Part shown: positions 1 to 58,140 of the stretch, piece after piece
Position numbering within the stretch: position 1 is the first letter of the stretch
How the letters are laid out: the number at the start of each line of letters is the position of its first letter
From: an uncultured Verrucomicrobiota bacterium
Lineage (GTDB): Bacteria; Verrucomicrobiota; Verrucomicrobiia; Limisphaerales; UBA1096
Assembly (NCBI GenBank): GCA_913030945.1
Contig: CAJWEP010000001.1
Coordinates: forward strand, 1-58,140
Length of the DNA stretch: 58,140 nt
Direction: 5' to 3'
The notes under the pieces: model-generated
Database searches by the model: none
What the model was told of the DNA's origin: nothing
What the model saw: only the letters and a program-made list of their open reading frames with translations
Program-made: the position numbers and the translations under genes

Positions 1-162
1 TCACGGATAGATAGGGGTATGGGTTTATCATCCTTGAAGCTCTTCAAACCAGATCTGTGAAAATCTGCAGGGCCGTGCTGGAGTCCTGTTTCAATTCTCC
101 ATTCACCTTGAGCGTCAACCGAATCTGGACCGTCTTGTTGGGCTCTTCAGAAAGCTGGCTCA

Positions 163-1773
163 TCATCGTTGCTTGACTCCACTGTAGTTCACATCAACAG
201 CAATGGTTTTACCCAGGCTCCTTGTTAATTCACCAGGGCCGGATCGCATAATAACTCGCTGCTCTGTCCAATGATCTCGATACCATGAGCATTCTTTAAA
301 TTCATCATGAATAGAAGTGAGCTTTTTATTCAATTGTTTGCGCAGTCCTGTTAGTTTTGTTTTATAACTTGGGTTTGTCGCCAGATTTACCTTTTGCTTC
401 GGGTCATTTTTGTTGTCAAAGAGCAATTCCCTTCCATCAAGCAGGTAGCGGGCATAGGTATATTGCTTGTTGCGTATCGCCCGCCATTCAAAGCCGTCTT
501 TCCATAGAAATGTGTGTCCCATGCCCTGCAAGAGCGCAAATTCAGGCTCAGGACCTTTTCTCCCTAAAGTGATTTCGGATAAATCCATGCCCTCAACTGC
601 AGGTGGGATTTTCTGCCGACAAAGTCCCAGGAGAGTAGGCATGATATCCGGTGTTGCCATGCATGCATCAGACTGTGCGCCCGCAGGAATTGTTCCCGAC
701 CAGCGTATAATAAAGGGCACACGCGCGGACTCCTCATAGAACGTCATTTTAAAAACCCGCCCCTGGGCCCCAAACATCTCACCATGATCGGAGACAAAAA
801 TAACGATGGTATCTCCGGCCAATCCGGTTTCCTCTAGGACCTGCATAATGCGCCCAATTTCATGATCCAACGCGCTTGTCATGCCATAGTAGGCACGCAT
901 CATGTTTTCGAGATTCGGTTTCCAGTGGGATAACCAACGTTTTGGATTGGTGTTCCTGTCCATGAGCGGATCTGGCGTATCTTTCCAGGTCGATGGCAAT
1001 GGAAAATCCATGTTGGCAAAAGGCTCATAAAACGCCCTCGGGCAATTTCCCATCGTGAACGGATCGTGGGGCGGGCTATAAGCGACAACCATCGCAAACG
1101 GATCTTCTGATTTGGCATGTTCCTTTAAGCGCGCTATCGCCAAGTCAGTGAAGTGGGTGCTTTTAAACTCACCTCTGGTTTTTGTTTCTTCAGGACTATC
1201 TGTCCAATAACTATAATTGAAATTGTGGTGCCCGAAATTGTATGCCGCCCAGTAATCATCAAAACCCATGCGATAAGGCCCCGGAGGCACGTAATTATTT
1301 ATCGCCCCCGCATGCCCGCCTGCGCGATGAGCCCATAGGTGCCATTTGCCAATATGATCCGTCTTATAACCGGCTTTTTTCAAAACATGGGCATAGGTGT
1401 CATGATTGGGGTTCATGCGAAGCTCGTTAACAACGACCCCGGTGGAACTGGCGTATTTCCCTGTCATTAACGAGGCGCGGAAAGCAGAGCAGACGGGTGT
1501 GGACGCCACAAAATTTTCGTACAGCATACCCTGGCTGGCTAGCTTGTCGATATTGGGCGTAATCGCACGCTCGTCAGTTAAACCGATGGACTGGTAGCGC
1601 AGTTGATCCGCAATGAGAATCAATACATTGGGCTGCCTGTCAGCAGCTGACGCATTCCATAGGCAGGCACTGAAGATTATTATTGTGAGTGTTAAAGTGC
1701 GCATAGCTTGTCTAGTGCCCAACGTTGTGAATCGCCTGCAAAAAATGGCGCAGCTATTTCCCGTCAGGTGCAT
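163..1773 (-). CDS. Secreted sulfatase (arylsulfatase family, Cys-type)
   Basis: 536-aa ORF with hydrophobic N-terminal signal. Sulfatase blocks 'NVLILIADQLR', 'TPVCSAFRASLMTGKY' (C-x-A-x-R formylglycine motif), 'GKWHL', 'FVSDHGE'. Confidence 0.85.
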   Translation of the reverse strand: MHLTGNSCAIFCRRFTTLGTRQAMRTLTLTIIIFSACLWNASAADRQPNVLILIADQLRYQSIGLTDERAITPNIDKLASQGMLYENFVASTPVCSAFRASLMTGKYASSTGVVVNELRMNPNHDTYAHVLKKAGYKTDHIGKWHLWAHRAGGHAGAINNYVPPGPYRMGFDDYWAAYNFGHHNFNYSYWTDSPEETKTRGEFKSTHFTDLAIARLKEHAKSEDPFAMVVAYSPPHDPFTMGNCPRAFYEPFANMDFPLPSTWKDTPDPLMDRNTNPKRWLSHWKPNLENMMRAYYGMTSALDHEIGRIMQVLEETGLAGDTIVIFVSDHGEMFGAQGRVFKMTFYEESARVPFIIRWSGTIPAGAQSDACMATPDIMPTLLGLCRQKIPPAVEGMDLSEITLGRKGPEPEFALLQGMGHTFLWKDGFEWRAIRNKQYTYARYLLDGRELLFDNKNDPKQKVNLATNPSYKTKLTGLRKQLNKKLTSIHDEFKECSWYRDHWTEQRVIMRSGPGELTRSLGKTIAVDVNYSGVKQR

Positions 1774-1804
1774 TCTTTTGTTCTGCCGGGTTTCGTTCCA
1801 TTTG

Positions 1805-3280
1805 CTACTGCTCCGCGGCAGCCTTTGTGTAGATGGAGTTCATCTTCCAGGAGGAAATGGTCTTAATCGTCATGTCGCCGCCTTTGCTGAATAAACTGAT
1901 GTGAAGATCCATTGGATCGTACTCGTGCCAGGCCACCGCAGCCTGGCGGTCGTTGGCAAAAACCTCGATCATGCTCTTGTCGATGAAGATCCGCAAGGTG
2001 AGGTCCTCTCCTTTCTTCAGCTCGAACGGAGGATTGATATAGCCGACGGTCAAGGTCTTGCTCGCGTGGCGGGAAGCGATCGTGAAGCCGTTACTCCCGT
2101 CTTCACCACACAGCACCTTGATCCCGAACTCACTGGCCGAGGAGGAGTCCAGAACGAGTTCCAGTTCCATCGTGTCGCCGGTAATCTCCTTTAGGAGGTG
2201 GGTCGTATCACTTTTTACCGTGATATTCTGCTCTCGCCTCGGATCAGATCGTAGCTGTTTCAGCTCACGCAAGGGTTTTATGCGCAACACCCCATCCTCT
2301 GGAAGGCTGAGTTCGCGGGGAAGAGATTGGATACCCGGCTGAAGCTTGCCGTTCATTAGTGCATTAAAGTTCTTCGTTCTGTCTACTTTTTGCATGTTGT
2401 TAACCCATGGCGTGCACCATGCCCACATCACTCGTCGGCCGTCGGGTATCAACAGTGATTCCGGAGCAAAAAAATCCCATCTGGCCCAGTTCATCAAAGC
2501 GTGATGATCCGGTAGAAACTTCTCGTCCCTGAAATCACCGAGATAATAGCGAGCGCCCAGGCCATGACTGATGCACAGAAGCATCCACTTGTCACCGATT
2601 TTGAATATGTTGGCGCAGGAAGTGTCTTCATCCTTGGGCACCCCCAAATCTTTCGGAAAGTTCGGGTGAAACAACTCGCCAAGGAATTCCCACTGTTTGA
2701 GATTTTTGGACTTTGCCAGGGTCGGGTTTTGGCCGCCGCCGAGAGAGTAATAGGAGTCGTCCATCAGCCAGCAATCGGGATCCCAGTGCCGCATCTTCGC
2801 TGGTTTGCCGTCCGCAGTCTGCGGTTCCACCGCGATGGATTCAGACCATTCGTTCAGGTCATCGTCCAGCGCAAAGGCGATCTGGTTCCTGCCGGAGCCC
2901 TGGCCGTGATAGATGATCGCAGGCTTGCCGTCCTTGGTCAGGAACGCAGTGCCGCTGAACATTCCGTGTCCCGTCCTGGGCGGCGTGAGCACGGTTGGGT
3001 GCCATTTCCAATGAACCATATCCGTGCTTGATACGTGAGCGAAGGAGTGCCCTTTGCTCTGGTGGATATAGTGCAGATGGCAGCGCCCTTTGTGGAATAT
3101 GGCACAGTTCGGATCCGCAGGGATCGCCTTGTCGGGCCCTGGATGCGCCAGGTGGTACGTCAGCCAAGTCTGCGGCGGGTTCTCCGGCATCACAGGCATA
3201 TCCTGGTTTGTTTTCAGCGTCTGTGCGGTACACACCGCAGTGATCAGAGTAATGATGAGTCCTGTTATATATGATTTCAT
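1805..3280 (-). CDS. Glycoside hydrolase family 32-like (beta-fructosidase/levanase fold), secreted
   Basis: 'ADPNCAIFHKGRCHLHY' resembles the GH32 WMNDPNG nucleophile block. 'MFSGTAF' is present, and the C-terminal beta-sandwich 'IDKSMIEVFANDRQAAV' is typical of GH32_C. Start placed at the signal peptide MKSYITGLIITLITAVCTA (ATG at 3280); the track start at 3367 is an in-frame upstream extension. The usual acid/base 'EC' block is not obvious. Confidence 0.7.
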   Translation of the reverse strand: MKSYITGLIITLITAVCTAQTLKTNQDMPVMPENPPQTWLTYHLAHPGPDKAIPADPNCAIFHKGRCHLHYIHQSKGHSFAHVSSTDMVHWKWHPTVLTPPRTGHGMFSGTAFLTKDGKPAIIYHGQGSGRNQIAFALDDDLNEWSESIAVEPQTADGKPAKMRHWDPDCWLMDDSYYSLGGGQNPTLAKSKNLKQWEFLGELFHPNFPKDLGVPKDEDTSCANIFKIGDKWMLLCISHGLGARYYLGDFRDEKFLPDHHALMNWARWDFFAPESLLIPDGRRVMWAWCTPWVNNMQKVDRTKNFNALMNGKLQPGIQSLPRELSLPEDGVLRIKPLRELKQLRSDPRREQNITVKSDTTHLLKEITGDTMELELVLDSSSASEFGIKVLCGEDGSNGFTIASRHASKTLTVGYINPPFELKKGEDLTLRIFIDKSMIEVFANDRQAAVAWHEYDPMDLHISLFSKGGDMTIKTISSWKMNSIYTKAAAEQ

Positions 3281-3372
3281 TATGTATTCCCTTGCATAAA
3301 GGTCAGCATTGAGTTTCGGCGCGTCTGGCGACGTAAACTCCAATGCTTTGTTGAACTTCCTGCGCATATCGT

Positions 3373-3684
3373 CTATTTGCTGTCCTCACTCTCCTGCATG
3401 GCTGCGCTGATGTCCTTAAGATCAAAATCGAGAAAGGCGTAGCCTCTGCCATCCTCCGCACCACTGGCGATAAGCAGTTCTACGATTTCCTCACGACCTT
3501 TAATAGCCGCATGATGCAAAGGAGTCATACCTCTCTTATTCTTCGCATTCACATCTGCGCCAGCTGCAATGTGCTTTTTAACGGCTTCGGTGTTCCCTTC
3601 CTTAGCGGCTGTCCATATATCCCCACTGGGCCCGCACCCCACCAGCACCAAGGCTGCGACGATTGCGATCAGTTGTGATTTCAC
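3373..3684 (-). CDS. Ankyrin-repeat lipoprotein
   Basis: Ankyrin consensus 'GADVNAKNKRGMTPLHHAAIKGREEIVELLIASGA'. Lipobox 'ALVLVGC'. Start placed at in-frame GTG 3684 (VKSQLIAIVAALVLVGC), by analogy to the MKHLL..LVGC signal peptides of the 29-32 kb array. Confidence 0.7.
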   Translation of the reverse strand: MKSQLIAIVAALVLVGCGPSGDIWTAAKEGNTEAVKKHIAAGADVNAKNKRGMTPLHHAAIKGREEIVELLIASGAEDGRGYAFLDFDLKDISAAMQESEDSK

Positions 3685-4132
3685 GGTGAGCCGACACTCA
3701 TCCCGTTGAGCGCAGTTTTCAAGGCGTTTTAACTGTTGCCGCAAAATGCTTTCAGCCTTAAAAATTAAAGGTTGATGGCTGAACCGAAATCATACGAGCC
3801 AGTCAGCCAGAGAGGCAGAGAGGCAATCGGAGCGACCTACAAGTTTTACTCAGTTAGCGATTAAAGCTATTTCGGTGGTTCTGATTCCGCACGATGAGAT
3901 TTGGTGGGTTCCATTTTCAGAGCTCAAAGGAAGGCATTCGATCTGCACCAATATCGAGCGGGACGGGCTGGCTGAGTATCGCGGTGCCACCGACGGCCTC
4001 AAAAAAGTGGCACCAGAAGTGGCACCAACAATTTGATTGTTCAAAAAATCCCATGAACATCGGCTGAAGTGAACCCCGAGTTTATCTTCCTCCCCTGAAC
4101 CAAGCCGATGAAAGCAGGCCTGGGGGATCACC

Positions 4133-4573
4133 TTATCCGGCAGCGGCCTCGTCCTTTTTTTTCTTCACTTCGCCTTTCTTCCTGGCCTTGGCCTCGAGCA
4201 AGTCGATGCGCGCCGCGAATCCCTCCGCCGCCTCGATCAATTTCTCGGGCATCACCGGCTGCACCATCCAGCCGGTTCCTCCCGCCGATTTTGCAGCCTC
4301 TTTCCGTTCGTCGTCCGAAATGTCTGAAATAACGACCACCGGCGTTTCCTTGTGCTCCGGCAGGGAGCGAATTTTTCGCGTGAAGTTCGGGCCATCCATG
4401 TCAGGCAGTTGGCAGCCGGAAAAAATGATGTTCACCGGTTCAGTCTCTGTGAGTTCCAGTCCCTGTGCGCCATCCTCCGCCTCGAGCACCTCATGGCCGG
4501 CCGCAGTCAGCGTCACCTGAACCATCTTCCGCCAGGTCGGCGAACCATCAACAATGAGTATTGTCTTTCCCAT
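4133..4573 (-). CDS. Single-domain CheY-like receiver protein, atypical (pseudo-receiver) with Lys-rich tail
   Basis: 'MGKTILIVDGSPTWRKMV...EAEDGAQGL...IIFSGCQLPDMDG...PVVVISD...GWMVQPV' aligns along CheY. Start at ATG 4573; the 264-aa track ORF is an upstream extension with no homology signal. Confidence 0.8.
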   Translation of the reverse strand: MGKTILIVDGSPTWRKMVQVTLTAAGHEVLEAEDGAQGLELTETEPVNIIFSGCQLPDMDGPNFTRKIRSLPEHKETPVVVISDISDDERKEAAKSAGGTGWMVQPVMPEKLIEAAEGFAARIDLLEAKARKKGEVKKKKDEAAAG

Positions 4574-4719
4574 ATCTGCTGAGTCCCGGTTTTCGCGGGC
4601 TCCATGCACCACGCCAGCGGCCGAGTGTCGGGAACCCCCTGTCCAAGAGCAAGCCACGAGTGAATCCCGTGAAATCGCAGCAGCCATGCCAAGCGCTTGG
4701 GCTCCCCAAATCCGACTTG

Positions 4720-5412
4720 ATGTTGGAGCGTAGGAGGACAAACCTCGCGGCCGTGGTTCTGAAACTCCATTTCGCGGATTTAACCTGCCGGACCGCATTC
4801 CTGCTTGCCTTGATGCTTGCCGCACCGGCCCTAGGTCAGGAGGCGTCGAACATTGATTCCTTCGAGGCGGCAACGGTATCCCTACGATTCCCGTCATCCG
4901 ATGGAGACTACCACCTCGTGCAGGCAAGCCGGGACCTGAAAAAATGGGTGATCGTGGGCCAGTATCCGGGCAACGGACAAGTAGCCTGGTTCAAGGATCT
5001 CCGCAGCCAACTGGGGGAGACTCATTTTTACCGGGTGGTCACAAAATCTGAACTGTTTCAGGATGGACTTCTTGACCGGGAGTGGAAGCTGTTCGCCTTC
5101 CATGAAGCGGACGAGATCACCCGGCCCAAGACAGGGCGCAAGCACACACTGAACTTGACCCGCAACGGCAATGTCACCGGCAGGAACGACTGCAACAGCT
5201 ATTTCGGCACCTTCACACTGGAGAAAGGCAACTGGCTGAAGTTTGGGAAAGGCTTCGACTCCACAGAGATGCTGTGCATGCCCGGTTCACTCGACTTCAA
5301 GTTCTTCGAGATGCTGCATATGTCAAAGGGTTTCGAGGTGGATGGCAACAAGCTGAAGCTCTTTTACGGCGACAACGCCGAGCGCTGGATGGAGTTCAGC
5401 GAGAGTGACTGA
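4720..5412 (+). CDS. Secreted META (HslJ-like) domain protein
   Basis: C-terminal 'REWKLFAF...LNLTRNGNVTGRNDCNSYFGTFTLEKGNWLKFGKGFDSTEMLCMP...FEVDGNKLKLF' matches the META domain pattern. Start at ATG 4720 gives the signal peptide 'LLALMLAAPALGQEA'. Confidence 0.7.
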   Translation: MLERRRTNLAAVVLKLHFADLTCRTAFLLALMLAAPALGQEASNIDSFEAATVSLRFPSSDGDYHLVQASRDLKKWVIVGQYPGNGQVAWFKDLRSQLGETHFYRVVTKSELFQDGLLDREWKLFAFHEADEITRPKTGRKHTLNLTRNGNVTGRNDCNSYFGTFTLEKGNWLKFGKGFDSTEMLCMPGSLDFKFFEMLHMSKGFEVDGNKLKLFYGDNAERWMEFSESD

Positions 5413-5446
5413 CCCACCGGCCAACGGGAAATCTCATGGGGAAATG

Positions 5447-6622
5447 TCAGCGCTTGGCCAAGTCACGGACATAAACGTTCGCAAAGTCGATTGGGCCGGT
5501 CGGCACAATCTTCAACGGCCCTCGGGCCGGCACGCTGCCTAGTTTTTTGTCGGTGAAAACCGGCTTGCCGTTGACGTTCAGGCTAAGCCGGTCGCCGCGC
5601 AACCCGCCCTCGAACCGGTTCCAGTTGCGCCCCTTCAAAACCAGAGTGTCCTTGTACAACGAAGGCGCAATCGTGATGGCCGTCGCCTTCGAGCCGCGAA
5701 GCTGGAACGCACACGGCTGGCTTTCCCCGGACACGCGAACATCAAAGATAAAGCCAAAGTCACCGAACAACTCGGCGGTCTGGATCGACTTGTCCGTCGC
5801 CTCCGATTTGCCGTCGAAACGAAACATCCAGTTGCGCGACTGCCAATGTGGCTCGCTGCCTTTGCCCAGACGCCACCCGGAAAAATCGACGCCCGAGTAC
5901 AAGCAGCGATAACCTCGATTGGAAATAGCCACCTGCCCCGGCTCAAGCGGTGTCGCTGGCAGTTCCCTGATGCGCAGGTTACGGTAATGCACCACGCCTC
6001 CCTCCGACTCGAGGCAGATGTAGCCCTTGCGCGGGCTAGCCTCCCTGCCGCGCGTGACCACCTTACCGTTGACCGCCAGCGAGATGTTCCCGTCATTGCA
6101 AACGATCCGGTAATGGTTCCACTCCGGGCTGGGTCTGGAGCGAAACTCCGTCGGGAACGCCCGGCTGCCACCCCGTCCATTGACCGGCGTCATCGTCGCG
6201 CCGTGGATCGGAAAAATGTCGCCGTGCACCGTGTGCCCCCCGGAGTTCCCGTAGGCATTTTCCAGCACCTGCACCTCAACGCTGCGGTGAAATGGCTGTC
6301 CGCGCGCCGTGATGTCGTCGGCCCAGACAAAAATCCCGGCGTTGCCCCTGGGCTTCATATGCCGCCACTCCACCTCCATGATGAAGTTTTGGTACATCCG
6401 CACCGTGCGCAACTCGCCAGTCGGCTGGCCGGAGCACACGATCATTCCGTCGCGCACCGTCCAGGTCGACGGCGCAGTGTTCACCGGCACCCAGCCGGAA
6501 AGGTCCTTCCCGTTGAACAGCGGCCGAAATCCGTTCTCCGCCTTTTCCTCAGCGGCAGCCGATGCAGCCGACAGCGAAACGGCGGCAACAAAACGAATGA
6601 TCCTCTTTTTGTCGAAACGCAT
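5447..6622 (-). CDS. Secreted protein with two DUF1080 (3-keto-disaccharide hydrolase-like) domains
   Basis: 'FRPLFNGKDLSGWVPVN...WTVRDGMIVCSG...NFIMEVEWRH...GNAGIFVWA...YRNLRIREL', followed by a second repeat 'LYSGVDFSGWRL...FANVYVRDL'. Confidence 0.8.
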   Translation of the reverse strand: MRFDKKRIIRFVAAVSLSAASAAAEEKAENGFRPLFNGKDLSGWVPVNTAPSTWTVRDGMIVCSGQPTGELRTVRMYQNFIMEVEWRHMKPRGNAGIFVWADDITARGQPFHRSVEVQVLENAYGNSGGHTVHGDIFPIHGATMTPVNGRGGSRAFPTEFRSRPSPEWNHYRIVCNDGNISLAVNGKVVTRGREASPRKGYICLESEGGVVHYRNLRIRELPATPLEPGQVAISNRGYRCLYSGVDFSGWRLGKGSEPHWQSRNWMFRFDGKSEATDKSIQTAELFGDFGFIFDVRVSGESQPCAFQLRGSKATAITIAPSLYKDTLVLKGRNWNRFEGGLRGDRLSLNVNGKPVFTDKKLGSVPARGPLKIVPTGPIDFANVYVRDLAKR

Positions 6623-6642
6623 GATGGGCGGAGAGTGCCCAC

Positions 6643-6663
6643 GGCCAAGCGCTTGGCCAAGCG
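6643..6663. repeat. Intergenic doublet of the iterated palindrome
   Basis: ggccaagcgcttggccaagcg contains the overlapping palindromes CCAAGCGCTTGG and GCTTGGCCAAGC. It lies in the divergent DUF1080/tetR spacer. Confidence 0.8.
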
Positions 6664-6727
6664 GAATCCCCGGCTGACCGGCAGCCGGCCAACGGCGGAA
6701 CTGGGCGCCGCACCCAAAAAAACAGGG

Positions 6728-6756
6728 TTGACGTCCGGAGCGCCGGCGGCTAAAAC
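6728..6756 (+). promoter_or_regulatory. Sigma70-like promoter of the tetR-efflux operon
   Basis: TTGACG (6728-6733), 17-nt spacer, TAAAAC (6751-6756), 33 nt upstream of the tetR ATG. Confidence 0.4.
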
Positions 6757-6782
6757 AAACGCCTGTTTCAAACAGTCGTTTG
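6756..6782. promoter_or_regulatory. Candidate TetR operator (13-1-13 inverted repeat)
   Basis: CAAACGCCTGTTT-C-AAACAGTCGTTTG. The arms are reverse complements at 12 of 13 positions. It abuts the -10 box and ends 6 nt before the tetR start. Confidence 0.5.
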
Positions 6783-6788
6783 AATTAA

Positions 6789-7466
6789 ATGGCAAAAACG
6801 GACACCAAGACACGAATTCTCGACACCGCCGAGCGGCTGTTCGCCCAAAAGGGGTTCGATGCCGTGTCGCTGCGCACCATCATCGCCTCGGCCAAGGTCA
6901 ACCTCGCGGCGGTGCATTACCACTTCGGCTCGAAGCAGGCGCTGGTTCACGCGGTGATCTCCCGGCGGCTCCGCCCGATCAACGAGGAACGGCTGACCCA
7001 GCTTGCGGAGATCCGGATCAAGGCCGGCAGGCGACCGGTGAAACTGGAGCATGTGCTCGAGTGCCTGTTCCGTCCGCTGTTCCGCGTGCAGGCCAACTCC
7101 AAGGCCGGCCCCACCTTCGCGCGTCTAGTCGGACGCGTGATGGGGGAGCGCAACGAGGGGCTTCACAAGTTCATGATGGGCGAACTGGCCGAGGTGATTA
7201 TCCAGTTCAGTGCCGCGATTGAGGCCGCGTTGCCGGAACTACCCAAGGAGGAGTCCGACTGGCGCTCGCACTTCATGGCCGGCGCGATGGCGCACACGCT
7301 TTGCAACGCCGACCTACTCGTCCGCTTCACCGGCACCGACGCCGGCGCCTCCGATTACGAGTCAACGGTGCGGCGGTTGATCGATTTCACCGCAGCAGGC
7401 TTCCGCGCCAGGGTCAGTCCGCCTCCGAAAAAAGCCCGGGCCAAGCGGAAGCCCAAAAGGACGTAA
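6789..7466 (+). CDS. TetR/AcrR family transcriptional regulator
   Basis: N-terminal HTH 'TRILDTAERLFAQKGFDAVSLRTIIASAKVNLAAVHYHFGSKQALVHAVI'. Stop abuts the next start (TAAATG). Confidence 0.9.
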   Translation: MAKTDTKTRILDTAERLFAQKGFDAVSLRTIIASAKVNLAAVHYHFGSKQALVHAVISRRLRPINEERLTQLAEIRIKAGRRPVKLEHVLECLFRPLFRVQANSKAGPTFARLVGRVMGERNEGLHKFMMGELAEVIIQFSAAIEAALPELPKEESDWRSHFMAGAMAHTLCNADLLVRFTGTDAGASDYESTVRRLIDFTAAGFRARVSPPPKKARAKRKPKRT

Positions 7467-8897
7467 ATGCGCCGCCCACTCTCCATCACCGCGGCGGGCC
7501 TTCTGCTCGCCGGTTGTGCCACCGACTCCAACCGGACGGCTAGGGATTTTGCCAACGAACTACCCACCGAATGGACGGCCCCGGGCGTGAGCACCGGCCA
7601 GGCGGCGGCATTTTGGTGGCACAACTTTCGCGACGACCAATTGAGCGAGGCGATCGGGCAAGCCCTCGCCGCCAATCCGGATGTCTGGAGCGCCGCCGCC
7701 CGGCTCGAGGGCGCGTGGGCGCAGGCCAGGATCGCCGGCGCGGAACAGTTGCCCCAAATCGGCCTCAGCGGCGGCCTCTCAAAAAGCAAACTGAACATGG
7801 CGCAGTTCGGCTTCAAACTACCGGGGGGGAATCTGCCCAACGCATTCGTGAACGAACGCCATAACCTGACACTGGGCGCGCAGTGGGAACTCGACCTGTG
7901 GGGCCGCATACGCGCCGGCAAACGCGCTGCCCGCGCGAACGCGCTTGGCCAAGCGGCGGAGTTCGCCGGGGCTCGCCACTCGCTCGCCGGCCAAGTGGCC
8001 AAGGCTTGGATGCTGACCATTGAAGCACGACAACAGGCGCGCCTGGCAAAGTTTGCCGTCTCCACGCACGAGACGACGGTGGCGCAGGTTCGCACCCGGT
8101 TTGAGCAAGGCATTTTATCGTCACTGGACTTGCGCCTAGCCAGGGCCAACCTCGCCGTGGCCAGAGCGCAAGTCGCTGAACTCGAGTCGGTTGCCAGCCA
8201 AATGATTCGGCAGCTGGAGATTCTGCTTGGCCAATTCCCGGCCAACAAACTGGCGATTCCTGCGAAATTGCCCGAGGTGCCCCCGGCGATCCCGGCGGGC
8301 GTTCCGGCACAGATTCTTTCGCGACGGCCCGACCTCGTCGCCGCCGAGCAACGACTGTTCGCCACCGGTGCGACGCTCGCCCAAGCCAGGGCAACGCTCT
8401 ACCCGCAGATCAGCCTGACCGGCAGCAGCGGCACCTCGACGAGCGAACTCTCCGGGCTGCTCTCGGGGGACTCAGTGGTCTGGAATGTCGCCGCCAACCT
8501 GACACAACCGGTGTTCCAGGCCGGCCGGCTGCGCGCCAACGTTCGCCTGCAACGGGCCAACCTGAAAGCCGCCGAGGAAAGCTTCCGCTCGACAATGCTC
8601 GTAGCGATGGGCGAGGTGGAAAACGCACTCGACGCCGGTCGGCAACTGGCCACGATGGACGAGGCGCTTGGCGTCGCATACGAGCAGTCACAAGCCGCCG
8701 CGCAAGTCGCGCAGGAACGATTCGACCGCGGACTCGGGGACATGATCACGCTACTCGAAGCGCGCCGCCGCGCGATCAACGCCGAGGGCCAATGGAGGGC
8801 CGCACGGCGTCGCCAACTGGAGAACCGGATCAATTTGCACCTCGCCCTTGGCGGCGGGTTTGAATCGTTGAAGAGCAATGGAACCGCAAGGCAGTAA
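7467..8897 (+). CDS. Efflux outer-membrane factor lipoprotein (NodT/TolC family)
   Basis: Lipobox 'LLLAGCATD'. Two OEP-type repeats ('FWWHNFRDDQL', 'ILSRRPDLVAAEQRL', 'LYPQISLTGSSG'). In an operon with MFP and RND genes. Confidence 0.85.
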   Translation: MRRPLSITAAGLLLAGCATDSNRTARDFANELPTEWTAPGVSTGQAAAFWWHNFRDDQLSEAIGQALAANPDVWSAAARLEGAWAQARIAGAEQLPQIGLSGGLSKSKLNMAQFGFKLPGGNLPNAFVNERHNLTLGAQWELDLWGRIRAGKRAARANALGQAAEFAGARHSLAGQVAKAWMLTIEARQQARLAKFAVSTHETTVAQVRTRFEQGILSSLDLRLARANLAVARAQVAELESVASQMIRQLEILLGQFPANKLAIPAKLPEVPPAIPAGVPAQILSRRPDLVAAEQRLFATGATLAQARATLYPQISLTGSSGTSTSELSGLLSGDSVVWNVAANLTQPVFQAGRLRANVRLQRANLKAAEESFRSTMLVAMGEVENALDAGRQLATMDEALGVAYEQSQAAAQVAQERFDRGLGDMITLLEARRRAINAEGQWRAARRRQLENRINLHLALGGGFESLKSNGTARQ

Positions 8898-10116
8898 CCC
8901 CAACCGCAGGCTGAAAATCACCGGTACGTTTGCCGTGGCCATCATCGGCATCGGCCTCGCCGCCGTGCTGGTGAAGATCGGCAGGAAACCGGAATCGCAA
9001 ATCGCCAAATCAAAGCTACCGAGTGTGGAGGTGCAAATCGCGGAAGCGACCCGGCACACGTACCGGATTCAATCGCAGGGAACCGCCCTGCCCCGGACAA
9101 ACATTCGGCTCGTGAGCGAGGTCAGCGGCAAGGTGGTGTCGGTCGCGGAGTCATTCGACGCCGGACAGGTTTTTGCGAAGGACGACGTGCTGCTGAAGAT
9201 CGATTCGCGGGACTACGAACTGACGCTCGCGCAGGCGAAGTCACAGGTCGCCCAGGCGGAGTTGCGGTTGCTGATGGAGATCAAGGAGGCGGATGTCGTT
9301 CGTCGTGAATGGCAGTTGCTCAACCAGGGTGAGCCGACCGGTCTGCAGGCGCGCGAGCCGCAACTCGCCAGCGCCCGCGCCGCGCTTGAAGCCGCCCGTG
9401 CCACCGAGGAGGCGGCCAGGCGCAACCTCGACCGGTGCGAGATGCGTGCGCCGTTCGACGGCATGGTGGCCAGGACGAATGTGCGCCTTGGACAATTCGT
9501 CGCCTTGGCCACGCCGATTGGTGAGTTGTTTGCCACCGACGTTGCCGAGGTGCGTTTACCTTTGAATCCCAGTGACTTGGGCTTCATCAATGTGCCCAGC
9601 CCTAACAGGGAAACAGCGCTTGGCCAAGCGCCTAAGGTGATCCTCAGCGCAAGGGTCGGGAAAAGGAGCACGGAGTGGCAAGGCCATATTATGCGCTCGG
9701 AGGAAACGGTCGATCCGGTGAACCGAATGGTTTACGTGGTGGCACAGGTCGCCGACCCGTACGGCTTGACCAAGCGCAACGACGCGCCGCTGCGGAGCGG
9801 GACATTCTTGCGGGCCAGCATCGAAGGCCGCACACAGGAAAATGTCATCGTGATGCCGCGTCAGGCGCTTCGCGGGAAGGATCGTGTCTGGATCGTGAGC
9901 GAAGAAAGCACCCTGCATAAGTGGCTGGGGTACAGGGAGCCCGGTCACCAAAACCGGCTTACATTCAGGTCGGTGGTTGTTTCCTTCGCGGACGCCCGAC
10001 AGGTGGTCGTCACGGATGGCATCCGGGCGGGCGAGCAGGTGATCACTTCACTGCTTGCGGGAGCGATCAACGGCATGGCCGTGAAGGTTCGCGAACCGGA
10101 CTCGACGAATGAATAG
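8878..10116 (+). CDS. Efflux RND periplasmic adaptor (membrane fusion protein, HlyD family)
   Basis: N-terminal TM segment; lipoyl/coiled-coil pattern 'DDVLLKIDSRDYELTLAQAKSQVAQAE...RCEMRAPFDGMVA'. 20-nt overlap with the upstream gene and 8-nt overlap with the downstream gene. Confidence 0.85.
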   Translation: MEPQGSNPNRRLKITGTFAVAIIGIGLAAVLVKIGRKPESQIAKSKLPSVEVQIAEATRHTYRIQSQGTALPRTNIRLVSEVSGKVVSVAESFDAGQVFAKDDVLLKIDSRDYELTLAQAKSQVAQAELRLLMEIKEADVVRREWQLLNQGEPTGLQAREPQLASARAALEAARATEEAARRNLDRCEMRAPFDGMVARTNVRLGQFVALATPIGELFATDVAEVRLPLNPSDLGFINVPSPNRETALGQAPKVILSARVGKRSTEWQGHIMRSEETVDPVNRMVYVVAQVADPYGLTKRNDAPLRSGTFLRASIEGRTQENVIVMPRQALRGKDRVWIVSEESTLHKWLGYREPGHQNRLTFRSVVVSFADARQVVVTDGIRAGEQVITSLLAGAINGMAVKVREPDSTNE

Positions 10117-13100
10117 CCTGATCGAATGGTTCGCGAAGAACGGCGTCGCTGCAAACCTGCTGGCGATGTTCATCGTCGTGGTCGGTTTCCTGTCGATCGG
10201 GACGCTGCGGCAGGAGGTGTTCCCCGAGTTTTCGTCGGACATGATTCACATCGCCGTGCCCTACCCCGGCGCAGCGCCGGAGGAGGTGGAGGAGGGCGTC
10301 TGTCAAAAAATCGAGGAGGCGGTGTATGGCCTGACGGATGTCCGGCGGGTCAACTCGATCTCGTCTGAAAATGCCGCCGCGATCATGGTCGAGTTGATGC
10401 CCGGCTCGGACGCCTCCCGCGCACTCGACGAGATCAAGGCGCGTATCGACGCCATCGACACCTTTCCCGGAGAGGCCGAGAAGCCGGTGATCGAGGAGAT
10501 CATCATGCGCAAGCAGGTAATCAACGTCGCCGTGTCTGGCGAGGCGGGCAATGTCTCCGAGGCGACGCTGCGGCATTATGCCTCGCAGGTGCGCGACGAG
10601 TTGATGGCGCTGTCCGGCATCACGCAGGTGGAACTAGCCAATGTGCGCGACCTCGAGGTGTCGATCGAGATTTCCGAGGATGCGCTGAGGCAGTACGGCC
10701 TGACGTTTAACGAGGTGGCGCGGGCAGTCCGGAGTTCGTCCATCGACCTACCAGGCGGCTCGATCAAGGCCGATCGCGGGGGCGAAATCCTACTGCGAAC
10801 CAAGGGCCAAGCGAAGCGGGTGGTGGATTTCGAGCAAATTGTGCTGCGAACGCGCCCGGACGGCACGCGTCTGCGGCTTGGCCAAGTGGCGACGATCCAC
10901 GACGGTTTTGAGGACAACGACCGCGAGTCGTACTTCGACAGCAAGCCGTGCGCCCTCGTGAAGGTGTTCCGTGTCGGCGAGGAGAACGCCATTGCCATCT
11001 CCGAGATCGTTCATGAGCACGTCGCTGGCTCGAGGGATCGCTATCCGGAGGGCATCGAGTTGACGACCTGGCAGGATGACTCGACGTATCTGCGTGGACG
11101 GCGCGACCTGATGATCCGCAACGGCCTCACCGGGTTCTGTCTCGTGTTCCTCGTGCTGGCGTTGTTTTTACGTTTCCGACTGGCCTTCTGGGTGAGCCTG
11201 GGCATCCCGATCTCGTTTCTCGGCACGTTTTGGCTGATGCCGGCGTTGGACGTGTCGATCAGCATGATCTCGCTCTTCGCGTTCATTGTGGTGCTCGGCA
11301 TCGTGGTGGATGACGCCATTCTGATCGGCGAGAACATCCACGCGCATCACGAGCAGGGCACCCCCGGGCTAAAGGGTGCAATCGCTGGCGCCACAGAAAT
11401 GGCAAAGCCAGTATTCTTCGCTGTGGCGACCTCGATCGCCGCCTTCGCGCCGTTGATCTTCACTGCCGGCAACACCGGCAAGATCATGAAGTTCATCCCG
11501 CTGATCGTGATCCCAACGCTGTTTTTCTCGCTGATCGAGTCGCTGTTCATCCTGCCGAAACACCTCAGCAACCTGCGTAGGGTCGACAACATCGAACAAG
11601 GTACCGGGTTAGTCGGCAGATGGAGGCGGTTCCAGCACCGGTTCGTCGTGCGGATGGACCAGTTCATCCTCCGAATCTACAAGCCGAGCCTGCGCTGGTG
11701 TCTCGAGTGGCGATACATGACCATGGCCATCGCCGTGGCGATGTTCGCCATCACGATGGGACTCGTGGCAGGCGGGCACATCCGATTTGTATTTTTCCCG
11801 CCAGTTGAGGGCGACAACGTGGCCGCCACGGTCACCATGCCGCTGGGCACCCCCACCGAGGAAACCAAGCGCGCCGTGAAGAAACTAGAGAAGGCCGCCA
11901 TTGAGGTACAGAAACGGCTCGATGCCAGGACACCGGGAGACCACCCCAGCATCGTTCGTCACATGCTCAGCTCAGTGGGTAGCCAACCATTCAACACCGA
12001 CCAGAGTCGAGCCGGAGGCAGGGTCACTTCCTCCATCAAGGGCACAAATACCGGTGAGGTACACATCGAAGCTTTGCCAGCCGAGGAGCGAATGTTCAAC
12101 AGCTACGAGGTGGCGCGGCTTTGGCGCGATATCGTCGGCGACATGCCGGAGGCCGAAGAACTGCAGTTTACCGCCGACATCTTCCAGGCCGGAGACGCAA
12201 TCAACGTCGTGCTCACCGGTGCGGACTTTGACCAACTGCAAGACGCTGCCGGGTGGCTCAAGCAGGAATTGGCCAAGCTCAGAGGCGTCATCGACATCAC
12301 TGACTCGTTTCGACATGGCAAGGAAGAGGTGCAGTTGAAGATCAAGCCGGAGGCTGAGGCGCTTGGCCTGACGCAGGCCGACCTGGCGAGGCAGGTGCGG
12401 CAGGCGTTTTACGGGGACGAGGTGCAGCGGCTCCAGCGCGGGCGCGACGACGTCAAGGTCATGCTCCGCTATCCGCGCGAAGAACGCCGCAGCGTCGCCA
12501 ACCTCGAGCGGATGCGCGTCCGCCTGCCGGGCGGCATCGAGGTGCCGTTTGGCGAGGTGGCCAGCGTGACCCACGGCCGCGGCTACGAATCGATTCGGCG
12601 CATCGACCGGCGGCGCGCCGTCAACGTCACCGGTGACGTCGATGCCACCATCGGCAACACACAGGAGATCAACCGTCAACTCGAAACCGAACTGCTCCCC
12701 AAAATGCAGCTGGAGTTCCCCGGCATCTACTGGTCGTTCGAGGGCGAGAAGAGCGAGCAGGCCGAGACTCTCGCGAGCCTGCAGTACCTCTACATCATCG
12801 CGCTGGTCATCATTTATGGGCTGCTGGCGATTCCATTCAACTCGTACATCCAGCCGGTCATCGTCATGGCAGCGATTCCGTTCGGGCTGATTGGGGCGGT
12901 CTGGGGGCACGTCGTGATGGGCATGGATATCACCATTCTTTCCGGCTTCGGCGTCGTGGCATTGACCGGCGTGGTCGTCAACGACAGCCTCGTGATGGTG
13001 GACTATGTCAACCGCAAGCGCGGCATCGGCCTGAGCGAGATGGAGTCGGCGTGCCAGGCCGGCCTGGCCCGTTTTCGGCCGATCCTGCTCACGTCGCTCA

Positions 13101-13291
13101 CCACCTTCGCCGGCCTTACCCCACTGCTGCTCGAGAGAAGTCTGCAGGCCAAGTTCCTCGTGCCGATGGGCATCTCGCTTGGCTTCGGTGTCATCTTTGC
13201 CACTGTCATCACGCTGATCCTCGTGCCCTCAATGTACCTCATTCTCGAGGACATCCGCACCCTCCTCTTCGGCCCCGAGGATAAACTCTAG
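10109..13291 (+). CDS. RND efflux permease (AcrB/HAE family)
   Basis: 1060 aa with 12-TM RND architecture. 'VVLGIVVDDAILIGENI' and 'VALTGVVVNDSLVMVDY' are conserved TM4/TM10 motifs. Confidence 0.95.
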   Translation: MNSLIEWFAKNGVAANLLAMFIVVVGFLSIGTLRQEVFPEFSSDMIHIAVPYPGAAPEEVEEGVCQKIEEAVYGLTDVRRVNSISSENAAAIMVELMPGSDASRALDEIKARIDAIDTFPGEAEKPVIEEIIMRKQVINVAVSGEAGNVSEATLRHYASQVRDELMALSGITQVELANVRDLEVSIEISEDALRQYGLTFNEVARAVRSSSIDLPGGSIKADRGGEILLRTKGQAKRVVDFEQIVLRTRPDGTRLRLGQVATIHDGFEDNDRESYFDSKPCALVKVFRVGEENAIAISEIVHEHVAGSRDRYPEGIELTTWQDDSTYLRGRRDLMIRNGLTGFCLVFLVLALFLRFRLAFWVSLGIPISFLGTFWLMPALDVSISMISLFAFIVVLGIVVDDAILIGENIHAHHEQGTPGLKGAIAGATEMAKPVFFAVATSIAAFAPLIFTAGNTGKIMKFIPLIVIPTLFFSLIESLFILPKHLSNLRRVDNIEQGTGLVGRWRRFQHRFVVRMDQFILRIYKPSLRWCLEWRYMTMAIAVAMFAITMGLVAGGHIRFVFFPPVEGDNVAATVTMPLGTPTEETKRAVKKLEKAAIEVQKRLDARTPGDHPSIVRHMLSSVGSQPFNTDQSRAGGRVTSSIKGTNTGEVHIEALPAEERMFNSYEVARLWRDIVGDMPEAEELQFTADIFQAGDAINVVLTGADFDQLQDAAGWLKQELAKLRGVIDITDSFRHGKEEVQLKIKPEAEALGLTQADLARQVRQAFYGDEVQRLQRGRDDVKVMLRYPREERRSVANLERMRVRLPGGIEVPFGEVASVTHGRGYESIRRIDRRRAVNVTGDVDATIGNTQEINRQLETELLPKMQLEFPGIYWSFEGEKSEQAETLASLQYLYIIALVIIYGLLAIPFNSYIQPVIVMAAIPFGLIGAVWGHVVMGMDITILSGFGVVALTGVVVNDSLVMVDYVNRKRGIGLSEMESACQAGLARFRPILLTSLTTFAGLTPLLLERSLQAKFLVPMGISLGFGVIFATVITLILVPSMYLILEDIRTLLFGPEDKL

Positions 13292-13298
13292 ATACCCA

Positions 13299-13317
13299 GC
13301 TTGGCCAAGCGCTTGGC
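13299..13317. repeat. Intergenic doublet of the iterated palindrome
   Basis: gcttggccaagcgcttggc, 8 nt after the RND stop codon. Confidence 0.8.
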
Positions 13318-13347
13318 TTGAGGCGGCGGGGCGGCTACGCTGCCGGT

Positions 13348-14808
13348 GTGAAGCGCCTGTTTTTTTCTCTGACGATTCTTTGTGCGCTTGGCCTGCAATC
13401 CATCTCCGCAGCCAAGCCGAATATTTTGTTCATCATGGTCGATGACCTCGGCAAGGATTGGATTTCCTGCTACGGCGCGGACGACATCGACACACCGAAC
13501 ATCGACCGCCTGGCCAAGGGCGGTCTCAAGTTTCACAACGCATGGTCGATGCCGCAGTGCACGCCCACACGTGCCACACTACTTACTGGACAATACCCGT
13601 GGCGCACCGGCTGGGTGAATCATTGGGACGTGCCGCGATGGGGTGTCGGCTACTTTGACTGGGCCAAGTACACCACCTTCGCGGAGGTCATGAAATCCGC
13701 CGGGTACGCCACGGCCATCGCCGGCAAATGGCAGATTAACGACTTCCGGCTTGAACCGGAGGCGCTGCGAAAACACGGCTTCGACGACTGGGCGGTCTGG
13801 ACAGGCTACGAAACCGGCAACCCGCCGAGCAACGAACGCTACTGGGATGCCTACATCCACACGCGCGCCGGAAGCAAAACCTACAAGGACAAATTCGGGC
13901 CAGACATTTACTGCGACTTCCTCATCGACTTTATGAGGCAGCATCGCGACGAGCCGATGATGCTCTACTTCCCGATGGCGCTCACGCACGGCCCGCTTGT
14001 GCCGACTCCTGACGAGCCGAAGGTCACTGCGGGCAAGGACAAGCTCAAGGCCATGGTGCACTACACCGACAAACTCGTCGGGCGTCTGGTCGGCACGCTC
14101 GACGACCTAAACATCCGCAACCAAACAATCGTGATATTCACCACCGACAACGGCACGAGCGGCGGGATGCGCGGCACGACCAAAGGCAAGCGTCCCAGCG
14201 GCGGCAAGGGCTCGAAGTACGAGGGCGGCGTCTGCCAGCCGTTCATCGTCAACTGCCCCGGCCTTGTCCCCGGCGACCGCGAGACCGACGCGCTGACCGA
14301 CTTCTCCGACCTACTGCCGACCTTCGCCGAACTTGGCCAAGCAAAGCTGCCTAAGGGTGTTACGCTCGACGGCAAGTCGTTTGCTCCGCTGCTGCTTGGC
14401 CAGACGGACGACTCGCCACGCGACTGGATCATGGCGCTTGGCCACGGTGCAGGGCGACTCGACAAAAACGGCGTACGCGGTACCAACGATTTTGCGGACC
14501 GCGTCCTTCGCGACAAACGCTACAAGGTCTGGCTGGAGCACGAGCCAAAAATCACCGCGCTGTACGACCTCAAAACCGATCCGCTCGAGCAAAATAATTT
14601 GCTCAACAGCGACAAGCCGAAGCACTTGGCTGCGCTTAAAAAATTCCGAGCTATCATTGGCAGCCAACCGAAGATTGATGGCCGCCCGCTCTATCGCCCG
14701 CGCAAGACCAACTCGTGGGACAAGCAATTACAGTTCAAGGTGGAGAAACCGGCGGGCAACAAGCCCAAGCGCGAACGTCGACGCAAACGCAAGGCCGCCC
14801 AGCAATAA
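13348..14808 (+). CDS. Secreted sulfatase (Cys-type, C-T-P-T-R)
   Basis: 'KPNILFIMVDDLG', 'PQCTPTRATLLTGQYPWRTG', 'GKWQ', 'FTTDNG'. Start placed at GTG 13348 (VKRLFFSLTILCALGLQSISAA signal); the track start at TTG 13318 is possible. Lys/Arg-rich C-terminal tail. Confidence 0.85.
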   Translation: MKRLFFSLTILCALGLQSISAAKPNILFIMVDDLGKDWISCYGADDIDTPNIDRLAKGGLKFHNAWSMPQCTPTRATLLTGQYPWRTGWVNHWDVPRWGVGYFDWAKYTTFAEVMKSAGYATAIAGKWQINDFRLEPEALRKHGFDDWAVWTGYETGNPPSNERYWDAYIHTRAGSKTYKDKFGPDIYCDFLIDFMRQHRDEPMMLYFPMALTHGPLVPTPDEPKVTAGKDKLKAMVHYTDKLVGRLVGTLDDLNIRNQTIVIFTTDNGTSGGMRGTTKGKRPSGGKGSKYEGGVCQPFIVNCPGLVPGDRETDALTDFSDLLPTFAELGQAKLPKGVTLDGKSFAPLLLGQTDDSPRDWIMALGHGAGRLDKNGVRGTNDFADRVLRDKRYKVWLEHEPKITALYDLKTDPLEQNNLLNSDKPKHLAALKKFRAIIGSQPKIDGRPLYRPRKTNSWDKQLQFKVEKPAGNKPKRERRRKRKAAQQ

Positions 14809-14813
14809 ACCGC

Positions 14814-15521
14814 ATGCCCGAGGCGACACGAATCAAGGATCTGCCCGACAGCGAAAAGCCGCGTGAACGTCTCCTAGCCAAGGGCGCGGAGGCTCTTAAG
14901 GACAATGAATTAATCGCCATATTGCTTCGTACCGGGACGCAGGGCTTGTCGGCGATCGATGTAGCCCAGTCGCTGCTCAGTAAATTCAACTCACTTGACG
15001 CCCTGGCCAAGGCGCCTATCGAGGAATTGTGTGTGAAAGGCGTCGGCCGCGACAAAGCAGTCACGCTCAAGAGTGCGTTCAGCCTGGCCAAGCGCATGGC
15101 CGACGAACTGCGCGGCGAGGCGCCGGTGCTCGACACGCCGGAGAAGTTGGCCAGCCTGCTGCGCGAAGACAACCGGTTGCTCGAGGTCGAGCATTTTCAT
15201 GTCGTGCTCGTGAACACCAGACGGCGTCTGATCCGCGTCGAGACGCTCGCCCGCGGCACGCTCGACTCGCTGGTGACGCATCCGCGCGACGTGTTTCGCC
15301 CGGCCATCGCCGCCAACGCCTCGGCACTGTTCCTCGCGCACAATCACCCGAGTGGCGACCCCACCCCGTCGGAGGCCGACATCAAGTTCACGCGCGACAT
15401 CATCCGCGCCGGCAAGTTGTTGAAAATCGACGTACTGGACCACATCATCCTCGGTCGCCGCACGGCGAAGCGCGATAAAGACTACGCATCGCTCCGCGAG
15501 CTTGGATATTTTTACGAATGA
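14814..15521 (+). CDS. radC: RadC-family JAB/MPN domain protein
   Basis: 'IKDLPDSEKPRERLLAKGAEALKDNELIAILLRTGT' (HhH region) and the JAMM motif 'HNHPSGDPTPSEADIKFT'. Start at ATG 14814; the track ORF extends upstream into the sulfatase gene. Confidence 0.85.
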   Translation: MPEATRIKDLPDSEKPRERLLAKGAEALKDNELIAILLRTGTQGLSAIDVAQSLLSKFNSLDALAKAPIEELCVKGVGRDKAVTLKSAFSLAKRMADELRGEAPVLDTPEKLASLLREDNRLLEVEHFHVVLVNTRRRLIRVETLARGTLDSLVTHPRDVFRPAIAANASALFLAHNHPSGDPTPSEADIKFTRDIIRAGKLLKIDVLDHIILGRRTAKRDKDYASLRELGYFYE

Positions 15522-16291
15522 TCCACTCCACCGCAATCATCCATCCCGGAGCGCAATTGCACGAGAGCGTGCGGGTTGGCCCGTACTCCGTGATCGACGA
15601 ACACGTCACGCTCGGCGCCGGCTGCGAGCTTGGTCCGCACGTGCACCTCACCGGCCACACCTCGATCGGTGGGGAGAACCGCTTCCACACCGGCTGCGTG
15701 ATCGGCGACGCGCCGCAGGACATGAAGTACGGCAGCGAACCGACACGGCTCATCATCGGCGAGCGGAATCTCTTCCGCGAACACGTCACCGTACATCGGT
15801 CGAACACGCTGGATGAAGACACGCAGATCGGCTCGGAAAACTTCTTCATGGCGAACAGCCACGTCGGCCACAACGCCATCATCGGCAACAAGGCCATACT
15901 CGCCAACGGCGTGTTAATTGCCGGCCACGCCATGATCGGTGACGGGGCGTTTCTCGCCGGCAACGCCGTGGTGCACCAGTTCTGCCGCGTCGGCGCGATG
16001 GCGATGATGCAGGGCTGCGCCGGGGTGAGCCTCGACCTACCGCCGTTCTCGATCGTGCGCGGCATCAACGGCATGTGCGGCCTGAACAGCGTCGGTTTGA
16101 AACGCGCCGGCTTCTCGGCGGAGGAACGGCGACAGCTCAAGAAAGCCTATCACGCCATTTTTCTCTCCGGCGACCTGATGAAAGATGCGCTCGTAAAAGC
16201 CCGCACCGACTGCTCCGGTGTGCTGGCGGAACAGCTCATAGACTTCGTCGCCACCAGCCAGCGTGGTATCTGCTCCCACACCAAGCGCTGA
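15518..16291 (+). CDS. lpxA: Acyl-ACP--UDP-N-acetylglucosamine O-acyltransferase
   Basis: Left-handed beta-helix hexapeptide repeats 'IHSTAIIHPGAQLHESVRVGPYSVIDEHVTLGAGCELGPHVHL' and the LpxA C-terminal helical part 'GLNSVGLKRAGFSAEERRQLKKAY'. ATGA overlap with radC. Confidence 0.9.
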   Translation: MIHSTAIIHPGAQLHESVRVGPYSVIDEHVTLGAGCELGPHVHLTGHTSIGGENRFHTGCVIGDAPQDMKYGSEPTRLIIGERNLFREHVTVHRSNTLDEDTQIGSENFFMANSHVGHNAIIGNKAILANGVLIAGHAMIGDGAFLAGNAVVHQFCRVGAMAMMQGCAGVSLDLPPFSIVRGINGMCGLNSVGLKRAGFSAEERRQLKKAYHAIFLSGDLMKDALVKARTDCSGVLAEQLIDFVATSQRGICSHTKR

Positions 16292-16298
16292 TCGGCCG

Positions 16299-18209
16299 TT
16301 ACTCCGCGGTCGCAACCGGGCGGGGGGCGATCAGGGCCTCGATCTGCGGTAGATCAAACGACTCCAGTAGGCCGAAGCACATCATCTCCGGCATCTGGTT
16401 TGCCCCCTTGTTTTCGCGGATGACTTCCTTGAGACTCCGCATCGGGCCATGCAGTTTCAACGCGCTGATTGCACCGCTCTGCACCGCCGCGAGCCGCGCT
16501 GCCACGCTGAGCCGCCGGCCGACGGACTCGAGTTCCACCGGCTGCTTGAACTGCCCCGCCGCCCAGTTGGCCACCGCCGAGATTTGGCCGGCCTGCACGC
16601 CCAGAGCCCGCTCGCCCACAGCGTGCATCAGGATGACGTGCAGAAAATCGCGGCTCTTGATTTTCGACTCGCCGAAGAAAAACGGATCGAACGACACGAC
16701 ACGCTGGCCCTTGGCCAAGAGCGCCTCCACCCGCCCAGCCTGCGCCTTGCGGCCGGCGTCGGCGATGAGCAGCGTGGTGGCCTTGGGCGCTTCAGGCGTG
16801 AACACCGTGCCGGGCACCGTCCAGTCGCCACCGATCCGGAATTGATAATGCCCGGCCGCCCCCTCGCCGCCGACGCGCTTGGCCAAGGCGGTGTAGTTTT
16901 TGGCGTTGATAATCTTGAGCAGCCGCTGCCGCGGGTCGCCCTCGAACGGCCTGGGCAGCTTCTCCATCAGGCCAAGCGCGATTGAGTTGAAGTCGCCGTT
17001 GGTCTCGGGCAAGCCCACCCACAACGCATCGGCGGATTTCACCTCGTCCGCGCTAGGGATCTCCCGCCAGTCGAAGTCGCGGCCGTCGTAGAAAATGTCG
17101 CCGATGAAGCGGTAGAGCTGCTGTCGGTTGTCGAGCTCAAAGTTGTGCGAGCCAGGATCGTGATTGATGTGCGAGCGCAGGAAGCCACCGCGGCCCAGCA
17201 GGTCGAAAACCGGTTGCGCGGCGTTGAGCAGCGGCGGCAGCGCGTGGCCGGCAATGAAGCAGCATTGGTCCTTTGCGTTGTAAGTGAGCAGCGCAGCGCG
17301 ATTGGCCAGCATCGCGGTGAGGTGCGTGTAGTCGGCGTACAGCGCGAGGTCGTTGGGGGTTTGCTCCGAGTCGCCCATGTCCATGCCGTGGCGGGCGCGC
17401 GTCTTGAAGCTGGAGTAGCCGGCCACCGGATTGGCCAGCGTCACGCGCTCGTCGAGTGAGCTGATGATAATCGTCTGCCACCCGCCACCGGACAGGCCGG
17501 CGACGGCGACTCGCTCCGGATCGGCATTCGGATGCGAAAGCAGAATGTCGAGGCCCTTGCTCATGTTCAGGAAAAACGGCGCGAGGCCGGACGTGCCGCA
17601 AAGGTCCAGCTGATTCATCTGGTAATGGCCCATGCGGCTGGCGAACTGCCCCATGCCGATCCACTCGACGTTCAGCGCGATCATGCCGCGCTTGGCCTGG
17701 TTGATGCAGCGGAGCTGCTTGTAGTCCGCCGCCTTGCCCTTCGCATCGTGGCCGTTGACGTTGAGCACGACGGGGCGCTTGCCGGAGAGCTTTGTCGGCT
17801 CGTACAGCAGAGCCGGTATCCACCAGCCCGGCACGGCCTCAAAGCGCAGCTTCCGGATGCGGTATCCCGGCAAGCCCTCGATCACGGCGCTCCATTCCAC
17901 CCGCAGCGGCGTGTCCCGCCACTTCGCCGCCTCGCCGCGAAAGACCACCTTTTCGAGGACGTTCCGCCGGTACTCGGTGGCCTTGGCCTGCCATTCGGCG
18001 GCGCTGCGCACGCGCGGCATGTCCGGCACGCGCGTCTCGTTGAACACCCGCACCTCCTCCAGCGCAAGGGCAGGCCCGATGATTTCCTCCGCAAGCGCCC
18101 GCTCGATGGCACTGGCCGGTTTAAGTTCTTCGTCAGCGGCTTGGCCTGTGATTCCACCGAAAAAAACCAGCCCGGCCAGCGAGCAGGCAATGGCAACTGT
18201 TTGTTTCAT
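16299..18209 (-). CDS. Secreted alpha/beta-hydrolase (esterase/peptidase-like)
   Basis: Signal peptide 'IACSLAGLVFFGGITGQA'. Nucleophile elbow 'VAVAGLSGGGWQT'. 636 aa with no finer family recognised. Confidence 0.6.
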   Translation of the reverse strand: MKQTVAIACSLAGLVFFGGITGQAADEELKPASAIERALAEEIIGPALALEEVRVFNETRVPDMPRVRSAAEWQAKATEYRRNVLEKVVFRGEAAKWRDTPLRVEWSAVIEGLPGYRIRKLRFEAVPGWWIPALLYEPTKLSGKRPVVLNVNGHDAKGKAADYKQLRCINQAKRGMIALNVEWIGMGQFASRMGHYQMNQLDLCGTSGLAPFFLNMSKGLDILLSHPNADPERVAVAGLSGGGWQTIIISSLDERVTLANPVAGYSSFKTRARHGMDMGDSEQTPNDLALYADYTHLTAMLANRAALLTYNAKDQCCFIAGHALPPLLNAAQPVFDLLGRGGFLRSHINHDPGSHNFELDNRQQLYRFIGDIFYDGRDFDWREIPSADEVKSADALWVGLPETNGDFNSIALGLMEKLPRPFEGDPRQRLLKIINAKNYTALAKRVGGEGAAGHYQFRIGGDWTVPGTVFTPEAPKATTLLIADAGRKAQAGRVEALLAKGQRVVSFDPFFFGESKIKSRDFLHVILMHAVGERALGVQAGQISAVANWAAGQFKQPVELESVGRRLSVAARLAAVQSGAISALKLHGPMRSLKEVIRENKGANQMPEMMCFGLLESFDLPQIEALIAPRPVATAE

Positions 18210-18221
18210 GAGAATTGGGCT

Positions 18222-18239
18222 GCTTGGCCAAGCGCTTGG
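18222..18239. repeat. Intergenic doublet of the iterated palindrome
   Basis: gcttggccaagcgcttgg fills most of the 31-nt spacer between the M42 peptidase and hydrolase genes. Confidence 0.8.
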
Positions 18240-18240
18240 T

Positions 18241-19314
18241 TTAGATCTTCACCTTGAACTGGTCGCCTTTTTTCAGCGACTTGGCGAAGCCGGCCATGAG
18301 TTGCGGAATCTGTTCGAGATCCTTGAGGCTGACCACCTCGACCGGCGAGTGCATGTAGCGGTTGGGCAGGCTGATGAGACCGCTCGGGATGCCGCCGCGT
18401 GTCCAGAAAACGGCGTCCGTGTCGGTGCCACTCGTGGCGGAGATGGCCTCATGCTGCAGGTTGATCTTAAGCCGCTTGGCCACCTGCTCGACTCGCCGGA
18501 TGACCTCGGGGTGGTTGCAGTTGCCATGAGTGACGGTGGGCCCTTGGCCAACCTTGATGTCTCCGTGCTGCCGCTTGTCAACGGTCGGGTAGTCGGTCGC
18601 GTGGGTGACGTCCATCACCAGTGCAACGTCGGGATGCAGCGAGTAGGCGATCTGCCGCGCGCCGAACAGGCCAACCTCCTCCATCGTGTTGGCGACAGCG
18701 CACACCTCGGCGTTGAGCTTGGACTTGCTGCTCTTGAGCAGGCGCAGCGTCTCGGCCACGGCCCATGTGCCAACGCGGTTGTCGAACGCACGCGCCACGG
18801 CGAGGTCGCCGCGCAACAGTTCGAACTGGTCATTGAGCGTGATTGGGTCGCCAATGCGGATAAGTTTCTCAGCGGCCTTGCGGGAGTCGACGCCAATGTC
18901 GACAAAAACCTCGTGAATCTTCGGCACCTTGAGCGCAGTGGTTGCAGTATTCATGAGGTGCGGTGCAACACTGCCGACGACCCCCTTCACCGGGCCTTTG
19001 CGAGTGTGGACAGTGACGCGCTGGGCCTTGGTTATCGCGGGGTTGGTACCGCCGAGCCGCCGCACGTACACGTAGCCGTTGTCGTCGATAAAATTGACAG
19101 TCATACCAATCTCGTCGGCGTGGCCGGCGAGCATGAGCCGCGGGCCGCCACCCTTGTTGAGCACGGCGACACAATTGCCGTAGGCGTCGGAATAGGTCTC
19201 GTCGGCGTACTGGCCGGCATAGTCCATCCAGACCCGCAGGCCGCGCGATTCATAGCCGGAGGGACTAGGCGTATTGACCAAAGTCTCGAGAAACTGGAGC
19301 GATCGCTTGTTCAT
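18241..19314 (-). CDS. M42 family metallopeptidase (glutamyl aminopeptidase/FrvX-like)
   Basis: 'FLETLVNTPSPSGYE', 'MLAGHADEIGM', 'NRVGTWAV', 'EEVGLFGA' are typical M42 blocks. Confidence 0.85.
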   Translation of the reverse strand: MNKRSLQFLETLVNTPSPSGYESRGLRVWMDYAGQYADETYSDAYGNCVAVLNKGGGPRLMLAGHADEIGMTVNFIDDNGYVYVRRLGGTNPAITKAQRVTVHTRKGPVKGVVGSVAPHLMNTATTALKVPKIHEVFVDIGVDSRKAAEKLIRIGDPITLNDQFELLRGDLAVARAFDNRVGTWAVAETLRLLKSSKSKLNAEVCAVANTMEEVGLFGARQIAYSLHPDVALVMDVTHATDYPTVDKRQHGDIKVGQGPTVTHGNCNHPEVIRRVEQVAKRLKINLQHEAISATSGTDTDAVFWTRGGIPSGLISLPNRYMHSPVEVVSLKDLEQIPQLMAGFAKSLKKGDQFKVKI

Positions 19315-19412
19315 GCGCGGCGATTAGGGGCGACAAACAGGGCCAATTCAAGTGCATTGTCGGCTTGCTTTTGGCAGGTGGCTTGCTTTGAATCACCCGT
19401 CCTTCTGGTCGA

Positions 19413-20426
19413 ATGGCTAAGATTACAAAAAAAGTCCAGGAACGGCTCCGCGCCGGTTTACGCCGGTTCAAGCCTCTGCTCAAGGTTGCCAGGGAGCGCG
19501 AAGCCAGTCGTGCGGACACCGCCACGCTGGCGATCGACCTGTTGTCGGACCTGTTCGGGTTCGACCGCTACTCGGAGGTGACGTCGGAACTGGACAACCG
19601 TGAGGCGGTTTATGATTTCGCGATTCACTCCGGTGGCTCGGTTGCCATGCTGGTTCGCGTCAGCCCGATTGGCGCCGCTCCGGATGACCGCTACCTGCTC
19701 GCCACGGCGCAGCACGCGCTGCTTAACGGCGTCGAGTGGATCATCCTGACCAACGGCATCGGCTGGCAGGTGCACCATGTCGAGGATGCCGGCAAAACCA
19801 AGCCGGAAACGCCGGTTGTACTGGCGTTCGACTTGTCGCACATGCAGCCGGGACGCACCGCGCACCTCGAGACGCTTTACTTGTTGACACGTGAGGGCCA
19901 TCAAGGTGCCGGGCTGGATCACTTCCGGCTACGGCTCGAGATGAGCAACCGCCACTTCCTTGGCGCAATGCTGTTGAGCGACCCGGTGGTGGCTGCCGTG
20001 CGGCGCGAGTTGCGGAAGCTCAGTACCGGACTGAAAATCACGCCTCTTGAGGTGCGCGAAAACCTGGCCAAGGGCGTGCTGCGCCCGGACGTCGCAGCCA
20101 GCAGCGAGACTGCCGCCGTGCTGGAGTTTTTACAGAAGATCAAGCAGGACGCGCTGGAGGCCAGACGCAAGGCAGCCGACCCCAACCGTTTCTCGGGCCG
20201 CAGGACACCGGGCAAAAAAAAGGCTGCGCCGGGCAAATGGACAGCCAAGCGCGGGGCGACGCGCAAGAAGCCGGTCTCGACGAAGTTCAGCATCGCAGCC
20301 AATAACCGGATGGTTCTCCAGATTTCCAAAAAGGCGGACATCAAAAAGGTGCTGCAACGCAGTGAAAGCGTCCCGGACAAGCCCCGCCGCCGGGGGCGCC
20401 TGCTCAACTGGGGCGCCAAGCCATGA
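19413..20426 (+). CDS. Hypothetical protein, HsdR_N/restriction-endonuclease-like N-terminus with strongly basic C-terminal tail
   Basis: 337-aa ORF in the coding-like frame. The N-terminal ~130 aa resemble the type I R-subunit N-terminal (PD-(D/E)xK-like) fold pattern 'E..YDFAI....VAMLVRV', but no clear E-x-K is present. The C-terminal ~90 aa are rich in K/R. ATGA overlap with the next gene. Confidence 0.45.
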
Positions 20427-21154
20427 AACACAGCCGGGCCTTCACACTGATCGAGTTGCTGGTGGTCATTGCCATCATCGCCATTTTGGCCGCCCTGCTG
20501 CTGCCGGCATTGGCCAAGGCCAAGGCCAAGGGGCAGGAAATATACTGCCTCAATAACATCAAGCAATTGACGCTCGCCGCCAAGATGTACAACGGCGACA
20601 ATGGCGATCGCTTCGCCTGGACCTTCACGCTCGTGGGCAGCCAGCAAAACCGGACATCGTGGTTCAACTATCTGCTACCGTATCAGGAAACCAAAAAGAC
20701 ACTGCGCTGTCCCAGCAAGCCGTTCAAGACCAAGGAGACCATTTACGACTTTGACCGAACCACGAACAACTACTCCGCAAGCTTCCGCCTCGGCGGCTGC
20801 AACTGGCCCGGTGTCTGGGAATACGCTCCGCTCAAGGAAAGCGCCGTCCGCAGCCCCGCCACGCTCGTTTATAAGACCGACGGCGGCAGCCTGCCGGTCA
20901 ACACCACCAACCCGAGGAAATGCGTCACGCCTCAATCACGCGAGAAACCCGGCTGCTGGATCATCCAAGACCCCGGCAGTAACGTACCATGCAGCTGTGG
21001 CACCAATCCCGGTGATCCCAATTGGGGCGGCCCGCACCTGCGCCATAGCGGCCGCAGCAATGTCAGCTTCACCGACGGCCACGCCGAGGTGCTGCCGTCA
21101 TTCAAGTGGTATTGGTCCGGCACGCCGTGGCTCGATCCCAAGCGCGGCGGTTAG
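20423..21154 (+). CDS. Prepilin-type N-terminal cleavage/methylation domain protein, DUF1559 'H-X9-DG' family
   Basis: '[26 protein letters not shown]' and C-terminal '[13 protein letters not shown]' (H-x9-DG). Confidence 0.85.
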
Positions 21155-21221
21155 CGAACCACTGCTTGGCCAAGCGGAGTTTGCGCTTGAGCGCGGGCTG
21201 GGCCGGGGTGAACCTTGCCGC

Positions 21222-21990
21222 TTGAGCGAGACACGGGAGACGCCGCAAACCATCCAACAACGAAAGGGCCGCGAGCCGATCGCGGCGCTGACCGCGTACG
21301 ACTTCCCAATGGCCAAACTGCTTGACGCCGCCGGGGTGCCGCTGCTGCTCGTCGGAGACTCGCTGGGGATGGTCGTCCTCGGCTACCCGGACACCACGCA
21401 TGTGGCGCTCGAAGAAATGGAGCATCACGTCCGCGCCGTGGCCCGGGCCAGGCCGCACGGTCTCGTCACCGCCGACCTCCCGTTTGAGACTTACGAAACA
21501 CCGGCGCAGGCTGTCGAGTCGGCCAAACGGCTGGTTGCTGCCGGCGCCGAGGCGGTCAAGGCTGAAGGTGGCCGGGCGATCCTGCCACAGATCGAGGCGA
21601 TCCGCGCCGCTGGCATTCCGTTCCTCGGGCATCTCGGCATGCTGCCTCAGAATATGCTCGAGGAGGGCGGCTATCGCATCAAGGGCCGCGACGAAGCGCA
21701 GCGGGAGGCCCTGCTCGCCGACGCCCTTGCGCTTGGCCAAGCGGGAGCATTTGGCATCGTGCTCGAGCTCGTGACACCGATCGTCGCAGCTGAGATCACG
21801 CACTTGGTTGAGATTCCAACCATCGGAATCGGTTCCGGTAAAAACTGCGATGGACAGATTCTGGTGACCACCGACCTGCTCGGCACCTCGCCGGATTTCA
21901 TCCCGAAACACGCCAAACCAGATGAGTTGCTCCGCGACCGAATGATTGGCATAATTCGCCGCTGGAGCGAAAACCTGATCGGGCCAATCA

Positions 21991-21998
<8 letters not shown>
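21222..21998 (+). CDS. panB: 3-methyl-2-oxobutanoate hydroxymethyltransferase
   Basis: '[36 protein letters not shown]...TADLPF...VKAEGG...[12 protein letters not shown]'. There is no ATG near the homology start, so I place the start at in-frame TTG 21222 (CTG 21198 is an alternative). The 465-aa track ORF is an artefactual extension across the pseudopilin gene. Confidence 0.85.
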
Positions 21999-22443
<445 letters not shown>

Positions 22444-22552
22444 TAGGCGTCGATTTACTGTAAACAAGTCGTGGCAGAAATTGTCTCGAAAAATGATCAA
22501 TTTGGTGTACCATCGGTCAGTCGTATTTGACTGTTTGTCAATCGCTTAGCCG

Positions 22553-23938
22553 ATGATGAAGGAGGCCGCACAAACGCAAAACACAGCCACGGACATCCAA
22601 ACGGACAGCCCGGCGGTTGGTTATGCATTCGACCGGTCTGAGTTCTGGCGGTCGATTCCCGCCTGGCGCGACATTGACGCGGAGACATTCGGCAACTTTC
22701 GCTGGCAGCAGCAGAATTCCATCACTTCGGTGCCGGGAATTCAGGAGGTGCTGCAGGGCTTGGCCACACCAACGCTGATCGCCGACATCGAGGACGGCCT
22801 GCTGAAGACGCCGATGAACGTGCGCCTCACGCCGTATATCTTCTCGAGGATCAATTGGGGCAACGTGGAGGACGACCCGGTGCGGCGTCAATTCCTGCCG
22901 CTGGGTTCGCAGTTTATTCCCGATCATCCGCATGCGATGGATGATTCCCTGAACGAGGATGGCCACAAGGCCACGCCCTACCTGACGCATCGTTACCCCG
23001 ACAAGGCCTTGTTTCTGCCACTGACACTTTGTCCGGTGTACTGCTCTTTCTGCACCCGAAGCCGGATGGTTGGTGGCAGCACCGCCGTAAAAAGCAAGTC
23101 CACCTACGGCGCCAAAACGAACGAATGGGATGCAACGTTTGAGTACATACGAAACAACTCGCAGCTCGAGGACATCGTAATCTCCGGAGGGGATGCACTC
23201 CTGCTCAGGCCCAGCCAAATTCACCAGATCGGCACGACACTTCTGGAAATCCCCACCATTCGCCGGATTCGCTTTGCAACCAAGGGGATCGCGATCATGC
23301 CGATGAAATTCACAAGCGACACCGAATGGGTGGAGGCACTGGCGGAAGTCTGTCGGATGGGCCGGGATCGGATGAAGGAAGTCGCAATGCACACACACTT
23401 CAACACCGACAGGGAAATCACGGCATGGACATCCCGGGCGATGAAGGCGCTGTCCGAAACCGGTGTGCGGGTGCGCAATCAGTCCGTGCTCGTCAGCGGC
23501 GTGAACGACTCGTTCGACTGCCTGCATCGCACGGCCAAAAAACTCTCCAGCCAGCTCATTCAGCCGTACTACATCTATCTGCACGACATGGTGCCGGGTT
23601 GCGAACACCTGCGCACCACCGTCCGAACGGCAGAACAACTGTCGCGCCGCCTTCAGGGATCGATCGCTGGATTCAACACTCCCCGCGTTGTCTGTGATGC
23701 GCCAGGCGGCGGCGGAAAACGGGAAATATCGAGTTACTCGCTCTACGATCAGGAGATCGGTGTTTCCGCATGGACGTCACCCACGGCCAAGCCGGGCGAG
23801 ATTTTCTACTACTACGACCCCATCCACCGGCTGCCGAACGAGGGCCAAGCGCTTTGGGCCAACGAGCCCGAAATCAACCGACGCTTGGCCAAGTTCAAGG
23901 CCGAGGCGATGGCCAAGGCTGAAGCGACTCGGATTTGA
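22553..23938 (+). CDS. kamA: KamA-family radical SAM aminomutase (lysine 2,3-aminomutase-like)
   Basis: 'LTHRYPDKALFLPLTLCPVYCSFCTRS' (CxxxCxxC), 'ISGGDALL', 'CDAPGGGGK'. The N-terminal 'FRWQQQNSI' is typical of KamA. Confidence 0.9.
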   Translation: MMKEAAQTQNTATDIQTDSPAVGYAFDRSEFWRSIPAWRDIDAETFGNFRWQQQNSITSVPGIQEVLQGLATPTLIADIEDGLLKTPMNVRLTPYIFSRINWGNVEDDPVRRQFLPLGSQFIPDHPHAMDDSLNEDGHKATPYLTHRYPDKALFLPLTLCPVYCSFCTRSRMVGGSTAVKSKSTYGAKTNEWDATFEYIRNNSQLEDIVISGGDALLLRPSQIHQIGTTLLEIPTIRRIRFATKGIAIMPMKFTSDTEWVEALAEVCRMGRDRMKEVAMHTHFNTDREITAWTSRAMKALSETGVRVRNQSVLVSGVNDSFDCLHRTAKKLSSQLIQPYYIYLHDMVPGCEHLRTTVRTAEQLSRRLQGSIAGFNTPRVVCDAPGGGGKREISSYSLYDQEIGVSAWTSPTAKPGEIFYYYDPIHRLPNEGQALWANEPEINRRLAKFKAEAMAKAEATRI

Positions 23939-24045
23939 TTCACTTGGCCAAGCGCCAGCCGTCGATATTCGAACTCGGCCCTTCTTTGCATCAATGGATT
24001 TTGAACGAGCGATAGACGATCGGAGTCCATAAACGGCTCAGGAGC

Positions 24046-24756
24046 TTGAATTCAGCTGTCCAGTCTTTTCAGAGTGCCATTGCCCTTTGTCGCGGGGACA
24101 GGCGACTGCTTGCGGATTGGATTGAAGCGGCCCAAAAGGGTTCCACTCAATATTGCATGGCGCTCATTACGCTGGGGTGCGGCGCCTATGGGTTCACCGT
24201 GGGCCTGCGGAATGGTTGGGAGATGGGGGCGTATGTCGCGATCAAGTTGCCGTTGATTCTTTTCATCACCCTGCTGTTCAACGGCCTGCTCAATGGCCTG
24301 CTGGGATTGGTGCTTGGGAGTGGGATTGGTATCCGGAAAAGCATTCAGTTTCTACTCACCGGCTTTGCCATCATGGCGGTGGTTCTCGGGGCGCTCAGCC
24401 CGGTTAGTTTCTTTGCCACTCTCAACATGCCTGCGTCGGGCGATGGCTCCGGGAACCACGCTTGGCATGGCGCCAGCCTGTTGATGCACACCTCCCTGAT
24501 CGCCTTCGCAGGCATCACGGCACATGCTCGACTGCTTCATTACGTTCGTGAGTTTGCGGACTCCAACCGTGCAGGGACACATGCATTTTTCGCTTGGTTG
24601 ACTGGCAATCTTTTTGTCGGAGCACAGATATCATGGAATTTGCGTCCGTTCTTTGTTTCGCCGGGGCTTAAGGTGGAATTCCTCAGGGACGATCCGTTCA
24701 ACGGCAACTTTTATGAGTCGGTGATGGTTGCCTTTAAAAATATCGCTCAATTTTAA
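24046..24756 (+). CDS. Hypothetical multi-pass membrane protein (paralog of next gene)
   Basis: About 5-6 hydrophobic segments. C-terminal 'FFAWLTGNLFVGAQISWNLRPFF' is mirrored in the next gene. The start (TTG 24046) is uncertain; ATG 24157 is an alternative. Confidence 0.5.
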   Translation: MNSAVQSFQSAIALCRGDRRLLADWIEAAQKGSTQYCMALITLGCGAYGFTVGLRNGWEMGAYVAIKLPLILFITLLFNGLLNGLLGLVLGSGIGIRKSIQFLLTGFAIMAVVLGALSPVSFFATLNMPASGDGSGNHAWHGASLLMHTSLIAFAGITAHARLLHYVREFADSNRAGTHAFFAWLTGNLFVGAQISWNLRPFFVSPGLKVEFLRDDPFNGNFYESVMVAFKNIAQF

Positions 24757-24783
24757 TGATTAAACTTTCACAACAGGCATAAT

Positions 24784-25542
24784 ATGACTGAAGAAAAACA
24801 CGAATCGAAACAGGTGAACCCCCAACGGATTCCCGGTGTAATTCCCCCCAGCGGCGGCAGCGCTCATACGGATTATGCTCCTTTGGAAGGAGGAAGCTCC
24901 TTCTCCAACTTGATGAGTAAACTTCTACGGAAGCCGCTGACTATTTTTCACGAACTGGAAACGAAGGAAGTGTCTTGGAAGATTCCCGTCACGCTGCTTT
25001 TGATTTCGATGGTGTGCCTGTCGGTTTTTGGCTTGGTCGTGGGCACCTTTTCCTGGGGGAATCAAATATGGGCGGCGCCTCTCAAGATTGTTTCCGGGTT
25101 GATGTTCAGCGCGGCAATATGCCTGCCGAGCCTTTACATCTTCACCTGCATAGGCGGATTGGAAGCCAAGTTCAGTTCGGTCGTGGGCATGCTCTGCGCG
25201 ATCGTCGCGCTCTCCGGGCTATTGCTGGTAGGATTTGCCCCCGTCGTTTGGCTGTTTAGCGTCTCCAGCACATCAGCGGTGTTTATCGGGTTCATGCTCC
25301 TTGCGCTTTGGCTGATCAGTGTCGGGTTCGGCTTCTCGCTGGTCTTTCGTGCCGGGAAGGCCATGGGGATGACTAACACCGGCCATCTCTTTGTGTGGTG
25401 CCTGATTTTTCTTTTGGTAACGATTCAAATGACGACCACCCTCCGGCCGATCGTCGGTGAATCGGATTTGTTATTTAACTTCAGCGAAAAGAAATTCTTC
25501 CTCCAGTACTGGAGCGAGCAACTTCAGGAAACGACCAGGTAG
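24784..25542 (+). CDS. Hypothetical multi-pass membrane protein (paralog of previous gene)
   Basis: Soluble N-terminus, then about 5-6 TM segments. 'LFVWCLIFLLVTIQMTTTLRPIV' parallels the previous gene. Confidence 0.6.
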   Translation: MTEEKHESKQVNPQRIPGVIPPSGGSAHTDYAPLEGGSSFSNLMSKLLRKPLTIFHELETKEVSWKIPVTLLLISMVCLSVFGLVVGTFSWGNQIWAAPLKIVSGLMFSAAICLPSLYIFTCIGGLEAKFSSVVGMLCAIVALSGLLLVGFAPVVWLFSVSSTSAVFIGFMLLALWLISVGFGFSLVFRAGKAMGMTNTGHLFVWCLIFLLVTIQMTTTLRPIVGESDLLFNFSEKKFFLQYWSEQLQETTR

Positions 25543-25570
25543 ACGATCCAGCCAAGCGCTCGTGTCCAGA

Positions 25571-26908
25571 TCACTTGGCCAAGCGCTTGGCCAATCTCTT
25601 GAACGTTGGCAGCTTGCCCAAGTCCTTCTCCTCAAGGCGCATGTACACGGCGCGGTTCCAGAGGTGTGGGAGGAATAGGTGAATCGTGCCGTTGTCGATC
25701 ACGGCATCCATGTAGGATGAGTTGTGGTTGAACCAGCCGTTCTTCGCAGGGTTGGATCGGGTGGCGTTGGTGAAGAGAAACTGCGGTTCACTCCAGTTGC
25801 GCCCTCCGTTCTTGGACAATGAAATCCAAATTTCCGCCCTGTCGCGCATGCCATCCATCTTGCCGGTCAGTCCGACGTACTGTGTGTTGATGTGCCGATT
25901 GTGGTGAAACGCAATCAGCGTTTTGCCATTACTCAGGTGAAACACCATCGGCGGCGCGTCCGGATGAACGAGCGCCGAGGGCTTGGGATCGGTCCACGTC
26001 TTGCCATCGTCCATGCTGCGCGCCTCCCAAATGCGACCGGTGGGGGTACGGGCCATGAAATAAACCTCGCCATTCCCCAGATAAATCGGGCGCCCTTCAT
26101 CCATGCGACTGTACTTGGGAGAGAACCAGCCGTCGGGACGTTTGCCGGGGAGCAGTGTCCATGAATTGCCCCTGTCCTCGCTACGCAAAATGTACTGCCG
26201 CGTGATGAGCGGATTCTTGGACCAGTCCGCCGCGTGCGAGCCAAGGATCCACGCGCCGGAATCGGTCTCGCACATCCGCGTGACCGACATGCCAAGAAAG
26301 CCCGGATCGTTCTTCGGCTTGATCAACGTGATGCCGCTCCAAGAGTGGCCGTCGTCGTCCGACCAGCGAAACCCGATCGGGGTGTTTTCGTGCCGTCCCT
26401 TTTCCCGGCTGTACTTGCTGGGAATCGGTTGGGTGCCGAAAGCATAAATGCGCTTGCTGCCCCTTGGGACCAGCGGGATGAACCCGTGCTGACTGTAATC
26501 AATGTCAAACGCGATCGAGGGGCCTTTCCACGTTTTGCCGTTGTCGCTGGAGCGGTAGGCGATCATGTCGTTCACCTTCCCGCTGCTGGCAGCGTAATGG
26601 TTTCCCTCGGGAAACATCAGAAGTAAATCCCCCTTCGGGGTGCGCACGCCGCGTGTCTCAAAGAGACCGCGAAGCCCCTTCTTCGCCGTGTGCAACAGTT
26701 GACCTTTCAGGACTCGATGCCGCAACAGGCCAAGTTGCTTGTCGGCAACCAAACCGCGGAGCGGTTCGGCGAGTCTGACCTTAAGCGGGGTTTTCACCCC
26801 AATCGAAAGATCACCGACAAGCGGGCTTTCAGCGTTGATTTGATGGGGGCCACACAAAAACCCAGCCAAAGACAAACTGGCAAAGAAAAATGAATCAAAC
26901 GGTTTCAC
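25571..26908 (-). CDS. Secreted BNR/Asp-box repeat glycosidase (sialidase-like beta-propeller)
   Basis: Five Asp-box motifs: 'SSDNGKTW', 'SDDDGHSW', 'SEDRGNSW', 'SMDDGKTW', 'SKNGGRNW'. N-terminal signal present. Confidence 0.75.
   Translation of the reverse strand: MKPFDSFFFASLSLAGFLCGPHQINAESPLVGDLSIGVKTPLKVRLAEPLRGLVADKQLGLLRHRVLKGQLLHTAKKGLRGLFETRGVRTPKGDLLLMFPEGNHYAASSGKVNDMIAYRSSDNGKTWKGPSIAFDIDYSQHGFIPLVPRGSKRIYAFGTQPIPSKYSREKGRHENTPIGFRWSDDDGHSWSGITLIKPKNDPGFLGMSVTRMCETDSGAWILGSHAADWSKNPLITRQYILRSEDRGNSWTLLPGKRPDGWFSPKYSRMDEGRPIYLGNGEVYFMARTPTGRIWEARSMDDGKTWTDPKPSALVHPDAPPMVFHLSNGKTLIAFHHNRHINTQYVGLTGKMDGMRDRAEIWISLSKNGGRNWSEPQFLFTNATRSNPAKNGWFNHNSSYMDAVIDNGTIHLFLPHLWNRAVYMRLEEKDLGKLPTFKRLAKRLAK
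25574..25594. repeat. Doublet of the iterated palindrome at convergent gene ends
   Basis: cttggccaagcgcttggccaa encodes the last residues (RLAKRLAK*) of the BNR gene. A partner half, gccaagcgct, lies at 25551-25560. Confidence 0.8.
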
Positions 26909-27053
26909 TGCACAAAGACCGTCAGTTCTATCATCTCACAATTCAAGTGGATTTACTCGTTATTCGCGCTTGGCCAAGCAGAATTCCGTAAATTACTTGG
27001 CTTTTCTTCACTGTCGGGACCGCGCACAACGGCTGGAATGAGAGCGAAACCCC

Positions 27054-27752
27054 TTGCTCTTCCCATCAACAAAAACCTGCAAAATATTACTTGCACACAT
27101 TTACTTTGCGCGACAAAGTATACCCGTGAACGCTAACTGGCCTGAAGAAAACCTCAAAATAATTCGAAATCTGATGGAGCATGCCGCTCTCTATCGTCGT
27201 GCGCTGGCACCCGTGGCCATCACCGTCGGTGTGCTCGGCCTGGCTGCCGCCGCGTTTGCTCAGGCCGTTGGGTGGACTGAGCCCAATCGTTTTGCCGCAT
27301 TTTGGATGGGGGTCGCCGGGATTTCGATGCTGTCAGCACTGTTGCTGATTCGAAGGCAGGCACTGAAGGGAGGCGAAGAATTTTGGTCGCCCCCCACGCG
27401 AAGAGTAGCTCAGGCCATGGCTCCAATGTTGGCCGCTGGATTGGGACTGGGGCTCCTGGAGTTGTTGCGTACTCCAATGGAACGGGATGGCATTCGCCTT
27501 GCGGCAATATGGATGATCCTGTACGGGGGTGCATTGAATTCAGCTGGTTTTTTTATGCAACGCGGACTGAGGCTCTTCGGCTGGCTTTTTGTTGTTATCG
27601 GAATTATTTGCCATGGTATTTTGGAGTTTGGGGAAACCTCCTGGCTTGTCGACACTCAATCTCATTGGTTAATGGGATGGGCTTTTGGAATCAACAATTT
27701 GGCATACGGCTTGTATTTGAAACTGACTGCGGAACCCTTGGAAACCGAGTGA
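27054..27752 (+). CDS. Hypothetical membrane protein (partner of winged-helix regulator)
   Basis: Five or more TM segments. The stop overlaps the downstream GTG (GTGA). The start is uncertain: TTG 27054, GTG 27126 or ATG 27171. Confidence 0.5.
   Translation: MLFPSTKTCKILLAHIYFARQSIPVNANWPEENLKIIRNLMEHAALYRRALAPVAITVGVLGLAAAAFAQAVGWTEPNRFAAFWMGVAGISMLSALLLIRRQALKGGEEFWSPPTRRVAQAMAPMLAAGLGLGLLELLRTPMERDGIRLAAIWMILYGGALNSAGFFMQRGLRLFGWLFVVIGIICHGILEFGETSWLVDTQSHWLMGWAFGINNLAYGLYLKLTAEPLETE
27102..27120. promoter_or_regulatory. Candidate operator (7-5-7 perfect inverted repeat) upstream of the membrane/wHTH pair
   Basis: TACTTTG-CGCGA-CAAAGTA. It is preceded by a direct half-site copy TTACTTG at 27088-27094. 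Confidence 0.35.
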
Positions 27753-28060
27753 ATCCGGATTCGTTTCAGCAACTGGACAAGGTGATCCATGAAAAAAGTC
27801 GCATGGCAATCATGTCGATGCTCGCGGGGTCACCCGAGTTGTCGTTCACGGAATTGCGGAACGCGCTGAAGATGACAGATGGCAACCTGACCACGCATAT
27901 CCGCACACTACAAAAATCCGGGTATGTATCGGTGTCCAAGAGTTTCCGCAAGAATCGCCCCCTGACCACTTGTGCGCTCACGGCAAACGGCATCAGGGCC
28001 TTCAGTGATTATGTCAGTCTGCTTGAAGGAATCGTAAAGCAGGCACAACAATCAAACTAA
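27749..28060 (+). CDS. Winged-helix DNA-binding transcriptional regulator (small, ArsR/MarR-like fold)
   Basis: 'IHEKSRMAIMSMLAGSPELSFTELRNALKMTDGNLTTHIRTLQKSGYVSVSKSF'. GTG start at 27749 overlaps the upstream stop. The longer track ORF (27302..) is an alternate frame of the membrane gene. Confidence 0.75.
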   Translation: MNPDSFQQLDKVIHEKSRMAIMSMLAGSPELSFTELRNALKMTDGNLTTHIRTLQKSGYVSVSKSFRKNRPLTTCALTANGIRAFSDYVSLLEGIVKQAQQSN

Positions 28061-28068
28061 CAATCAAA

Positions 28069-28959
28069 ATGAACACAATCGAATCAAGGAACCCATTTAC
28101 TTTGCAGTACAAAGCTAATATCATCGTTCGACGGGCGGAGCATCTGGGACTGTGCTTTGGGGTTCGCGATGCCATAAACTTTGCCCGAAGCAAAGTCACA
28201 GAACATCCCATCACCGTGATGGGCGAACTGGTGCACAACACCTCGGTGCTGGATGACCTGAAAAAGCGAGGTGTGCAATTTAAAGATAAACCAGAACAAG
28301 TGGAAACGAAATCGGCGATGATCACGGCTCACGGCGCTTCAAACCGGGTTCGTAATCACGCAAAGATGGCGGGCTTAAAGATCAGTGATGCCACATGTCC
28401 TTTGGTGCATTATGCCCATCAGCAAATTCGAAAGCTCGCAGATGCCGGATGCCATCCCATCATCATTGGCCGCCGTGGCCATGTGGAAGTACGTGGATTA
28501 ACGGAAGACTTGGCCGCCTGCGATGTGATTTTGAACAAAGCGGATATTGATGCCCTTGCCGTGTATCCGAGTTACGGCGTAATGGCACAGACCACCCAAC
28601 CCATCACCCTAGTTCGGATATTGGTGGACTACCTGCGAAACAGATTCCCAAGCGCGGAGGTCCGGTTTGTGGACACCGTGTGTCAGCCCACCAAGCAGCG
28701 GCAGCAGGCAGCAGTGGAACTGGCGAAGCAATCTGACGTGGTACTGGTTGTTGGAGGTGCAAACAGCAACAACACTTATGAATTGGCGCGCACCTGTGCG
28801 AAGTTTTGTTCGCGGGTACATCACGTTCAAGGCCCCGATGATATCCGAGCCGACTGGTTAGTGGATGCAGATAAACTGGGTATTACCGCAGGCACATCGA
28901 CTCCGGATGAGCTCATTGATGCAGTGGAACGCAAAGCGCACACCATTTTGGACAAATAA
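28069..28959 (+). CDS. ispH: 4-hydroxy-3-methylbut-2-enyl diphosphate reductase
   Basis: 'GLCFGVRDAI', 'GELVHNTSV', 'ITAHGAS', 'DATCPLVHYAH', 'MAQTTQ', 'DTVCQPTKQRQ', 'VVGGANSNNTYEL'. The three Fe-S Cys residues are present. Confidence 0.9.
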   Translation: MNTIESRNPFTLQYKANIIVRRAEHLGLCFGVRDAINFARSKVTEHPITVMGELVHNTSVLDDLKKRGVQFKDKPEQVETKSAMITAHGASNRVRNHAKMAGLKISDATCPLVHYAHQQIRKLADAGCHPIIIGRRGHVEVRGLTEDLAACDVILNKADIDALAVYPSYGVMAQTTQPITLVRILVDYLRNRFPSAEVRFVDTVCQPTKQRQQAAVELAKQSDVVLVVGGANSNNTYELARTCAKFCSRVHHVQGPDDIRADWLVDADKLGITAGTSTPDELIDAVERKAHTILDK

Positions 28960-28996
28960 AAAACAAAAGGGTATTTATCTTAACCATAAAACGAGC

Positions 28997-29041
28997 AAAG
29001 AATTGAGAGCTATAAGGAAAATGAAACACCTCCTAATCACA
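28997..29041 (+). repeat. Cassette junction repeat J1 (decayed tail half plus signal-peptide half)
   Basis: aaagaattgagagctataaggaaaATGaaacacctcctaatcaca aligns with J2 and J3. The tail half is non-coding here. Confidence 0.6.
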
Positions 29042-29797
29042 CTTGCGGCTGTCCTTTTGCTTGGTTGCGACCCACACGTAGATTCAGTTTATCTTGGGCG
29101 CTCTGAAGCGAACATGCTTGGTGATGTAGGTCGTGGAGATATTGAAGCAGCCAAAAAGTATCTGGACAATGGCGGCAACGTGAACCTGCAAGACGAACCG
29201 GGCATGACTCCCTTGCACCATGCCGTCAACAGTGATTGGAAAGGGAAAAACTTCGAAATGGTTAAGCTACTGATCGACCGAGGAGCCAACGTAAAGGCAA
29301 TTGATGATACCCATCATACACCATTGCATTCGGCGAGTAATAAGGAAACCGCAGAATTACTTATTGATGCAGGGGCGGATGTGAATGCCAAGACACAGCG
29401 CACAGGAGAGACTTTATTGTATTCAGCGGCGTGGGGTGCGGCTCAAGGTCATCCCAAAAGTTATCAGATATATCTGGACTTGACGAAGATGCTTATTGCC
29501 AAAGGGGCGAATGTAAATGTGAAACTTAAATCGGGAAGTATGATTAATGATAATAAACCCTACCGTGCTAAATCGGAAGATACAGTTTTACATAAGGTGG
29601 TTCGGAGTTATTCAGAAAAACATGCTTCGGAAGTAGCTGAATTACTTATTACTAATGGGGCAAAAATAAACGAGAGGAATATCCGTGGGCAAACGCCTTT
29701 AGATGAAGCGCTTTCGAACAAACGCAATAAAACCGCCGAACTCCTCCGCAAACGCGGCGGCAAGAGCGGTGAAGAATTGAAAGCTGAAGAGAAATGA
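29021..29797 (+). CDS. Ankyrin-repeat lipoprotein (cassette 1)
   Basis: 'MKHLLITLAAVLLLGC' lipobox. Ankyrin repeats 'GMTPLHHAV...LLIDRGANVKAIDDTHHTPLHSA...LLIDAGADVNAK'. Tail 'RKRGGKSGEELKAEEK*'. Start at ATG 29021. Confidence 0.85.
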   Translation: MKHLLITLAAVLLLGCDPHVDSVYLGRSEANMLGDVGRGDIEAAKKYLDNGGNVNLQDEPGMTPLHHAVNSDWKGKNFEMVKLLIDRGANVKAIDDTHHTPLHSASNKETAELLIDAGADVNAKTQRTGETLLYSAAWGAAQGHPKSYQIYLDLTKMLIAKGANVNVKLKSGSMINDNKPYRAKSEDTVLHKVVRSYSEKHASEVAELLITNGAKINERNIRGQTPLDEALSNKRNKTAELLRKRGGKSGEELKAEEK

Positions 29798-29815
29798 AAC
29801 ACATACTAATCACAA
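29771..29815 (+). repeat. Cassette junction repeat J2
   Basis: gaagaattgaaagctgaagagaaATGAaacacatactaatcaca. 29794-29815 is identical over 22 nt to 31741-31762. Confidence 0.7.
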
Positions 29816-29832
29816 TTGTGCGGCGAAAATGA
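29794..29832 (+). pseudogene. Truncated signal-peptide remnant (12 codons, MKHILITIVRRK*)
   Basis: Begins with the conserved junction ATGA, diverges after 22 nt and stops at 29830-29832. It overlaps the ATG of the next gene (ATGA). Confidence 0.5.
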
Positions 29833-30137
29833 AGCGGCGATTAACACAATGGGCATTCATCACGAGTGCCTTGTGCTTATTGGCACTCACGTCCTTGCTT
29901 CTTTTTGCTCCCGCATTTCTGGAAGTTGTGGAGCCAATGCTAAATCCGTGGCTTGGCTTTTGCCGGATTGTGACTCCGGACGCATGGCCGGTTCGAGGCA
30001 ATATCCTGCTGGGATTGGGGTGGCTTTTTTCGGGGGTGGTAATTTACTCCATGCTGATCGGAGCCATCTTTGTTGCGTCTGCGGCAGGAATAGAAAAACT
30101 TCTTGAACCGGAAAAAGAGGCAGTAAAAAATGAATAA
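29829..30137 (+). CDS. Small hypothetical membrane protein (cassette 2a)
   Basis: 102 aa with three hydrophobic segments. 8-nt overlap with the next gene. Confidence 0.5.
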   Translation: MKRRLTQWAFITSALCLLALTSLLLFAPAFLEVVEPMLNPWLGFCRIVTPDAWPVRGNILLGLGWLFSGVVIYSMLIGAIFVASAAGIEKLLEPEKEAVKNE

Positions 30138-30594
30138 CCTAAAACCAACCTTTGCCTCGGCCGTAATATGTAGCCTGCTCGTGCTCCTAATTGGTTGTAT
30201 CGATTTTGGAGCAGGGCCTGATGCGGATGAGATTGAAATTATTGGTGAAGAGAAATCACCTAATGGCAAGTTTATCGCCACGAGTTTTTCCGGCTCCGGT
30301 GGAGGTGCCGCCGGCTACTTCTATTTTAATGCCAGTCTGCGGAAAGCGGGGGAGAAACTCGATCAACGGGACGGCCTTTTGGGCAAGCATAAGATGTGGA
30401 AAGCCTTCACCGATATTGAACTGAAGTGGATTGACGATAAGAACCTTGAGGTGTCCTACAAACAGTCTGATTCACCTGACTACAAGGAGAATAACGCGGT
30501 TAAGGTGGAATCCAAACACGGGATTAAGATTCACTACATTGTCACCAATTTAGGTGAGATGGCGGCAAAAGAATTTAAAGCTGAAGGGAAGTGA
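30130..30594 (+). CDS. Small hypothetical lipoprotein (cassette 2b)
   Basis: Lipobox 'LVLLIGC'. Tail 'AAKEFKAEGK*' matches the junction tail. Confidence 0.6.
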   Translation: MNNLKPTFASAVICSLLVLLIGCIDFGAGPDADEIEIIGEEKSPNGKFIATSFSGSGGGAAGYFYFNASLRKAGEKLDQRDGLLGKHKMWKAFTDIELKWIDDKNLEVSYKQSDSPDYKENNAVKVESKHGIKIHYIVTNLGEMAAKEFKAEGK

Positions 30595-30612
30595 AACACC
30601 TCCTACTAACAA
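30568..30612 (+). repeat. Cassette junction repeat J3
   Basis: aaagaatttaaagctgaagggaaGTGAaacacctcctactaacaa. GTGA stop/start overlap. Confidence 0.7.
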
Positions 30613-30920
30613 CAATCGCAGCCGTGGTTTTGGTGGGGTGTGCGAAGAATGATATCAAGCTGACCAACAAGGGCACCAAGGATTGGCAAGAAATTGAAGT
30701 TAAGGCTGGGGGGCAGGTTTTCGAGGTAAAACAATTAAAGGGCGGAGCAACTGAAACCTTGCGGTTTAAATCGGAAGCCGAGGATGGAGGCCAAGTGAAC
30801 GGGAAGTTGGACGGTCTGGTTCACAAGGTCAAGTTCGGCTACTTTACCCCAAATTTATCAAACCGGCATGAGGTCATTTTTGACGACAATGGCACGATAA
30901 CCACTGTCGAAATGCCGTGA
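30591..30920 (+). CDS. Small hypothetical lipoprotein (cassette 3)
   Basis: GTG start; 'MKHLLLTTIAAVVLVGC' lipobox; 109 aa. Confidence 0.6.
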   Translation: MKHLLLTTIAAVVLVGCAKNDIKLTNKGTKDWQEIEVKAGGQVFEVKQLKGGATETLRFKSEAEDGGQVNGKLDGLVHKVKFGYFTPNLSNRHEVIFDDNGTITTVEMP

Positions 30921-30934
30921 CGAAAAGCTGATCA

Positions 30935-31384
30935 ATGAAACAACTCATACTCATCGCGATTGCCACTGCCCTACCGGGGGCCGGTTGCGAGCTCAAATTT
31001 GGAGATGATATTGAACTCGTCGCGCCCAACGTGACAGCCAAGGAACTGGCCGAAGTGACTCAGCGCACAGGGATTCAGTTCCCGGTTGAGGCAACGGGCT
31101 TGGGCTATGTGTTTTTTGGCTCGGGGATTGATGATTCGCTGGCAATCAAGGTTTTGATACCGGATGAAAAGAAATCGGACTTTCTGATAAACGATTTGTT
31201 CCAAAGTGGCGAAAAAAACAAACCATCAGTTCAGATTGGAAGTAATCAATCCTGGTGGAACCTGAAGGAATTGAAAGATCGGGTGGATCGTACGAAAAGC
31301 CTAACTAAAGGAAGATATGTTGAGTGTTCCTTTGGTAAAGCAGAGGGAAAGTGGGTCGCCTATATTTCTTGGATGTCCTCCTAA
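30935..31384 (+). CDS. Small hypothetical secreted protein or lipoprotein (cassette 4)
   Basis: 'MKQLILIAIATALPGAGC' signal/lipobox; 149 aa. Confidence 0.55.
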   Translation: MKQLILIAIATALPGAGCELKFGDDIELVAPNVTAKELAEVTQRTGIQFPVEATGLGYVFFGSGIDDSLAIKVLIPDEKKSDFLINDLFQSGEKNKPSVQIGSNQSWWNLKELKDRVDRTKSLTKGRYVECSFGKAEGKWVAYISWMSS

Positions 31385-31414
31385 GGTGATGCCAAGGCAG
31401 GGTTTTGAAAGAAA

Positions 31415-31744
31415 ATGAAAAAACTGCTCACAACAATCACCGTCTCAATCCTGTGTTTAGTCGTCATGTTAACTTCATGCGCCGAGACACCTAAACATGT
31501 TTCCGGTGCGAAATTCCAACTGGAATACAGAATGGGCACCCGTCAAACCATGCATCAATCCGAATACATAGGTGAGAAGGATGGCAAATTCTATCTTCGG
31601 CGCAAATCGATGCCTTTACTGTACAAACGCAAATGGAACGAAGAAATATGGTATACAGAAGCCGAAGAGTTAGAGCCATCATTGCTCAAACAACTGAGGA
31701 AGGAAGCCAAGACATTTGGCAAACCAAAATCTGTCGCAAAATGA
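31415..31744 (+). CDS. Small hypothetical lipoprotein (cassette 5)
   Basis: 'MKKLLTTITVSILCLVVMLTSC' lipobox; 109 aa. The stop overlaps the next ATG (ATGA). Confidence 0.55.
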   Translation: MKKLLTTITVSILCLVVMLTSCAETPKHVSGAKFQLEYRMGTRQTMHQSEYIGEKDGKFYLRRKSMPLLYKRKWNEEIWYTEAEELEPSLLKQLRKEAKTFGKPKSVAK

Positions 31745-31775
31745 AACACATACTAATCACAACAATCGCAGCTTT
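31741..31775 (+). repeat. Cassette junction repeat J4 (signal-peptide half only)
   Basis: atgaaacacatactaatcacaacaatcgcagcttt. It shares 22 nt exactly with J2 and 'acaacaatcgcagc' with J3. Confidence 0.65.
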
Positions 31776-32622
31776 GCTGTTGGTAGGGTGTAACGGTCAA
31801 TTTGTTGATCGTTCGTTGGTAGAAGCTTCAGGGAAAGGTGATCTCAATAAAGTTCAGCAACTTTTGGACTCTGGAGTGGATCCGAACGTGGAAGATTATG
31901 CCAATCACACGGCCCTTTATCACGCAGCAGAAAAGGGTCAATTGAAAATCGCCAAGCTGCTGCTAAAAAAAGGTGCCAGGGTTGACCATCAAAGTGGAGA
32001 TTCGCCTCTCCTATGGACATGCCATTATGGTCATGTTGATATGGTTAAGTTGCTGATTAACAATAAGGCAGACGTGAACGCAAAACGATCGATGGATGAC
32101 AGCACGCCCCTTTGCTTTGCTGCCCACAGGAACCACATGGAAATTGTCGAATTACTTTTGGCAGAAGGAGCCGATCCTAATGTTCCCAATCATTATGGTG
32201 AAACCGCGCTTGATCGGGCAAGGCCTGAAATCGCTGGAATTCTTGAGAAGCACGGAGCCAAAACGGGGGTACAGTTGGGTGCGAAAGCGTGGAACTGGGA
32301 GGAGACGGAAGCCGTCACCAAGGAACTCCTAGGCACCTACGAATGGAAGCATGGGAATAAGCATTTGGGCTTTCAAACCGCCCAAATGATTTTACTCAAA
32401 GATGGCGTGGCTCAATTCAAGGTCGGTGATGCCAAGCTTCCTGAAGAGAAATGGAAACTAAAATATCTGCATGAGGTTCATGTAACCAATAACCAGGATG
32501 AGACGGATGTCTTTACTGTCATGGATGATAAACAAAGCCTCCTAAAAGTCGGCCGTATAGTTGACAATCACCGAAAGGGCCTTATTCGCCAAACTTTCCG
32601 AAAACTACAAAAAGTAGATTGA
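31741..32622 (+). CDS. Ankyrin-repeat lipoprotein with extra C-terminal domain (cassette 6)
   Basis: 'MKHILITTIAALLLVGC'. Ankyrin repeats 'HTALYHAAEKGQLKIAKLLLKKGARV', 'STPLCFAAHRNHMEIVELLLAEGADPN', then 'ILEKHGAKTG' followed by about 110 aa of unknown fold. Start at ATG 31741, not the 31633 track start. Confidence 0.85.
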   Translation: MKHILITTIAALLLVGCNGQFVDRSLVEASGKGDLNKVQQLLDSGVDPNVEDYANHTALYHAAEKGQLKIAKLLLKKGARVDHQSGDSPLLWTCHYGHVDMVKLLINNKADVNAKRSMDDSTPLCFAAHRNHMEIVELLLAEGADPNVPNHYGETALDRARPEIAGILEKHGAKTGVQLGAKAWNWEETEAVTKELLGTYEWKHGNKHLGFQTAQMILLKDGVAQFKVGDAKLPEEKWKLKYLHEVHVTNNQDETDVFTVMDDKQSLLKVGRIVDNHRKGLIRQTFRKLQKVD

Positions 32623-32877
32623 AAACATGACGAATAACTGACTACAAAGCATCATCGAGTTCGATACGAACTTCCCACCTTCTTTCGGGGGCTACTGATC
32701 GGGCTCTTGATCCTGTTACTTCTAACACCCATCAAGAAATGTTCGGCAGTAGTCAATTTCCGAGAAACTCGCTAAATTAATGACTTTAAAAGACTATGGT
32801 TCAGGGTAGTTTTTCGCCGATGGTTTTTAAATTAAATATCATTTAGCCGGTGTAGGTGCATAAGCATTAATGAGATA

Positions 32878-34146
32878 ATGATACCCCTTATTCGAAACAC
32901 AACAATCTGCAGTTTTCTTGCAGGAATACTGGTTGCATCCTTTCAAACCTTATCAGCTCAATCAATTGATATGGAAGGTCTGATAAATTATCAAATAATC
33001 AGTCCAACCCTAATTAATCTAAAAGTGGCCAAGTTAGAAAACAACAAACCAATAGGTTCGGTCACCAGCAATCTGGTGTTACAAGGATGGGCATCCAGAA
33101 AAAAATACTCAGGAGGTAAAATTAATGGATATAAAATCGCCCAGGTAAATTTAGGGAAACTAAGAGGGGGCAAGCACCTGAATAACATCGACGAAACAAC
33201 TTTATTGAGGCAACCGCCAAGTAGCGAAAAGGGAGTTTTCTATATAACGTTGATCCTCGCAGAACAAACAGATTTAGATTATGCAACAGTTGACTATGCT
33301 AGTTTGGAAGCCAAAGTTTTTGATTTACTGCCTCCTAAGATCAACCCAGGCACAAAGGTAATTGCATTCAGAGACAAGTACGTGAATTTCAAAGTAACTG
33401 TATTGGCGAATGCCCGTTATCCAGTCGTTTTTTCTGCCACAAACTTACCTTCAGGATTGTCAATAAATTCCACAACTGGGGTTGTTTCCGGCATTCCAAG
33501 GGTTTTGGGAAAGCACAACACTACAATAATCGCAACAAACATTGCAGGTTCAGACAGAAGCAACTTATCATTCAATATTTCAGAGAAGCCAAAAACACCG
33601 GTTATCACCAACAGTAATAGCTACAGCATAAATAACGGGGAAACCTTCACACTGAAAATATTGGCAACTAACGACCCCTACTGGTACGAAGTTTCAGGAA
33701 TACCGCCTGGGCTCAATCTCAACCCCGAAATGGGATTAATTAGTGGAAGACCCAATAAAATTGGAACTTATCAAGTTATCCTTGAGGCGTATAATCAGGA
33801 GGGCGGAGGGCAAAAGAGTGTATCATTCGCAATTCAAACACCTTTAAGGATCATAACAAATCCGACTTCGACGTCTGTAAAAGAAGGGGGAAATGCTGAA
33901 TTCCTTGTAAGAACTGAGGGCTCAAGCCAACCAAATTTTCGGTGGTATCACAACGGTGTCCTTTTAATTGGTGCGAATAAGCCAAAATTAATGATCAATA
34001 ATTCAATTCAATCTGATGCAGGTGAATATTATGTAGCCGTATCCTCTGATAAACAAACAGTTGTCAGTTCGATTGTTCAACTGAATGTTCAAGCACTCGA
34101 CAACCTGCCGAATAGTACTCGGCAACGCACTTCATCTACAAATTAG
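32878..34146 (+). CDS. Secreted protein with Ig-like domains (putative-Ig 'He_PIG'-type repeats plus I-set-like Ig)
   Basis: Signal 'FLAGILVASFQTLSAQ'. 'FSATNLPSGLSINSTTGVVSGIP' and 'YEVSGIPPGLNLNPEMGLISGRP' match the putative Ig domain pattern. The C-terminal 'VKEGGNAEFLVRTEGSSQPNFRWYHNGVLL...SDAGEYYVAV' is the I-set signature. AT-rich. Confidence 0.7.
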   Translation: MIPLIRNTTICSFLAGILVASFQTLSAQSIDMEGLINYQIISPTLINLKVAKLENNKPIGSVTSNLVLQGWASRKKYSGGKINGYKIAQVNLGKLRGGKHLNNIDETTLLRQPPSSEKGVFYITLILAEQTDLDYATVDYASLEAKVFDLLPPKINPGTKVIAFRDKYVNFKVTVLANARYPVVFSATNLPSGLSINSTTGVVSGIPRVLGKHNTTIIATNIAGSDRSNLSFNISEKPKTPVITNSNSYSINNGETFTLKILATNDPYWYEVSGIPPGLNLNPEMGLISGRPNKIGTYQVILEAYNQEGGGQKSVSFAIQTPLRIITNPTSTSVKEGGNAEFLVRTEGSSQPNFRWYHNGVLLIGANKPKLMINNSIQSDAGEYYVAVSSDKQTVVSSIVQLNVQALDNLPNSTRQRTSSTN

Positions 34147-34255
34147 GAGAAATACCGAGAATGCATCTTTAACGGTGGTTGTCAGCAGTTCAAATTCGTT
34201 TCAAGTTCAGTGGTTGAAACAGAAATCAAATTTATTGCCACCCAGTTTCGTTCAT

Positions 34256-34339
34256 AAAATTATCAAAGCAGATATCTTTAAACACGGGGTCAAGGCGGGT
34301 GAAGAGTTGAAAGCTGACTGGAAGCAGCCCACCGTTTAA
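34256..34339 (+). pseudogene. Orphan ankyrin-cassette 3' tail remnant
   Basis: Encodes 'KIIKADIFKHGVKAGEELKADWKQPTV*'. DNA at 34280-34317 (aaacacggggtcaaggcgggtgaagagttgaaagctga) aligns to the tail aaacgcggcggcaagagcggtgaagaattgaaagctga at 29750-29787. No ankyrin body lies upstream. Confidence 0.5.
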
Positions 34340-34416
34340 CACCTACCCTGACTCCTTAAATTATCTTCAAAGATTTCACTTGTGTTGACACGTTTTTGGC
34401 GTGTTTTCAGTTTTAA

Positions 34417-34450
34417 GCTTGGCCAAGCGCGGCTTGACGCTTGGCCAAGC
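34417..34450. repeat. Two spaced copies of the iterated palindrome at the right edge of the AT-rich island
   Basis: gcttggccaagcgcggcttgacgcttggccaagc, 30 nt upstream of the aroE start. Confidence 0.8.
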
Positions 34451-34479
34451 GGCATTAACTATTCCCGCCGATTTTTACC

Positions 34480-35337
34480 GTGCCAGAAGAATTGAATTTT
34501 CTACCGAGTTTGACCGGCTCATTCGCCAAGCCGGCTGCCGAGAATCCCACCGTGGAAATGGTCGAGGCCGCCTACCGGCATCACGGCCTGCACTGGCGCT
34601 ACGTCAACACCGAGGTGGGGCCAGAGGACTTGGGCGCGGCCGTGGCCGGTGCGCGGGCCATGAACTGGGTCGGCTTCAACTGTTCGCTGCCGAACAAGGT
34701 GGAGGTGATCCGGCACCTCGACGGCTTGGGCGAGTCCGCCAAAGTGATCGGCGCAGTGAACTGCGTGGTGCGCCGGGGCGACCAACTCATTGGCGAAAAC
34801 ACCGACGGCAAAGGCTTTTTGAAATCGCTTGAGGAGGTGATCGACCCGGCGGGAAAACAAGTCGTCATGTTTGGTGCCGGTGGAGCCGCCCGGGCGATCG
34901 GTGTCGAGGTGGCGCTGGCCGGCGCGACGCACATCACCATCGTGAACCGGTCGGAGAATCGCGGGCTGGAATTGGTTGCGTTGTTGAACGACAAAACTCC
35001 GGCCGAGGCAACATTCGAAAAATGGGACGGTGTTTACTCGGTTGCGGATGCAGTGGACGTTGTGATCAACGCGACTTCGATCGGCCTGTATCCGGATATC
35101 GATGCCCGGTTGACCTTGAGTTTGGATTCGCTGTTAGCGGACATGGTCGTGGCCGACGTGATCCCGAATCCACCGCGAACGAACCTGATCAAAGACGCTG
35201 AGGCACGGGGCTGCAAGGTGCTCGACGGCTTGGGCATGCTTGTGAATCAAGGCATCACCGGGATCGAGTATTGGACCGGCGTGACGGTGGACGGCGGCGT
35301 GATGCGCGCCCGTCTCGAGGAACTTTTTGGCATCTGA
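34480..35337 (+). CDS. aroE: Shikimate dehydrogenase
   Basis: 'NCSLPNKVEVI', 'GAVNCVV...GENTDGKGF', Rossmann 'VMFGAGGAARAI', 'INATSIGLYP'. GTG start. Confidence 0.85.
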   Translation: MPEELNFLPSLTGSFAKPAAENPTVEMVEAAYRHHGLHWRYVNTEVGPEDLGAAVAGARAMNWVGFNCSLPNKVEVIRHLDGLGESAKVIGAVNCVVRRGDQLIGENTDGKGFLKSLEEVIDPAGKQVVMFGAGGAARAIGVEVALAGATHITIVNRSENRGLELVALLNDKTPAEATFEKWDGVYSVADAVDVVINATSIGLYPDIDARLTLSLDSLLADMVVADVIPNPPRTNLIKDAEARGCKVLDGLGMLVNQGITGIEYWTGVTVDGGVMRARLEELFGI

Positions 35338-35397
35338 CGATTTTCGACTTTCACCGGGGCGAACCGCTCCGTAACATCCCGCAACGACTTGAGCAAA

Positions 35398-36222
35398 ATG
35401 AAACTGGGAATGATTAATTCGGCCTGGGAGCAGCACGGCGTTGGCCTCGTGGAGGGTCTCAGGAAAACCAAGGAATTGGGCTTCGACTGTGTCGATATTT
35501 TCGAGGATCCGATGGAGCCACAGGCCGCAGACCGCATCACCGAGATCAAGCAAACCTGCGACGAGCTTGGGCTGCCGATCATCAGCGTGGTCGGCGTAAG
35601 CGTCGGATTGGTGGATTTCAACCCATCAGTTCAGCGCTTCCACGTCGAGCGCTGCAAACGCTACCTCGACATGGGTGCAACATTCAGCGCGAAAAACTAC
35701 CTGCTCGTCATCGGCGAATACATCTGGCAGAAGGAGGTCATCCCGCCGGAGGAGCAGTGGAAATTCGCCGTCGAGAACTGCAAGCTCCTCGGCGACTATG
35801 CCGGCGAGCGCGACCTAGAGATCGTCATCGAACTGGAGCCGTTTCACATGTCGCTCGTCAACACCATCGGCGAGATGGATCGCTTCCTGACCGACGTGGA
35901 CAACCCGGCCGTCAAGGCGAACATAGATATCAGCCACATGGTGCTGAGCAACAGTCCGCCCGAGTCGCTCGCCGCGCTCAAGGGCCGCGCTGGGCACGTG
36001 CACATCTCCGATTGCGACGGCAAGGTTCACGGCGACCTGCCGCCGGGCCGGGGCGCAGTGCCGTTCGAGGGCTACCTGCAGGCGATCAAGGAACTGGATT
36101 TCGACGGCGCGATCAGCCTCGAACTCGAGTACGCGCCCGATCCCTCCCAGATCGTCGAGTGGGTGACCGAAGCCTACTCCGCCACGGATCGCTTGATGTC
36201 GGCCGTCAATTTGCGTAATTAA
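35398..36222 (+). CDS. Sugar phosphate isomerase/epimerase (xylose isomerase-like TIM barrel)
   Basis: 'GFDCVDIFEDP', 'LEPFH', 'ANIDISHM', 'HVHISDCDG', 'ISLELEY'. Start at ATG 35398 (TTG 35389 is possible). Confidence 0.8.
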   Translation: MKLGMINSAWEQHGVGLVEGLRKTKELGFDCVDIFEDPMEPQAADRITEIKQTCDELGLPIISVVGVSVGLVDFNPSVQRFHVERCKRYLDMGATFSAKNYLLVIGEYIWQKEVIPPEEQWKFAVENCKLLGDYAGERDLEIVIELEPFHMSLVNTIGEMDRFLTDVDNPAVKANIDISHMVLSNSPPESLAALKGRAGHVHISDCDGKVHGDLPPGRGAVPFEGYLQAIKELDFDGAISLELEYAPDPSQIVEWVTEAYSATDRLMSAVNLRN

Positions 36223-36227
36223 CACGT

Positions 36228-36752
36228 ATGACTGACGACTGGAAAGCCCGGTTCCGCGAACTCTACCACACCTCGCAGGAGCGCTACCGCGCCGGGCGCA
36301 CCACCACAACGACGATCTTCGAGCCGGACGAGGTCTATTTCCTCGCCACGATCGGCTGTTCCTCGCGGGAGTTGTTTGACTTTGTGGATGACAGCATCAA
36401 CTGGGACGACGTCGAGTACGAACAGGTCGAGGGCGTCACGGAGTTGCGGCGCGATCATTTCGTGAACACGCTCCGCAGCGAAGACGCAACGACGCAACTT
36501 GATCCCGACAAGATCCCGGCCAAGACGGACGAGGTCGACGGCATCGCCTGGCTGCCGCGCCTCATCGTCAAGGCCCGCGCCAAGCTCGCCGGCCAGTTGC
36601 CACCCGAATTGATGTACGGCTGCGGCGGCGACCGCCCGTTCCTGCGCGAGCGCAACTCGAATCTCGTCGATTTCCTGCGCGTCACGCTCGAGGCCGGCGA
36701 CGACGACCGCGCGATCATCGACTACATCAAGGCCTGTGCGGCCAAGGGCTGA
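36228..36752 (+). CDS. DUF5069-like protein
   Basis: 'VDGIAWLPRLIVKARAKLAGQLPPELMYGCGGDRPFL' matches my recollection of the DUF5069 core motif; 174 aa. Confidence 0.55.
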   Translation: MTDDWKARFRELYHTSQERYRAGRTTTTTIFEPDEVYFLATIGCSSRELFDFVDDSINWDDVEYEQVEGVTELRRDHFVNTLRSEDATTQLDPDKIPAKTDEVDGIAWLPRLIVKARAKLAGQLPPELMYGCGGDRPFLRERNSNLVDFLRVTLEAGDDDRAIIDYIKACAAKG

Positions 36753-39672
36753 CTGGTCCCCCAAGCCATTGCCACGCAACGACACCAACGGCGCGATTCG
36801 GCTTCGCGGTGTCCGCCACAACAACCTCAAGAATCTCGACCTCGACCTGCCCAAGGGCAAACTGATCGTGTTCACCGGCTTGAGCGGCTCCGGCAAAAGC
36901 TCGCTCGCGTTCGACACGCTGTTTGCCGAGGGCCAACGCCGCTACGTCGAGACATTCTCGCCGTACGTTCGGCAGTTTTTTGACCGAATGGACAAGCCGC
37001 AGGTCGACCGGATCGACGGTATCCCGCCGGCCATCGCGCTTGGCCAGCGCAACACCGTCCGCACCACGCGCTCAACCATCGGCACGATGACCGAGGTCTG
37101 CGACCACATGAAGCATCTGTGGACGCACCTCGGCCAATGCCACTGCGACCACTGCGGTGAGCCGGTCACCCGCGACGAGCCGCTCTCGATCTGGGAGTCC
37201 GTCCGGGGCAGCCAAACGCAGGAACTCCTCATTACGTTCGAGGTGCCGCTCTCCGGGAAAATCACTCTTGAGGAATCGCTGCAGCTCATCGGCAAACAGG
37301 GCTACCGGCGTATCGTCGATCCCACCACGAAAACCCGACGTGGCCACCCGCCGAAGCTACTTCGGGTCGAGGAGGCGGCCAAGCGCGTGGCCAAGCGCAG
37401 GCTCGCGTCGCTGACCGTCGTGCAGGATCGCATCCGCTTCGCCAAGGGCAACCGCGCGCGGTTTCTCGAGGCGGCCGGGCAGGCGTACCAATTCGGCAAG
37501 GGGCACCTCGCCGTCCACACCGCCGCGCTAGGCCAACGGCGGTTCAGCCGGCATTTCCACTGCGCCGGATGTGACGCCGAGTACCGCGATCCGTCGCCGT
37601 CACTGTTCAGCTACAACAGCCCCGTCGGCGCGTGCCCGGAGTGCAAGGGCTTTGGCCGGATCATCTCCATCGACTACCGGCTCGCGATGCCGGACCTCAC
37701 CCGATCGATCGCCGGGGGTGTCGTTAAGCCGTGGCAGACCGGGCACGGCGTCGAGTGCCAGCGCGATATGATGACCGCCGTAAAACAGTACGGCATTCCG
37801 ACCAACGTGCCGTTCAAAAAGCTGCCAAAAAAAGCACGCGACTGGGTGATCCACGGAGCGCCGAACTACGGCCAACCGGGCCACACCTGGCCCAACGCCT
37901 GGTACGGTGTCGCCGGCTACTTTCGCTGGCTCGAGAGCAAGGCGTACAAGATGCATGTCCGCGTGCTGCTCTCGCGCTACCGCGCCTACACAGCCTGCCC
38001 GGCGTGCGAGGGACAGCGCTTCAAGCCGGACTCGCTCCGTTTCAAGCTCGACCACACCGGCAGTGGCGATTGGCTCACTCTATCCGATTTTTATCAACTC
38101 CCCATCCGCGACGCAGCTGCGGTGATCGACGAACTCGCCGATCGGCTTGGCAACAAACAATCGGACGCGCTCGCGCCGGTGCTGGCCGAGGTGCACGGGC
38201 GGCTCGACGCCATGGTGCGCATCGGCCTTGGCTACCTCACGCTCGACCGGGCAACGCGCACGCTCTCCGGCGGCGAAACCCAGCGCGTCAACCTCACGGC
38301 GTGCCTTGGCTCGAAGCTGGTCAACATGCTTTACGTGCTCGACGAACCCAGCGTCGGGCTGCACCCGCGCGACACCGGGCGGCTCATCGACCTGCTGGAA
38401 AACCTGCGCGACCTCGGCAACTCACTCGTCGTCGTCGAGCACGAGACCGGCGTCATCCGCCGGGCCGACCACGTCGTAGACCTCGGCCCGAAGCGGGGCG
38501 AGCACGGCGGCGAGATCGTGTACAACGGCGCCGGATCGCGCCTGGCCAAATGCCGCGCCTCGCTGACGGCGGCGTACCTCTCTGGCCGCAAACAACTCGA
38601 GCCGCCTCCGGCCCACGCCGTGACCGCACGCACACCGCGACTGCGCTTGGCCAAGTTTTCCAGGAACAACCTGATCAACTTCGCTGTGGACATACCGCTT
38701 GGCCGATTGGTTTGCGTAACAGGCGTCAGTGGCTCCGGCAAAACGACCCTCATCCGCGACGGCCTGCTCCCTGCCCTGCTCGACAAGCTCGGTGGCACGC
38801 CGGAGGAAGGCCGCTTGGCCAAGCTGACCGGCTGGCGGGCACTCGAGTCGGTGATGATGGTGGACCAGTCGTCGCTGGGCCGCACACCGCGCTCGAACCC
38901 GGCCGTATACATCGGCGCGTTCGACGACATCCGCAAACTGTTCGCCGCCAGCCCCGAGGCCAGCGCGCTCGGGCTGCCGGCCGGGGCGTTCAGCTTCAAC
39001 TCCGCTCAGGGCCAGTGCGGCTACTGCCGCGGCACCGGTTTCGAGAAGGTCGAGATGCAGTTCTTGAGCGACGTGTTCATCAAGTGTCCCGAGTGCAACG
39101 GCCACCGCTACCGCGACCACGTTCTGGAGGCCAGGCTCACGCCGCCCCGGGGCGTACACCCGGCCTGGAACATCGCCGCCCTGCTCGACGCCACCGCCGA
39201 CGAGGTGATCGTGTTTCTCGACGACCATCCCGACTCGCGGCCGGCGACCCGGGCACGGGCCAAGCTGCAGTTGCTCAGCGACGTCGGCTTAGGCTACCTG
39301 CGGCTTGGCCAACCGGTGAACACCCTCTCCGGCGGCGAGAGCCAGCGACTCAAGCTCGTCCGCAGCCTCGCCGAAGCACAGGGCAAACGCACCGCCACCG
39401 GCCCAACGCTGTACCTCTTCGACGAACCGACAACCGGCCTGCACTTTGACGACATTCGACTTCTGGCTAAGGTGCTGCACCGCCTAGTGGACGAGGGCCA
39501 CTCGGTGCTGGTCGTGGAGCACAACCTCGACCTGATCCGCCAGGCTGACTGGGTGATCGATCTCGGCCCCGACGCCGGCGACGAAGGCGGCCAACTCGTC
39601 GCCGAGGGACCGCCCCACTCTCTCGCCAAAAACAAGCAAAGTCACACCGCCAAAGCCCTGCGAGCGGGCTGA
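36736..39672 (+). CDS. uvrA: Excinuclease ABC subunit A family protein (UvrA or divergent UvrA paralog)
   Basis: 'IVFTGLSGSGKSSLAFDTLFAEGQRRYVETFSPYVRQF', Zn modules 'CDHCGEP', 'CAGCDAE...CPECKGFG', 'CPACEGQR', 'CGYCRGTG...CPECNGHR', signatures 'LSGGETQRV' and 'LSGGESQRL', 'LYVLDEPSVGLH', 'LYLFDEPTTGLH'. Start is either GTG 36736 (overlaps the upstream gene) or TTG 36769. Confidence 0.8.
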   Translation: MRPRADWSPKPLPRNDTNGAIRLRGVRHNNLKNLDLDLPKGKLIVFTGLSGSGKSSLAFDTLFAEGQRRYVETFSPYVRQFFDRMDKPQVDRIDGIPPAIALGQRNTVRTTRSTIGTMTEVCDHMKHLWTHLGQCHCDHCGEPVTRDEPLSIWESVRGSQTQELLITFEVPLSGKITLEESLQLIGKQGYRRIVDPTTKTRRGHPPKLLRVEEAAKRVAKRRLASLTVVQDRIRFAKGNRARFLEAAGQAYQFGKGHLAVHTAALGQRRFSRHFHCAGCDAEYRDPSPSLFSYNSPVGACPECKGFGRIISIDYRLAMPDLTRSIAGGVVKPWQTGHGVECQRDMMTAVKQYGIPTNVPFKKLPKKARDWVIHGAPNYGQPGHTWPNAWYGVAGYFRWLESKAYKMHVRVLLSRYRAYTACPACEGQRFKPDSLRFKLDHTGSGDWLTLSDFYQLPIRDAAAVIDELADRLGNKQSDALAPVLAEVHGRLDAMVRIGLGYLTLDRATRTLSGGETQRVNLTACLGSKLVNMLYVLDEPSVGLHPRDTGRLIDLLENLRDLGNSLVVVEHETGVIRRADHVVDLGPKRGEHGGEIVYNGAGSRLAKCRASLTAAYLSGRKQLEPPPAHAVTARTPRLRLAKFSRNNLINFAVDIPLGRLVCVTGVSGSGKTTLIRDGLLPALLDKLGGTPEEGRLAKLTGWRALESVMMVDQSSLGRTPRSNPAVYIGAFDDIRKLFAASPEASALGLPAGAFSFNSAQGQCGYCRGTGFEKVEMQFLSDVFIKCPECNGHRYRDHVLEARLTPPRGVHPAWNIAALLDATADEVIVFLDDHPDSRPATRARAKLQLLSDVGLGYLRLGQPVNTLSGGESQRLKLVRSLAEAQGKRTATGPTLYLFDEPTTGLHFDDIRLLAKVLHRLVDEGHSVLVVEHNLDLIRQADWVIDLGPDAGDEGGQLVAEGPPHSLAKNKQSHTAKALRAG

Positions 39673-39699
39673 ACCGCAGTCAATATCGCGGCGCTCCCT

Positions 39700-40464
39700 T
39701 TAGTCTCCGGAGCGGTTGGTCCACATGCCAAGGGTTGAGTCTTTGATGAGGTTCGCGTGGCCGTCCGTAAAAATGGCGTTGAAGCCGTTGTTGTGGCGTT
39801 TGTGGACATGGCCGGTTGGGATTTTGAGTTCCGGGGAATTCCCCACAAAGGCGGGGCCGAATCCGGCGTTGTGCCAAGCGTCAACCTGTTCGAGGCGCCA
39901 GATTTCTGCGGAACGGAAGCCGTCAAAAATGGCAATCGTGCCGGAGGCATCGGCCACATCGGACAGGTGCCGACTGGGGTTTTTGTAGTTGTTAATAAAC
40001 GGTCCTCTGGCACCGACCCAGTCTGGTTGGCCACTCGCGGCGTATGCACCACCTTGTGCGTTAGCGATGTAATCTCGGATGAGCGGGTTGGGCAGTCCGC
40101 GCGGTCGGCGGTAGGTATATTCCATGTGTGGATTCATACTGGGACAGGTGTAAATCTCTTCGCTATCGATGTAAGGCCGCACGAGATCCTGCCACCAGTA
40201 CAGATCGGCTTGCCCCGGCCATGTGTAGGCGTAACCGTAAGGCAGGTAATCGTCAAAGTCCTGTGAATACATCATGACCGAGAGCCCTATTTGCCTTTGA
40301 TTACTGAGGCAACGTGCCGATTTCCCCTTCTCCTTCGCTTTGGCCAAGGCGGGCAGCAACAGCCCAGCCAAAATGGCAATGATGGCAATCACCACCAGCA
40401 ACTCAATCAGCGTGAATGCCCCGTTGAGGTGTGTTGTTTTCGTGGGACATCGACTTGTTTTCAT
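39700..40464 (-). CDS. Prepilin-type N-terminal cleavage/methylation domain protein, DUF1559 'H-X9-DG' family
   Basis: '[33 protein letters not shown]' and '[13 protein letters not shown]'. Confidence 0.85.
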
Positions 40465-40477
40465 CGGTCTCGTTTAA

Positions 40478-42226
40478 TCATGAGCCGAAAGTGAGGTGGC
40501 CAAACTTGGCCGGGGTGTGGGCGCTGCCGCTGGCGCATGGGCTCCAGCCCAGAAAAGCCTTGTGGGCGCGGTCGTGCCGGTAAAGGTTGATCCGCCACTG
40601 CGTGCCCGGCTGGGGCGGCTGCCCGCTTAATGACTGAAGCGGAATGCGCATCTCCGTGGTCCAAATTTTTCGCTTGCGGTCGATATGCGTCGCCGCCTCG
40701 AAGCCGCTGCTCCACTCCAGTCCCAGCGGGGGCTTCAACTCGTCAGTGATTTTCAGGTCGAGTTTTTCGCCGTTCGGGGCCACTTCGTATTCGGTGTACG
40801 AGTTCGGATGGCTGGGATCGGTTCCGATAAAAGCCTCAACGACATCCCGATTCCACAAGCCGTAACGCTCACCGGTTTTAAGCGGCGGCTCGAAGACGGT
40901 CAGTTCCGTGTATGGGGCGCGGTAGCCGATGTAGAGAAATTGATCCGACCACAGCACGCGAGCGGTGGTGGCGATCTCTGGCTTCGCAGCGCCGGTGTTG
41001 ATCTGCGACTCGATCCGGGCCGGCGCGGCGCTTAGCCAAGAGGTATCGTCGAGCTGGCCGTCGAGCTTGACGTCGGCCTCGATGCGCTTGGCCTGCAGGC
41101 GCGGCAACGGCAAGCGGCGCACGAGCAGTTTACGGGCGTTGTCGAAATAGATTTTTCGCAGCACCCCCGGCGGCAGGCCGATGGCATCGATTTTCCAGTC
41201 GCCCTGGATGGGGGTCATGTGCTCGAACTGCCGGTCCCATGTCTCGAGCCACCGCCAGTGCTTGGCGTAAAAGTCGAGGGCATCATCGTCGGTAGGCGCC
41301 GGGCCGCTACCGCCGGAGCCGAGGGTCAGCCGATTGTAAACCATGAAGTCGGTGGCAAAGAGAATGCGATCCTGATGCTTGACGAACAGCCGGTGCACCT
41401 TCTCCGGCGCGTGCCGACCGATCTCCGGGATACGTGCGGCAAGGTCAGCCATCATGTTGGGATTACGGTCGAGCGCAGCGTTCACCCAGTCGATGTCCTC
41501 GGAGTTGTTGGCAAAGTGCACGCAGACAAACGTGGTCAGCGGATGTCGGGCAACAACACGGTCGAGCGCGTTGAGCAGGTCCATGCGCGGGGGATATTTC
41601 TCAGCATCGCCGAACCACCATGGGCGATGATCCTTGAGCTCGGTCCACCGCTCATTGTCGGAGTTGAACGGAAGCCAGAACGCGCGCGGATCGGCCACGT
41701 GAATGGAGACCGGCAGGCCAAGCTCGCCGCAGCGCCGCCACACCGGGTCGAGCCTCGGGTCATCGACCCGGATCAACTTCCCCGACTTATCGCGCAAATA
41801 CAGCCCAAGTCGCTTCCACTCCTTGAGCCCGGCGGCGCCGAGACGATGGCCCTCCTCGACCTGGCGAACGGCGCGCCCGGAAAAACCGGGCTCATCCCAA
41901 CCGCCGTAATCGAGGTTCATGTAATAGGCGAACCGCCCGGGGTGCAACCGGTCGCCAAGGGCCTTGTTACGCTCGAACGCCGAAAACTCGCCCTCCTTGT
42001 GGGTGACCGTGCCGCCGCTGAGGTTCACACCGATACCGATGCCGGCGCGGTCCATGATCGACACCGCGCGCTGGAGCAGCGCCTCCGACGAGCCGACGTG
42101 CTGGTGCAGGTCAACGAGACGACGCTCCTTGCGCCATTGCTCCGGGGAGTCGTCAGCGATGGCAACCGCCAATGCGCTGAAAAAACAAAAAGACGAAACG
42201 AGGCAATGAATTGACCGGCAGTGCAT
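40478..42226 (-). CDS. Secreted amidohydrolase (TIM-barrel metal hydrolase) fused to a CBM9/DOMON-like domain
   Basis: Signal 'FCFFSALAVAIA'. 'VDLHQHV', 'VSIHVAD', 'ILFATDF' are amidohydrolase blocks. The C-terminal 'KLDGQLDDTSWLSAAP...VLWSDQFLYIGY...YTEYEVAPNG...WRINLYR' is CBM9-like. Confidence 0.7.
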   Translation of the reverse strand: MHCRSIHCLVSSFCFFSALAVAIADDSPEQWRKERRLVDLHQHVGSSEALLQRAVSIMDRAGIGIGVNLSGGTVTHKEGEFSAFERNKALGDRLHPGRFAYYMNLDYGGWDEPGFSGRAVRQVEEGHRLGAAGLKEWKRLGLYLRDKSGKLIRVDDPRLDPVWRRCGELGLPVSIHVADPRAFWLPFNSDNERWTELKDHRPWWFGDAEKYPPRMDLLNALDRVVARHPLTTFVCVHFANNSEDIDWVNAALDRNPNMMADLAARIPEIGRHAPEKVHRLFVKHQDRILFATDFMVYNRLTLGSGGSGPAPTDDDALDFYAKHWRWLETWDRQFEHMTPIQGDWKIDAIGLPPGVLRKIYFDNARKLLVRRLPLPRLQAKRIEADVKLDGQLDDTSWLSAAPARIESQINTGAAKPEIATTARVLWSDQFLYIGYRAPYTELTVFEPPLKTGERYGLWNRDVVEAFIGTDPSHPNSYTEYEVAPNGEKLDLKITDELKPPLGLEWSSGFEAATHIDRKRKIWTTEMRIPLQSLSGQPPQPGTQWRINLYRHDRAHKAFLGWSPCASGSAHTPAKFGHLTFGS

Positions 42227-42269
42227 CGGCGGAGGCTCTCCGAAAACGGGCGTTATGTCGATCGGTTTT

Positions 42270-42285
42270 GCGCTTGGCCAAGCGC
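42270..42285. repeat. 16-bp perfect palindrome copy
   Basis: gcgcttggccaagcgc followed by gctttttt, in the divergent amidohydrolase/dusB spacer. Confidence 0.8.
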
Positions 42286-42342
42286 GCTTTTTTGTCGCGG
42301 CGTTTTTTCCGAGTGGCGTAGACTGCCGGGAGCGTTTGCGTC

Positions 42343-43458
42343 ATGCAATTCGGGCAACTCCAACTGGCATCCAACCTGTTCCTCTCGCCGCTGGCCGGTT
42401 ACACGAACCTGCCGTTCCGGCTCGTGCTGCGCGAGGTGGGCGGCCTGGGCCTCGCCACGACCGACCTCGTCAACGCCCGGTCGCTGCTCGAGCGCAACCC
42501 TAAGGCGCTCAAGCTCATCGAGACGAACAAGGCCGACAGTCCGTTCGCCGTGCAGTTGTTCGGTTCGGTGCCGGAGGAGATGTGCGATGCGGCGCAGTAC
42601 CTCGAGTCGATCGGCGCGGACTCGATCGACATCAACATGGGCTGCCCCGTGCGCAAGGTCTGCAAGACCGGCGGCGGCTCGGCGATGATGACCGAACTGG
42701 ACGACACGGCGCGCCTCGTGAAGATGATGGTTGATGCGGTGAACATCCCCATCACGGCCAAGATGCGCCTCGGCTGGGACAAGAACAACATCACCGCGCC
42801 CGACTTGGTGCGAGTGCTTGAGGGCGTCGGCGTGGCGGCGGTATTCATCCACGGACGAACCCGCGAGCAGGGCTTCAGCGGAGGCGTCAATCTCGCGGGC
42901 ATCCACCAAGTCGTCAAAGCGGCGAAAGGCATCCCGGTGATCGGCAACGGCGATATCACGACGCCGGAGTCGGCGAAACACATGATGGACGCCACCGGCT
43001 GCCACGGCGTGAGCGTGGGCCGGGGCGCGTTTTACAACCCGTGGATTTTCAAGCATATCGCCCACCACCTGCGAACCGGCGAACTGCTGCCCGAGCCGAA
43101 ATTCGCGGAGCGGGTGCGGGTGATGCAGCGGCACTTCGATCTGATGCTCGAAGTGTTCGGTGAGAAGCGGGGATGCCTGATGTTCCGCAAGGTTGCCCCC
43201 TGGTACGCCAAGCGCTTCGGCCCGGTGAAGCCGTTTAATAAACGCGTGGTGTTGATTTCCACACGCAACGATTTCAACTCGGCGCTGGCCGACTACCTCG
43301 ACTGGCGGCAGCAATTCGTCGACGCGGATGGTGAACTCATCGAGCGCTACCGACAGGGGCCATTAGTGCCATCCTTCATGAAAGATGATGATGACGAACC
43401 GGCCGGGGCCGAGCGCAAGACTATCCCCGTCCCCAAGGGGCCGGTTGAGGTGTGGTAA
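42343..43458 (+). CDS. dusB: tRNA-dihydrouridine synthase
   Basis: 'LSPLAGYTNLPFRLV', 'VQLFGS', 'IDINMGCPVRKV', 'TAKMRLGW', 'IHGRTREQ', 'VIGNGDI'. Confidence 0.85.
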   Translation: MQFGQLQLASNLFLSPLAGYTNLPFRLVLREVGGLGLATTDLVNARSLLERNPKALKLIETNKADSPFAVQLFGSVPEEMCDAAQYLESIGADSIDINMGCPVRKVCKTGGGSAMMTELDDTARLVKMMVDAVNIPITAKMRLGWDKNNITAPDLVRVLEGVGVAAVFIHGRTREQGFSGGVNLAGIHQVVKAAKGIPVIGNGDITTPESAKHMMDATGCHGVSVGRGAFYNPWIFKHIAHHLRTGELLPEPKFAERVRVMQRHFDLMLEVFGEKRGCLMFRKVAPWYAKRFGPVKPFNKRVVLISTRNDFNSALADYLDWRQQFVDADGELIERYRQGPLVPSFMKDDDDEPAGAERKTIPVPKGPVEVW

Positions 43459-43491
43459 AAAAAACTCCCGCTAACCATGGTCAGCGGGAGT
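43457..43491 (-). terminator. Intrinsic terminator of the EF-hand gene(s)
   Basis: 9-bp perfect stem ACTCCCGCT/AGCGGGAGT (43464-43472 and 43483-43491) with a 10-nt loop. On the minus strand it is followed by a run of 7 U (43457-43463). It lies 20 nt downstream of the stop at 43512. Confidence 0.65.
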
Positions 43492-43511
43492 TGTCAAAGC
43501 CTTACGATAGC

Positions 43512-44135
43512 CTATTTGTCAGAACTGTCGGGAGTTGGACGGCTAGGGCGTCTATCTTCACCACCACGGGACCGACGCTGGCTACTGCGACCTTCACTGC
43601 TGCCACGGGACGGACGCTGGCCAGATGCACCACCGCCACCGCCGCCGCCGCCCCCTTGGGATCCTCCACGCCCACTGAAGCTTGGACGCAACTCTTCTTC
43701 GGTTAGCTTGCCATCTTTATTCTTGTCGAGCTTCCTTAGGGCGGCAACGGCACCCTTGATTTCATCAGCGGAAATTTCACCATTCTCGTCCTTGTCCAAG
43801 GCGGCCATCACCGGGAACATGCGCATGAAGCCGCTGCGCCCACCGAACTGCGATCCCCGGGAACTACGGGAACTACGTTCACCACCGGCTCCGGACGGGC
43901 GTTGACGACGCTCAGCACCCTGACCCCGCTCGCGACTCCGTTCACCAGCCGCTCCGGACGGGCGTTCACGACGCTCGGCACCCTGACGCTGTTCACCAGC
44001 TGCTCCGGACGGGCGTTCACGACGCTGGGCACCTTCACCCCGTTCGCGCCCACCGCGTTCCTGCGCGATTGCATCACCTGCCATCATGCCAAAACATGCG
44101 ACAGCCATCACTAGTTTATATGTCATCTTTTTCAT
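43512..44135 (-). CDS. Secreted EF-hand calcium-binding protein with Arg/Gly-rich repeats
   Basis: Signal 'LVMAVACFGMMAGDAIA'. EF-hand pair 'LDKDENGEISADE...LDKNKDGKLTEEE'. Poly-Gly run. Confidence 0.75.
   Translation of the reverse strand: MKKMTYKLVMAVACFGMMAGDAIAQERGGRERGEGAQRRERPSGAAGEQRQGAERRERPSGAAGERSRERGQGAERRQRPSGAGGERSSRSSRGSQFGGRSGFMRMFPVMAALDKDENGEISADEIKGAVAALRKLDKNKDGKLTEEELRPSFSGRGGSQGGGGGGGGGASGQRPSRGSSEGRSSQRRSRGGEDRRPSRPTPDSSDK
43869..44033 (-). repeat. Imperfect in-frame tandem repeat (3 units of 17-21 codons)
   Basis: 'GAQRRERPSGAAGEQRQ / GAERRERPSGAAGERSRERGQ / GAERRQRPSGAGGERSS'. The periodicity is also visible at DNA level (ctccggacgggcgttcacgacgct x3). Confidence 0.7.
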
Positions 44136-44196
44136 AACACCAAATCAATGGTCTGCCCCGAATATACGATCCACAATGGAGGCCGGTTACAATTTT

Positions 44197-46377
44197 TTAG
44201 TACACCCACGGACGAGCTTGCTTGATGGAAAAAGTTCCTTCCTTGGTAATCTTGAACTCAATTTCCATGGCAAATTTCGTGTCTTCCAATGTTTTCCCGT
44301 ACAATTTGCTGAACTTGCTGTGAATCTTGCCCAAATACCGGTTCATCTGCTCAAGTTGGCCCTCGGTCATAATCAGCTTATCATCTTTTACCAGATTGGA
44401 CTTGCGCATCACCTTGTAGTCACTTGGCCGCCACCAATCCAACAAAAGTTCTTCGGGGATCGAATCAGCATCGGGATTGGTCACCAGATCCTCGCCAACC
44501 TGGGTATTAATGTAATAGTTGCCCTTGGTCTGGTAAAGGATATCGTCGGTGACTGCGACACCGTTGGCCAGTTCATCGGAAAAGTTGAGATGAACAAGCA
44601 CACCCATGGCTGTGCTGAAGTGGTCGATCCGGTAGAATGTACGTTCCTCAAAGGCGCGGAAATTCCACAAACTGGCAAACACCTGCTTGACCGTTTTGGC
44701 CAAGTGGCCCTCGTCCGACTTGTGGGTGAAAGAGTCGTACAGGCCGGCACCGCTAAAGCCCGGGAGATCCTCGTTGTTGGTGCTGGAGCGACAGCGAATC
44801 CCCTGGCCGTTGGCGAAGGACTGCTGCAGCTTGGCCAAGTCCTCCATCATCCAGCCGGGCATTCTGCCAGACTTGACGAGTTTACGAAACGCCTTGAGCT
44901 GCTTGATTTGTTCGTCACGACTTTCTTTAAACGACTTGCTGTTCAACATTGCACGGGCCTTGTCGTACAGGCCGTTGTGTTTCATGAAGGCATCGTAAAA
45001 ATGAAACGGCACGGCATGGCCGCTTGGCACGGTGCCTTCGGGAAAATCCAGCGTGTGCAGCATGGCGAGGTTGGTGGCCTTCACGCCGAACGCGTCGGAG
45101 TCGTCGAAGCTGATCTTGTCGAGCGGCTTGATCTCCTTTACGGACAATTCACGCTTGGGTGTCTGCAGTTTGGCCGGGCGAATATCGGCGAAATGTTTGT
45201 CCACTTCTTTAGCCGAAGCCTCACGCAGTTCGTAGCCGTTGGAGGTAACTTTGTAGTAAACAAATTTGCCAATCAGCGATGTGATTTCCCTGTTTTCCGC
45301 TGCGCCGGTAATAAACGCGTTCGGGACACTATCCTGAATGGCTCGCAGATTGACGTGTGAAAGGGGCGTCTGCCGAACAGCAGTAATCACACCGGCGACT
45401 CGCGGCATCTCATTTGGAAGCGTTTTGTAGATAACCACGTCTCGTGAACTCGGCAACTCGTCGGGCTTCATCAGGCGCAACCGGCCAAACGACTCCGCCG
45501 CGTTGAGCGGCAGAAAGCCGATGTCGCTCTCGAGATCCTCGTCCAGCACGACCGGAAACCCGGCGGCATCGTACAGCGCCTTTTCCTCAAAATAAACCGG
45601 CCGGGCACGCGGCATCGGGTAGTAGCCGAGGCGTCCCTCAAGATACGGCATGTGCTTGGTGAGCATCTCGTACGAGAGCTGGATGCGGTCGAACGGATAA
45701 CGGTCATTCGGCTCGTACTCAAATGTGAACATGCCGGGCTGACCATTGGGCGACCTTTTGAGTGGACGATAAACAAGCACCCCACGCATTGAGCCGTCAC
45801 CACGCTGGATTCCGATCTGGCGCATGAACATTGGATGTCCCCGGTGAGTCTTGGTGTTGATGAAGTACAACACCGGTTCCCCCTTGTCCACATCCTCGAT
45901 CTGAAACTTCACAAACTTCCAGTTGGCCAAGTGAGTATCGACCATCACTATTGGACCTTGATAGGAAAGTTTTTCGAACATCTCCCTATCGGGAATCGAA
46001 GCCACGCCGTCCTTGAAGTCGAGCTTTTCCGGCGGGATTCGCTCTATTCCCGGTTCATCGCCCCGACTGTTGCCTCGACCACTTCGGCCCTTGCTGCTGC
46101 TTCGGCCGCCAAAACCACCGGGGCCGCCGAAACTTGGGCGCAACTCGTTTCCATCAATCTTGCCGTCGCCATTTTTGTCCAGTGCAGTCAGTGCTTTCTC
46201 GGCATTCTGTATTTCCGCAGCAGAGATTACCCCATCCTTGTTTTCATCCAAAGCGGTCATAACAGGAATAATCATTCCGCCCGGACCTCGTCCTCCACCT
46301 CGCGAAGGCTGCGCCTGCAAAGTGAACGCCATGGCAAACACCACTCCAACTGCTGTGAATCGGATTATTTGTTTCAT
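44197..46377 (-). CDS. Signal-peptide protein: EF-hand pair, unknown middle region and PEP/pyruvate-binding (PPDK_N, ATP-grasp) domain
   Basis: Start at ATG 46377 (MKQIIRFTAVGVVFAMAFTLQAQ). 'LDENKDGVISAAE...LDKNGDGKIDGNE'. C-terminal 'FGVKATNLAML', 'IRCRSSTNNEDLPGFSGAGLYDSF', 'VKQVFASLWNFRAFEER', 'MGVLVH' are typical of the PPDK/PEP-synthase N-terminal nucleotide-binding domain. No phosphohistidine swivel or PEP-utiliser domain follows. Confidence 0.75.
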   Translation of the reverse strand: MKQIIRFTAVGVVFAMAFTLQAQPSRGGGRGPGGMIIPVMTALDENKDGVISAAEIQNAEKALTALDKNGDGKIDGNELRPSFGGPGGFGGRSSSKGRSGRGNSRGDEPGIERIPPEKLDFKDGVASIPDREMFEKLSYQGPIVMVDTHLANWKFVKFQIEDVDKGEPVLYFINTKTHRGHPMFMRQIGIQRGDGSMRGVLVYRPLKRSPNGQPGMFTFEYEPNDRYPFDRIQLSYEMLTKHMPYLEGRLGYYPMPRARPVYFEEKALYDAAGFPVVLDEDLESDIGFLPLNAAESFGRLRLMKPDELPSSRDVVIYKTLPNEMPRVAGVITAVRQTPLSHVNLRAIQDSVPNAFITGAAENREITSLIGKFVYYKVTSNGYELREASAKEVDKHFADIRPAKLQTPKRELSVKEIKPLDKISFDDSDAFGVKATNLAMLHTLDFPEGTVPSGHAVPFHFYDAFMKHNGLYDKARAMLNSKSFKESRDEQIKQLKAFRKLVKSGRMPGWMMEDLAKLQQSFANGQGIRCRSSTNNEDLPGFSGAGLYDSFTHKSDEGHLAKTVKQVFASLWNFRAFEERTFYRIDHFSTAMGVLVHLNFSDELANGVAVTDDILYQTKGNYYINTQVGEDLVTNPDADSIPEELLLDWWRPSDYKVMRKSNLVKDDKLIMTEGQLEQMNRYLGKIHSKFSKLYGKTLEDTKFAMEIEFKITKEGTFSIKQARPWVY

Positions 46378-46429
46378 AAAAAACTGCGGAAGAGAGATGC
46401 CTGTGTTTCCGAAAAAGTTACAGGCTAAA

Positions 46430-47140
46430 TCAAATATTGATCGGCTCGATGCACTCAGGCACCTCAAAACGGGGATTATTCATCAGCGGCGTGACATAGT
46501 GCTCCTGCATCGGCTCGTCGTTGAACGGCCGCAATAACCGCTTTAAATCGGCCGCTTTGCTTTCGAGTGAAAGCCAATTGCCGTAGTCGGCAGGATGGAC
46601 GATCACCGGCATGCGGTCGTGCACGCGCTTGGCCAAGCGATTGGGCGTCGTGGTGATAACGGTAAAGGTGCGTAGCGTCTCGACCTCCGCTTGGCCAAGC
46701 CCCGGCAACTCCGGCTCGGCAACCTGCTCCGGTATCATCCATGTTTCCCACAGTCCGGCAAGGCAGAACAGGTCGCCGTTACGCATTGAGTAGTAAACCG
46801 GCTGCTTGCCGCCTGGCCGCGATTCCCACTCGTAATAACCGTCCACCGGCAACAGGCAGCGCCTCCGCTGAAATGGCTTTCGGAAACTTGGCTTCTCGTC
46901 GATTGTCTCCGCCCGCGCGTTGGCCAACTTGGCCCCGATCGACTTGTCCCTGGCCCAAGACGGGATCAACCCCCACCGCATCGACTCCAGCCGGATGTCT
47001 CCCGGTTCGTGAACGGCCACGAGCGCGTTTTGGGTTGGCGCAAGGTTCAACCGGGGCGTGACCGGCGGTGCATCGCCCCTGGCCTTCACCTTCTTTTTGA
47101 CCTTGTCCCTGCCGGAACCCTGTGCCACCCGACAACACAT
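46430..47140 (-). CDS. SOS response-associated peptidase (SRAP/YedK, abasic-site crosslinking)
   Basis: N-terminal 'MC' (Cys2 nucleophile), 'RWGLIPSWA', 'CLLPVDGYYEW', 'FTVITTTPN...HDRMPVIV'. Confidence 0.85.
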   Translation of the reverse strand: MCCRVAQGSGRDKVKKKVKARGDAPPVTPRLNLAPTQNALVAVHEPGDIRLESMRWGLIPSWARDKSIGAKLANARAETIDEKPSFRKPFQRRRCLLPVDGYYEWESRPGGKQPVYYSMRNGDLFCLAGLWETWMIPEQVAEPELPGLGQAEVETLRTFTVITTTPNRLAKRVHDRMPVIVHPADYGNWLSLESKAADLKRLLRPFNDEPMQEHYVTPLMNNPRFEVPECIEPINI

Positions 47141-47146
47141 TTGGAG

Positions 47147-48682
47147 TTACTTTAGTTTGTTTAAATAATCGTCAATCTTCAATTTGGTGGATTCATCCAT
47201 TTTGATGAGGAGGGGCCAGGTGCGGTGGTAGCCTTCGCCGGGGAGTTTTTTCGTGGCGTCGATGCCGAGCTTGCTGCCGATTGCGATGTCGGAGGTGGCG
47301 TGGTCGAGGACGTCGGCCGGGCCCTTGCTGAAAAGGCTGTCGCGCTGCGGGTCGGTGTTGGCGCAGAGGTGGAAGAGTACTTCACTGGTATTGTGAACGT
47401 CCACGCCATCATCAACAACGATGATGTACTTGGTGAACATCATCTGGCCCATGCCCCACAAGCCGTTCATGATTTTGAAGGCCTGCATCGGATAGGTTTT
47501 TTTGATGCTCACGAAGACGAGGTTGTGAAACACGCCCTCGGCCGGAAGCGCGATGTCCACAATCTCCGGGAAGGTCATCCGGAAAATCGGCAGGAACAGT
47601 TTCACGCTGGCGCTGCCCATGTAAAAATCCTCCATCGGCGGGATGCCAACGATCGTCGCAGGATAAACGGCGTGTTTGCGGTGGGTGATGGCAGTGATGT
47701 GTAAAACGGGATAAGGCTCAGGCAGGGTGTAGTAGCCGGTGTGGTCGCCGAACGGCCCCTCGTCGCGGAGCGGTTCGGTCGGATCGACGTAGCCCTCGAT
47801 GACGATGTCGGCGTTGGCCGGGACCTCGAGGTCGCTGGTCTCGCACTTCACCATCTCGACCGACCTGCGGCGGAGGTAGCCGGCGAGCAGGAATTCATCC
47901 AGCCCGTCCGGCAGCGGCGCGGTGGCGCAAAAGGTGTACACCGGGTCGCCGCCGAGGAAGACAGCCACCGGCATGCGCTCGCCGGTCTCGTAGTAGCGGC
48001 GGCCGTGCCGCGCGGCGACTTTCTGCAACTGCCAGTGCATGCCTGTCGATTGGCCGTCATAAACCTGCATGCGGTACAGGCCAAGGTTGCGGTCGCCGGT
48101 GTCAGGGTCGCGGGTGACGACGCAGGGCAGCGTGAGGAACCGCCCGCCGTCGAGCGGCCAACATTTCAGGATCGGCAGGTCGAGGAGGGAGGGAGGACTT
48201 GGATCGAGGGTTGAGGGGTCATCGACATCCGGTGCGCCTGGCCAAGGCTCGGTTCGCGGGGCCGGCGTGTCGAAGCGATGGGTAACCTCCTTGCACGGGC
48301 CGCTCCTGACGCGCTTGGGCTTGGCGTGACGCAGGGCCAGCGCCTGGCCAAGCAGCGCGACGGTTTCACGAACGCCGGTGGGCGGCTTGGCCTGGATGAG
48401 TAAGCCCAACTCGGCGGCAATGGCATCGACGCTTTCCGCGCCAAGCGCCATGGCCACGCGCCTGACTGAGCCCATCATGTTGATGGCAACCGGATGCGGT
48501 GAAATCCGGCCGTTGACGGTGGGTTGCTCGATGAGTAGCGCCTTGCCGCCGCCCGTTTTTTTCATCTCGCGATCGGCCAACTCGGTGATTTCCAACTCGG
48601 TGGCCAGCGGCTGACTGACGCGGGTCAGTTCACCCGCCTGCTCGAGGGCGTTCAGGAATGCCGCGTATGATTCGTAGGCCAT
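47147..48682 (-). CDS. ubiD: UbiD-family (prenyl-FMN dependent) decarboxylase
   Basis: Start at ATG 48682: 'MAYESYAAFLNALEQAGELTRV...LEITELADR', 'NLGLYRMQV', 'GDHTGYY', 'KYIIVVDDGVDVHN'. The 596-aa track ORF is an upstream extension. Confidence 0.85.
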   Translation of the reverse strand: MAYESYAAFLNALEQAGELTRVSQPLATELEITELADREMKKTGGGKALLIEQPTVNGRISPHPVAINMMGSVRRVAMALGAESVDAIAAELGLLIQAKPPTGVRETVALLGQALALRHAKPKRVRSGPCKEVTHRFDTPAPRTEPWPGAPDVDDPSTLDPSPPSLLDLPILKCWPLDGGRFLTLPCVVTRDPDTGDRNLGLYRMQVYDGQSTGMHWQLQKVAARHGRRYYETGERMPVAVFLGGDPVYTFCATAPLPDGLDEFLLAGYLRRRSVEMVKCETSDLEVPANADIVIEGYVDPTEPLRDEGPFGDHTGYYTLPEPYPVLHITAITHRKHAVYPATIVGIPPMEDFYMGSASVKLFLPIFRMTFPEIVDIALPAEGVFHNLVFVSIKKTYPMQAFKIMNGLWGMGQMMFTKYIIVVDDGVDVHNTSEVLFHLCANTDPQRDSLFSKGPADVLDHATSDIAIGSKLGIDATKKLPGEGYHRTWPLLIKMDESTKLKIDDYLNKLK

Positions 48683-48798
48683 GAGGAAGTGCTTATTCCG
48701 ACACCGCAGCCAGGGAGGCGGAGTCAGGAGGCAGCTTATTGGCTCGACTCCGCTTGGCCAAGCCCTACAATTCGCGTCCCCGACAAATCCAGAAATCC

Positions 48799-50277
48799 AT
48801 GAGACAAAACACGATCCAACTCTTGGGCCGGTTGACTGCGGTCGCCGCCATGTGCCTCGCGCTTGGCCAGGCCAAGGCCAAGCCGAATGTGCTGTTCCTC
48901 TTCGCCGACGACCAATGCTTCGAGACAATCGGCGCACTTGGCCTGACCGACATCGACACGCCGAACCTCGACCGCCTGGTGAACCGCGGCACGCAGTTCA
49001 CCCGCGCGTACAATATGGGCTCATGGAGCGGCGCGGTCTGCGTGGCCAGTCGCCACATGCTCATCACCGGCCGGCACATCTGGCGGGCGCAACAGGCATC
49101 ACAGGCGCTGCGCGGCAAAGGCAAAAACCTGACGCCCGGACAGCAGGCCACGCGCGAGTCGGAGTACGCCAACCTCTGGCCGCAGGTCATGGGACGCGCC
49201 GGTTACCAGACGTTTTTCACCGGCAAATGGCATATCCAGGCTCCTGCCGACAAGGCATTTCAAGTCGCCCGGAACATTCGCGGTGGCATGCCGAACCAGA
49301 CGCCGAAGGGCTACAACCGGCCGCTACCCGGCAAGCCCGACCCGTGGAGCCCGTACGACGTGAAGTTCGACGGATTCTGGAAAGGCGGCAAGCATTGGAG
49401 CGAGGTGGTCGGTGACGACGCGGTCGATTACATCGGCGAAGCCAAGCAGGACGAGCGGCCGTTCTTCATGTACATCGCGTTCAACGCACCACACGACCCC
49501 AGACAGGCGCCGAAGGAATACGTCGACCGCTACCCATTGAGCCGCATCAAAGTGCCGGAAAACTATCTCAGCGAGTACCCGGACAAGGACTCCATCGGCT
49601 GCGGGGCCAATCTGCGCGACGAAAAACTCGGGCCGTTCCCTCGCACGCATCACGCGGTGAAGGTGCACCGGCAGGAATATTACGCGATCATCGAGCACAT
49701 GGACGCGCAGATCGGGCGCATCCTCGACGCGCTGGACGCCTCCGGCCAGGCGGAGAACACCTATATCTTTTTCAGCGCCGACCACGGGCTGGCGGTCGGC
49801 CATCACGGGTTGTTCGGCAAGCAGAACCTGTACGAGCACAGCACGCACGTGCCGTTCATCGCGGTCGGCCCGGGCATCAAGGCCAGCCACAAAATCGACG
49901 CGCCGATCTACCTGCAGGACGTTATGGCCACTTCACTGGACATCGCCGGGGCCAAGCGCCCGGAGCAGGTCGAGTTCCAGAGCCTACTACCGCTGTTGCA
50001 CGGCGAGACCGCGGAGTCACAGGTCAAGGCGGTTTACGGCGCATACCTCGGCCTGCAGCGCTCGGTGACGGTCGGCAACTGGAAGCTCATCCTTTACCCG
50101 AAAATCTCCAAGACGCGCCTGTACAATATCCGGAGGGATCCGCTCGAGATGACCGACCATGCCGGCGACAAGTCGAAGGCCAAGCTCATCAAGCGCCTTT
50201 ACAAGCGCCTGCGGAAGCTGCAGCAGGCCAACGGCGACACTCTCGATCTCAATGCAGCCTTCCCCCACCTGAGCTAA
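48799..50277 (+). CDS. Secreted sulfatase (Cys-type, C-V-A-S-R)
   Basis: Start at ATG 48799 (signal 'LTAVAAMCLALGQAKA'). 'KPNVLFLFADDQ', 'AVCVASRHMLITGR', 'GKWH', 'FFSADHG'. Confidence 0.85.
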   Translation: MRQNTIQLLGRLTAVAAMCLALGQAKAKPNVLFLFADDQCFETIGALGLTDIDTPNLDRLVNRGTQFTRAYNMGSWSGAVCVASRHMLITGRHIWRAQQASQALRGKGKNLTPGQQATRESEYANLWPQVMGRAGYQTFFTGKWHIQAPADKAFQVARNIRGGMPNQTPKGYNRPLPGKPDPWSPYDVKFDGFWKGGKHWSEVVGDDAVDYIGEAKQDERPFFMYIAFNAPHDPRQAPKEYVDRYPLSRIKVPENYLSEYPDKDSIGCGANLRDEKLGPFPRTHHAVKVHRQEYYAIIEHMDAQIGRILDALDASGQAENTYIFFSADHGLAVGHHGLFGKQNLYEHSTHVPFIAVGPGIKASHKIDAPIYLQDVMATSLDIAGAKRPEQVEFQSLLPLLHGETAESQVKAVYGAYLGLQRSVTVGNWKLILYPKISKTRLYNIRRDPLEMTDHAGDKSKAKLIKRLYKRLRKLQQANGDTLDLNAAFPHLS

Positions 50278-50298
50278 CCCTGCTTTGCCTACAACACC

Positions 50299-52530
50299 TT
50301 GAGCAATCTAATTGATCGAGCGGCGATACAGCGGACAACAATCTTCACAACACTTTTAATGCTTGGTCTTGGCCAAGCAGCAATCGCCGCCGAGCACTCC
50401 ATCATCGCGCCGGAAAGCAAAGGCACTTTCCGGGGTCGTCCAACCGTCGCTGCTGCGCGCGTCAACCAAGCCCCCGACATCGACGGTCATCTTATTGACG
50501 AAACATGGAGCTTGGCTCAGCCGGCTGGCGAGTTCTTTCAAAAGGAACCCAAGCAGAATATACCACACTCACAGCGCACCGAGTTTCGTGTACTCTACAA
50601 TAATGATACCCTATTCGTTGGCGTGTGGTGTTTTGATACGGAGGCCCGCAATATTATTGCCCACACCATGGAACGTGATGTTATGATGCGTTATGAAGAC
50701 ATGGTAAATATCACCCTTGATACCTTTCAAGATCGCAGGAATGGCTATGTATTCACAATTAATCCTAATGGAGGCAGAAGTGATGCAACTGTTAGCAACA
50801 ATACTTCGCGCAACGGTGAATGGGATGGGGCGTGGAAAGCGAAAAGTAAAAAACATGCCTGGGGTTGGAGCACTGAGGTAGCCATCCCTTTCAAGTCATT
50901 GAGTTTTGACGAAAAGAATGACAACTGGGGAATCAACATCTACCGAAATATTGGTCGTTTTGGAGAACGGGGTCAGTGGGCTAACTCACGTCCACCCAAT
51001 CGCAGTTATTATATCTCAGAGTGTGGCAACTTGACTGGACTGCATGGGCTAAAACAGGGGATGGGGCTGGATATCACGCCTTATGCAACGGGCAAATACA
51101 GTAAGGACTATGACTCCAATGATTCTGATCTACTTGGGGACTTTGGTTTCGATGTCCGCTATCGACTCACGCCCAGCCTGACTGCCCTAGCCAGCATAAA
51201 CACCGATTTTGCAGAAGCAGAAATCGACACACGCCAGGTGAACTTCACACGTTACCCGCTGTTCTTTCCCGAGAAACGGCAGTTTTTCCTCGAAGACTCT
51301 GGCATCTTTGGTTTCGGAGGCGGAGAATCATCCCGCCGCCGGTCGGGTGCTCTGCTGATGCCTTTCTTCAGTCGACGTATTGGCCTAAGCAGCAATGGAC
51401 AGATTGCCCCCATTCATTTTGCCGGAAAAGTGACAGGGCGTGTTAAAAACTACAACATTGGCCTGCTCGACGCGATGGTGGAAGGAGACAACCATCCTCG
51501 CAATGCTTTCGTCGGCCGCGTCAGTCGCAATGTATTCGAGCAATCGTCGTTCGGATTCCTGACCACCGTGGGTGATCCCAACTCGGATGAAATGAACTCG
51601 GTGACGGGTGTCGACTTTCAGTACCGCAACACTGACTTCATGGGGGGACACACCTTCGAGGTAAACCTTTATGCGCTTGGTTCCTACTCCGAGGATTTGG
51701 GCGGCTTGGAACCGGCCTGGGCAACCAACGCAAAGTTATATGACCGGAATATCGAACTGTCGGCCAGGGTGATGGAGATCGGCAACGACTTCAACCCGGC
51801 CATGGGCTTCGTACGTCGGCGAGGAACACGGCGTTACATGCTCGCAGCGGATTTCACACCCTACTTCGAGGAAATCAGTTGGTTGCGAAACACCCGCCAC
51901 GGTTACGAGGCGGAGCTTTACACCGATCTCGGGAATGATGTCGTGAACACCAAGCAGACCTTCAACCTGGCATCCCTTTCCTTTGAAAGTCAGGAACTTC
52001 TCTCTTTTTCGGTCTCGCACTTTACTGATCGCCCGAAAAAGGACTTTGATATTTCGGATGGAACTGTCATTCCGGCGGGGGATTATGATTGGTGGAATGC
52101 GAGGCTTTCTTTGAATACCGGTTTGTATCGAAAGTTCGCCGCAGCCAACTCCTACACCGTGGGCGGGTTTTACGATGGCAACCGGCAACAACTTTCGTCT
52201 ACACTCGTTTATCGTCCAACGAAACGGATTTCACTCACCTTGGATTACTCCTTGAACCTCATTGATTGGGAGCAATTTGAGGATTCAACTATTAATCTGA
52301 TTTCCGGAAGGGTTCAGTACAGTTTTACCCCGGATCTGACCCTCTTCAACCTGATCCAGTATGACGACATATCAAATTCAATCGGGGTCAACAGCCGGCT
52401 GCAGTGGGAGTACAAACCGGGGGCAAAAATGTTCTTTGTGGTCAATCAGGGGTACGTCGACGAGATGACCGGCTTCGTGATCAAGGACCTTGAGGTGGTG
52501 GCCAAGGTTGGCGGACTGTTTCGTTTTTAA
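50299..52530 (+). CDS. Secreted CBM9-like plus DUF5916-type beta-barrel protein (tandem paralog A)
   Basis: Signal 'LLMLGLGQAAIAAE'. N-terminal 'APDIDGHLIDETWSLAQPAGEFFQKEP...LYNNDTLFVGVWCFD' is CBM9-like. The long C-terminal region with alternating beta-strand pattern ends in '...VVAKVGGLFRF'. The DUF5916 assignment is from memory. Confidence 0.65.
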   Translation: MSNLIDRAAIQRTTIFTTLLMLGLGQAAIAAEHSIIAPESKGTFRGRPTVAAARVNQAPDIDGHLIDETWSLAQPAGEFFQKEPKQNIPHSQRTEFRVLYNNDTLFVGVWCFDTEARNIIAHTMERDVMMRYEDMVNITLDTFQDRRNGYVFTINPNGGRSDATVSNNTSRNGEWDGAWKAKSKKHAWGWSTEVAIPFKSLSFDEKNDNWGINIYRNIGRFGERGQWANSRPPNRSYYISECGNLTGLHGLKQGMGLDITPYATGKYSKDYDSNDSDLLGDFGFDVRYRLTPSLTALASINTDFAEAEIDTRQVNFTRYPLFFPEKRQFFLEDSGIFGFGGGESSRRRSGALLMPFFSRRIGLSSNGQIAPIHFAGKVTGRVKNYNIGLLDAMVEGDNHPRNAFVGRVSRNVFEQSSFGFLTTVGDPNSDEMNSVTGVDFQYRNTDFMGGHTFEVNLYALGSYSEDLGGLEPAWATNAKLYDRNIELSARVMEIGNDFNPAMGFVRRRGTRRYMLAADFTPYFEEISWLRNTRHGYEAELYTDLGNDVVNTKQTFNLASLSFESQELLSFSVSHFTDRPKKDFDISDGTVIPAGDYDWWNARLSLNTGLYRKFAAANSYTVGGFYDGNRQQLSSTLVYRPTKRISLTLDYSLNLIDWEQFEDSTINLISGRVQYSFTPDLTLFNLIQYDDISNSIGVNSRLQWEYKPGAKMFFVVNQGYVDEMTGFVIKDLEVVAKVGGLFRF

Positions 52531-52549
52531 TCATTGAGTGGAATAATAG

Positions 52550-54820
52550 ATGGGGCATGTCTTTATAACCAAAACGCGATTTCTTCATGCACAACCGAGA
52601 TGCTTTTACCGAGCATTAGCCTTGGCTTTTGGTGTGGTCCTTGGCCAAGCGTTGGCGGCTGAGATTCCCAAACCATCAGCGATCTCGCCTGAAAGCCGAG
52701 GCACATTTCGAGGTCGGCCCACCGTAAAGGCAGTGCGCGTCGACCAAGCCCCTGACATCGACGGCCATCTCATTGACGAACCATGGCACTTGGCCAAGCC
52801 GGCCGGTGAGTTTCTTCAAAAGGAACCCAAGGAGAATGTGCCACACTCTCAACAAACGGAATTCCGGGTCCTCTTCGACGACGATGCATTGTACATCGGC
52901 GTGTGGTGCTTCGACACCGAGTCTGATCGCCTTGTTGCGCTCAACATGGAAAGGGATGGTCATATGCGTTTTGAGGATGTGGTGATGATTACCCTGGACA
53001 CCTTTTTGGATCATCGGAACGGCTACCAATTTTCGGTCAACACGAACGGAGCGCGCGGCGATGCCACGATCAGTAACAACACCTCCGTTAGCTCCGAGTG
53101 GGACGGGGCATGGATGGCAAAAAGCAGGCGACATGTCTGGGGATGGAGCACCGAGATCTCTATTCCGTTCAAGACCATTAGTTTTGACGAAACCACCGAC
53201 ACTTGGGGATTCAACATCTACCGCAACATCGGACGTTCTAATGAAAGCGCTTTGTGGGCCAACTCGCGCGCCTCAGTCCGAGGCTATCATGTGTCCGAAT
53301 GCGGTGACCTGACCGGATTGCACGGGCTCAGGCAGGGGCTTGGTCTGGACATTACGCCATATGCGACGGGTAAATACCGCAAGGACTACGACGCAAAGGA
53401 CTCGGATTTGCTTGGGGACTTTGGTTTCGATGTCCGGTACCGGCTCACTCCCAGCCTGACCGCCCTTGCCAGCGTCAACACCGATTTCGCGGAGACGGAA
53501 ATAGATAGACGTCAGGTTAATTTAACTCGTTACCCCTTGTTTTTCCCCGAGAAACGTCAGTTTTTCCTCGAAGACTCCGGCATCTTCGGTTTCGGCGGCG
53601 GGGAATCGTCCAGACGCCGATCACGGGATTCGTCGGACACACTGTTGATGCCGTTTTTCAGTCGTCGAATCGGCCTGAGCAGTAAAGGACAAATCATGCC
53701 GATACACTTTGCAGGAAAGCTTACCGGCCGTATTAAGGATTATAACATCGGCCTGCTTGATGCCGTGCTCGACGGGGAAGACGGCCTGCGAAATGCTTTT
53801 GTTGGCCGGGTTAGCCGCAACCTTTTCGAGCAGTCATCCGTTGGCTTCCTGACCACCATTGGTGATCCCGACTCGGATGAAATGAACTCGGTCACAGGTC
53901 TCGACTTCCAGTATCGAAACAGCAACTTCTTGGATGGACGCACCTTTGAGGCCAACCTGTTTGCGCTTGGTTCCAGTTCGGAGGACTTGGGTGGACTGGA
54001 GCCGGCCTGGGGTGCCAGTACAAAACTGTACGACCGCAACATCGACCTCTCAGCCAGCGCAATGGAGATCGGCGATGATTTCAATCCGGCCATAGGGTTT
54101 GTTCGGCGCCGGGGCACTCGTCGGTACATGGTCGAGGCGGATTTTACAACCTACCACGACAACATCAGTTGGTTGCGGAACACACGCCATGGCTACGAGG
54201 CGGAACTCTACACCGACCTTGGAAACGACGTTGTGAATACCAAACAGTCGTTCGATCTAGTTTCACTCTATCTCAAGAGCCAAGACTATATATCGCTAAA
54301 GATGTCGCACTTGACGGATCGGCCCGCTGATGATTTTGAAATCTCCGACGGTTCGATCATCCCTGCCGGAGATTACGAATGGTGGGATGTTCGGTTGTTA
54401 GGCTATTTGGGCATGAACCGATTACTGTTTCTTAGGCCCATGTACAGGGTCGGCGGCTTTTACGATGGCACGAGACAACAGATCGAGCTTGAAACACGTT
54501 ATATCCCATGGCCCAAGCTCCGTTTAAGCGTTGATTACTCCCTGAACCTGATCGATTGGGAGCAGTTTGAGGATTCCACCATCAATGTCATCTCAGGAAT
54601 GGTCCAGTATAGCTTCACACCAGATTTGGTCCTATCGAACCTCATCCAGTACGATGACATCTCGAACTCTATGGGTGTCAACAGTCGCCTTCAGTGGGAG
54701 TACAAGCCGGGCGCGAAGATGTTTTTCGTGGTGAACCAGGGCTACGTGGACGAGATGACCGGCTTCGTGATAAAAGACTTCGAAGTCGTGGCCAAAATCG
54801 GGGCGCTGTTCCGCTTTTAG
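52550..54820 (+). CDS. Secreted CBM9-like plus DUF5916-type beta-barrel protein (tandem paralog B)
   Basis: Collinear with 50299..52530 along the whole length, with high identity at protein and DNA level; for example 'DLLGDFGFDVRYRLTPSLTALAS', 'RYPLFFPEKRQFFLEDSGIFGFGGGESSRRRS' and 'RLQWEYKPGAKMFFVVNQGYVDEMTGFVIKD' are identical. Confidence 0.65.
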   Translation: MGHVFITKTRFLHAQPRCFYRALALAFGVVLGQALAAEIPKPSAISPESRGTFRGRPTVKAVRVDQAPDIDGHLIDEPWHLAKPAGEFLQKEPKENVPHSQQTEFRVLFDDDALYIGVWCFDTESDRLVALNMERDGHMRFEDVVMITLDTFLDHRNGYQFSVNTNGARGDATISNNTSVSSEWDGAWMAKSRRHVWGWSTEISIPFKTISFDETTDTWGFNIYRNIGRSNESALWANSRASVRGYHVSECGDLTGLHGLRQGLGLDITPYATGKYRKDYDAKDSDLLGDFGFDVRYRLTPSLTALASVNTDFAETEIDRRQVNLTRYPLFFPEKRQFFLEDSGIFGFGGGESSRRRSRDSSDTLLMPFFSRRIGLSSKGQIMPIHFAGKLTGRIKDYNIGLLDAVLDGEDGLRNAFVGRVSRNLFEQSSVGFLTTIGDPDSDEMNSVTGLDFQYRNSNFLDGRTFEANLFALGSSSEDLGGLEPAWGASTKLYDRNIDLSASAMEIGDDFNPAIGFVRRRGTRRYMVEADFTTYHDNISWLRNTRHGYEAELYTDLGNDVVNTKQSFDLVSLYLKSQDYISLKMSHLTDRPADDFEISDGSIIPAGDYEWWDVRLLGYLGMNRLLFLRPMYRVGGFYDGTRQQIELETRYIPWPKLRLSVDYSLNLIDWEQFEDSTINVISGMVQYSFTPDLVLSNLIQYDDISNSMGVNSRLQWEYKPGAKMFFVVNQGYVDEMTGFVIKDFEVVAKIGALFRF

Positions 54821-54865
54821 CGGCTTTCCGCTCGAACCCTGCTCCGCCACCACCCACAATGCGGT

Positions 54866-55945
54866 GTGCACTTGACCAAGCTCAAACTGCGTGACTTCCG
54901 GAATATTCGGCAGCTCGATGCAGCTTTCGAGCCGGGATTTCAGGTGCTGCTTGGCCGCAACGCGCAGGGCAAAACCAACCTGCTCGAGGCCGTTTACCTG
55001 CTGGCCACGCTCCGCTCGTTCCGCGGTGTCGGCAACGCACAGATTATCCGGCACGAGCAAAAAGCCTTTTTCGCCGGCGGACTCGCGCTTGGCCAGGCAG
55101 AGAGCGAAATCCGCTACTACTGGTCCCCTGACCAGCGCAAACTCACCGTCAACGAAAAGCCGATGCGCCGCATTACCGATTACCTCGGCACGCTTCGCAC
55201 CGTTGTCTTTTGTGCGGAGGATTCACTGCTGGTTAACGGGCCGGCAAAGTCTCGCCGACGTTTCCTCGACCTGCTACTGACGCAGACTCGGCCCGGCTAC
55301 CTCGAGTTGCTGCACCGCTACACCGAGGCGCTGCGCTCGCGCAACGCGCTGCTCAAGCGCGATTCGCCCGACCCCGCGCTGATCGACAGCTTCACCCGCG
55401 AGCTTGTCGCCAACGGCGAGAAGCTCATCGTCGCCCGGCGTGACCTCGTCAAAAAACTCTCGCCAATCATCCGGCTGGGTTACCGAAAAATCGCGGTCAA
55501 GCCGGAGGATGCAGACATCACCTACGCGCCAAGTGTACGTGAGGATCTCGCGGTAAGCCTGGCCAAGTCGAGAGCTCGCGAGCAGCGACACCGCACGACA
55601 CTGGTCGGACCACACCGCGACGAACTCAAACTGGCGCTCGACGGCCAGTCGGCGGCGCAGTACGCCAGCGAAGGGCAAAAGCGCACCTTTGCCATCGCGC
55701 TGAAAATGGCGCAGGCCGAGTACCTCGGCAGCATTCATGGCTCGCCGCCGATCCTGTTGATCGACGACGTGATGGGGGAACTGGACGCCGGGCGCCGGGC
55801 CGGCCTGATGCCACTGATCAGCCGCACCGGCCAGGCGCTTGGCCAGGTGTTTATGACCTGCACCGAGGAAAACTGGCCAGGCGAACTTTCCGGCAATCTC
55901 CACCGCTGGCAAATCGAGCAGGGTAGCCTGAAGAGAATGAATTGA
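54866..55945 (+). CDS. recF: DNA replication/repair protein RecF
   Basis: 'LKLRDFRNI....GFQVLLGRNAQGKTNLLEAVYLLATLRSFRG' (Walker A), 'ASEGQKRTFAIALKMAQ' (signature), 'PILLIDDVMGELD' (Walker B). Confidence 0.85.
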   Translation: MHLTKLKLRDFRNIRQLDAAFEPGFQVLLGRNAQGKTNLLEAVYLLATLRSFRGVGNAQIIRHEQKAFFAGGLALGQAESEIRYYWSPDQRKLTVNEKPMRRITDYLGTLRTVVFCAEDSLLVNGPAKSRRRFLDLLLTQTRPGYLELLHRYTEALRSRNALLKRDSPDPALIDSFTRELVANGEKLIVARRDLVKKLSPIIRLGYRKIAVKPEDADITYAPSVREDLAVSLAKSRAREQRHRTTLVGPHRDELKLALDGQSAAQYASEGQKRTFAIALKMAQAEYLGSIHGSPPILLIDDVMGELDAGRRAGLMPLISRTGQALGQVFMTCTEENWPGELSGNLHRWQIEQGSLKRMN

Positions 55946-55972
55946 GCCGCCGCCTGGCCAGGCGCTGTCGGG

Positions 55973-56638
55973 TCATTCGGAGAAAAGGCGGCCGAAGAGT
56001 TTGTTGAGCAGCACCTTCCAGGTAACCTTGGTGGCGATTCGGTCGAAGAGCGAGCGCAGGTCGCTGAGTTTCTCAACGTCCTTCACGGTGTAGTCCTCGA
56101 TGTTGATATTGACGTCGCGGGATTTCCCGGCGTCGGCGAGATGGGTGAACTTCAGCCGCTCCCACGAGAAGGTCAGGGTGTCAATGGTGAAGTAGAGCGG
56201 TGACTCACCGAGCGCGTGCTGGGCCGACGACTTGGCCACGGCGTCCGGCAGCGAGATGAGGTTGCGCTCGCCTCCCTTGGTTTCCACGAGATTGAACTCG
56301 GTGATGCCGATGCGCACCAGCCGGAAATGCGGCTTGAGCTTGCGCCGCACGTTCATCAACTCCGAGAAGTCGCAGTCGATGAACAGGTCGTCGATCTTGA
56401 GCATCGGCGCGCCGCCGTACTCGGGCAGATTCCAGATGGTTACGTCGTAGGCGGAGACGGTGGAGTTGAGCGGAAAACCGATCTCGAGCTGGCCGATCCT
56501 GGCATCCATCCCCTGCTCGCGAAACTCGCTGACGATCCACCACTTGGCCAGGGCGTCCTTGGTGAGGAATAGCCCGATTGCGACAACCAGTAACAAGATG
56601 AGCAGGCGAAACGCCCAGCGGAACAAAAACCGCATCAA
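55973..56638 (-). CDS. Hypothetical N-terminally membrane-anchored protein
   Basis: 221-aa ORF with the single TM 'LLILLLVVAIGLFL'. The frame is coding-like, but no family was recognised. Confidence 0.45.
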   Translation of the reverse strand: MMRFLFRWAFRLLILLLVVAIGLFLTKDALAKWWIVSEFREQGMDARIGQLEIGFPLNSTVSAYDVTIWNLPEYGGAPMLKIDDLFIDCDFSELMNVRRKLKPHFRLVRIGITEFNLVETKGGERNLISLPDAVAKSSAQHALGESPLYFTIDTLTFSWERLKFTHLADAGKSRDVNINIEDYTVKDVEKLSDLRSLFDRIATKVTWKVLLNKLFGRLFSE

Positions 56639-56683
56639 GCGGACTTACCAAAAGCCGGCCCGACTGACAACGCGAAATACGGC

Positions 56684-58140
56684 TCAAGCCGGGCCGGGCT
56701 CAACAAACTGGAGCACCTCGCGATGGTTGAGCTTGCCGGTGCCGAGTTTGGGCAACTCATCCATCACCCGCAGGTCTCGCGGCACGCAGAGGTTGGTCAT
56801 TCCCGCCGCAGCGATGGCCTTGCGAATCTCGGCCAGTTTCAGTCTCGGCTCGTTGGTCACAGCGACGAGTTTCTCCCCCTTGTCAGCGTCCGGCAACGCC
56901 ACAACCGCCACCTCGCATTCCTCGCCGTGCTGCGGGAACGCGCCGGCCAGCGCATCCTCCACCGCCGTCAGGCTCACCATCTCGCCACTGACCTTGGCGA
57001 AGCGCTTGGCCCGGCCTCGAACCCAGAAGTAGCCGTCGGCATCGACGTGGATGATGTCGCCGGTGTCATACCAGCCGCCGAGCGCCTGGAACGCCTCGTT
57101 GGCGTCGGCGTTGAGGTAACCCTTCATCACGTTAGGGCCACGGACGAACAGACGACCAGCATCCGCCACGCCATCGATTGCCTCGAGCTTCCACTCGATG
57201 CCCGGCAACAGCCTACCCACGGAGCCAAACCGGTTGTCGGCCTTGGTGTTGGCGCATATCGCCGGGGCGCACTCGGTCACGCCATACGCTTCCGTGATAC
57301 GAACGCCAAACTTTCGCGCCCATGTGTCAGCCGTGGCCTGCTGCAGCTTCTCCGCGCCGGCGAGCAGGTAGCGCAGGTTGCGGAAATCGTACGGATGCGC
57401 CTTACGCGCGTAGCCGTTAAGGAACGTGTTCGTGCTGAGAAACATCGTTGCGTTGGAGTTATACACAGCGGTCGGGATCTGCCGGTACTGCAGGGGTGAC
57501 GGAAACACGGTGGTACGAATTCCCCGGCACAACGGCAGCAGCGTGCCGACAACCAGGCCGAAGCTGTGAAACATCGGCAGGCAGTTGAAGAGGCTGTCGG
57601 TGTCCATCACGTCCACGGCGGCAAACAACTGCCGCAAATTGGCAAGAATGTTGCGGTGCGTCAGCTCGACCCCCTTGGGCACGCCCTCCGAGCCGCTGGT
57701 AAAGAGAATGACCGCCGTCCGATCGGATGGGATGTTGAACCGCGCCTGGCCAAGCGCCAGCCGGTGCCGGAGGAACACAGCCAGCTTGGCCAAGCGGGAA
57801 ACCTGTTTCCGGATGTCCTCGAGATAGATGAACTCGATGCCGGTCGCCTCCATCGGAGCCACGTCCAGCTTGGCCTTGGCCAGAAACACACGCGACGTGA
57901 TGACCTGCCTCACCCCGGCCAACTCGGAACAGGTGAGCATCAGCGGTACGCCGCTGGAGTAGTTAAGCACGGCGGGGATCATGCCGATGCGCCACAGGGC
58001 AAGAACTGTGATCGCCGTGCCGTTCACATTGGGCAGCAGCACGCCCACCCGCTCCCGTCCCGGATCGAGCAGTCGCCGGAACCGCCCGTCCAGCACTTCC
58101 GCTCCAACCATCACCATGCGGTGCCGGAGCGCCTGGCCGG
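56684..58140 (-). CDS. AMP-dependent acyl-CoA/acyl-ACP synthetase (adenylate-forming, Aas-like), 5' end probably outside the window
   Basis: 'ILFTSGSEGVPKGVELTHRNI' (A3 core), 'YGVTECAP', 'WYDTGDI', 'GRAKRFAKVSGEMV'. The reading frame stays open from ATG 58117 to the window edge. Confidence 0.8.
   Translation of the reverse strand, partial: GQALRHRMVMVGAEVLDGRFRRLLDPGRERVGVLLPNVNGTAITVLALWRIGMIPAVLNYSSGVPLMLTCSELAGVRQVITSRVFLAKAKLDVAPMEATGIEFIYLEDIRKQVSRLAKLAVFLRHRLALGQARFNIPSDRTAVILFTSGSEGVPKGVELTHRNILANLRQLFAAVDVMDTDSLFNCLPMFHSFGLVVGTLLPLCRGIRTTVFPSPLQYRQIPTAVYNSNATMFLSTNTFLNGYARKAHPYDFRNLRYLLAGAEKLQQATADTWARKFGVRITEAYGVTECAPAICANTKADNRFGSVGRLLPGIEWKLEAIDGVADAGRLFVRGPNVMKGYLNADANEAFQALGGWYDTGDIIHVDADGYFWVRGRAKRFAKVSGEMVSLTAVEDALAGAFPQHGEECEVAVVALPDADKGEKLVAVTNEPRLKLAEIRKAIAAAGMTNLCVPRDLRVMDELPKLGTGKLNHREVLQFVEPGPA

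Follow-up and report, generated by a model that had tools for sequence, protein, structure and literature searches.

A highly iterated, lineage-specific palindrome in the genomes of uncultured marine Verrucomicrobiota

The window analysed here, a stretch of 58,140 nucleotides from an uncultured Verrucomicrobiota bacterium, contains 29 exact copies of the perfect 10-bp palindrome CTTGGCCAAG, which raises the question of whether such a word reflects composition and codon usage, the remnants of a mobile element or a process acting on the entire genome. Dinucleotide shuffles of the window predict 0.09 copies (largest count, 1), Markov models of orders 0–3 predict 0.07–0.33, and sites with a single mismatch are likewise in excess (37 versus 3.9 expected). 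For the 19 copies located in genes, shuffling synonymous codons within each gene gave 1.19 on average (maximum of 6 among 1000 shuffles) and shuffling codon order gave 0.17, so that the enrichment persists under the codon-aware nulls under which the first-pass annotation had considered that it might disappear. That annotation had listed the 29 copies correctly, except for one start that was off by a single base (46628, not 46627); the five one-mismatch variants it named are all present, although its total of about ten falls short of the actual 37, and the relative of the word that it placed at 55951 is found there as CGCCTGGCCAGGCG. Its general description, that of a short oligomer over-represented hundreds-fold, tolerated in particular reading frames, enriched between genes and reminiscent of HIP1, DUS and USS, stands.

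A gene table of the window, built and checked with Pfam, reproduced the earlier partition of the copies: 10 are intergenic, although intergenic DNA accounts for 4.1 kb (7%) of the window, and 19 are genic, being read as L-A-K (11), L-G-Q (8) or W-P (none), with two of them on the last codons of genes. These two lie in minus-strand genes for a 3-keto-disaccharide hydrolase (5453–5462, ending in LAKR-stop) and a BNR protein (25574–25583, LAKRLAK-stop). Other L-A-K copies are found in the minus-strand genes for an AXE1-like protein (16710–16719 and 16878–16887), a PPDK_N-domain protein (44830–44839; retained in relatives L133, L137, and L138), SRAP (46628–46637) and an AMP-binding enzyme (57785–57794), as well as in genes for a KamA-like radical SAM protein (23884–23893; retained in L131, L133, and L138), UvrA (38646–38655 and 38814–38823) and the second of two CBM9/DUF5916 proteins (52789–52798). 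The L-G-Q copies map to genes for OEP/TolC (7944–7953), HlyD membrane-fusion (9619–9628), RND transporter (10877–10886), sulfatase (14332–14341), PanB (21732–21741; retained in L133 and L138), SRAP (46690–46699, minus strand) and the first (50368–50377) and second (52640–52649) CBM9/DUF5916 proteins. Among the intergenic copies, 6652–6661 separates divergent hydrolase and TetR genes and is preceded, in a 12-bp register, by the partial copy GGCCAAGCG; 13300–13309 lies 8 bp from both the RND stop codon before it and the sulfatase start after it; 18223–18232 and 21165–21174 lie 8 bp and 10 bp past the stop codons of an M42 peptidase gene (minus strand) and a DUF1559 pilin-like gene, respectively; 34440–34449 (retained in L131, L133, and L135) precedes the shikimate dehydrogenase gene by 30 bp; and 48753–48762 separates divergent UbiD and sulfatase genes.

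The word is not confined to this locus. It is the top palindrome in all 10 related species (UvrA 78–89% identical), whereas 70 more distant Verrucomicrobiota (UvrA at most 58% identical) contain two copies in 1.31 Mb; repeating the count in related genomes thus shows that the word is lineage-specific. Throughout the genomes of the clade the word is approximately 200 times commoner than chance would predict, with observed/expected ratios of about 160–260 under a second-order Markov model; pooled clade DNA holds 673 copies, of which 144 are search seeds, where 2.6 would be expected. Across 120 marine metagenome loci (825 kb), just one of which overlaps the window, we counted 437 copies besides the search seeds, or 0.53 extra copies per kb, on loci carrying ordinary chromosomal genes. 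Density within the clade ranges from 0.2 to 1.3 copies per kb, with five-fold differences among sister species, and the word recurs in assemblies of independent origin (NCBI, ENA, and JGI). No published description of it was found in the literature.

Specificity extends beyond the core to a 14-bp dyad: 16 copies in the window are extended to GCTTGGCCAAGC and seven to CGCTTGGCCAAGCG, and the observed/expected ratio rises from 3 through 19 and 257 to 1000 for the 6-, 8-, 10-, and 12-mer, respectively. Flanking information reaches position +3, with no sequence conserved farther out on either side. This architecture bears on a possible link to DNA modification, as proposed for HIP1 by Elhai in the form of methylation-linked repair bias. 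An orphan methyltransferase might modify the inner core (TGGCCA or GGCC), with methyl-dependent or very-short-patch-like repair creating and restoring the word. Such an enzyme would suit a word that is perfectly palindromic and has a classic type II core, and one-mismatch variants in clade DNA fall mainly on the outer positions (172 and 168, compared with 48, 38, and 32 farther in), the same pattern as reported for HIP1 (Elhai 2015, PMC4390886). Gain or loss of one enzyme would also fit the density differences among sister lineages and the apparent decay of the word in one subclade (L132/L136/L137), and copies are found on a phage-like contig. However, TGGCCA outside the 10-mer occurs at expectation (571 versus 520), GGCC has a ratio of 0.95, and C-to-T type variants of the central GGCC are neither in excess nor in deficit; the earlier hint at GGCC/TGGCCA as a core for modification has found no support to date. 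Moreover, 14 bp exceeds the usual methyltransferase sites, and a search of about 1 Mb of clade DNA for C5, N4, and N6 methyltransferases and Vsr returned none, a weak negative given approximate queries and a partial sample. Repair bias of the Dcm/Vsr type yields small enrichment, far below the 200-fold seen here. Modification-linked repair is a minority possibility, which we consider rather unlikely.

How the copies arise is apparent from alignments. At four UvrA sites, including the two exact copies given above, the clade has RLAK where outgroups have varied residues, with length unchanged relative to most outgroups; the copy at 38646 is retained in six of the seven relatives compared. The copies are therefore made by point substitution in place, with no insertion of an element. 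The imprint on proteins is considerable: LAK is the commonest tripeptide in the window proteins (31 versus 8.3 expected) and LGQ is similarly elevated (20 versus 4.8), both to approximately four times expectation. The statement that the word is never read in the W-P frame holds within the window (0 of 19) but reflects a small sample, since it is used by 40 of the 589 copies that lie in ORFs (crude gene calls) across 760 kb of related DNA, namely the clade pool minus the window; this frame is rare, yet permitted. Once present, copies are maintained at the DNA level. At positions with an unchanged amino acid, 85 of 89 codon comparisons inside the word show identity, versus 54–79% elsewhere, and whole sites are conserved in 8/9, 4/5, and 8/12 cases, versus 0.10–0.18 for control 10-mers, despite nucleotide divergence of 13–23%. 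In L132/L136/L137, site conservation is not above background, and the word appears to be decaying there.

A two-gene cassette is bordered by identical 16-bp direct repeats, TCACTTGGCCAAGCGC, with the word at their core; the left copy (23943–23952) lies 4 bp past the stop codon of the KamA-like gene, and the right one is the BNR copy at 25574, followed by a one-mismatch copy at 25586 in a 12-bp register. This arrangement could evoke dispersed remnants of a mobile element of the MITE or REP type, but the word is found at both junctions in only 1 of about 11 clean insertions/deletions, flank conservation ends three bases out, and copies sit in frame within conserved genes of unaltered length. Codon or amino-acid usage and chance fare no better against the nulls (0.17–1.19 versus 19) and the independent assemblies. 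For practical purposes these readings are refuted, and we give them a negligible probability; confinement to one locus or one dispersed element, the other possibility raised at first pass, is contradicted by the presence of the word in 10 related species and 120 other metagenome loci. A 7.4-kb low-GC, strain-variable island (26979–34417; GC about 0.46–0.52), whose ankyrin/He_PIG part differs among strains and species, contains no copies at all. It is framed by an intergenic copy directly to its left (26969–26978), which is polymorphic among strains, and by another (34418–34427) whose left edge marks the exact end of the island and the beginning of homology with all seven relatives. Strain L008 has an alternative, native flank with four copies in 6.1 kb. 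The phage-like contig L079 (terminase, DnaB) carries four exact and six near copies in 13.7 kb.

Taken together, these data make it highly probable that CTTGGCCAAG, with the 14-bp dyad CGCTTGGCCAAGCG of which it forms the core, is a genome-wide, lineage-specific highly iterated palindrome of an uncultured marine Verrucomicrobiota clade, its copies arising in place by point substitution and then being kept at the DNA level wherever coding allows, in and between genes.

Does the word act in RNA? Copies peak 4–19 bp past stop codons (45 versus a baseline of about 16), no peak being found before start codons, and a conserved T-run, CGCGCTTTTTTGTCGCG, follows the copy upstream of Dus (42273–42282), which in L133 and L138 comes directly after the stop codon of a plus-strand gene, as a terminator would; L132 has that gene and the T-run but lacks the word. 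Hairpins at 3′ ends might thus terminate transcription or stabilise RNA, the genic copies being by-products. Yet genic copies make up about two thirds of those in the window and a larger share in denser genomes, folding predictions give weak hairpins (0, -3.5, and -6.9 kcal/mol for the 10-, 14-, and 16-mer), a T-run accompanies just one of the 12 copies that are intergenic or at gene ends, and 26 of 36 tandem 22-mers lie within ORFs and have no T-run. A role in RNA is accordingly very improbable.

A more serious alternative, following the proposal of Xu et al. for HIP1, is that the copies form an array bound by an abundant dimeric protein that organises the nucleoid or chromosome, with selection for chromosome structure acting directly on each site. 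Dimeric DNA-binding proteins usually leave a footprint of this type, a 14-bp dyad with information fading outwards; sites and synonymous positions are kept across the 13–23% divergence, close pairs favour an offset of 12 bp (41 of the roughly 135 pairs spaced by no more than 40 bp), which side-by-side binding would produce, and copies are enriched between genes in the window. Against this, the known site-specific nucleoid proteins ParB (at parS), Noc, SlmA, and MatP use tens of sites each, not thousands; sister species differ five-fold in density, and one subclade appears to be losing sites; many sites come at the price of amino-acid changes; and a candidate protein is lacking. We regard such an array as rather unlikely, slightly more so than modification-linked repair.

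Comparison with known systems helps to place the word. It resembles HIP1 (GCGATCGC) and the alternate highly iterated palindromes of cyanobacteria in being perfectly palindromic and GC-rich, with a palindromically extended consensus, present at about 0.2–1.3 copies per kb in genes and between them, with variants skewed to outer positions, orthologous sites conserved above control words and word-free islands; enrichment is similar (about 160–260, versus 16–317 for HIP1; Xu et al. 2018, PMC5861425), and one deletion between two copies is reminiscent of the smtB deletion flanked by HIP1 (cited in bioRxiv 10.64898/2026.06.24.733823). It differs from HIP1 in belonging to another phylum, in its unrelated sequence with no GATC or CGATCG core, in its length (a 10-bp core in a 14-bp consensus), in the dominance of two frames where HIP1 is enriched in all three, in an inner hexamer that is not enriched alone and in having no cognate methyltransferase identified in the 1 Mb sampled. 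With the USS of Pasteurellaceae and DUS of Neisseriaceae it shares a length of 9–12 bp, about one copy per kb, a cloud of one-mismatch variants, lineage specificity and a surplus directly past stop codons, together with an excess of the encoded tripeptides (four-fold, versus two-fold in USS/DUS), placement at poorly conserved residues and absence from genes without homologues in relatives, as described for USS/DUS by Findlay & Redfield (2009, PMC2817400). USS and DUS are asymmetric words whose inverted pairs serve as terminators, whereas here a perfect dyad, with a putative uptake preference, forms 12-bp tandem overlaps inside genes. Dcm/Vsr of E. coli (CCWGG) shares the idea that sequence-specific repair bias could raise the frequency of a palindrome, but not the >150-fold enrichment or the 14-bp specificity, and no Vsr or methyltransferase homologue was found in the sample. 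REP/BIME and MITE repeats are likewise short, palindromic and numerous; however, REPs are extragenic, span 20–40 bp, have conserved flanks and are spread by transposase-like RAYT enzymes, whereas the word is mostly genic, born by substitution and without conserved flanks.

We tentatively favour a fixation bias of the uptake or recombination type, short of an even chance and with the mechanism not settled; a bias of this type is established for DNA uptake sequences and has come under discussion for HIP1. Under this reading, a dimeric DNA-binding protein specific to the lineage would recognise the 14-bp dyad and act on DNA entering or recombining into the chromosome through uptake, transformation or recombinational repair. 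Because this protein would favour word-bearing DNA, alleles that create the word would reach fixation more often than those that destroy it. Copies would consequently build up at the least constrained positions, namely intergenic DNA, variable protein segments and the L-A-K and L-G-Q frames, and newly acquired DNA would remain word-free. Such a bias is consistent with the excess over chance and codon-aware nulls, the genome-wide and lineage-specific spread, DNA-level maintenance, recognition of a long dyad (with mismatches gathered at the outer positions of the word), the empty low-GC island and a strength that varies among sister lineages in the manner of uptake-sequence dialects; the RLAK substitutions and tripeptide excess agree with the description of USS/DUS (PMC2817400). 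All evidence on the word is comparative, the organisms being uncultured, and competence and a receptor are purely putative. Several observations weigh against fixation bias: known uptake sequences are non-palindromic; the copies on L079 are more easily explained by an intracellular process (repair, methylation or binding of a host protein), unless the phage is temperate; site conservation would also be expected if an array of binding sites were selected directly or if repair were biased; and sites in L132/L136/L137 are at background conservation.

The word is apparently an undescribed counterpart of cyanobacterial HIP1 and of bacterial DNA uptake sequences, and its abundance in these marine Verrucomicrobiota is strong enough to rewrite protein sequences.

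The perfect 10-bp palindrome CTTGGCCAAG (hereafter, the word) is the top 10-mer palindrome of the window. A pattern search recovered 29 exact copies, the number counted by eye in the first-pass annotation, with a single start corrected from 46627 to 46628, whereas only 0.09 are expected from dinucleotide-preserving shuffles and 0.07 to 0.33 from Markov models of order 0 to 3 (0.18 at the second order). The longer 12-mer form GCTTGGCCAAGC is reached by 16 of these copies and the 14-mer form CGCTTGGCCAAGCG by 7. Near-copies, previously put at about ten, are far more numerous, with 37 one-mismatch sites versus 3.9 expected. A gene table drawn from the ORF list, Pfam scans, and the genes called on identical metagenome contigs puts 93% of the window in coding sequence. 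Intergenic DNA amounts to 4.1 kb and has ten copies (1 per 410 bp). The genes have the other 19 (1 per 2.8 kb), read as L-A-K (n = 11) or L-G-Q (n = 8) and never as W-P, and two copies cover the final codons of genes; these copy counts match the earlier ones. Codon or amino acid usage is ruled out as the cause of the enrichment: when synonymous codons were shuffled inside each gene, leaving every protein sequence unchanged, 1000 trials gave a mean of 1.19 copies and a maximum of 6, and shuffling of codon order gave 0.17, compared with the 19 copies observed in genes. The enrichment, which might have vanished under a codon-aware null, thus persisted.

The window's UvrA protein is present unchanged on many marine metagenome contigs, and a UvrA scan of one genome per GTDB species yielded 80 loci, nearly all labelled Verrucomicrobiota. 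A planctomycete origin, at first suggested by PSCyt/DUF1559 domains, is thereby ruled out. Ten species (L131–L139 and L143, with the window hereafter the clade) encode UvrA proteins 78–89% identical to that of the window, within DNA that is syntenic with it at 76–89% nucleotide identity, and in all ten of these loci CTTGGCCAAG is the commonest 10-mer palindrome, with densities from 0.22 to 1.27 copies per kb. The other 70 loci, with UvrA identity of at most 58%, contain 2 copies in 1.31 Mb, as many as chance would give; this outgroup includes Limisphaerales, Chthoniobacterales, Akkermansia, and Luteolibacter, and is labelled Verrucomicrobiota except for three Deltaproteobacteria or Desulfobacterales and one plain "bacterium." Among JGI metagenome contigs, a search for pairs of copies no more than 30 bp apart recovered at least 120 loci (825 kb, mostly marine) carrying at least 437 copies (0.53 per kb) beyond the seed copies by which they were found. 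Among the JGI matches listed, 92 loci span at least 3 kb and 65 of these reach 0.3 or more extra copies per kb; only one of all the loci listed overlaps the window, and the densest loci contain ordinary chromosomal genes typical of PVC bacteria. The pooled clade DNA (818 kb) holds 673 copies, seeds included, versus 2.6 expected under a second-order Markov model, and by crude gene calls on its 760 kb outside the window the reading frames are used in the proportion 336/213/40, the Trp-Pro frame being strongly disfavored. The possibility raised in the first-pass annotation, that the copies are confined to this locus, is thus refuted by their presence in ten species and at least 120 JGI loci. Given the ten species, the JGI loci, and the 70 outgroup loci, the word appears to be genome-wide in one clade, whereas the closest relatives sampled outside it lack the word.

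This abundance is also visible in the proteins. LAK is the most frequent tripeptide of the window's proteins (31 occurrences vs 8.3 expected) and LGQ occurs 20 times vs 4.8 expected, each about 4-fold above expectation; TTGGCCAAG spells 14 of the 31 LAK tripeptides, compared with an expected fraction of 0.046. UvrA of the clade shows RLAK at four sites where the residues of outgroup Verrucomicrobiota vary, without a length difference from most outgroups; at a fifth site, a near-copy of the word encodes the universally conserved RLGQP. These alignments show that copies arise by substitution where the protein is under weak constraint, rather than by insertion. Dispersal by a mobile element, an unlikely explanation, is ruled out by the same replacement of amino acids without length change and by the flanks, where information ends at position +3. 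The copies also lack the hallmarks of REP or MITE elements (extragenic location, a conserved body of at least 20 bp, and insertion), 19 of the 29 residing in genes.

Variants of the word in the 818 kb of pooled clade DNA delineate its anatomy. One-mismatch copies number 172, 168, 48, 38, and 32 at half-site positions 1 to 5, respectively, identifying the center as the most constrained part; transitions prevail at most half-site positions, and CCTGGCCAAG, the variant seen most often, changes no amino acid in either of the frames in use. In the flanks, C is preferred at +1 (72%), G at +2 (64%), and C or G at +3, with no information further out, so that the full form is a dyad of 14–16 bp, (G)CGCTTGGCCAAGCG(C), with no longer element around it. 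[quoted passage not shown] The half-site was rejected as the real unit, because CGCTTGG outside the exact 10-mer is merely about 3-fold enriched and this excess largely consists of near-copies of the word. The unit is the full dyad. Close pairs prefer a 12-bp offset, CTTGGCCAAG-CG-CTTGGCCAAG, with 41 examples among about 135 pairs no more than 40 bp apart, and these tandems are mostly located inside ORFs, coding for LAKRLAK or LGQALGQ.

Methylation-linked repair might create a palindrome that has a type II core and whose variants concentrate at outer positions, as described for HIP1, the iterated palindrome of cyanobacteria (Elhai 2015). This origin seems doubtful to us, given that the specificity extends over 14 bp and that TGGCCA by itself is not enriched. 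Furthermore, the pooled variant spectrum gives no sign that 5-methylcytosine has decayed at the central GGCC, and no methyltransferase (homolog of M.HaeIII, M.HhaI, Dam, or CcrM, or motif) and no Vsr homolog turned up among 3913 ORFs in clade DNA totalling about 1 Mb, a weak negative given the partial sample and the hand-entered queries. A different palindrome, GGGCCC, is strongly avoided in the clade (40 copies vs 315 expected in the pooled window, ten clade loci, and 72 metagenome loci; observed/expected 0.13, compared with 0.41 in outgroup Verrucomicrobiota). This avoidance could reflect an ApaI-type restriction system and is unrelated to the enriched word.

Once formed, copies tend to stay in place in some lineages. 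Word sites of the window are kept at 8 of 9 positions in L133, 4 of 5 in L135, and 8 of 12 in L138, the three species that form the dense group, compared with fractions of 0.10–0.18 for control 10-mers, and reciprocal tests of site conservation in these three species gave P values from 1e-4 to 2.5e-3, although non-coding sites are few in this comparison. In comparisons restricted to unchanged amino acids, 85 of 89 codons within the word are the same, versus 54–79% elsewhere, and conservation at synonymous positions is significant for L133, L137, and L138. The word turns over at 37386 and 37437, where nearly every species has another one-mismatch variant or the exact word. Variable sites are few among the strain-level contigs L001–L010. 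In L132, L136, and L137, site conservation does not exceed the background, the G+C content is lower (0.545–0.56), the density is lower as well (0.22–0.35 copies per kb), and the ratio of exact to one-mismatch copies is reduced, the latter outnumbering the former. These three species look like a subclade in which the word is decaying and the force that maintains it has weakened. The conservation of sites, together with the dyad footprint and the side-by-side pairs at 12 bp, is what a selected array of binding sites for a nucleoid protein would show; nevertheless, the sheer number of sites and a density that differs five-fold between sister species render such an array rather improbable.

Several synteny-block boundaries seemed to fall on copies of the word (23943/25574, 34418, and 42273). 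The first pair belongs to identical 16-bp direct repeats, TCACTTGGCCAAGCGC (window 23940–25586), which enclose a cassette (23956–25570) of two genes, both hypothetical (24046–24756 and 24784–25542). In L131, the cassette is missing and one decayed repeat copy remains at the junction; given that the cassette is present in L133, L135, and L138, the simplest reading is that L131 underwent a deletion between the two copies. Homologs of the cassette, about 69% identical, are located elsewhere in L132, L136, and L137 (after LytB in L137). In an all-against-all survey, the word was found at both junctions of 1, at one junction of 2, and at neither junction of 8 of about 11 clean indel events, which rules it out as a general recombination or indel junction. 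A precise 2.4-kb deletion in L136 (39856–42265), extending from inside a DUF1559 pilin-like gene to just before the copy at 42273, was mediated by the microhomology GCGGGC, unrelated to the word. Across these species, four or five distinct sets of genes occupy the interval between UvrA and Dus.

The copy at 42273, upstream of Dus, is also the only one in the window followed by a T-run (the copy plus CGCGCTTTTTTGTCGCG, 42270–42300), and it is the T-run segment that is kept in all relatives. In L133 and L138, the word and the T-run come right after the stop codon of a plus-strand gene and look like an intrinsic terminator; L132 has this gene and the T-run and lacks the word, and the window lacks the gene. 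More generally, 45 copies lie 4–19 bp past stop codons, by crude gene calls, versus a baseline of about 16, so a minority of copies may have been co-opted at gene 3′ ends. As a general role, a terminator or RNA hairpin is mostly ruled out by the weakness of the predicted hairpins (0 to −6.9 kcal/mol) and by the tandems that lie inside ORFs and lack T-runs; Rfam detected no RNA family in the window, and a function at the RNA level is unlikely.

A 7.4-kb stretch of the window with low G+C content (about 0.46–0.52; 26979–34417) contains no copy and encodes ankyrin-repeat, small hypothetical, and He_PIG/Ig-like proteins, as well as LytB and an HTH gene. Its ankyrin/He_PIG part differs among strains and species: in strains L008 and L010, all sequence left of 32743 differs from that of the window, the alternative flank of L008 includes a transposase (HTH_Tnp_1 and rve) as well as genes that look native, and has 4 copies of the word in 6.1 kb, and L133, L135, and L138 lack the segment at 28.96–34.41 kb. 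Judging by this island, the word appears to be absent from foreign DNA. Elsewhere in the window, the minus-strand gene for an EF-hand protein (43512–44135) contains an imperfect 24-bp tandem repeat (43939–44020), and the protein has 174, 191, 198, or 207 residues on otherwise 99.2–99.6% identical contigs from different metagenomes, so that the repeat number varies between strains. A pair of adjacent CBM9/DUF5916 paralogs (743 and 756 residues; 50299–54820) also has a lower G+C content (0.53).

Viral contigs scanned with the 14-mer gave single chance copies among the matches listed. The two-copy pattern was found in only 14 of them (L211–L224, from IMG/VR; G+C 0.35–0.74), each with a lone pair of CTTGGCCAAG no more than 30 bp apart and otherwise free of the word; such pairs look more frequent than a rough chance estimate. 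Several copies are carried only by L079 and, weakly, by L056 (3 exact copies). L079 (IMGVR_UViG_3300032087_002358; 13670 bp, G+C 0.54) encodes a large terminase (3800–5416) and a DnaB helicase (8213–9646), and has 4 exact copies (6553, 8935, 11278, and 12221) and 6 one-mismatch copies, a density near that of the host; it may represent a phage of this clade.

Collectively, these comparisons show a word that is enriched about 200-fold, has spread through the genome by substitution, and is maintained at the DNA level, with a specificity extending over 14 bp of dyad symmetry and a strength that differs among sister lineages. We envision that a dimeric protein would read the dyad and that some step would bias fixation toward the word. 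DNA uptake sequences of Pasteurellaceae and Neisseriaceae (USS/DUS) are 9–12-mers with a density near 1 per kb, accompanied by many one-mismatch variants; they raise tripeptide frequencies, prefer poorly conserved residues, are not found in new genes, and are caused by molecular drive via biased uptake and recombination (PMC2817400). The word resembles them in these sequence features, including its absence from recently acquired genes, as well as in being lineage-specific; it differs in being a palindrome and is not classed here as an uptake sequence. Recent work on HIP1 reports enhanced transformation and a correlation of HIP1 with type IV secretion system (T4SS) and natural-competence genes. 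In light of this work and of the likeness to uptake sequences, we prefer, tentatively, a fixation bias of the recombination or uptake type, which may quite possibly lie behind the word. The phage-like contig L079 weighs somewhat against a pure uptake model, and the gene content of the window, with RadC and two DUF1559 pilin-like genes, is no proof of competence.

HIP1 and its alternates in cyanobacteria are, together with USS/DUS, the closest known cases (PMC4390886, PMC5861425), and the word belongs to the same phenomenological kind, as the first-pass annotation had proposed. Like HIP1, it is a perfect palindrome, the most abundant of its length in the window and all 10 clade loci, with observed/expected ratios in the hundreds under a second-order Markov model. 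Unlike HIP1, it has another sequence, devoid of a GATC/CGATCG core, and occurs in another phylum; HIP1 is enriched in three frames, whereas the word is enriched mainly in two, and HIP1 has a cognate, usually orphan, methyltransferase, whereas the roughly 1 Mb sampled here offered no candidate for the word. Full-text literature, within the collection searched, contained no description of this word as a genomic repeat, nor of any such word in Verrucomicrobiota, and it has apparently gone undescribed so far.

The abundance of HIP1 has posed a question for three decades and has been studied essentially in one phylum; as an unrelated palindrome that behaves alike in the genome, the word provides an independent replicate. 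The clade offers natural contrasts, namely, sister species with 0.2 to 1.3 copies per kb, a subclade apparently losing the word, and a phage-like contig, which make the rival models testable by gene presence/absence profiling and metagenomic methylomes. As a sharp marker, the word also serves to bin contigs of this clade and to spot foreign DNA in them, and perhaps to link phages to this host. More speculatively, it might be a self-recognition tag for DNA exchange in Verrucomicrobiota, that is, a dyad-symmetric uptake or recombination signal with a lineage-specific reader, perhaps from among the pilin-like N_methyl/DUF1559 proteins, which abound in PVC bacteria. Should this rather long shot prove true, natural transformation or a new DNA-level drive would be active in an abundant uncultured marine clade, and the word would be a second, independent example, alongside HIP1, of a palindrome being driven through a genome.

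Follow-up and report, generated by a model that had tools for sequence, protein, structure and literature searches.

The sequence that recurs between genes of a lipoprotein array in an uncultured Verrucomicrobiota bacterium consists of two separable DNA modules, which together span about 110 nt. The tail module, about 62 nt long, encodes the last ankyrin helix and loop followed by GEELKAEGK and would also form the leader of the next gene. The second is a 51-nt lipoprotein signal peptide (SP) module (MKHLLLTTIAAVVLVGC). Judged from the sequences compared, this junction probably represents the paired gene ends conserved in a large family of exported proteins, chiefly ankyrin lipoproteins, that is specific to the lineage; it probably also provides portable homology at which RecA-type recombination and gene conversion can occur. 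The window, by which we mean the whole stretch of 58,140 nt that was analysed, and all sequences compared with it are short-read MAGs or metagenomes, in which repeats can be mis-joined.

When the window was searched with the start of the SP module, ATGAAACACMTMCTAMTMACA, four matches were obtained, at 29021, 29794, 30591 (a GTG start, with one mismatch) and 31741; none was expected and none was found in 100 shuffles of the window sequence. The tail sequence GAAGAATTGAAAGCTGAAGGGAA matched at 29771 and 30568 and, in degenerate form, at 34301, again with none expected, which places the tail three to four times in the window. A repeat search joined 28999, 29772, 30569 and 31719 into one repeat family (D8). 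The junctions J1 to J4 were thus located where the initial annotation had put them, and the 22-nt run that it saw in both J2 and J4 was confirmed as an exact identity. The features of the array, and one family member outside it, are as follows.

3373–3682, minus strand: separate family member, a short ankyrin lipoprotein with an SP-module copy at 3635–3682.
28997–29041, plus strand: J1, a degenerate non-coding tail/leader remnant (1-nt indel) and the start of the ANK1 signal peptide; repeat family D8, SP-start match.
29021–29797, plus strand: ANK1, ankyrin-repeat lipoprotein beginning MKHLLITLAAVLLLGC and ending AELLRKRGGKSGEELKAEEK and stop; Pfam Ank E 1e-27, orthologue in L021 at 89% aa.
29733–29793, plus strand: J2 tail module, the canonical 62-nt ankyrin C-cap and tail, also putative leader of the next cassette; nhmmer E 3e-16.
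29794–29832, plus strand: SP remnant, in which 21 nt from the 5′ end of the SP module run into unrelated sequence; homology to L021 ends at 29814.
29829–30137, plus strand: B, 102-aa membrane protein; no family match, found in the window's species only.
30130–30594, plus strand: C, 154-aa lipoprotein whose last codons (KEFKAEGK and stop) are the tail/leader module.
30560–30641, plus strand: J3, tail core, GTGA overlap and full 51-nt SP module of D; SP E 2e-16.
30591–30920, plus strand: D, 109-aa lipoprotein with canonical SP module; haplotype H1 in the window, H2 in L021.
30935–31384, plus strand: E, 149-aa lipoprotein; its signal peptide has diverged.
31415–31744, plus strand: F, 109-aa lipoprotein; its tail is a decayed canonical copy.
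31711–31791, plus strand: J4, decayed tail, ATGA overlap and full SP module of ANKG (haplotype H2); SP E 3e-15, repeat families D8 and D14.
31741–32622, plus strand: ANKG, 293-aa ankyrin lipoprotein that has an additional domain at its C-terminus.
34279–34340, plus strand: array-terminal degenerate tail, the fifth tail, ending KHGVKAGEELKADWKQPTV and stop; E 9e-8, orthologue of the tail at the end of F in L021.

The array genes all lie on the plus strand with overlaps or short spacers, and their G+C content is 41–49% compared with about 60% in the flanks, in all relatives. Lipoboxes were recognised by eye in ANK1 (LLGC), C (LIGC), D (LVGC), E (GAGC), F (LTSC) and ANKG (LVGC), and the lipobox cysteine is invariant across the E family; the cassette proteins are presumably periplasmic or surface binding proteins. 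The gene bodies had been described as unrelated to each other. This was borne out for the non-ankyrin bodies but not for ANK1 and ANKG, both of which carry Pfam Ank repeats above the gathering score (E 1e-27 to 1e-28). B, C, D, E and F gave no match to Pfam or NCBIfam families and no Imm or other immunity match, and an AlphaFold model of E (pLDDT 79) had no significant match in the PDB, the best being Tsi3 (E 0.02, TM about 0.3). D and E are an old gene pair.

The same junction was said to link consecutive genes throughout. It does so at three of the seven internal boundaries (ANK1/remnant, C/D and F/ANKG), whereas B/C, D/E and E/F are ordinary boundaries. The tail was also said to overlap the lipoprotein signal of the next gene by ATGA or GTGA. 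The overlap is GTGA between C and D and ATGA between F and ANKG; at J2, however, the 'next gene' is a 12-codon SP remnant (MKHILITIVRRK and stop), and an intact 207-aa lipoprotein (X1) occupies this position in L021. The tail half of J1 is indeed non-coding, with the ispH stop at 28959 and a 1-nt indel relative to the ATGA overlap. The tail of J4 has decayed from the canonical copy at unchanged length, and the F orthologue in L020 has the C-terminus KTAEELKAEGK. Predicted promoters and terminators inside the array were at or below chance. Since the upstream ORF ends in the leader with its stop overlapping the next start, the array is probably co-transcribed and translationally coupled.

The modules are conserved as DNA and not only as peptides. 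Synonymous codons were 82–100% fixed in 123 copies, rare codons included: CTA was used in 83% compared with 6% in the background, ACA in 100% compared with 18%, and GCT in 95% compared with 18%. When copies were collected by the peptide LLRKHGGK alone, the corresponding 24 nt were identical in 65 of the 102 terminal copies and in 9 of the 23 internal ones. The two modules are independent of each other, as 98 copies were paired, 159 were tail only and 98 were SP only. The SP consensus includes an E. coli-type Chi site, GCTGGTGG, but the site is found in only 54 of 161 SP copies and was rejected as an explanation; none of the SP copies in the window's island contains it, and it occurs in the separate family member at 3639 on the minus strand.

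These data bear on a simpler account, in which a recent tandem duplication of an ankyrin lipoprotein gene produced an ordinary paralogous family whose ends are kept because a signal peptide and a C-terminal cap are needed. The tail does derive from an ankyrin C-terminal repeat, its peptide is also found as an internal linker in multi-module ankyrin proteins, and ankyrin proteins account for 34 of the 130 ORFs in 24 array-rich loci. However, the account is contradicted by the fixed synonymous sites, amino-acid identity between the ankyrin bodies is only 28–56%, compared with a nucleotide difference of about 10% at the ends, and mutually unrelated non-ankyrin bodies also have these ends. The modules are also spread over some 40 genome bins, and we regard this account as highly unlikely.

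That spread became apparent when related MAGs were searched. More than 117 stretches contained the junction; they came from about 40 genome bins, and nearly all were marine Verrucomicrobiota MAGs, so the junction extends beyond a local duplication. Each module has dozens of near-identical copies per genome, and in one bin 76 kb of sequence included at least 30 copies of the SP and 34 of the tail. Copies within a genome are barely closer to each other than copies from different genomes, with distances of 0.095 and 0.112 for the tail and 0.123 and 0.142 for the SP. This difference is too slight for strong within-genome concerted evolution, and homogenisation inside genomes alone cannot explain the common consensus; part of the explanation must lie in selection acting directly on the sequence or in exchange among genomes. 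Carriage by phages was rejected, as IMG/VR viral contigs contained 0 junction copies.

Recombination at the junction is supported by the orthologous locus between a YIP-like gene and aroE, where at least seven cassette orders or contents were found among related species. These are ANK1-B-C-D-E-F-ANKG-H in the window and L118, ANK1-X1-ANKG-TM119-D-E-F-SULF, ANK1-X1-D-E-F, YIP-D-E-F, ANKG-D-E, E-C, and ANK-E. ANKG is placed upstream of D-E-F in L021-type genomes, and homologues of C sit 3′ of E in L133 and L136. The breakpoints fall in the junction, as the initial annotation anticipated, but gene-content breakpoints tend to fall at gene boundaries anyway, and specific evidence comes only from hybrid junctions. 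There are two of these, both clean and both at deletions: the crossover lies at −11 to −4, within the tail, in L127 and at +17 to +23, within the SP, in L126. In addition, the 5′ SP haplotypes of D and ANKG are swapped between the window and L021. Among orthologous D genes the SP is 75–98% identical and the body 88–93%, and the SP differences correspond to changes from one family-wide haplotype to another. In the species of the window, the expected polymorphism of cassette order did not appear: the order was invariant in 22 contigs, the sole variation being an IS3 insertion at 32729. The rate of rearrangement is thus low, and the shuffling is visible between species, without rapid switching among strains.

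Chimeric joins at the repeat, or collapse of its copies into a consensus, could in principle create both the apparent orders and the identity of the copies. Junction copies were enriched at contig ends (16 of 46, with 4.2 expected), many lay on contigs of 500–700 nt, and some of these short contigs were binned into unrelated phyla. The enrichment at contig ends is, however, the expected effect of a true multi-copy repeat on assembly. Furthermore, the arrangements recur across independent samples and assemblers, with the window type in L118 and L145–L154, the L021 type in L121, L122, L124 and L135, and L127 matching L128. The window arrangement itself was reproduced at 99.7–99.8% identity in independent assemblies, and joins inside the repeat would not yield the single-copy synteny (YIP ... 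aroE) seen in every arrangement. An assembly artefact is therefore extremely unlikely.

The initial annotation likened the organisation to integron attC sites and to the conserved-end cassettes of polymorphic toxin/immunity loci. Its proposal of cassette exchange at the junction is supported, with evidence that points to homologous recombination and gene conversion and not to an integron-like, site-specific system. A dedicated tyrosine recombinase would recognise the junction and insert or excise cassettes, which would fit the tightly packed, co-oriented, unrelated cassettes with a repeated boundary and skewed G+C that resemble rAID-1 arrays (bioRxiv 10.1101/471110). In one case, L022, a small tyrosine recombinase adjoins an array of SP genes. 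In contrast, a Pfam search found no recombinase among the genes from 22935 to 39384 of the window, none was found in about 10 orthologous loci, and Phage_integrase was present in just 2 of the 130 ORFs in the 24 array-rich loci. No inverted-repeat pairs coincided with J1–J4, which leaves the junction without an attC-like structure or hairpin. The crossover points vary between the tail core and the middle of the SP, as fits homologous exchange, and the lack of copies in viral contigs also argues against such a system, which we consider very unlikely.

Another reading puts expression first. The conserved sequence would mainly be a cis-acting module (leader, translation-initiation region and first 17 codons) kept by selection on the mRNA, with recombination incidental; within this rather improbable reading, the candidates include non-SD initiation, translational coupling, or an sRNA or protein regulator of an 'exported-protein regulon'. 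The leader of about 25 nt is A/G-rich, the stop overlaps the start, and the leader is still present where the sequence upstream of D or ANK1 is non-coding (L129, L130, L119, L126 and J1 of the window). This leader also precedes prepilin-type genes in 13 of 130 junctions, and the consensus is common to the genomes with little genome-specific drift, as direct selection predicts. On the other hand, the consensus junction folds no more stably than shuffled sequences (z −0.13) and an Rfam search returned no family, its sole match being a chance snoRNA (E 0.35), so an RNA structure or known RNA family was rejected. The 98 SP-only copies have other upstream sequences, and the same codons are used at internal ankyrin-module boundaries that are remote from start codons. 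Whole SP haplotypes are exchanged among orthologues, in which the SP diverges at least as fast as the body, and the hybrid junctions are left unexplained. Selection on expression is nevertheless compatible with the homology-based recombination that we favour.

If the junction acts as portable homology, its direct-repeat copies would allow RecA-type unequal crossing-over between two junctions, resulting in in-frame deletion or duplication of whole cassettes. Crossover or gene conversion inside the SP or the tail would pair bodies with new neighbours and could graft the modules onto unrelated lipoprotein genes. Such grafting is suggested by D-E homologues in a more distant genome, which lack the modules. 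A one-sided match might serve as an anchor for acquiring foreign DNA. The dependence on RecA is inferred from sequence, as is the leader function of the last 25 nt or so of the tail. By that function, the last 25–30 nt of the tail would be the A/G-rich 5′ leader of the cassette that follows; an upstream ORF that reads into it would gain EELKAEGK and stop at the TGA overlapping the next ATG.

Conserved-end cassette families are already known, and the present organisation is a variant of them. The vsp, vlp, vsa and vpma families of Mycoplasma are paralogous lipoprotein genes with near-identical DNA in the 5′ leader and prolipoprotein signal peptide and differing mature parts built of tandem repeats, and the conserved 5′ block is the recombination substrate that re-pairs bodies with expression contexts. 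Their rapid phase variation from a single promoter depends on DNA inversion and a Xer-like, site-specific enzyme of the recombinase type. The junction studied here shares with them a 5′ leader and lipoprotein SP conserved as DNA among genes with divergent mature parts. Unlike in Mycoplasma, the array is co-oriented and lacks a recombinase, its order is stable within the species, the bodies are unrelated folds, and the conserved unit extends back into the coding 3′ end of the preceding gene, whose stop overlaps the next start. Integrons have IntI, attI and Pc and, at the cassette boundaries, attC sites whose imperfect inverted repeats form a hairpin. The array resembles them in its co-oriented, mostly promoterless, unrelated cassettes and in a recurring boundary where cassettes are gained, lost or reordered; it differs in having no IntI, attI, Pc or attC-like imperfect palindrome and in crossovers at variable positions within the homology of about 110 nt. 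Anaplasma msp2 and Neisseria pilS are antigenic-variation families in which short conserved coding segments flank variable ones. CDI/Rhs polymorphic toxin loci contain orphan modules and recombine conserved-end cassettes (PMC3482391). In all of these, as here, conserved coding segments around variable ones anchor homologous recombination or gene conversion, but in those systems silent partial copies donate segments to one expressed gene, whereas here whole genes are exchanged and the anchor spans a gene boundary. The rAID-1 arrays of Bacteroidales have a XerD-family recombinase at the array head and non-coding intergenic repeats (bioRxiv 10.1101/471110), and polyimmunity loci are heterogeneous and defined by known Imm families (PMC3482391). 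Both share with the array long co-oriented runs of small unrelated genes, including ankyrin proteins, skewed G+C, boundary repeats and a content that varies between relatives. In contrast to rAID-1, the XerD-family recombinase is absent and the repeat is coding (tail and SP). Compared to polyimmunity loci, Imm families are absent and the only hint of immunity is the non-significant Tsi3 fold match. In contrast to both, the modules are dispersed genome-wide and not confined to one locus. Literature on Verrucomicrobia, Pedosphaerales and ankyrin contained no description of this organisation, in agreement with the initial annotation, and the junction peptide strings were not found in the literature.

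A further interpretation, which we put forward tentatively as a possibility, is that the module is a recombinase-independent analogue of an integron site. As a portable 'gene adaptor' for the capture, expression and exchange of exported-protein genes, it would supply a stop codon, leader, start and export signal. Its identity might thereby be maintained across species, and the cassettes would be a low-G+C accessory pool of surface genes common to marine Verrucomicrobiota.

The organisation suggests how operon-like arrays of secreted proteins may be built and reshuffled without a dedicated recombinase, with a coding gene boundary that would double as recombination anchor and as expression and export adaptor. 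It would explain why MAGs fragment at junction-bearing genes, and the DNA motif of about 110 nt could be used to mine long-read metagenomes for cassette turnover. Two questions become testable: how fast the surface-protein repertoire of free-living ocean bacteria changes, and whether the codon-level conservation of the SP comes from recombination, regulation or both. The finding would help to explain how the surface and periplasmic proteome diversifies in abundant, uncultured marine Verrucomicrobiota.

The junction sequences that the initial annotation had described, each a gene tail, an overlapping stop/start and the lipoprotein signal peptide (SP) of the next gene, were all present in the window where it had placed them. 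The start of the SP module, ATGAAACACMTMCTAMTMACA, was found at 29021, 29794, 30591 (with GTG) and 31741, with zero matches in shuffled sequence. The tail, GAAGAATTGAAAGCTGAAGGGAA, was found at 29771 and 30568, with degenerate copies at 34301 and 28999, the latter through repeat family D8.

Genes and modules of the window array
28069-28959, +, ispH
29021-29797, +, array gene ANK1
29794-29832, +, SP remnant of 12 codons
29829-30137, +, B, membrane protein
30130-30594, +, array gene C
30591-30920, +, array gene D
30935-31384, +, array gene E
31415-31744, +, array gene F
31741-32622, +, array gene ANKG
32878-34146, +, H, Ig-domain protein
34279-34340, +, degenerate terminal tail
from 34480, +, aroE

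The array formed an island of 41-49% G+C in a genome of about 60% G+C, and only ankyrin and Ig domains gave family matches. The proposal that one junction links consecutive genes held at three internal boundaries only, whereas B|C, D|E and E|F were ordinary.

To see the junction elsewhere, genomes were scanned (one per species) with a pattern that contained only the fixed amino acids of EELKAE(G/E)K and the overlapping RTGAAR. The pattern was found in at least 117 stretches from at least about 40 genome bins, nearly all of them marine Verrucomicrobiota MAGs (Fram Strait, Saanich Inlet, ETNP, Arabian Sea, ALOHA and the Mediterranean), so the junction is not a local duplication, the competing reading named beforehand. 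All compared sequences were short-read MAGs or metagenome contigs. The copies aligned without gaps from about -62 to +50 around the ATG, and in 123 copies the synonymous positions, which the scan pattern left unconstrained, were 82-100% fixed, rare codons included: CTA reached 83% against a background of 6%, ACA 100% against 18%, GCT 95% against 18% and TTG 92% against 20%. Among copies found by the peptide LLRKHGGK alone, an identical 24 nt occurred in 65/102 terminal and 9/23 internal ones. A contig end lay within 200 nt of 16/46 junction copies, four times over the expected 4.2, which is the behaviour of a true high-copy repeat in assembly, and in one bin 76 kb of sequence alone contained at least 30 copies of the SP and 34 of the tail. 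Some very short contigs (500-900 nt; L002, L003, L005, L038, L050, L057 and others) carried the junction in MAGs labelled Kiritimatiellia, Pirellulales, Acidimicrobiales, Dehalococcoidia and others; these are probably pieces of Verrucomicrobiota genomes that broke at the repeat and were mis-binned, not a sign of real spread across phyla.

The initial annotation had treated the junction as a single site. A search of 647 kb of loci with profile HMMs, one for the 62-nt tail and one for the 51-nt SP, found 257 tails and 196 SPs, of which 98 were paired, but 159 tails and 98 SPs stood alone, so the junction consists of two separable modules. SP-only copies began exactly at the ATG and were preceded by one of a few other recurrent upstream sequences. 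The tail originates from an ankyrin C-terminal repeat, because 42 tail-only copies were read through as a linker between ankyrin modules in larger proteins. At 13/130 junctions the tail preceded prepilin-type genes, not lipoproteins. Non-ankyrin upstream genes had only the last 25-35 nt or so of the tail in common, and this part also persisted before D or ANK1 in places where it is not coding (L129, L130, L119, L126 and the first window junction, J1). The last 25-30 nt or so may thus be read as a 5′ leader of the downstream cassette, and an upstream ORF would run into this leader and terminate at the TGA overlapping the next ATG.

Other upstream elements were observed as well. A conserved element, GGCAACAGTTAAAACGCCTTGAAAACTGCG..., lay at 3685-3745 (-) in the window, before an ankyrin lipoprotein gene (3373-3682), and also preceded SP-module genes in L036, L053, L058, L059 and L066. 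Monocistronic family members may have their promoter or a regulatory region there. In a third recurrent junction type (L100, L034, L092, L098, L080, L025 and L095; also L022, L042 and L058), a tail ending in ...KAAGN* preceded TAAACCAACYCNCTCCACCACTTGAACGC(T)AAATG and the SP module, with no overlap of stop and start and with a spacer conserved across MAGs.

Metagenome contigs with relatives of protein E were then compared together with L021. The same chromosomal site, between a YIP-like membrane gene (YIP) and aroE, was recognized in several related species, and cassette content and order differed among them, as had been proposed.

Arrangements at the orthologous locus (X1 and TM119 are genes of L021-type relatives)
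Window, L118: ANK1-(remnant)-B-C-D-E-F-ANKG-H
L021, L121, L122, L124, L135: ANK1-X1-ANKG-TM119-(orphan tail)-D-E-F-sulfatase
L127, L128: ANK1-X1-D-E-F-sulfatase
L129: YIP-(leader)-D-E-F
L126, L143: YIP-D-E-F
L119, L137: ANKG-D-E
L133, L136: E-C
L132, L139, L140, L144: ANK-E, with the first 29 nt of the SP module on E

The homology between the window and L021 broke at 29814, 30570, 31711 and 31739, in each case within 30 nt of a junction ATG. Three-way alignments showed that the X1|D junction of L127 matched L021 X1|ANKG up to -11 and the L021 orphan|D from -4, and that the YIP|D junction of L126 matched the ANK1 SP to +17 and the D SP from +23; both are clean recombinants. Compared with L021, the window had the 5′ SP haplotypes of D and ANKG swapped. 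D orthologues were 75-98% identical in the SP and 88-93% in the body, and the SP differences were switches between two haplotypes seen throughout the family, HLLLT in 63 copies and HILIT in 25, with recombinants of the two. A more distant genome (L155, 6666-7471) had a D-E pair with a GTGA overlap and neither module; therefore the modules were grafted onto pre-existing, unrelated lipoprotein genes, and D-E looks like an old functional pair that gained the SP module later. At the second window junction, J2, the remnant retained 21 nt of the SP followed by foreign sequence, with the canonical tail of C at the other end of the insert, a pattern we infer to be the expected trace of a one-sided, homology-anchored insertion. 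The YIP-like gene was located upstream of the BNR-sialidase(-)/membrane protein/HTH regulator/ispH block in the window (24784-28959) and downstream of the BNR-sialidase(-)...ispH block in L021/L124-type relatives (L124 1-4831), so a transposition has occurred at this left edge of the array.

Within the species of the window the order was stable. Protein E was found at 100% identity on many contigs, and all 22 contigs examined, which came from independent samples and assemblers, had the window order at 99.7-99.8% identity, so the window is not an assembly artefact. Cassette-order change among strains, which had also been suggested, was thus not seen; the shuffling is visible between species (aroE at about 90% amino acid identity) and not as fast switching within the population. 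The sole differences were an IS3-family insertion at 32729 and what follows beyond. This element, at 32729/32730 and 107 nt downstream of ANKG, was present in some strains (L145, L150, L151), and the orthologous locus of L125 carried IS3 twice, in identical copies, plus an IS4/5-like element in the sulfatase gene (6256-7422, 8688-9854, 10651-11929); therefore ordinary transposition also remodels the hotspot.

The array layout resembles rAID-1 arrays (bioRxiv 10.1101/471110), polyimmunity loci (PMC3482391) and integrons, but it lacks what defines each of the known systems compared, with no recombinase, attC, Imm families or inversion switching. The initial annotation had likened the junction in concept to integron attC sites; no inverted repeats were found at the junction, its fold was not significant (z -0.13), and neither the window locus nor its orthologues contained a recombinase. 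In 24 array-rich loci, 2/130 ORFs were tyrosine recombinases, one of them a 230-aa protein in L022 (2515-3204, +) that adjoins an SP-module array on the opposite strand. The junction had no Rfam family and no match among the viral contigs of IMG/VR. A Chi octamer of the E. coli type, present in the SP consensus, was considered and rejected, as only one copy in three carries it. In function the system is most like the Mycoplasma conserved-5′-end lipoprotein families and conserved-end cassette systems, and no published description of this junction organisation was found in the literature.

Tail distances were 0.095 within and 0.112 between genomes (a difference reached in 13/300 permutations), and SP distances 0.123 and 0.142 (5/300). 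With so small a gap, the common consensus requires more than homogenisation within genomes: the sequence must also be under direct selection (for leader and export function), be exchanged between genomes, or both. The cassettes were uniformly low in G+C in genomes of about 60% G+C, which would fit a pool of shared accessory genes without proving one.

The window also contained a perfect 16-nt palindrome, GGCCAAGCGCTTGGCC, which occurs 10 times when copies with up to 2 mismatches are counted, where 0.04 were expected; the positions are 6643, 13303, 15086, 18226, 25577, 37377, 46631, 55829 and 56996 and also 34418-34450. The copy at 25577 encodes the C-terminal ...KRLAKRLAK of a BNR/sialidase-like gene (-), a related one sits at the edge of the island, immediately upstream of aroE, and another was found in L072. 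A REP-like element and a binding site for a protein are both possible identities of the palindrome.

The cassette proteins are predicted lipoproteins with bodies unrelated to each other, apart from those of ANK1 and ANKG. In the E family, with 101 clusters, all unnamed, the lipobox Cys was invariant. The predicted model of E (pLDDT 79) had no significant neighbour in the PDB; its top match, the T6SS immunity protein Tsi3 (E 0.02, TM about 0.3), was non-significant and is no more than a lead. A 51% identical E homologue in L158 was situated in a region resembling a mobile element, with ArdC-like, SymE toxin and resolvase genes, and an RHS-repeat protein lay about 6 kb away (coordinates 2837-4683 and 13310-14495); this hints weakly at a connection with genes of interbacterial conflict.

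We consider it likely that a large family of exported ankyrin-lipoproteins has this junction as its conserved end-pair, and that homologous recombination and gene conversion act on it. The many near-identical direct copies would be the substrates, and through presumably RecA-dependent exchange or conversion at them whole genes would be lost, duplicated, captured or given new neighbours in frame, with the genes of the array probably co-transcribed and coupled. In this model, the module would provide an upstream stop codon and a downstream leader, start codon and lipoprotein signal, and any body placed between two copies would therefore be expressed and exported.
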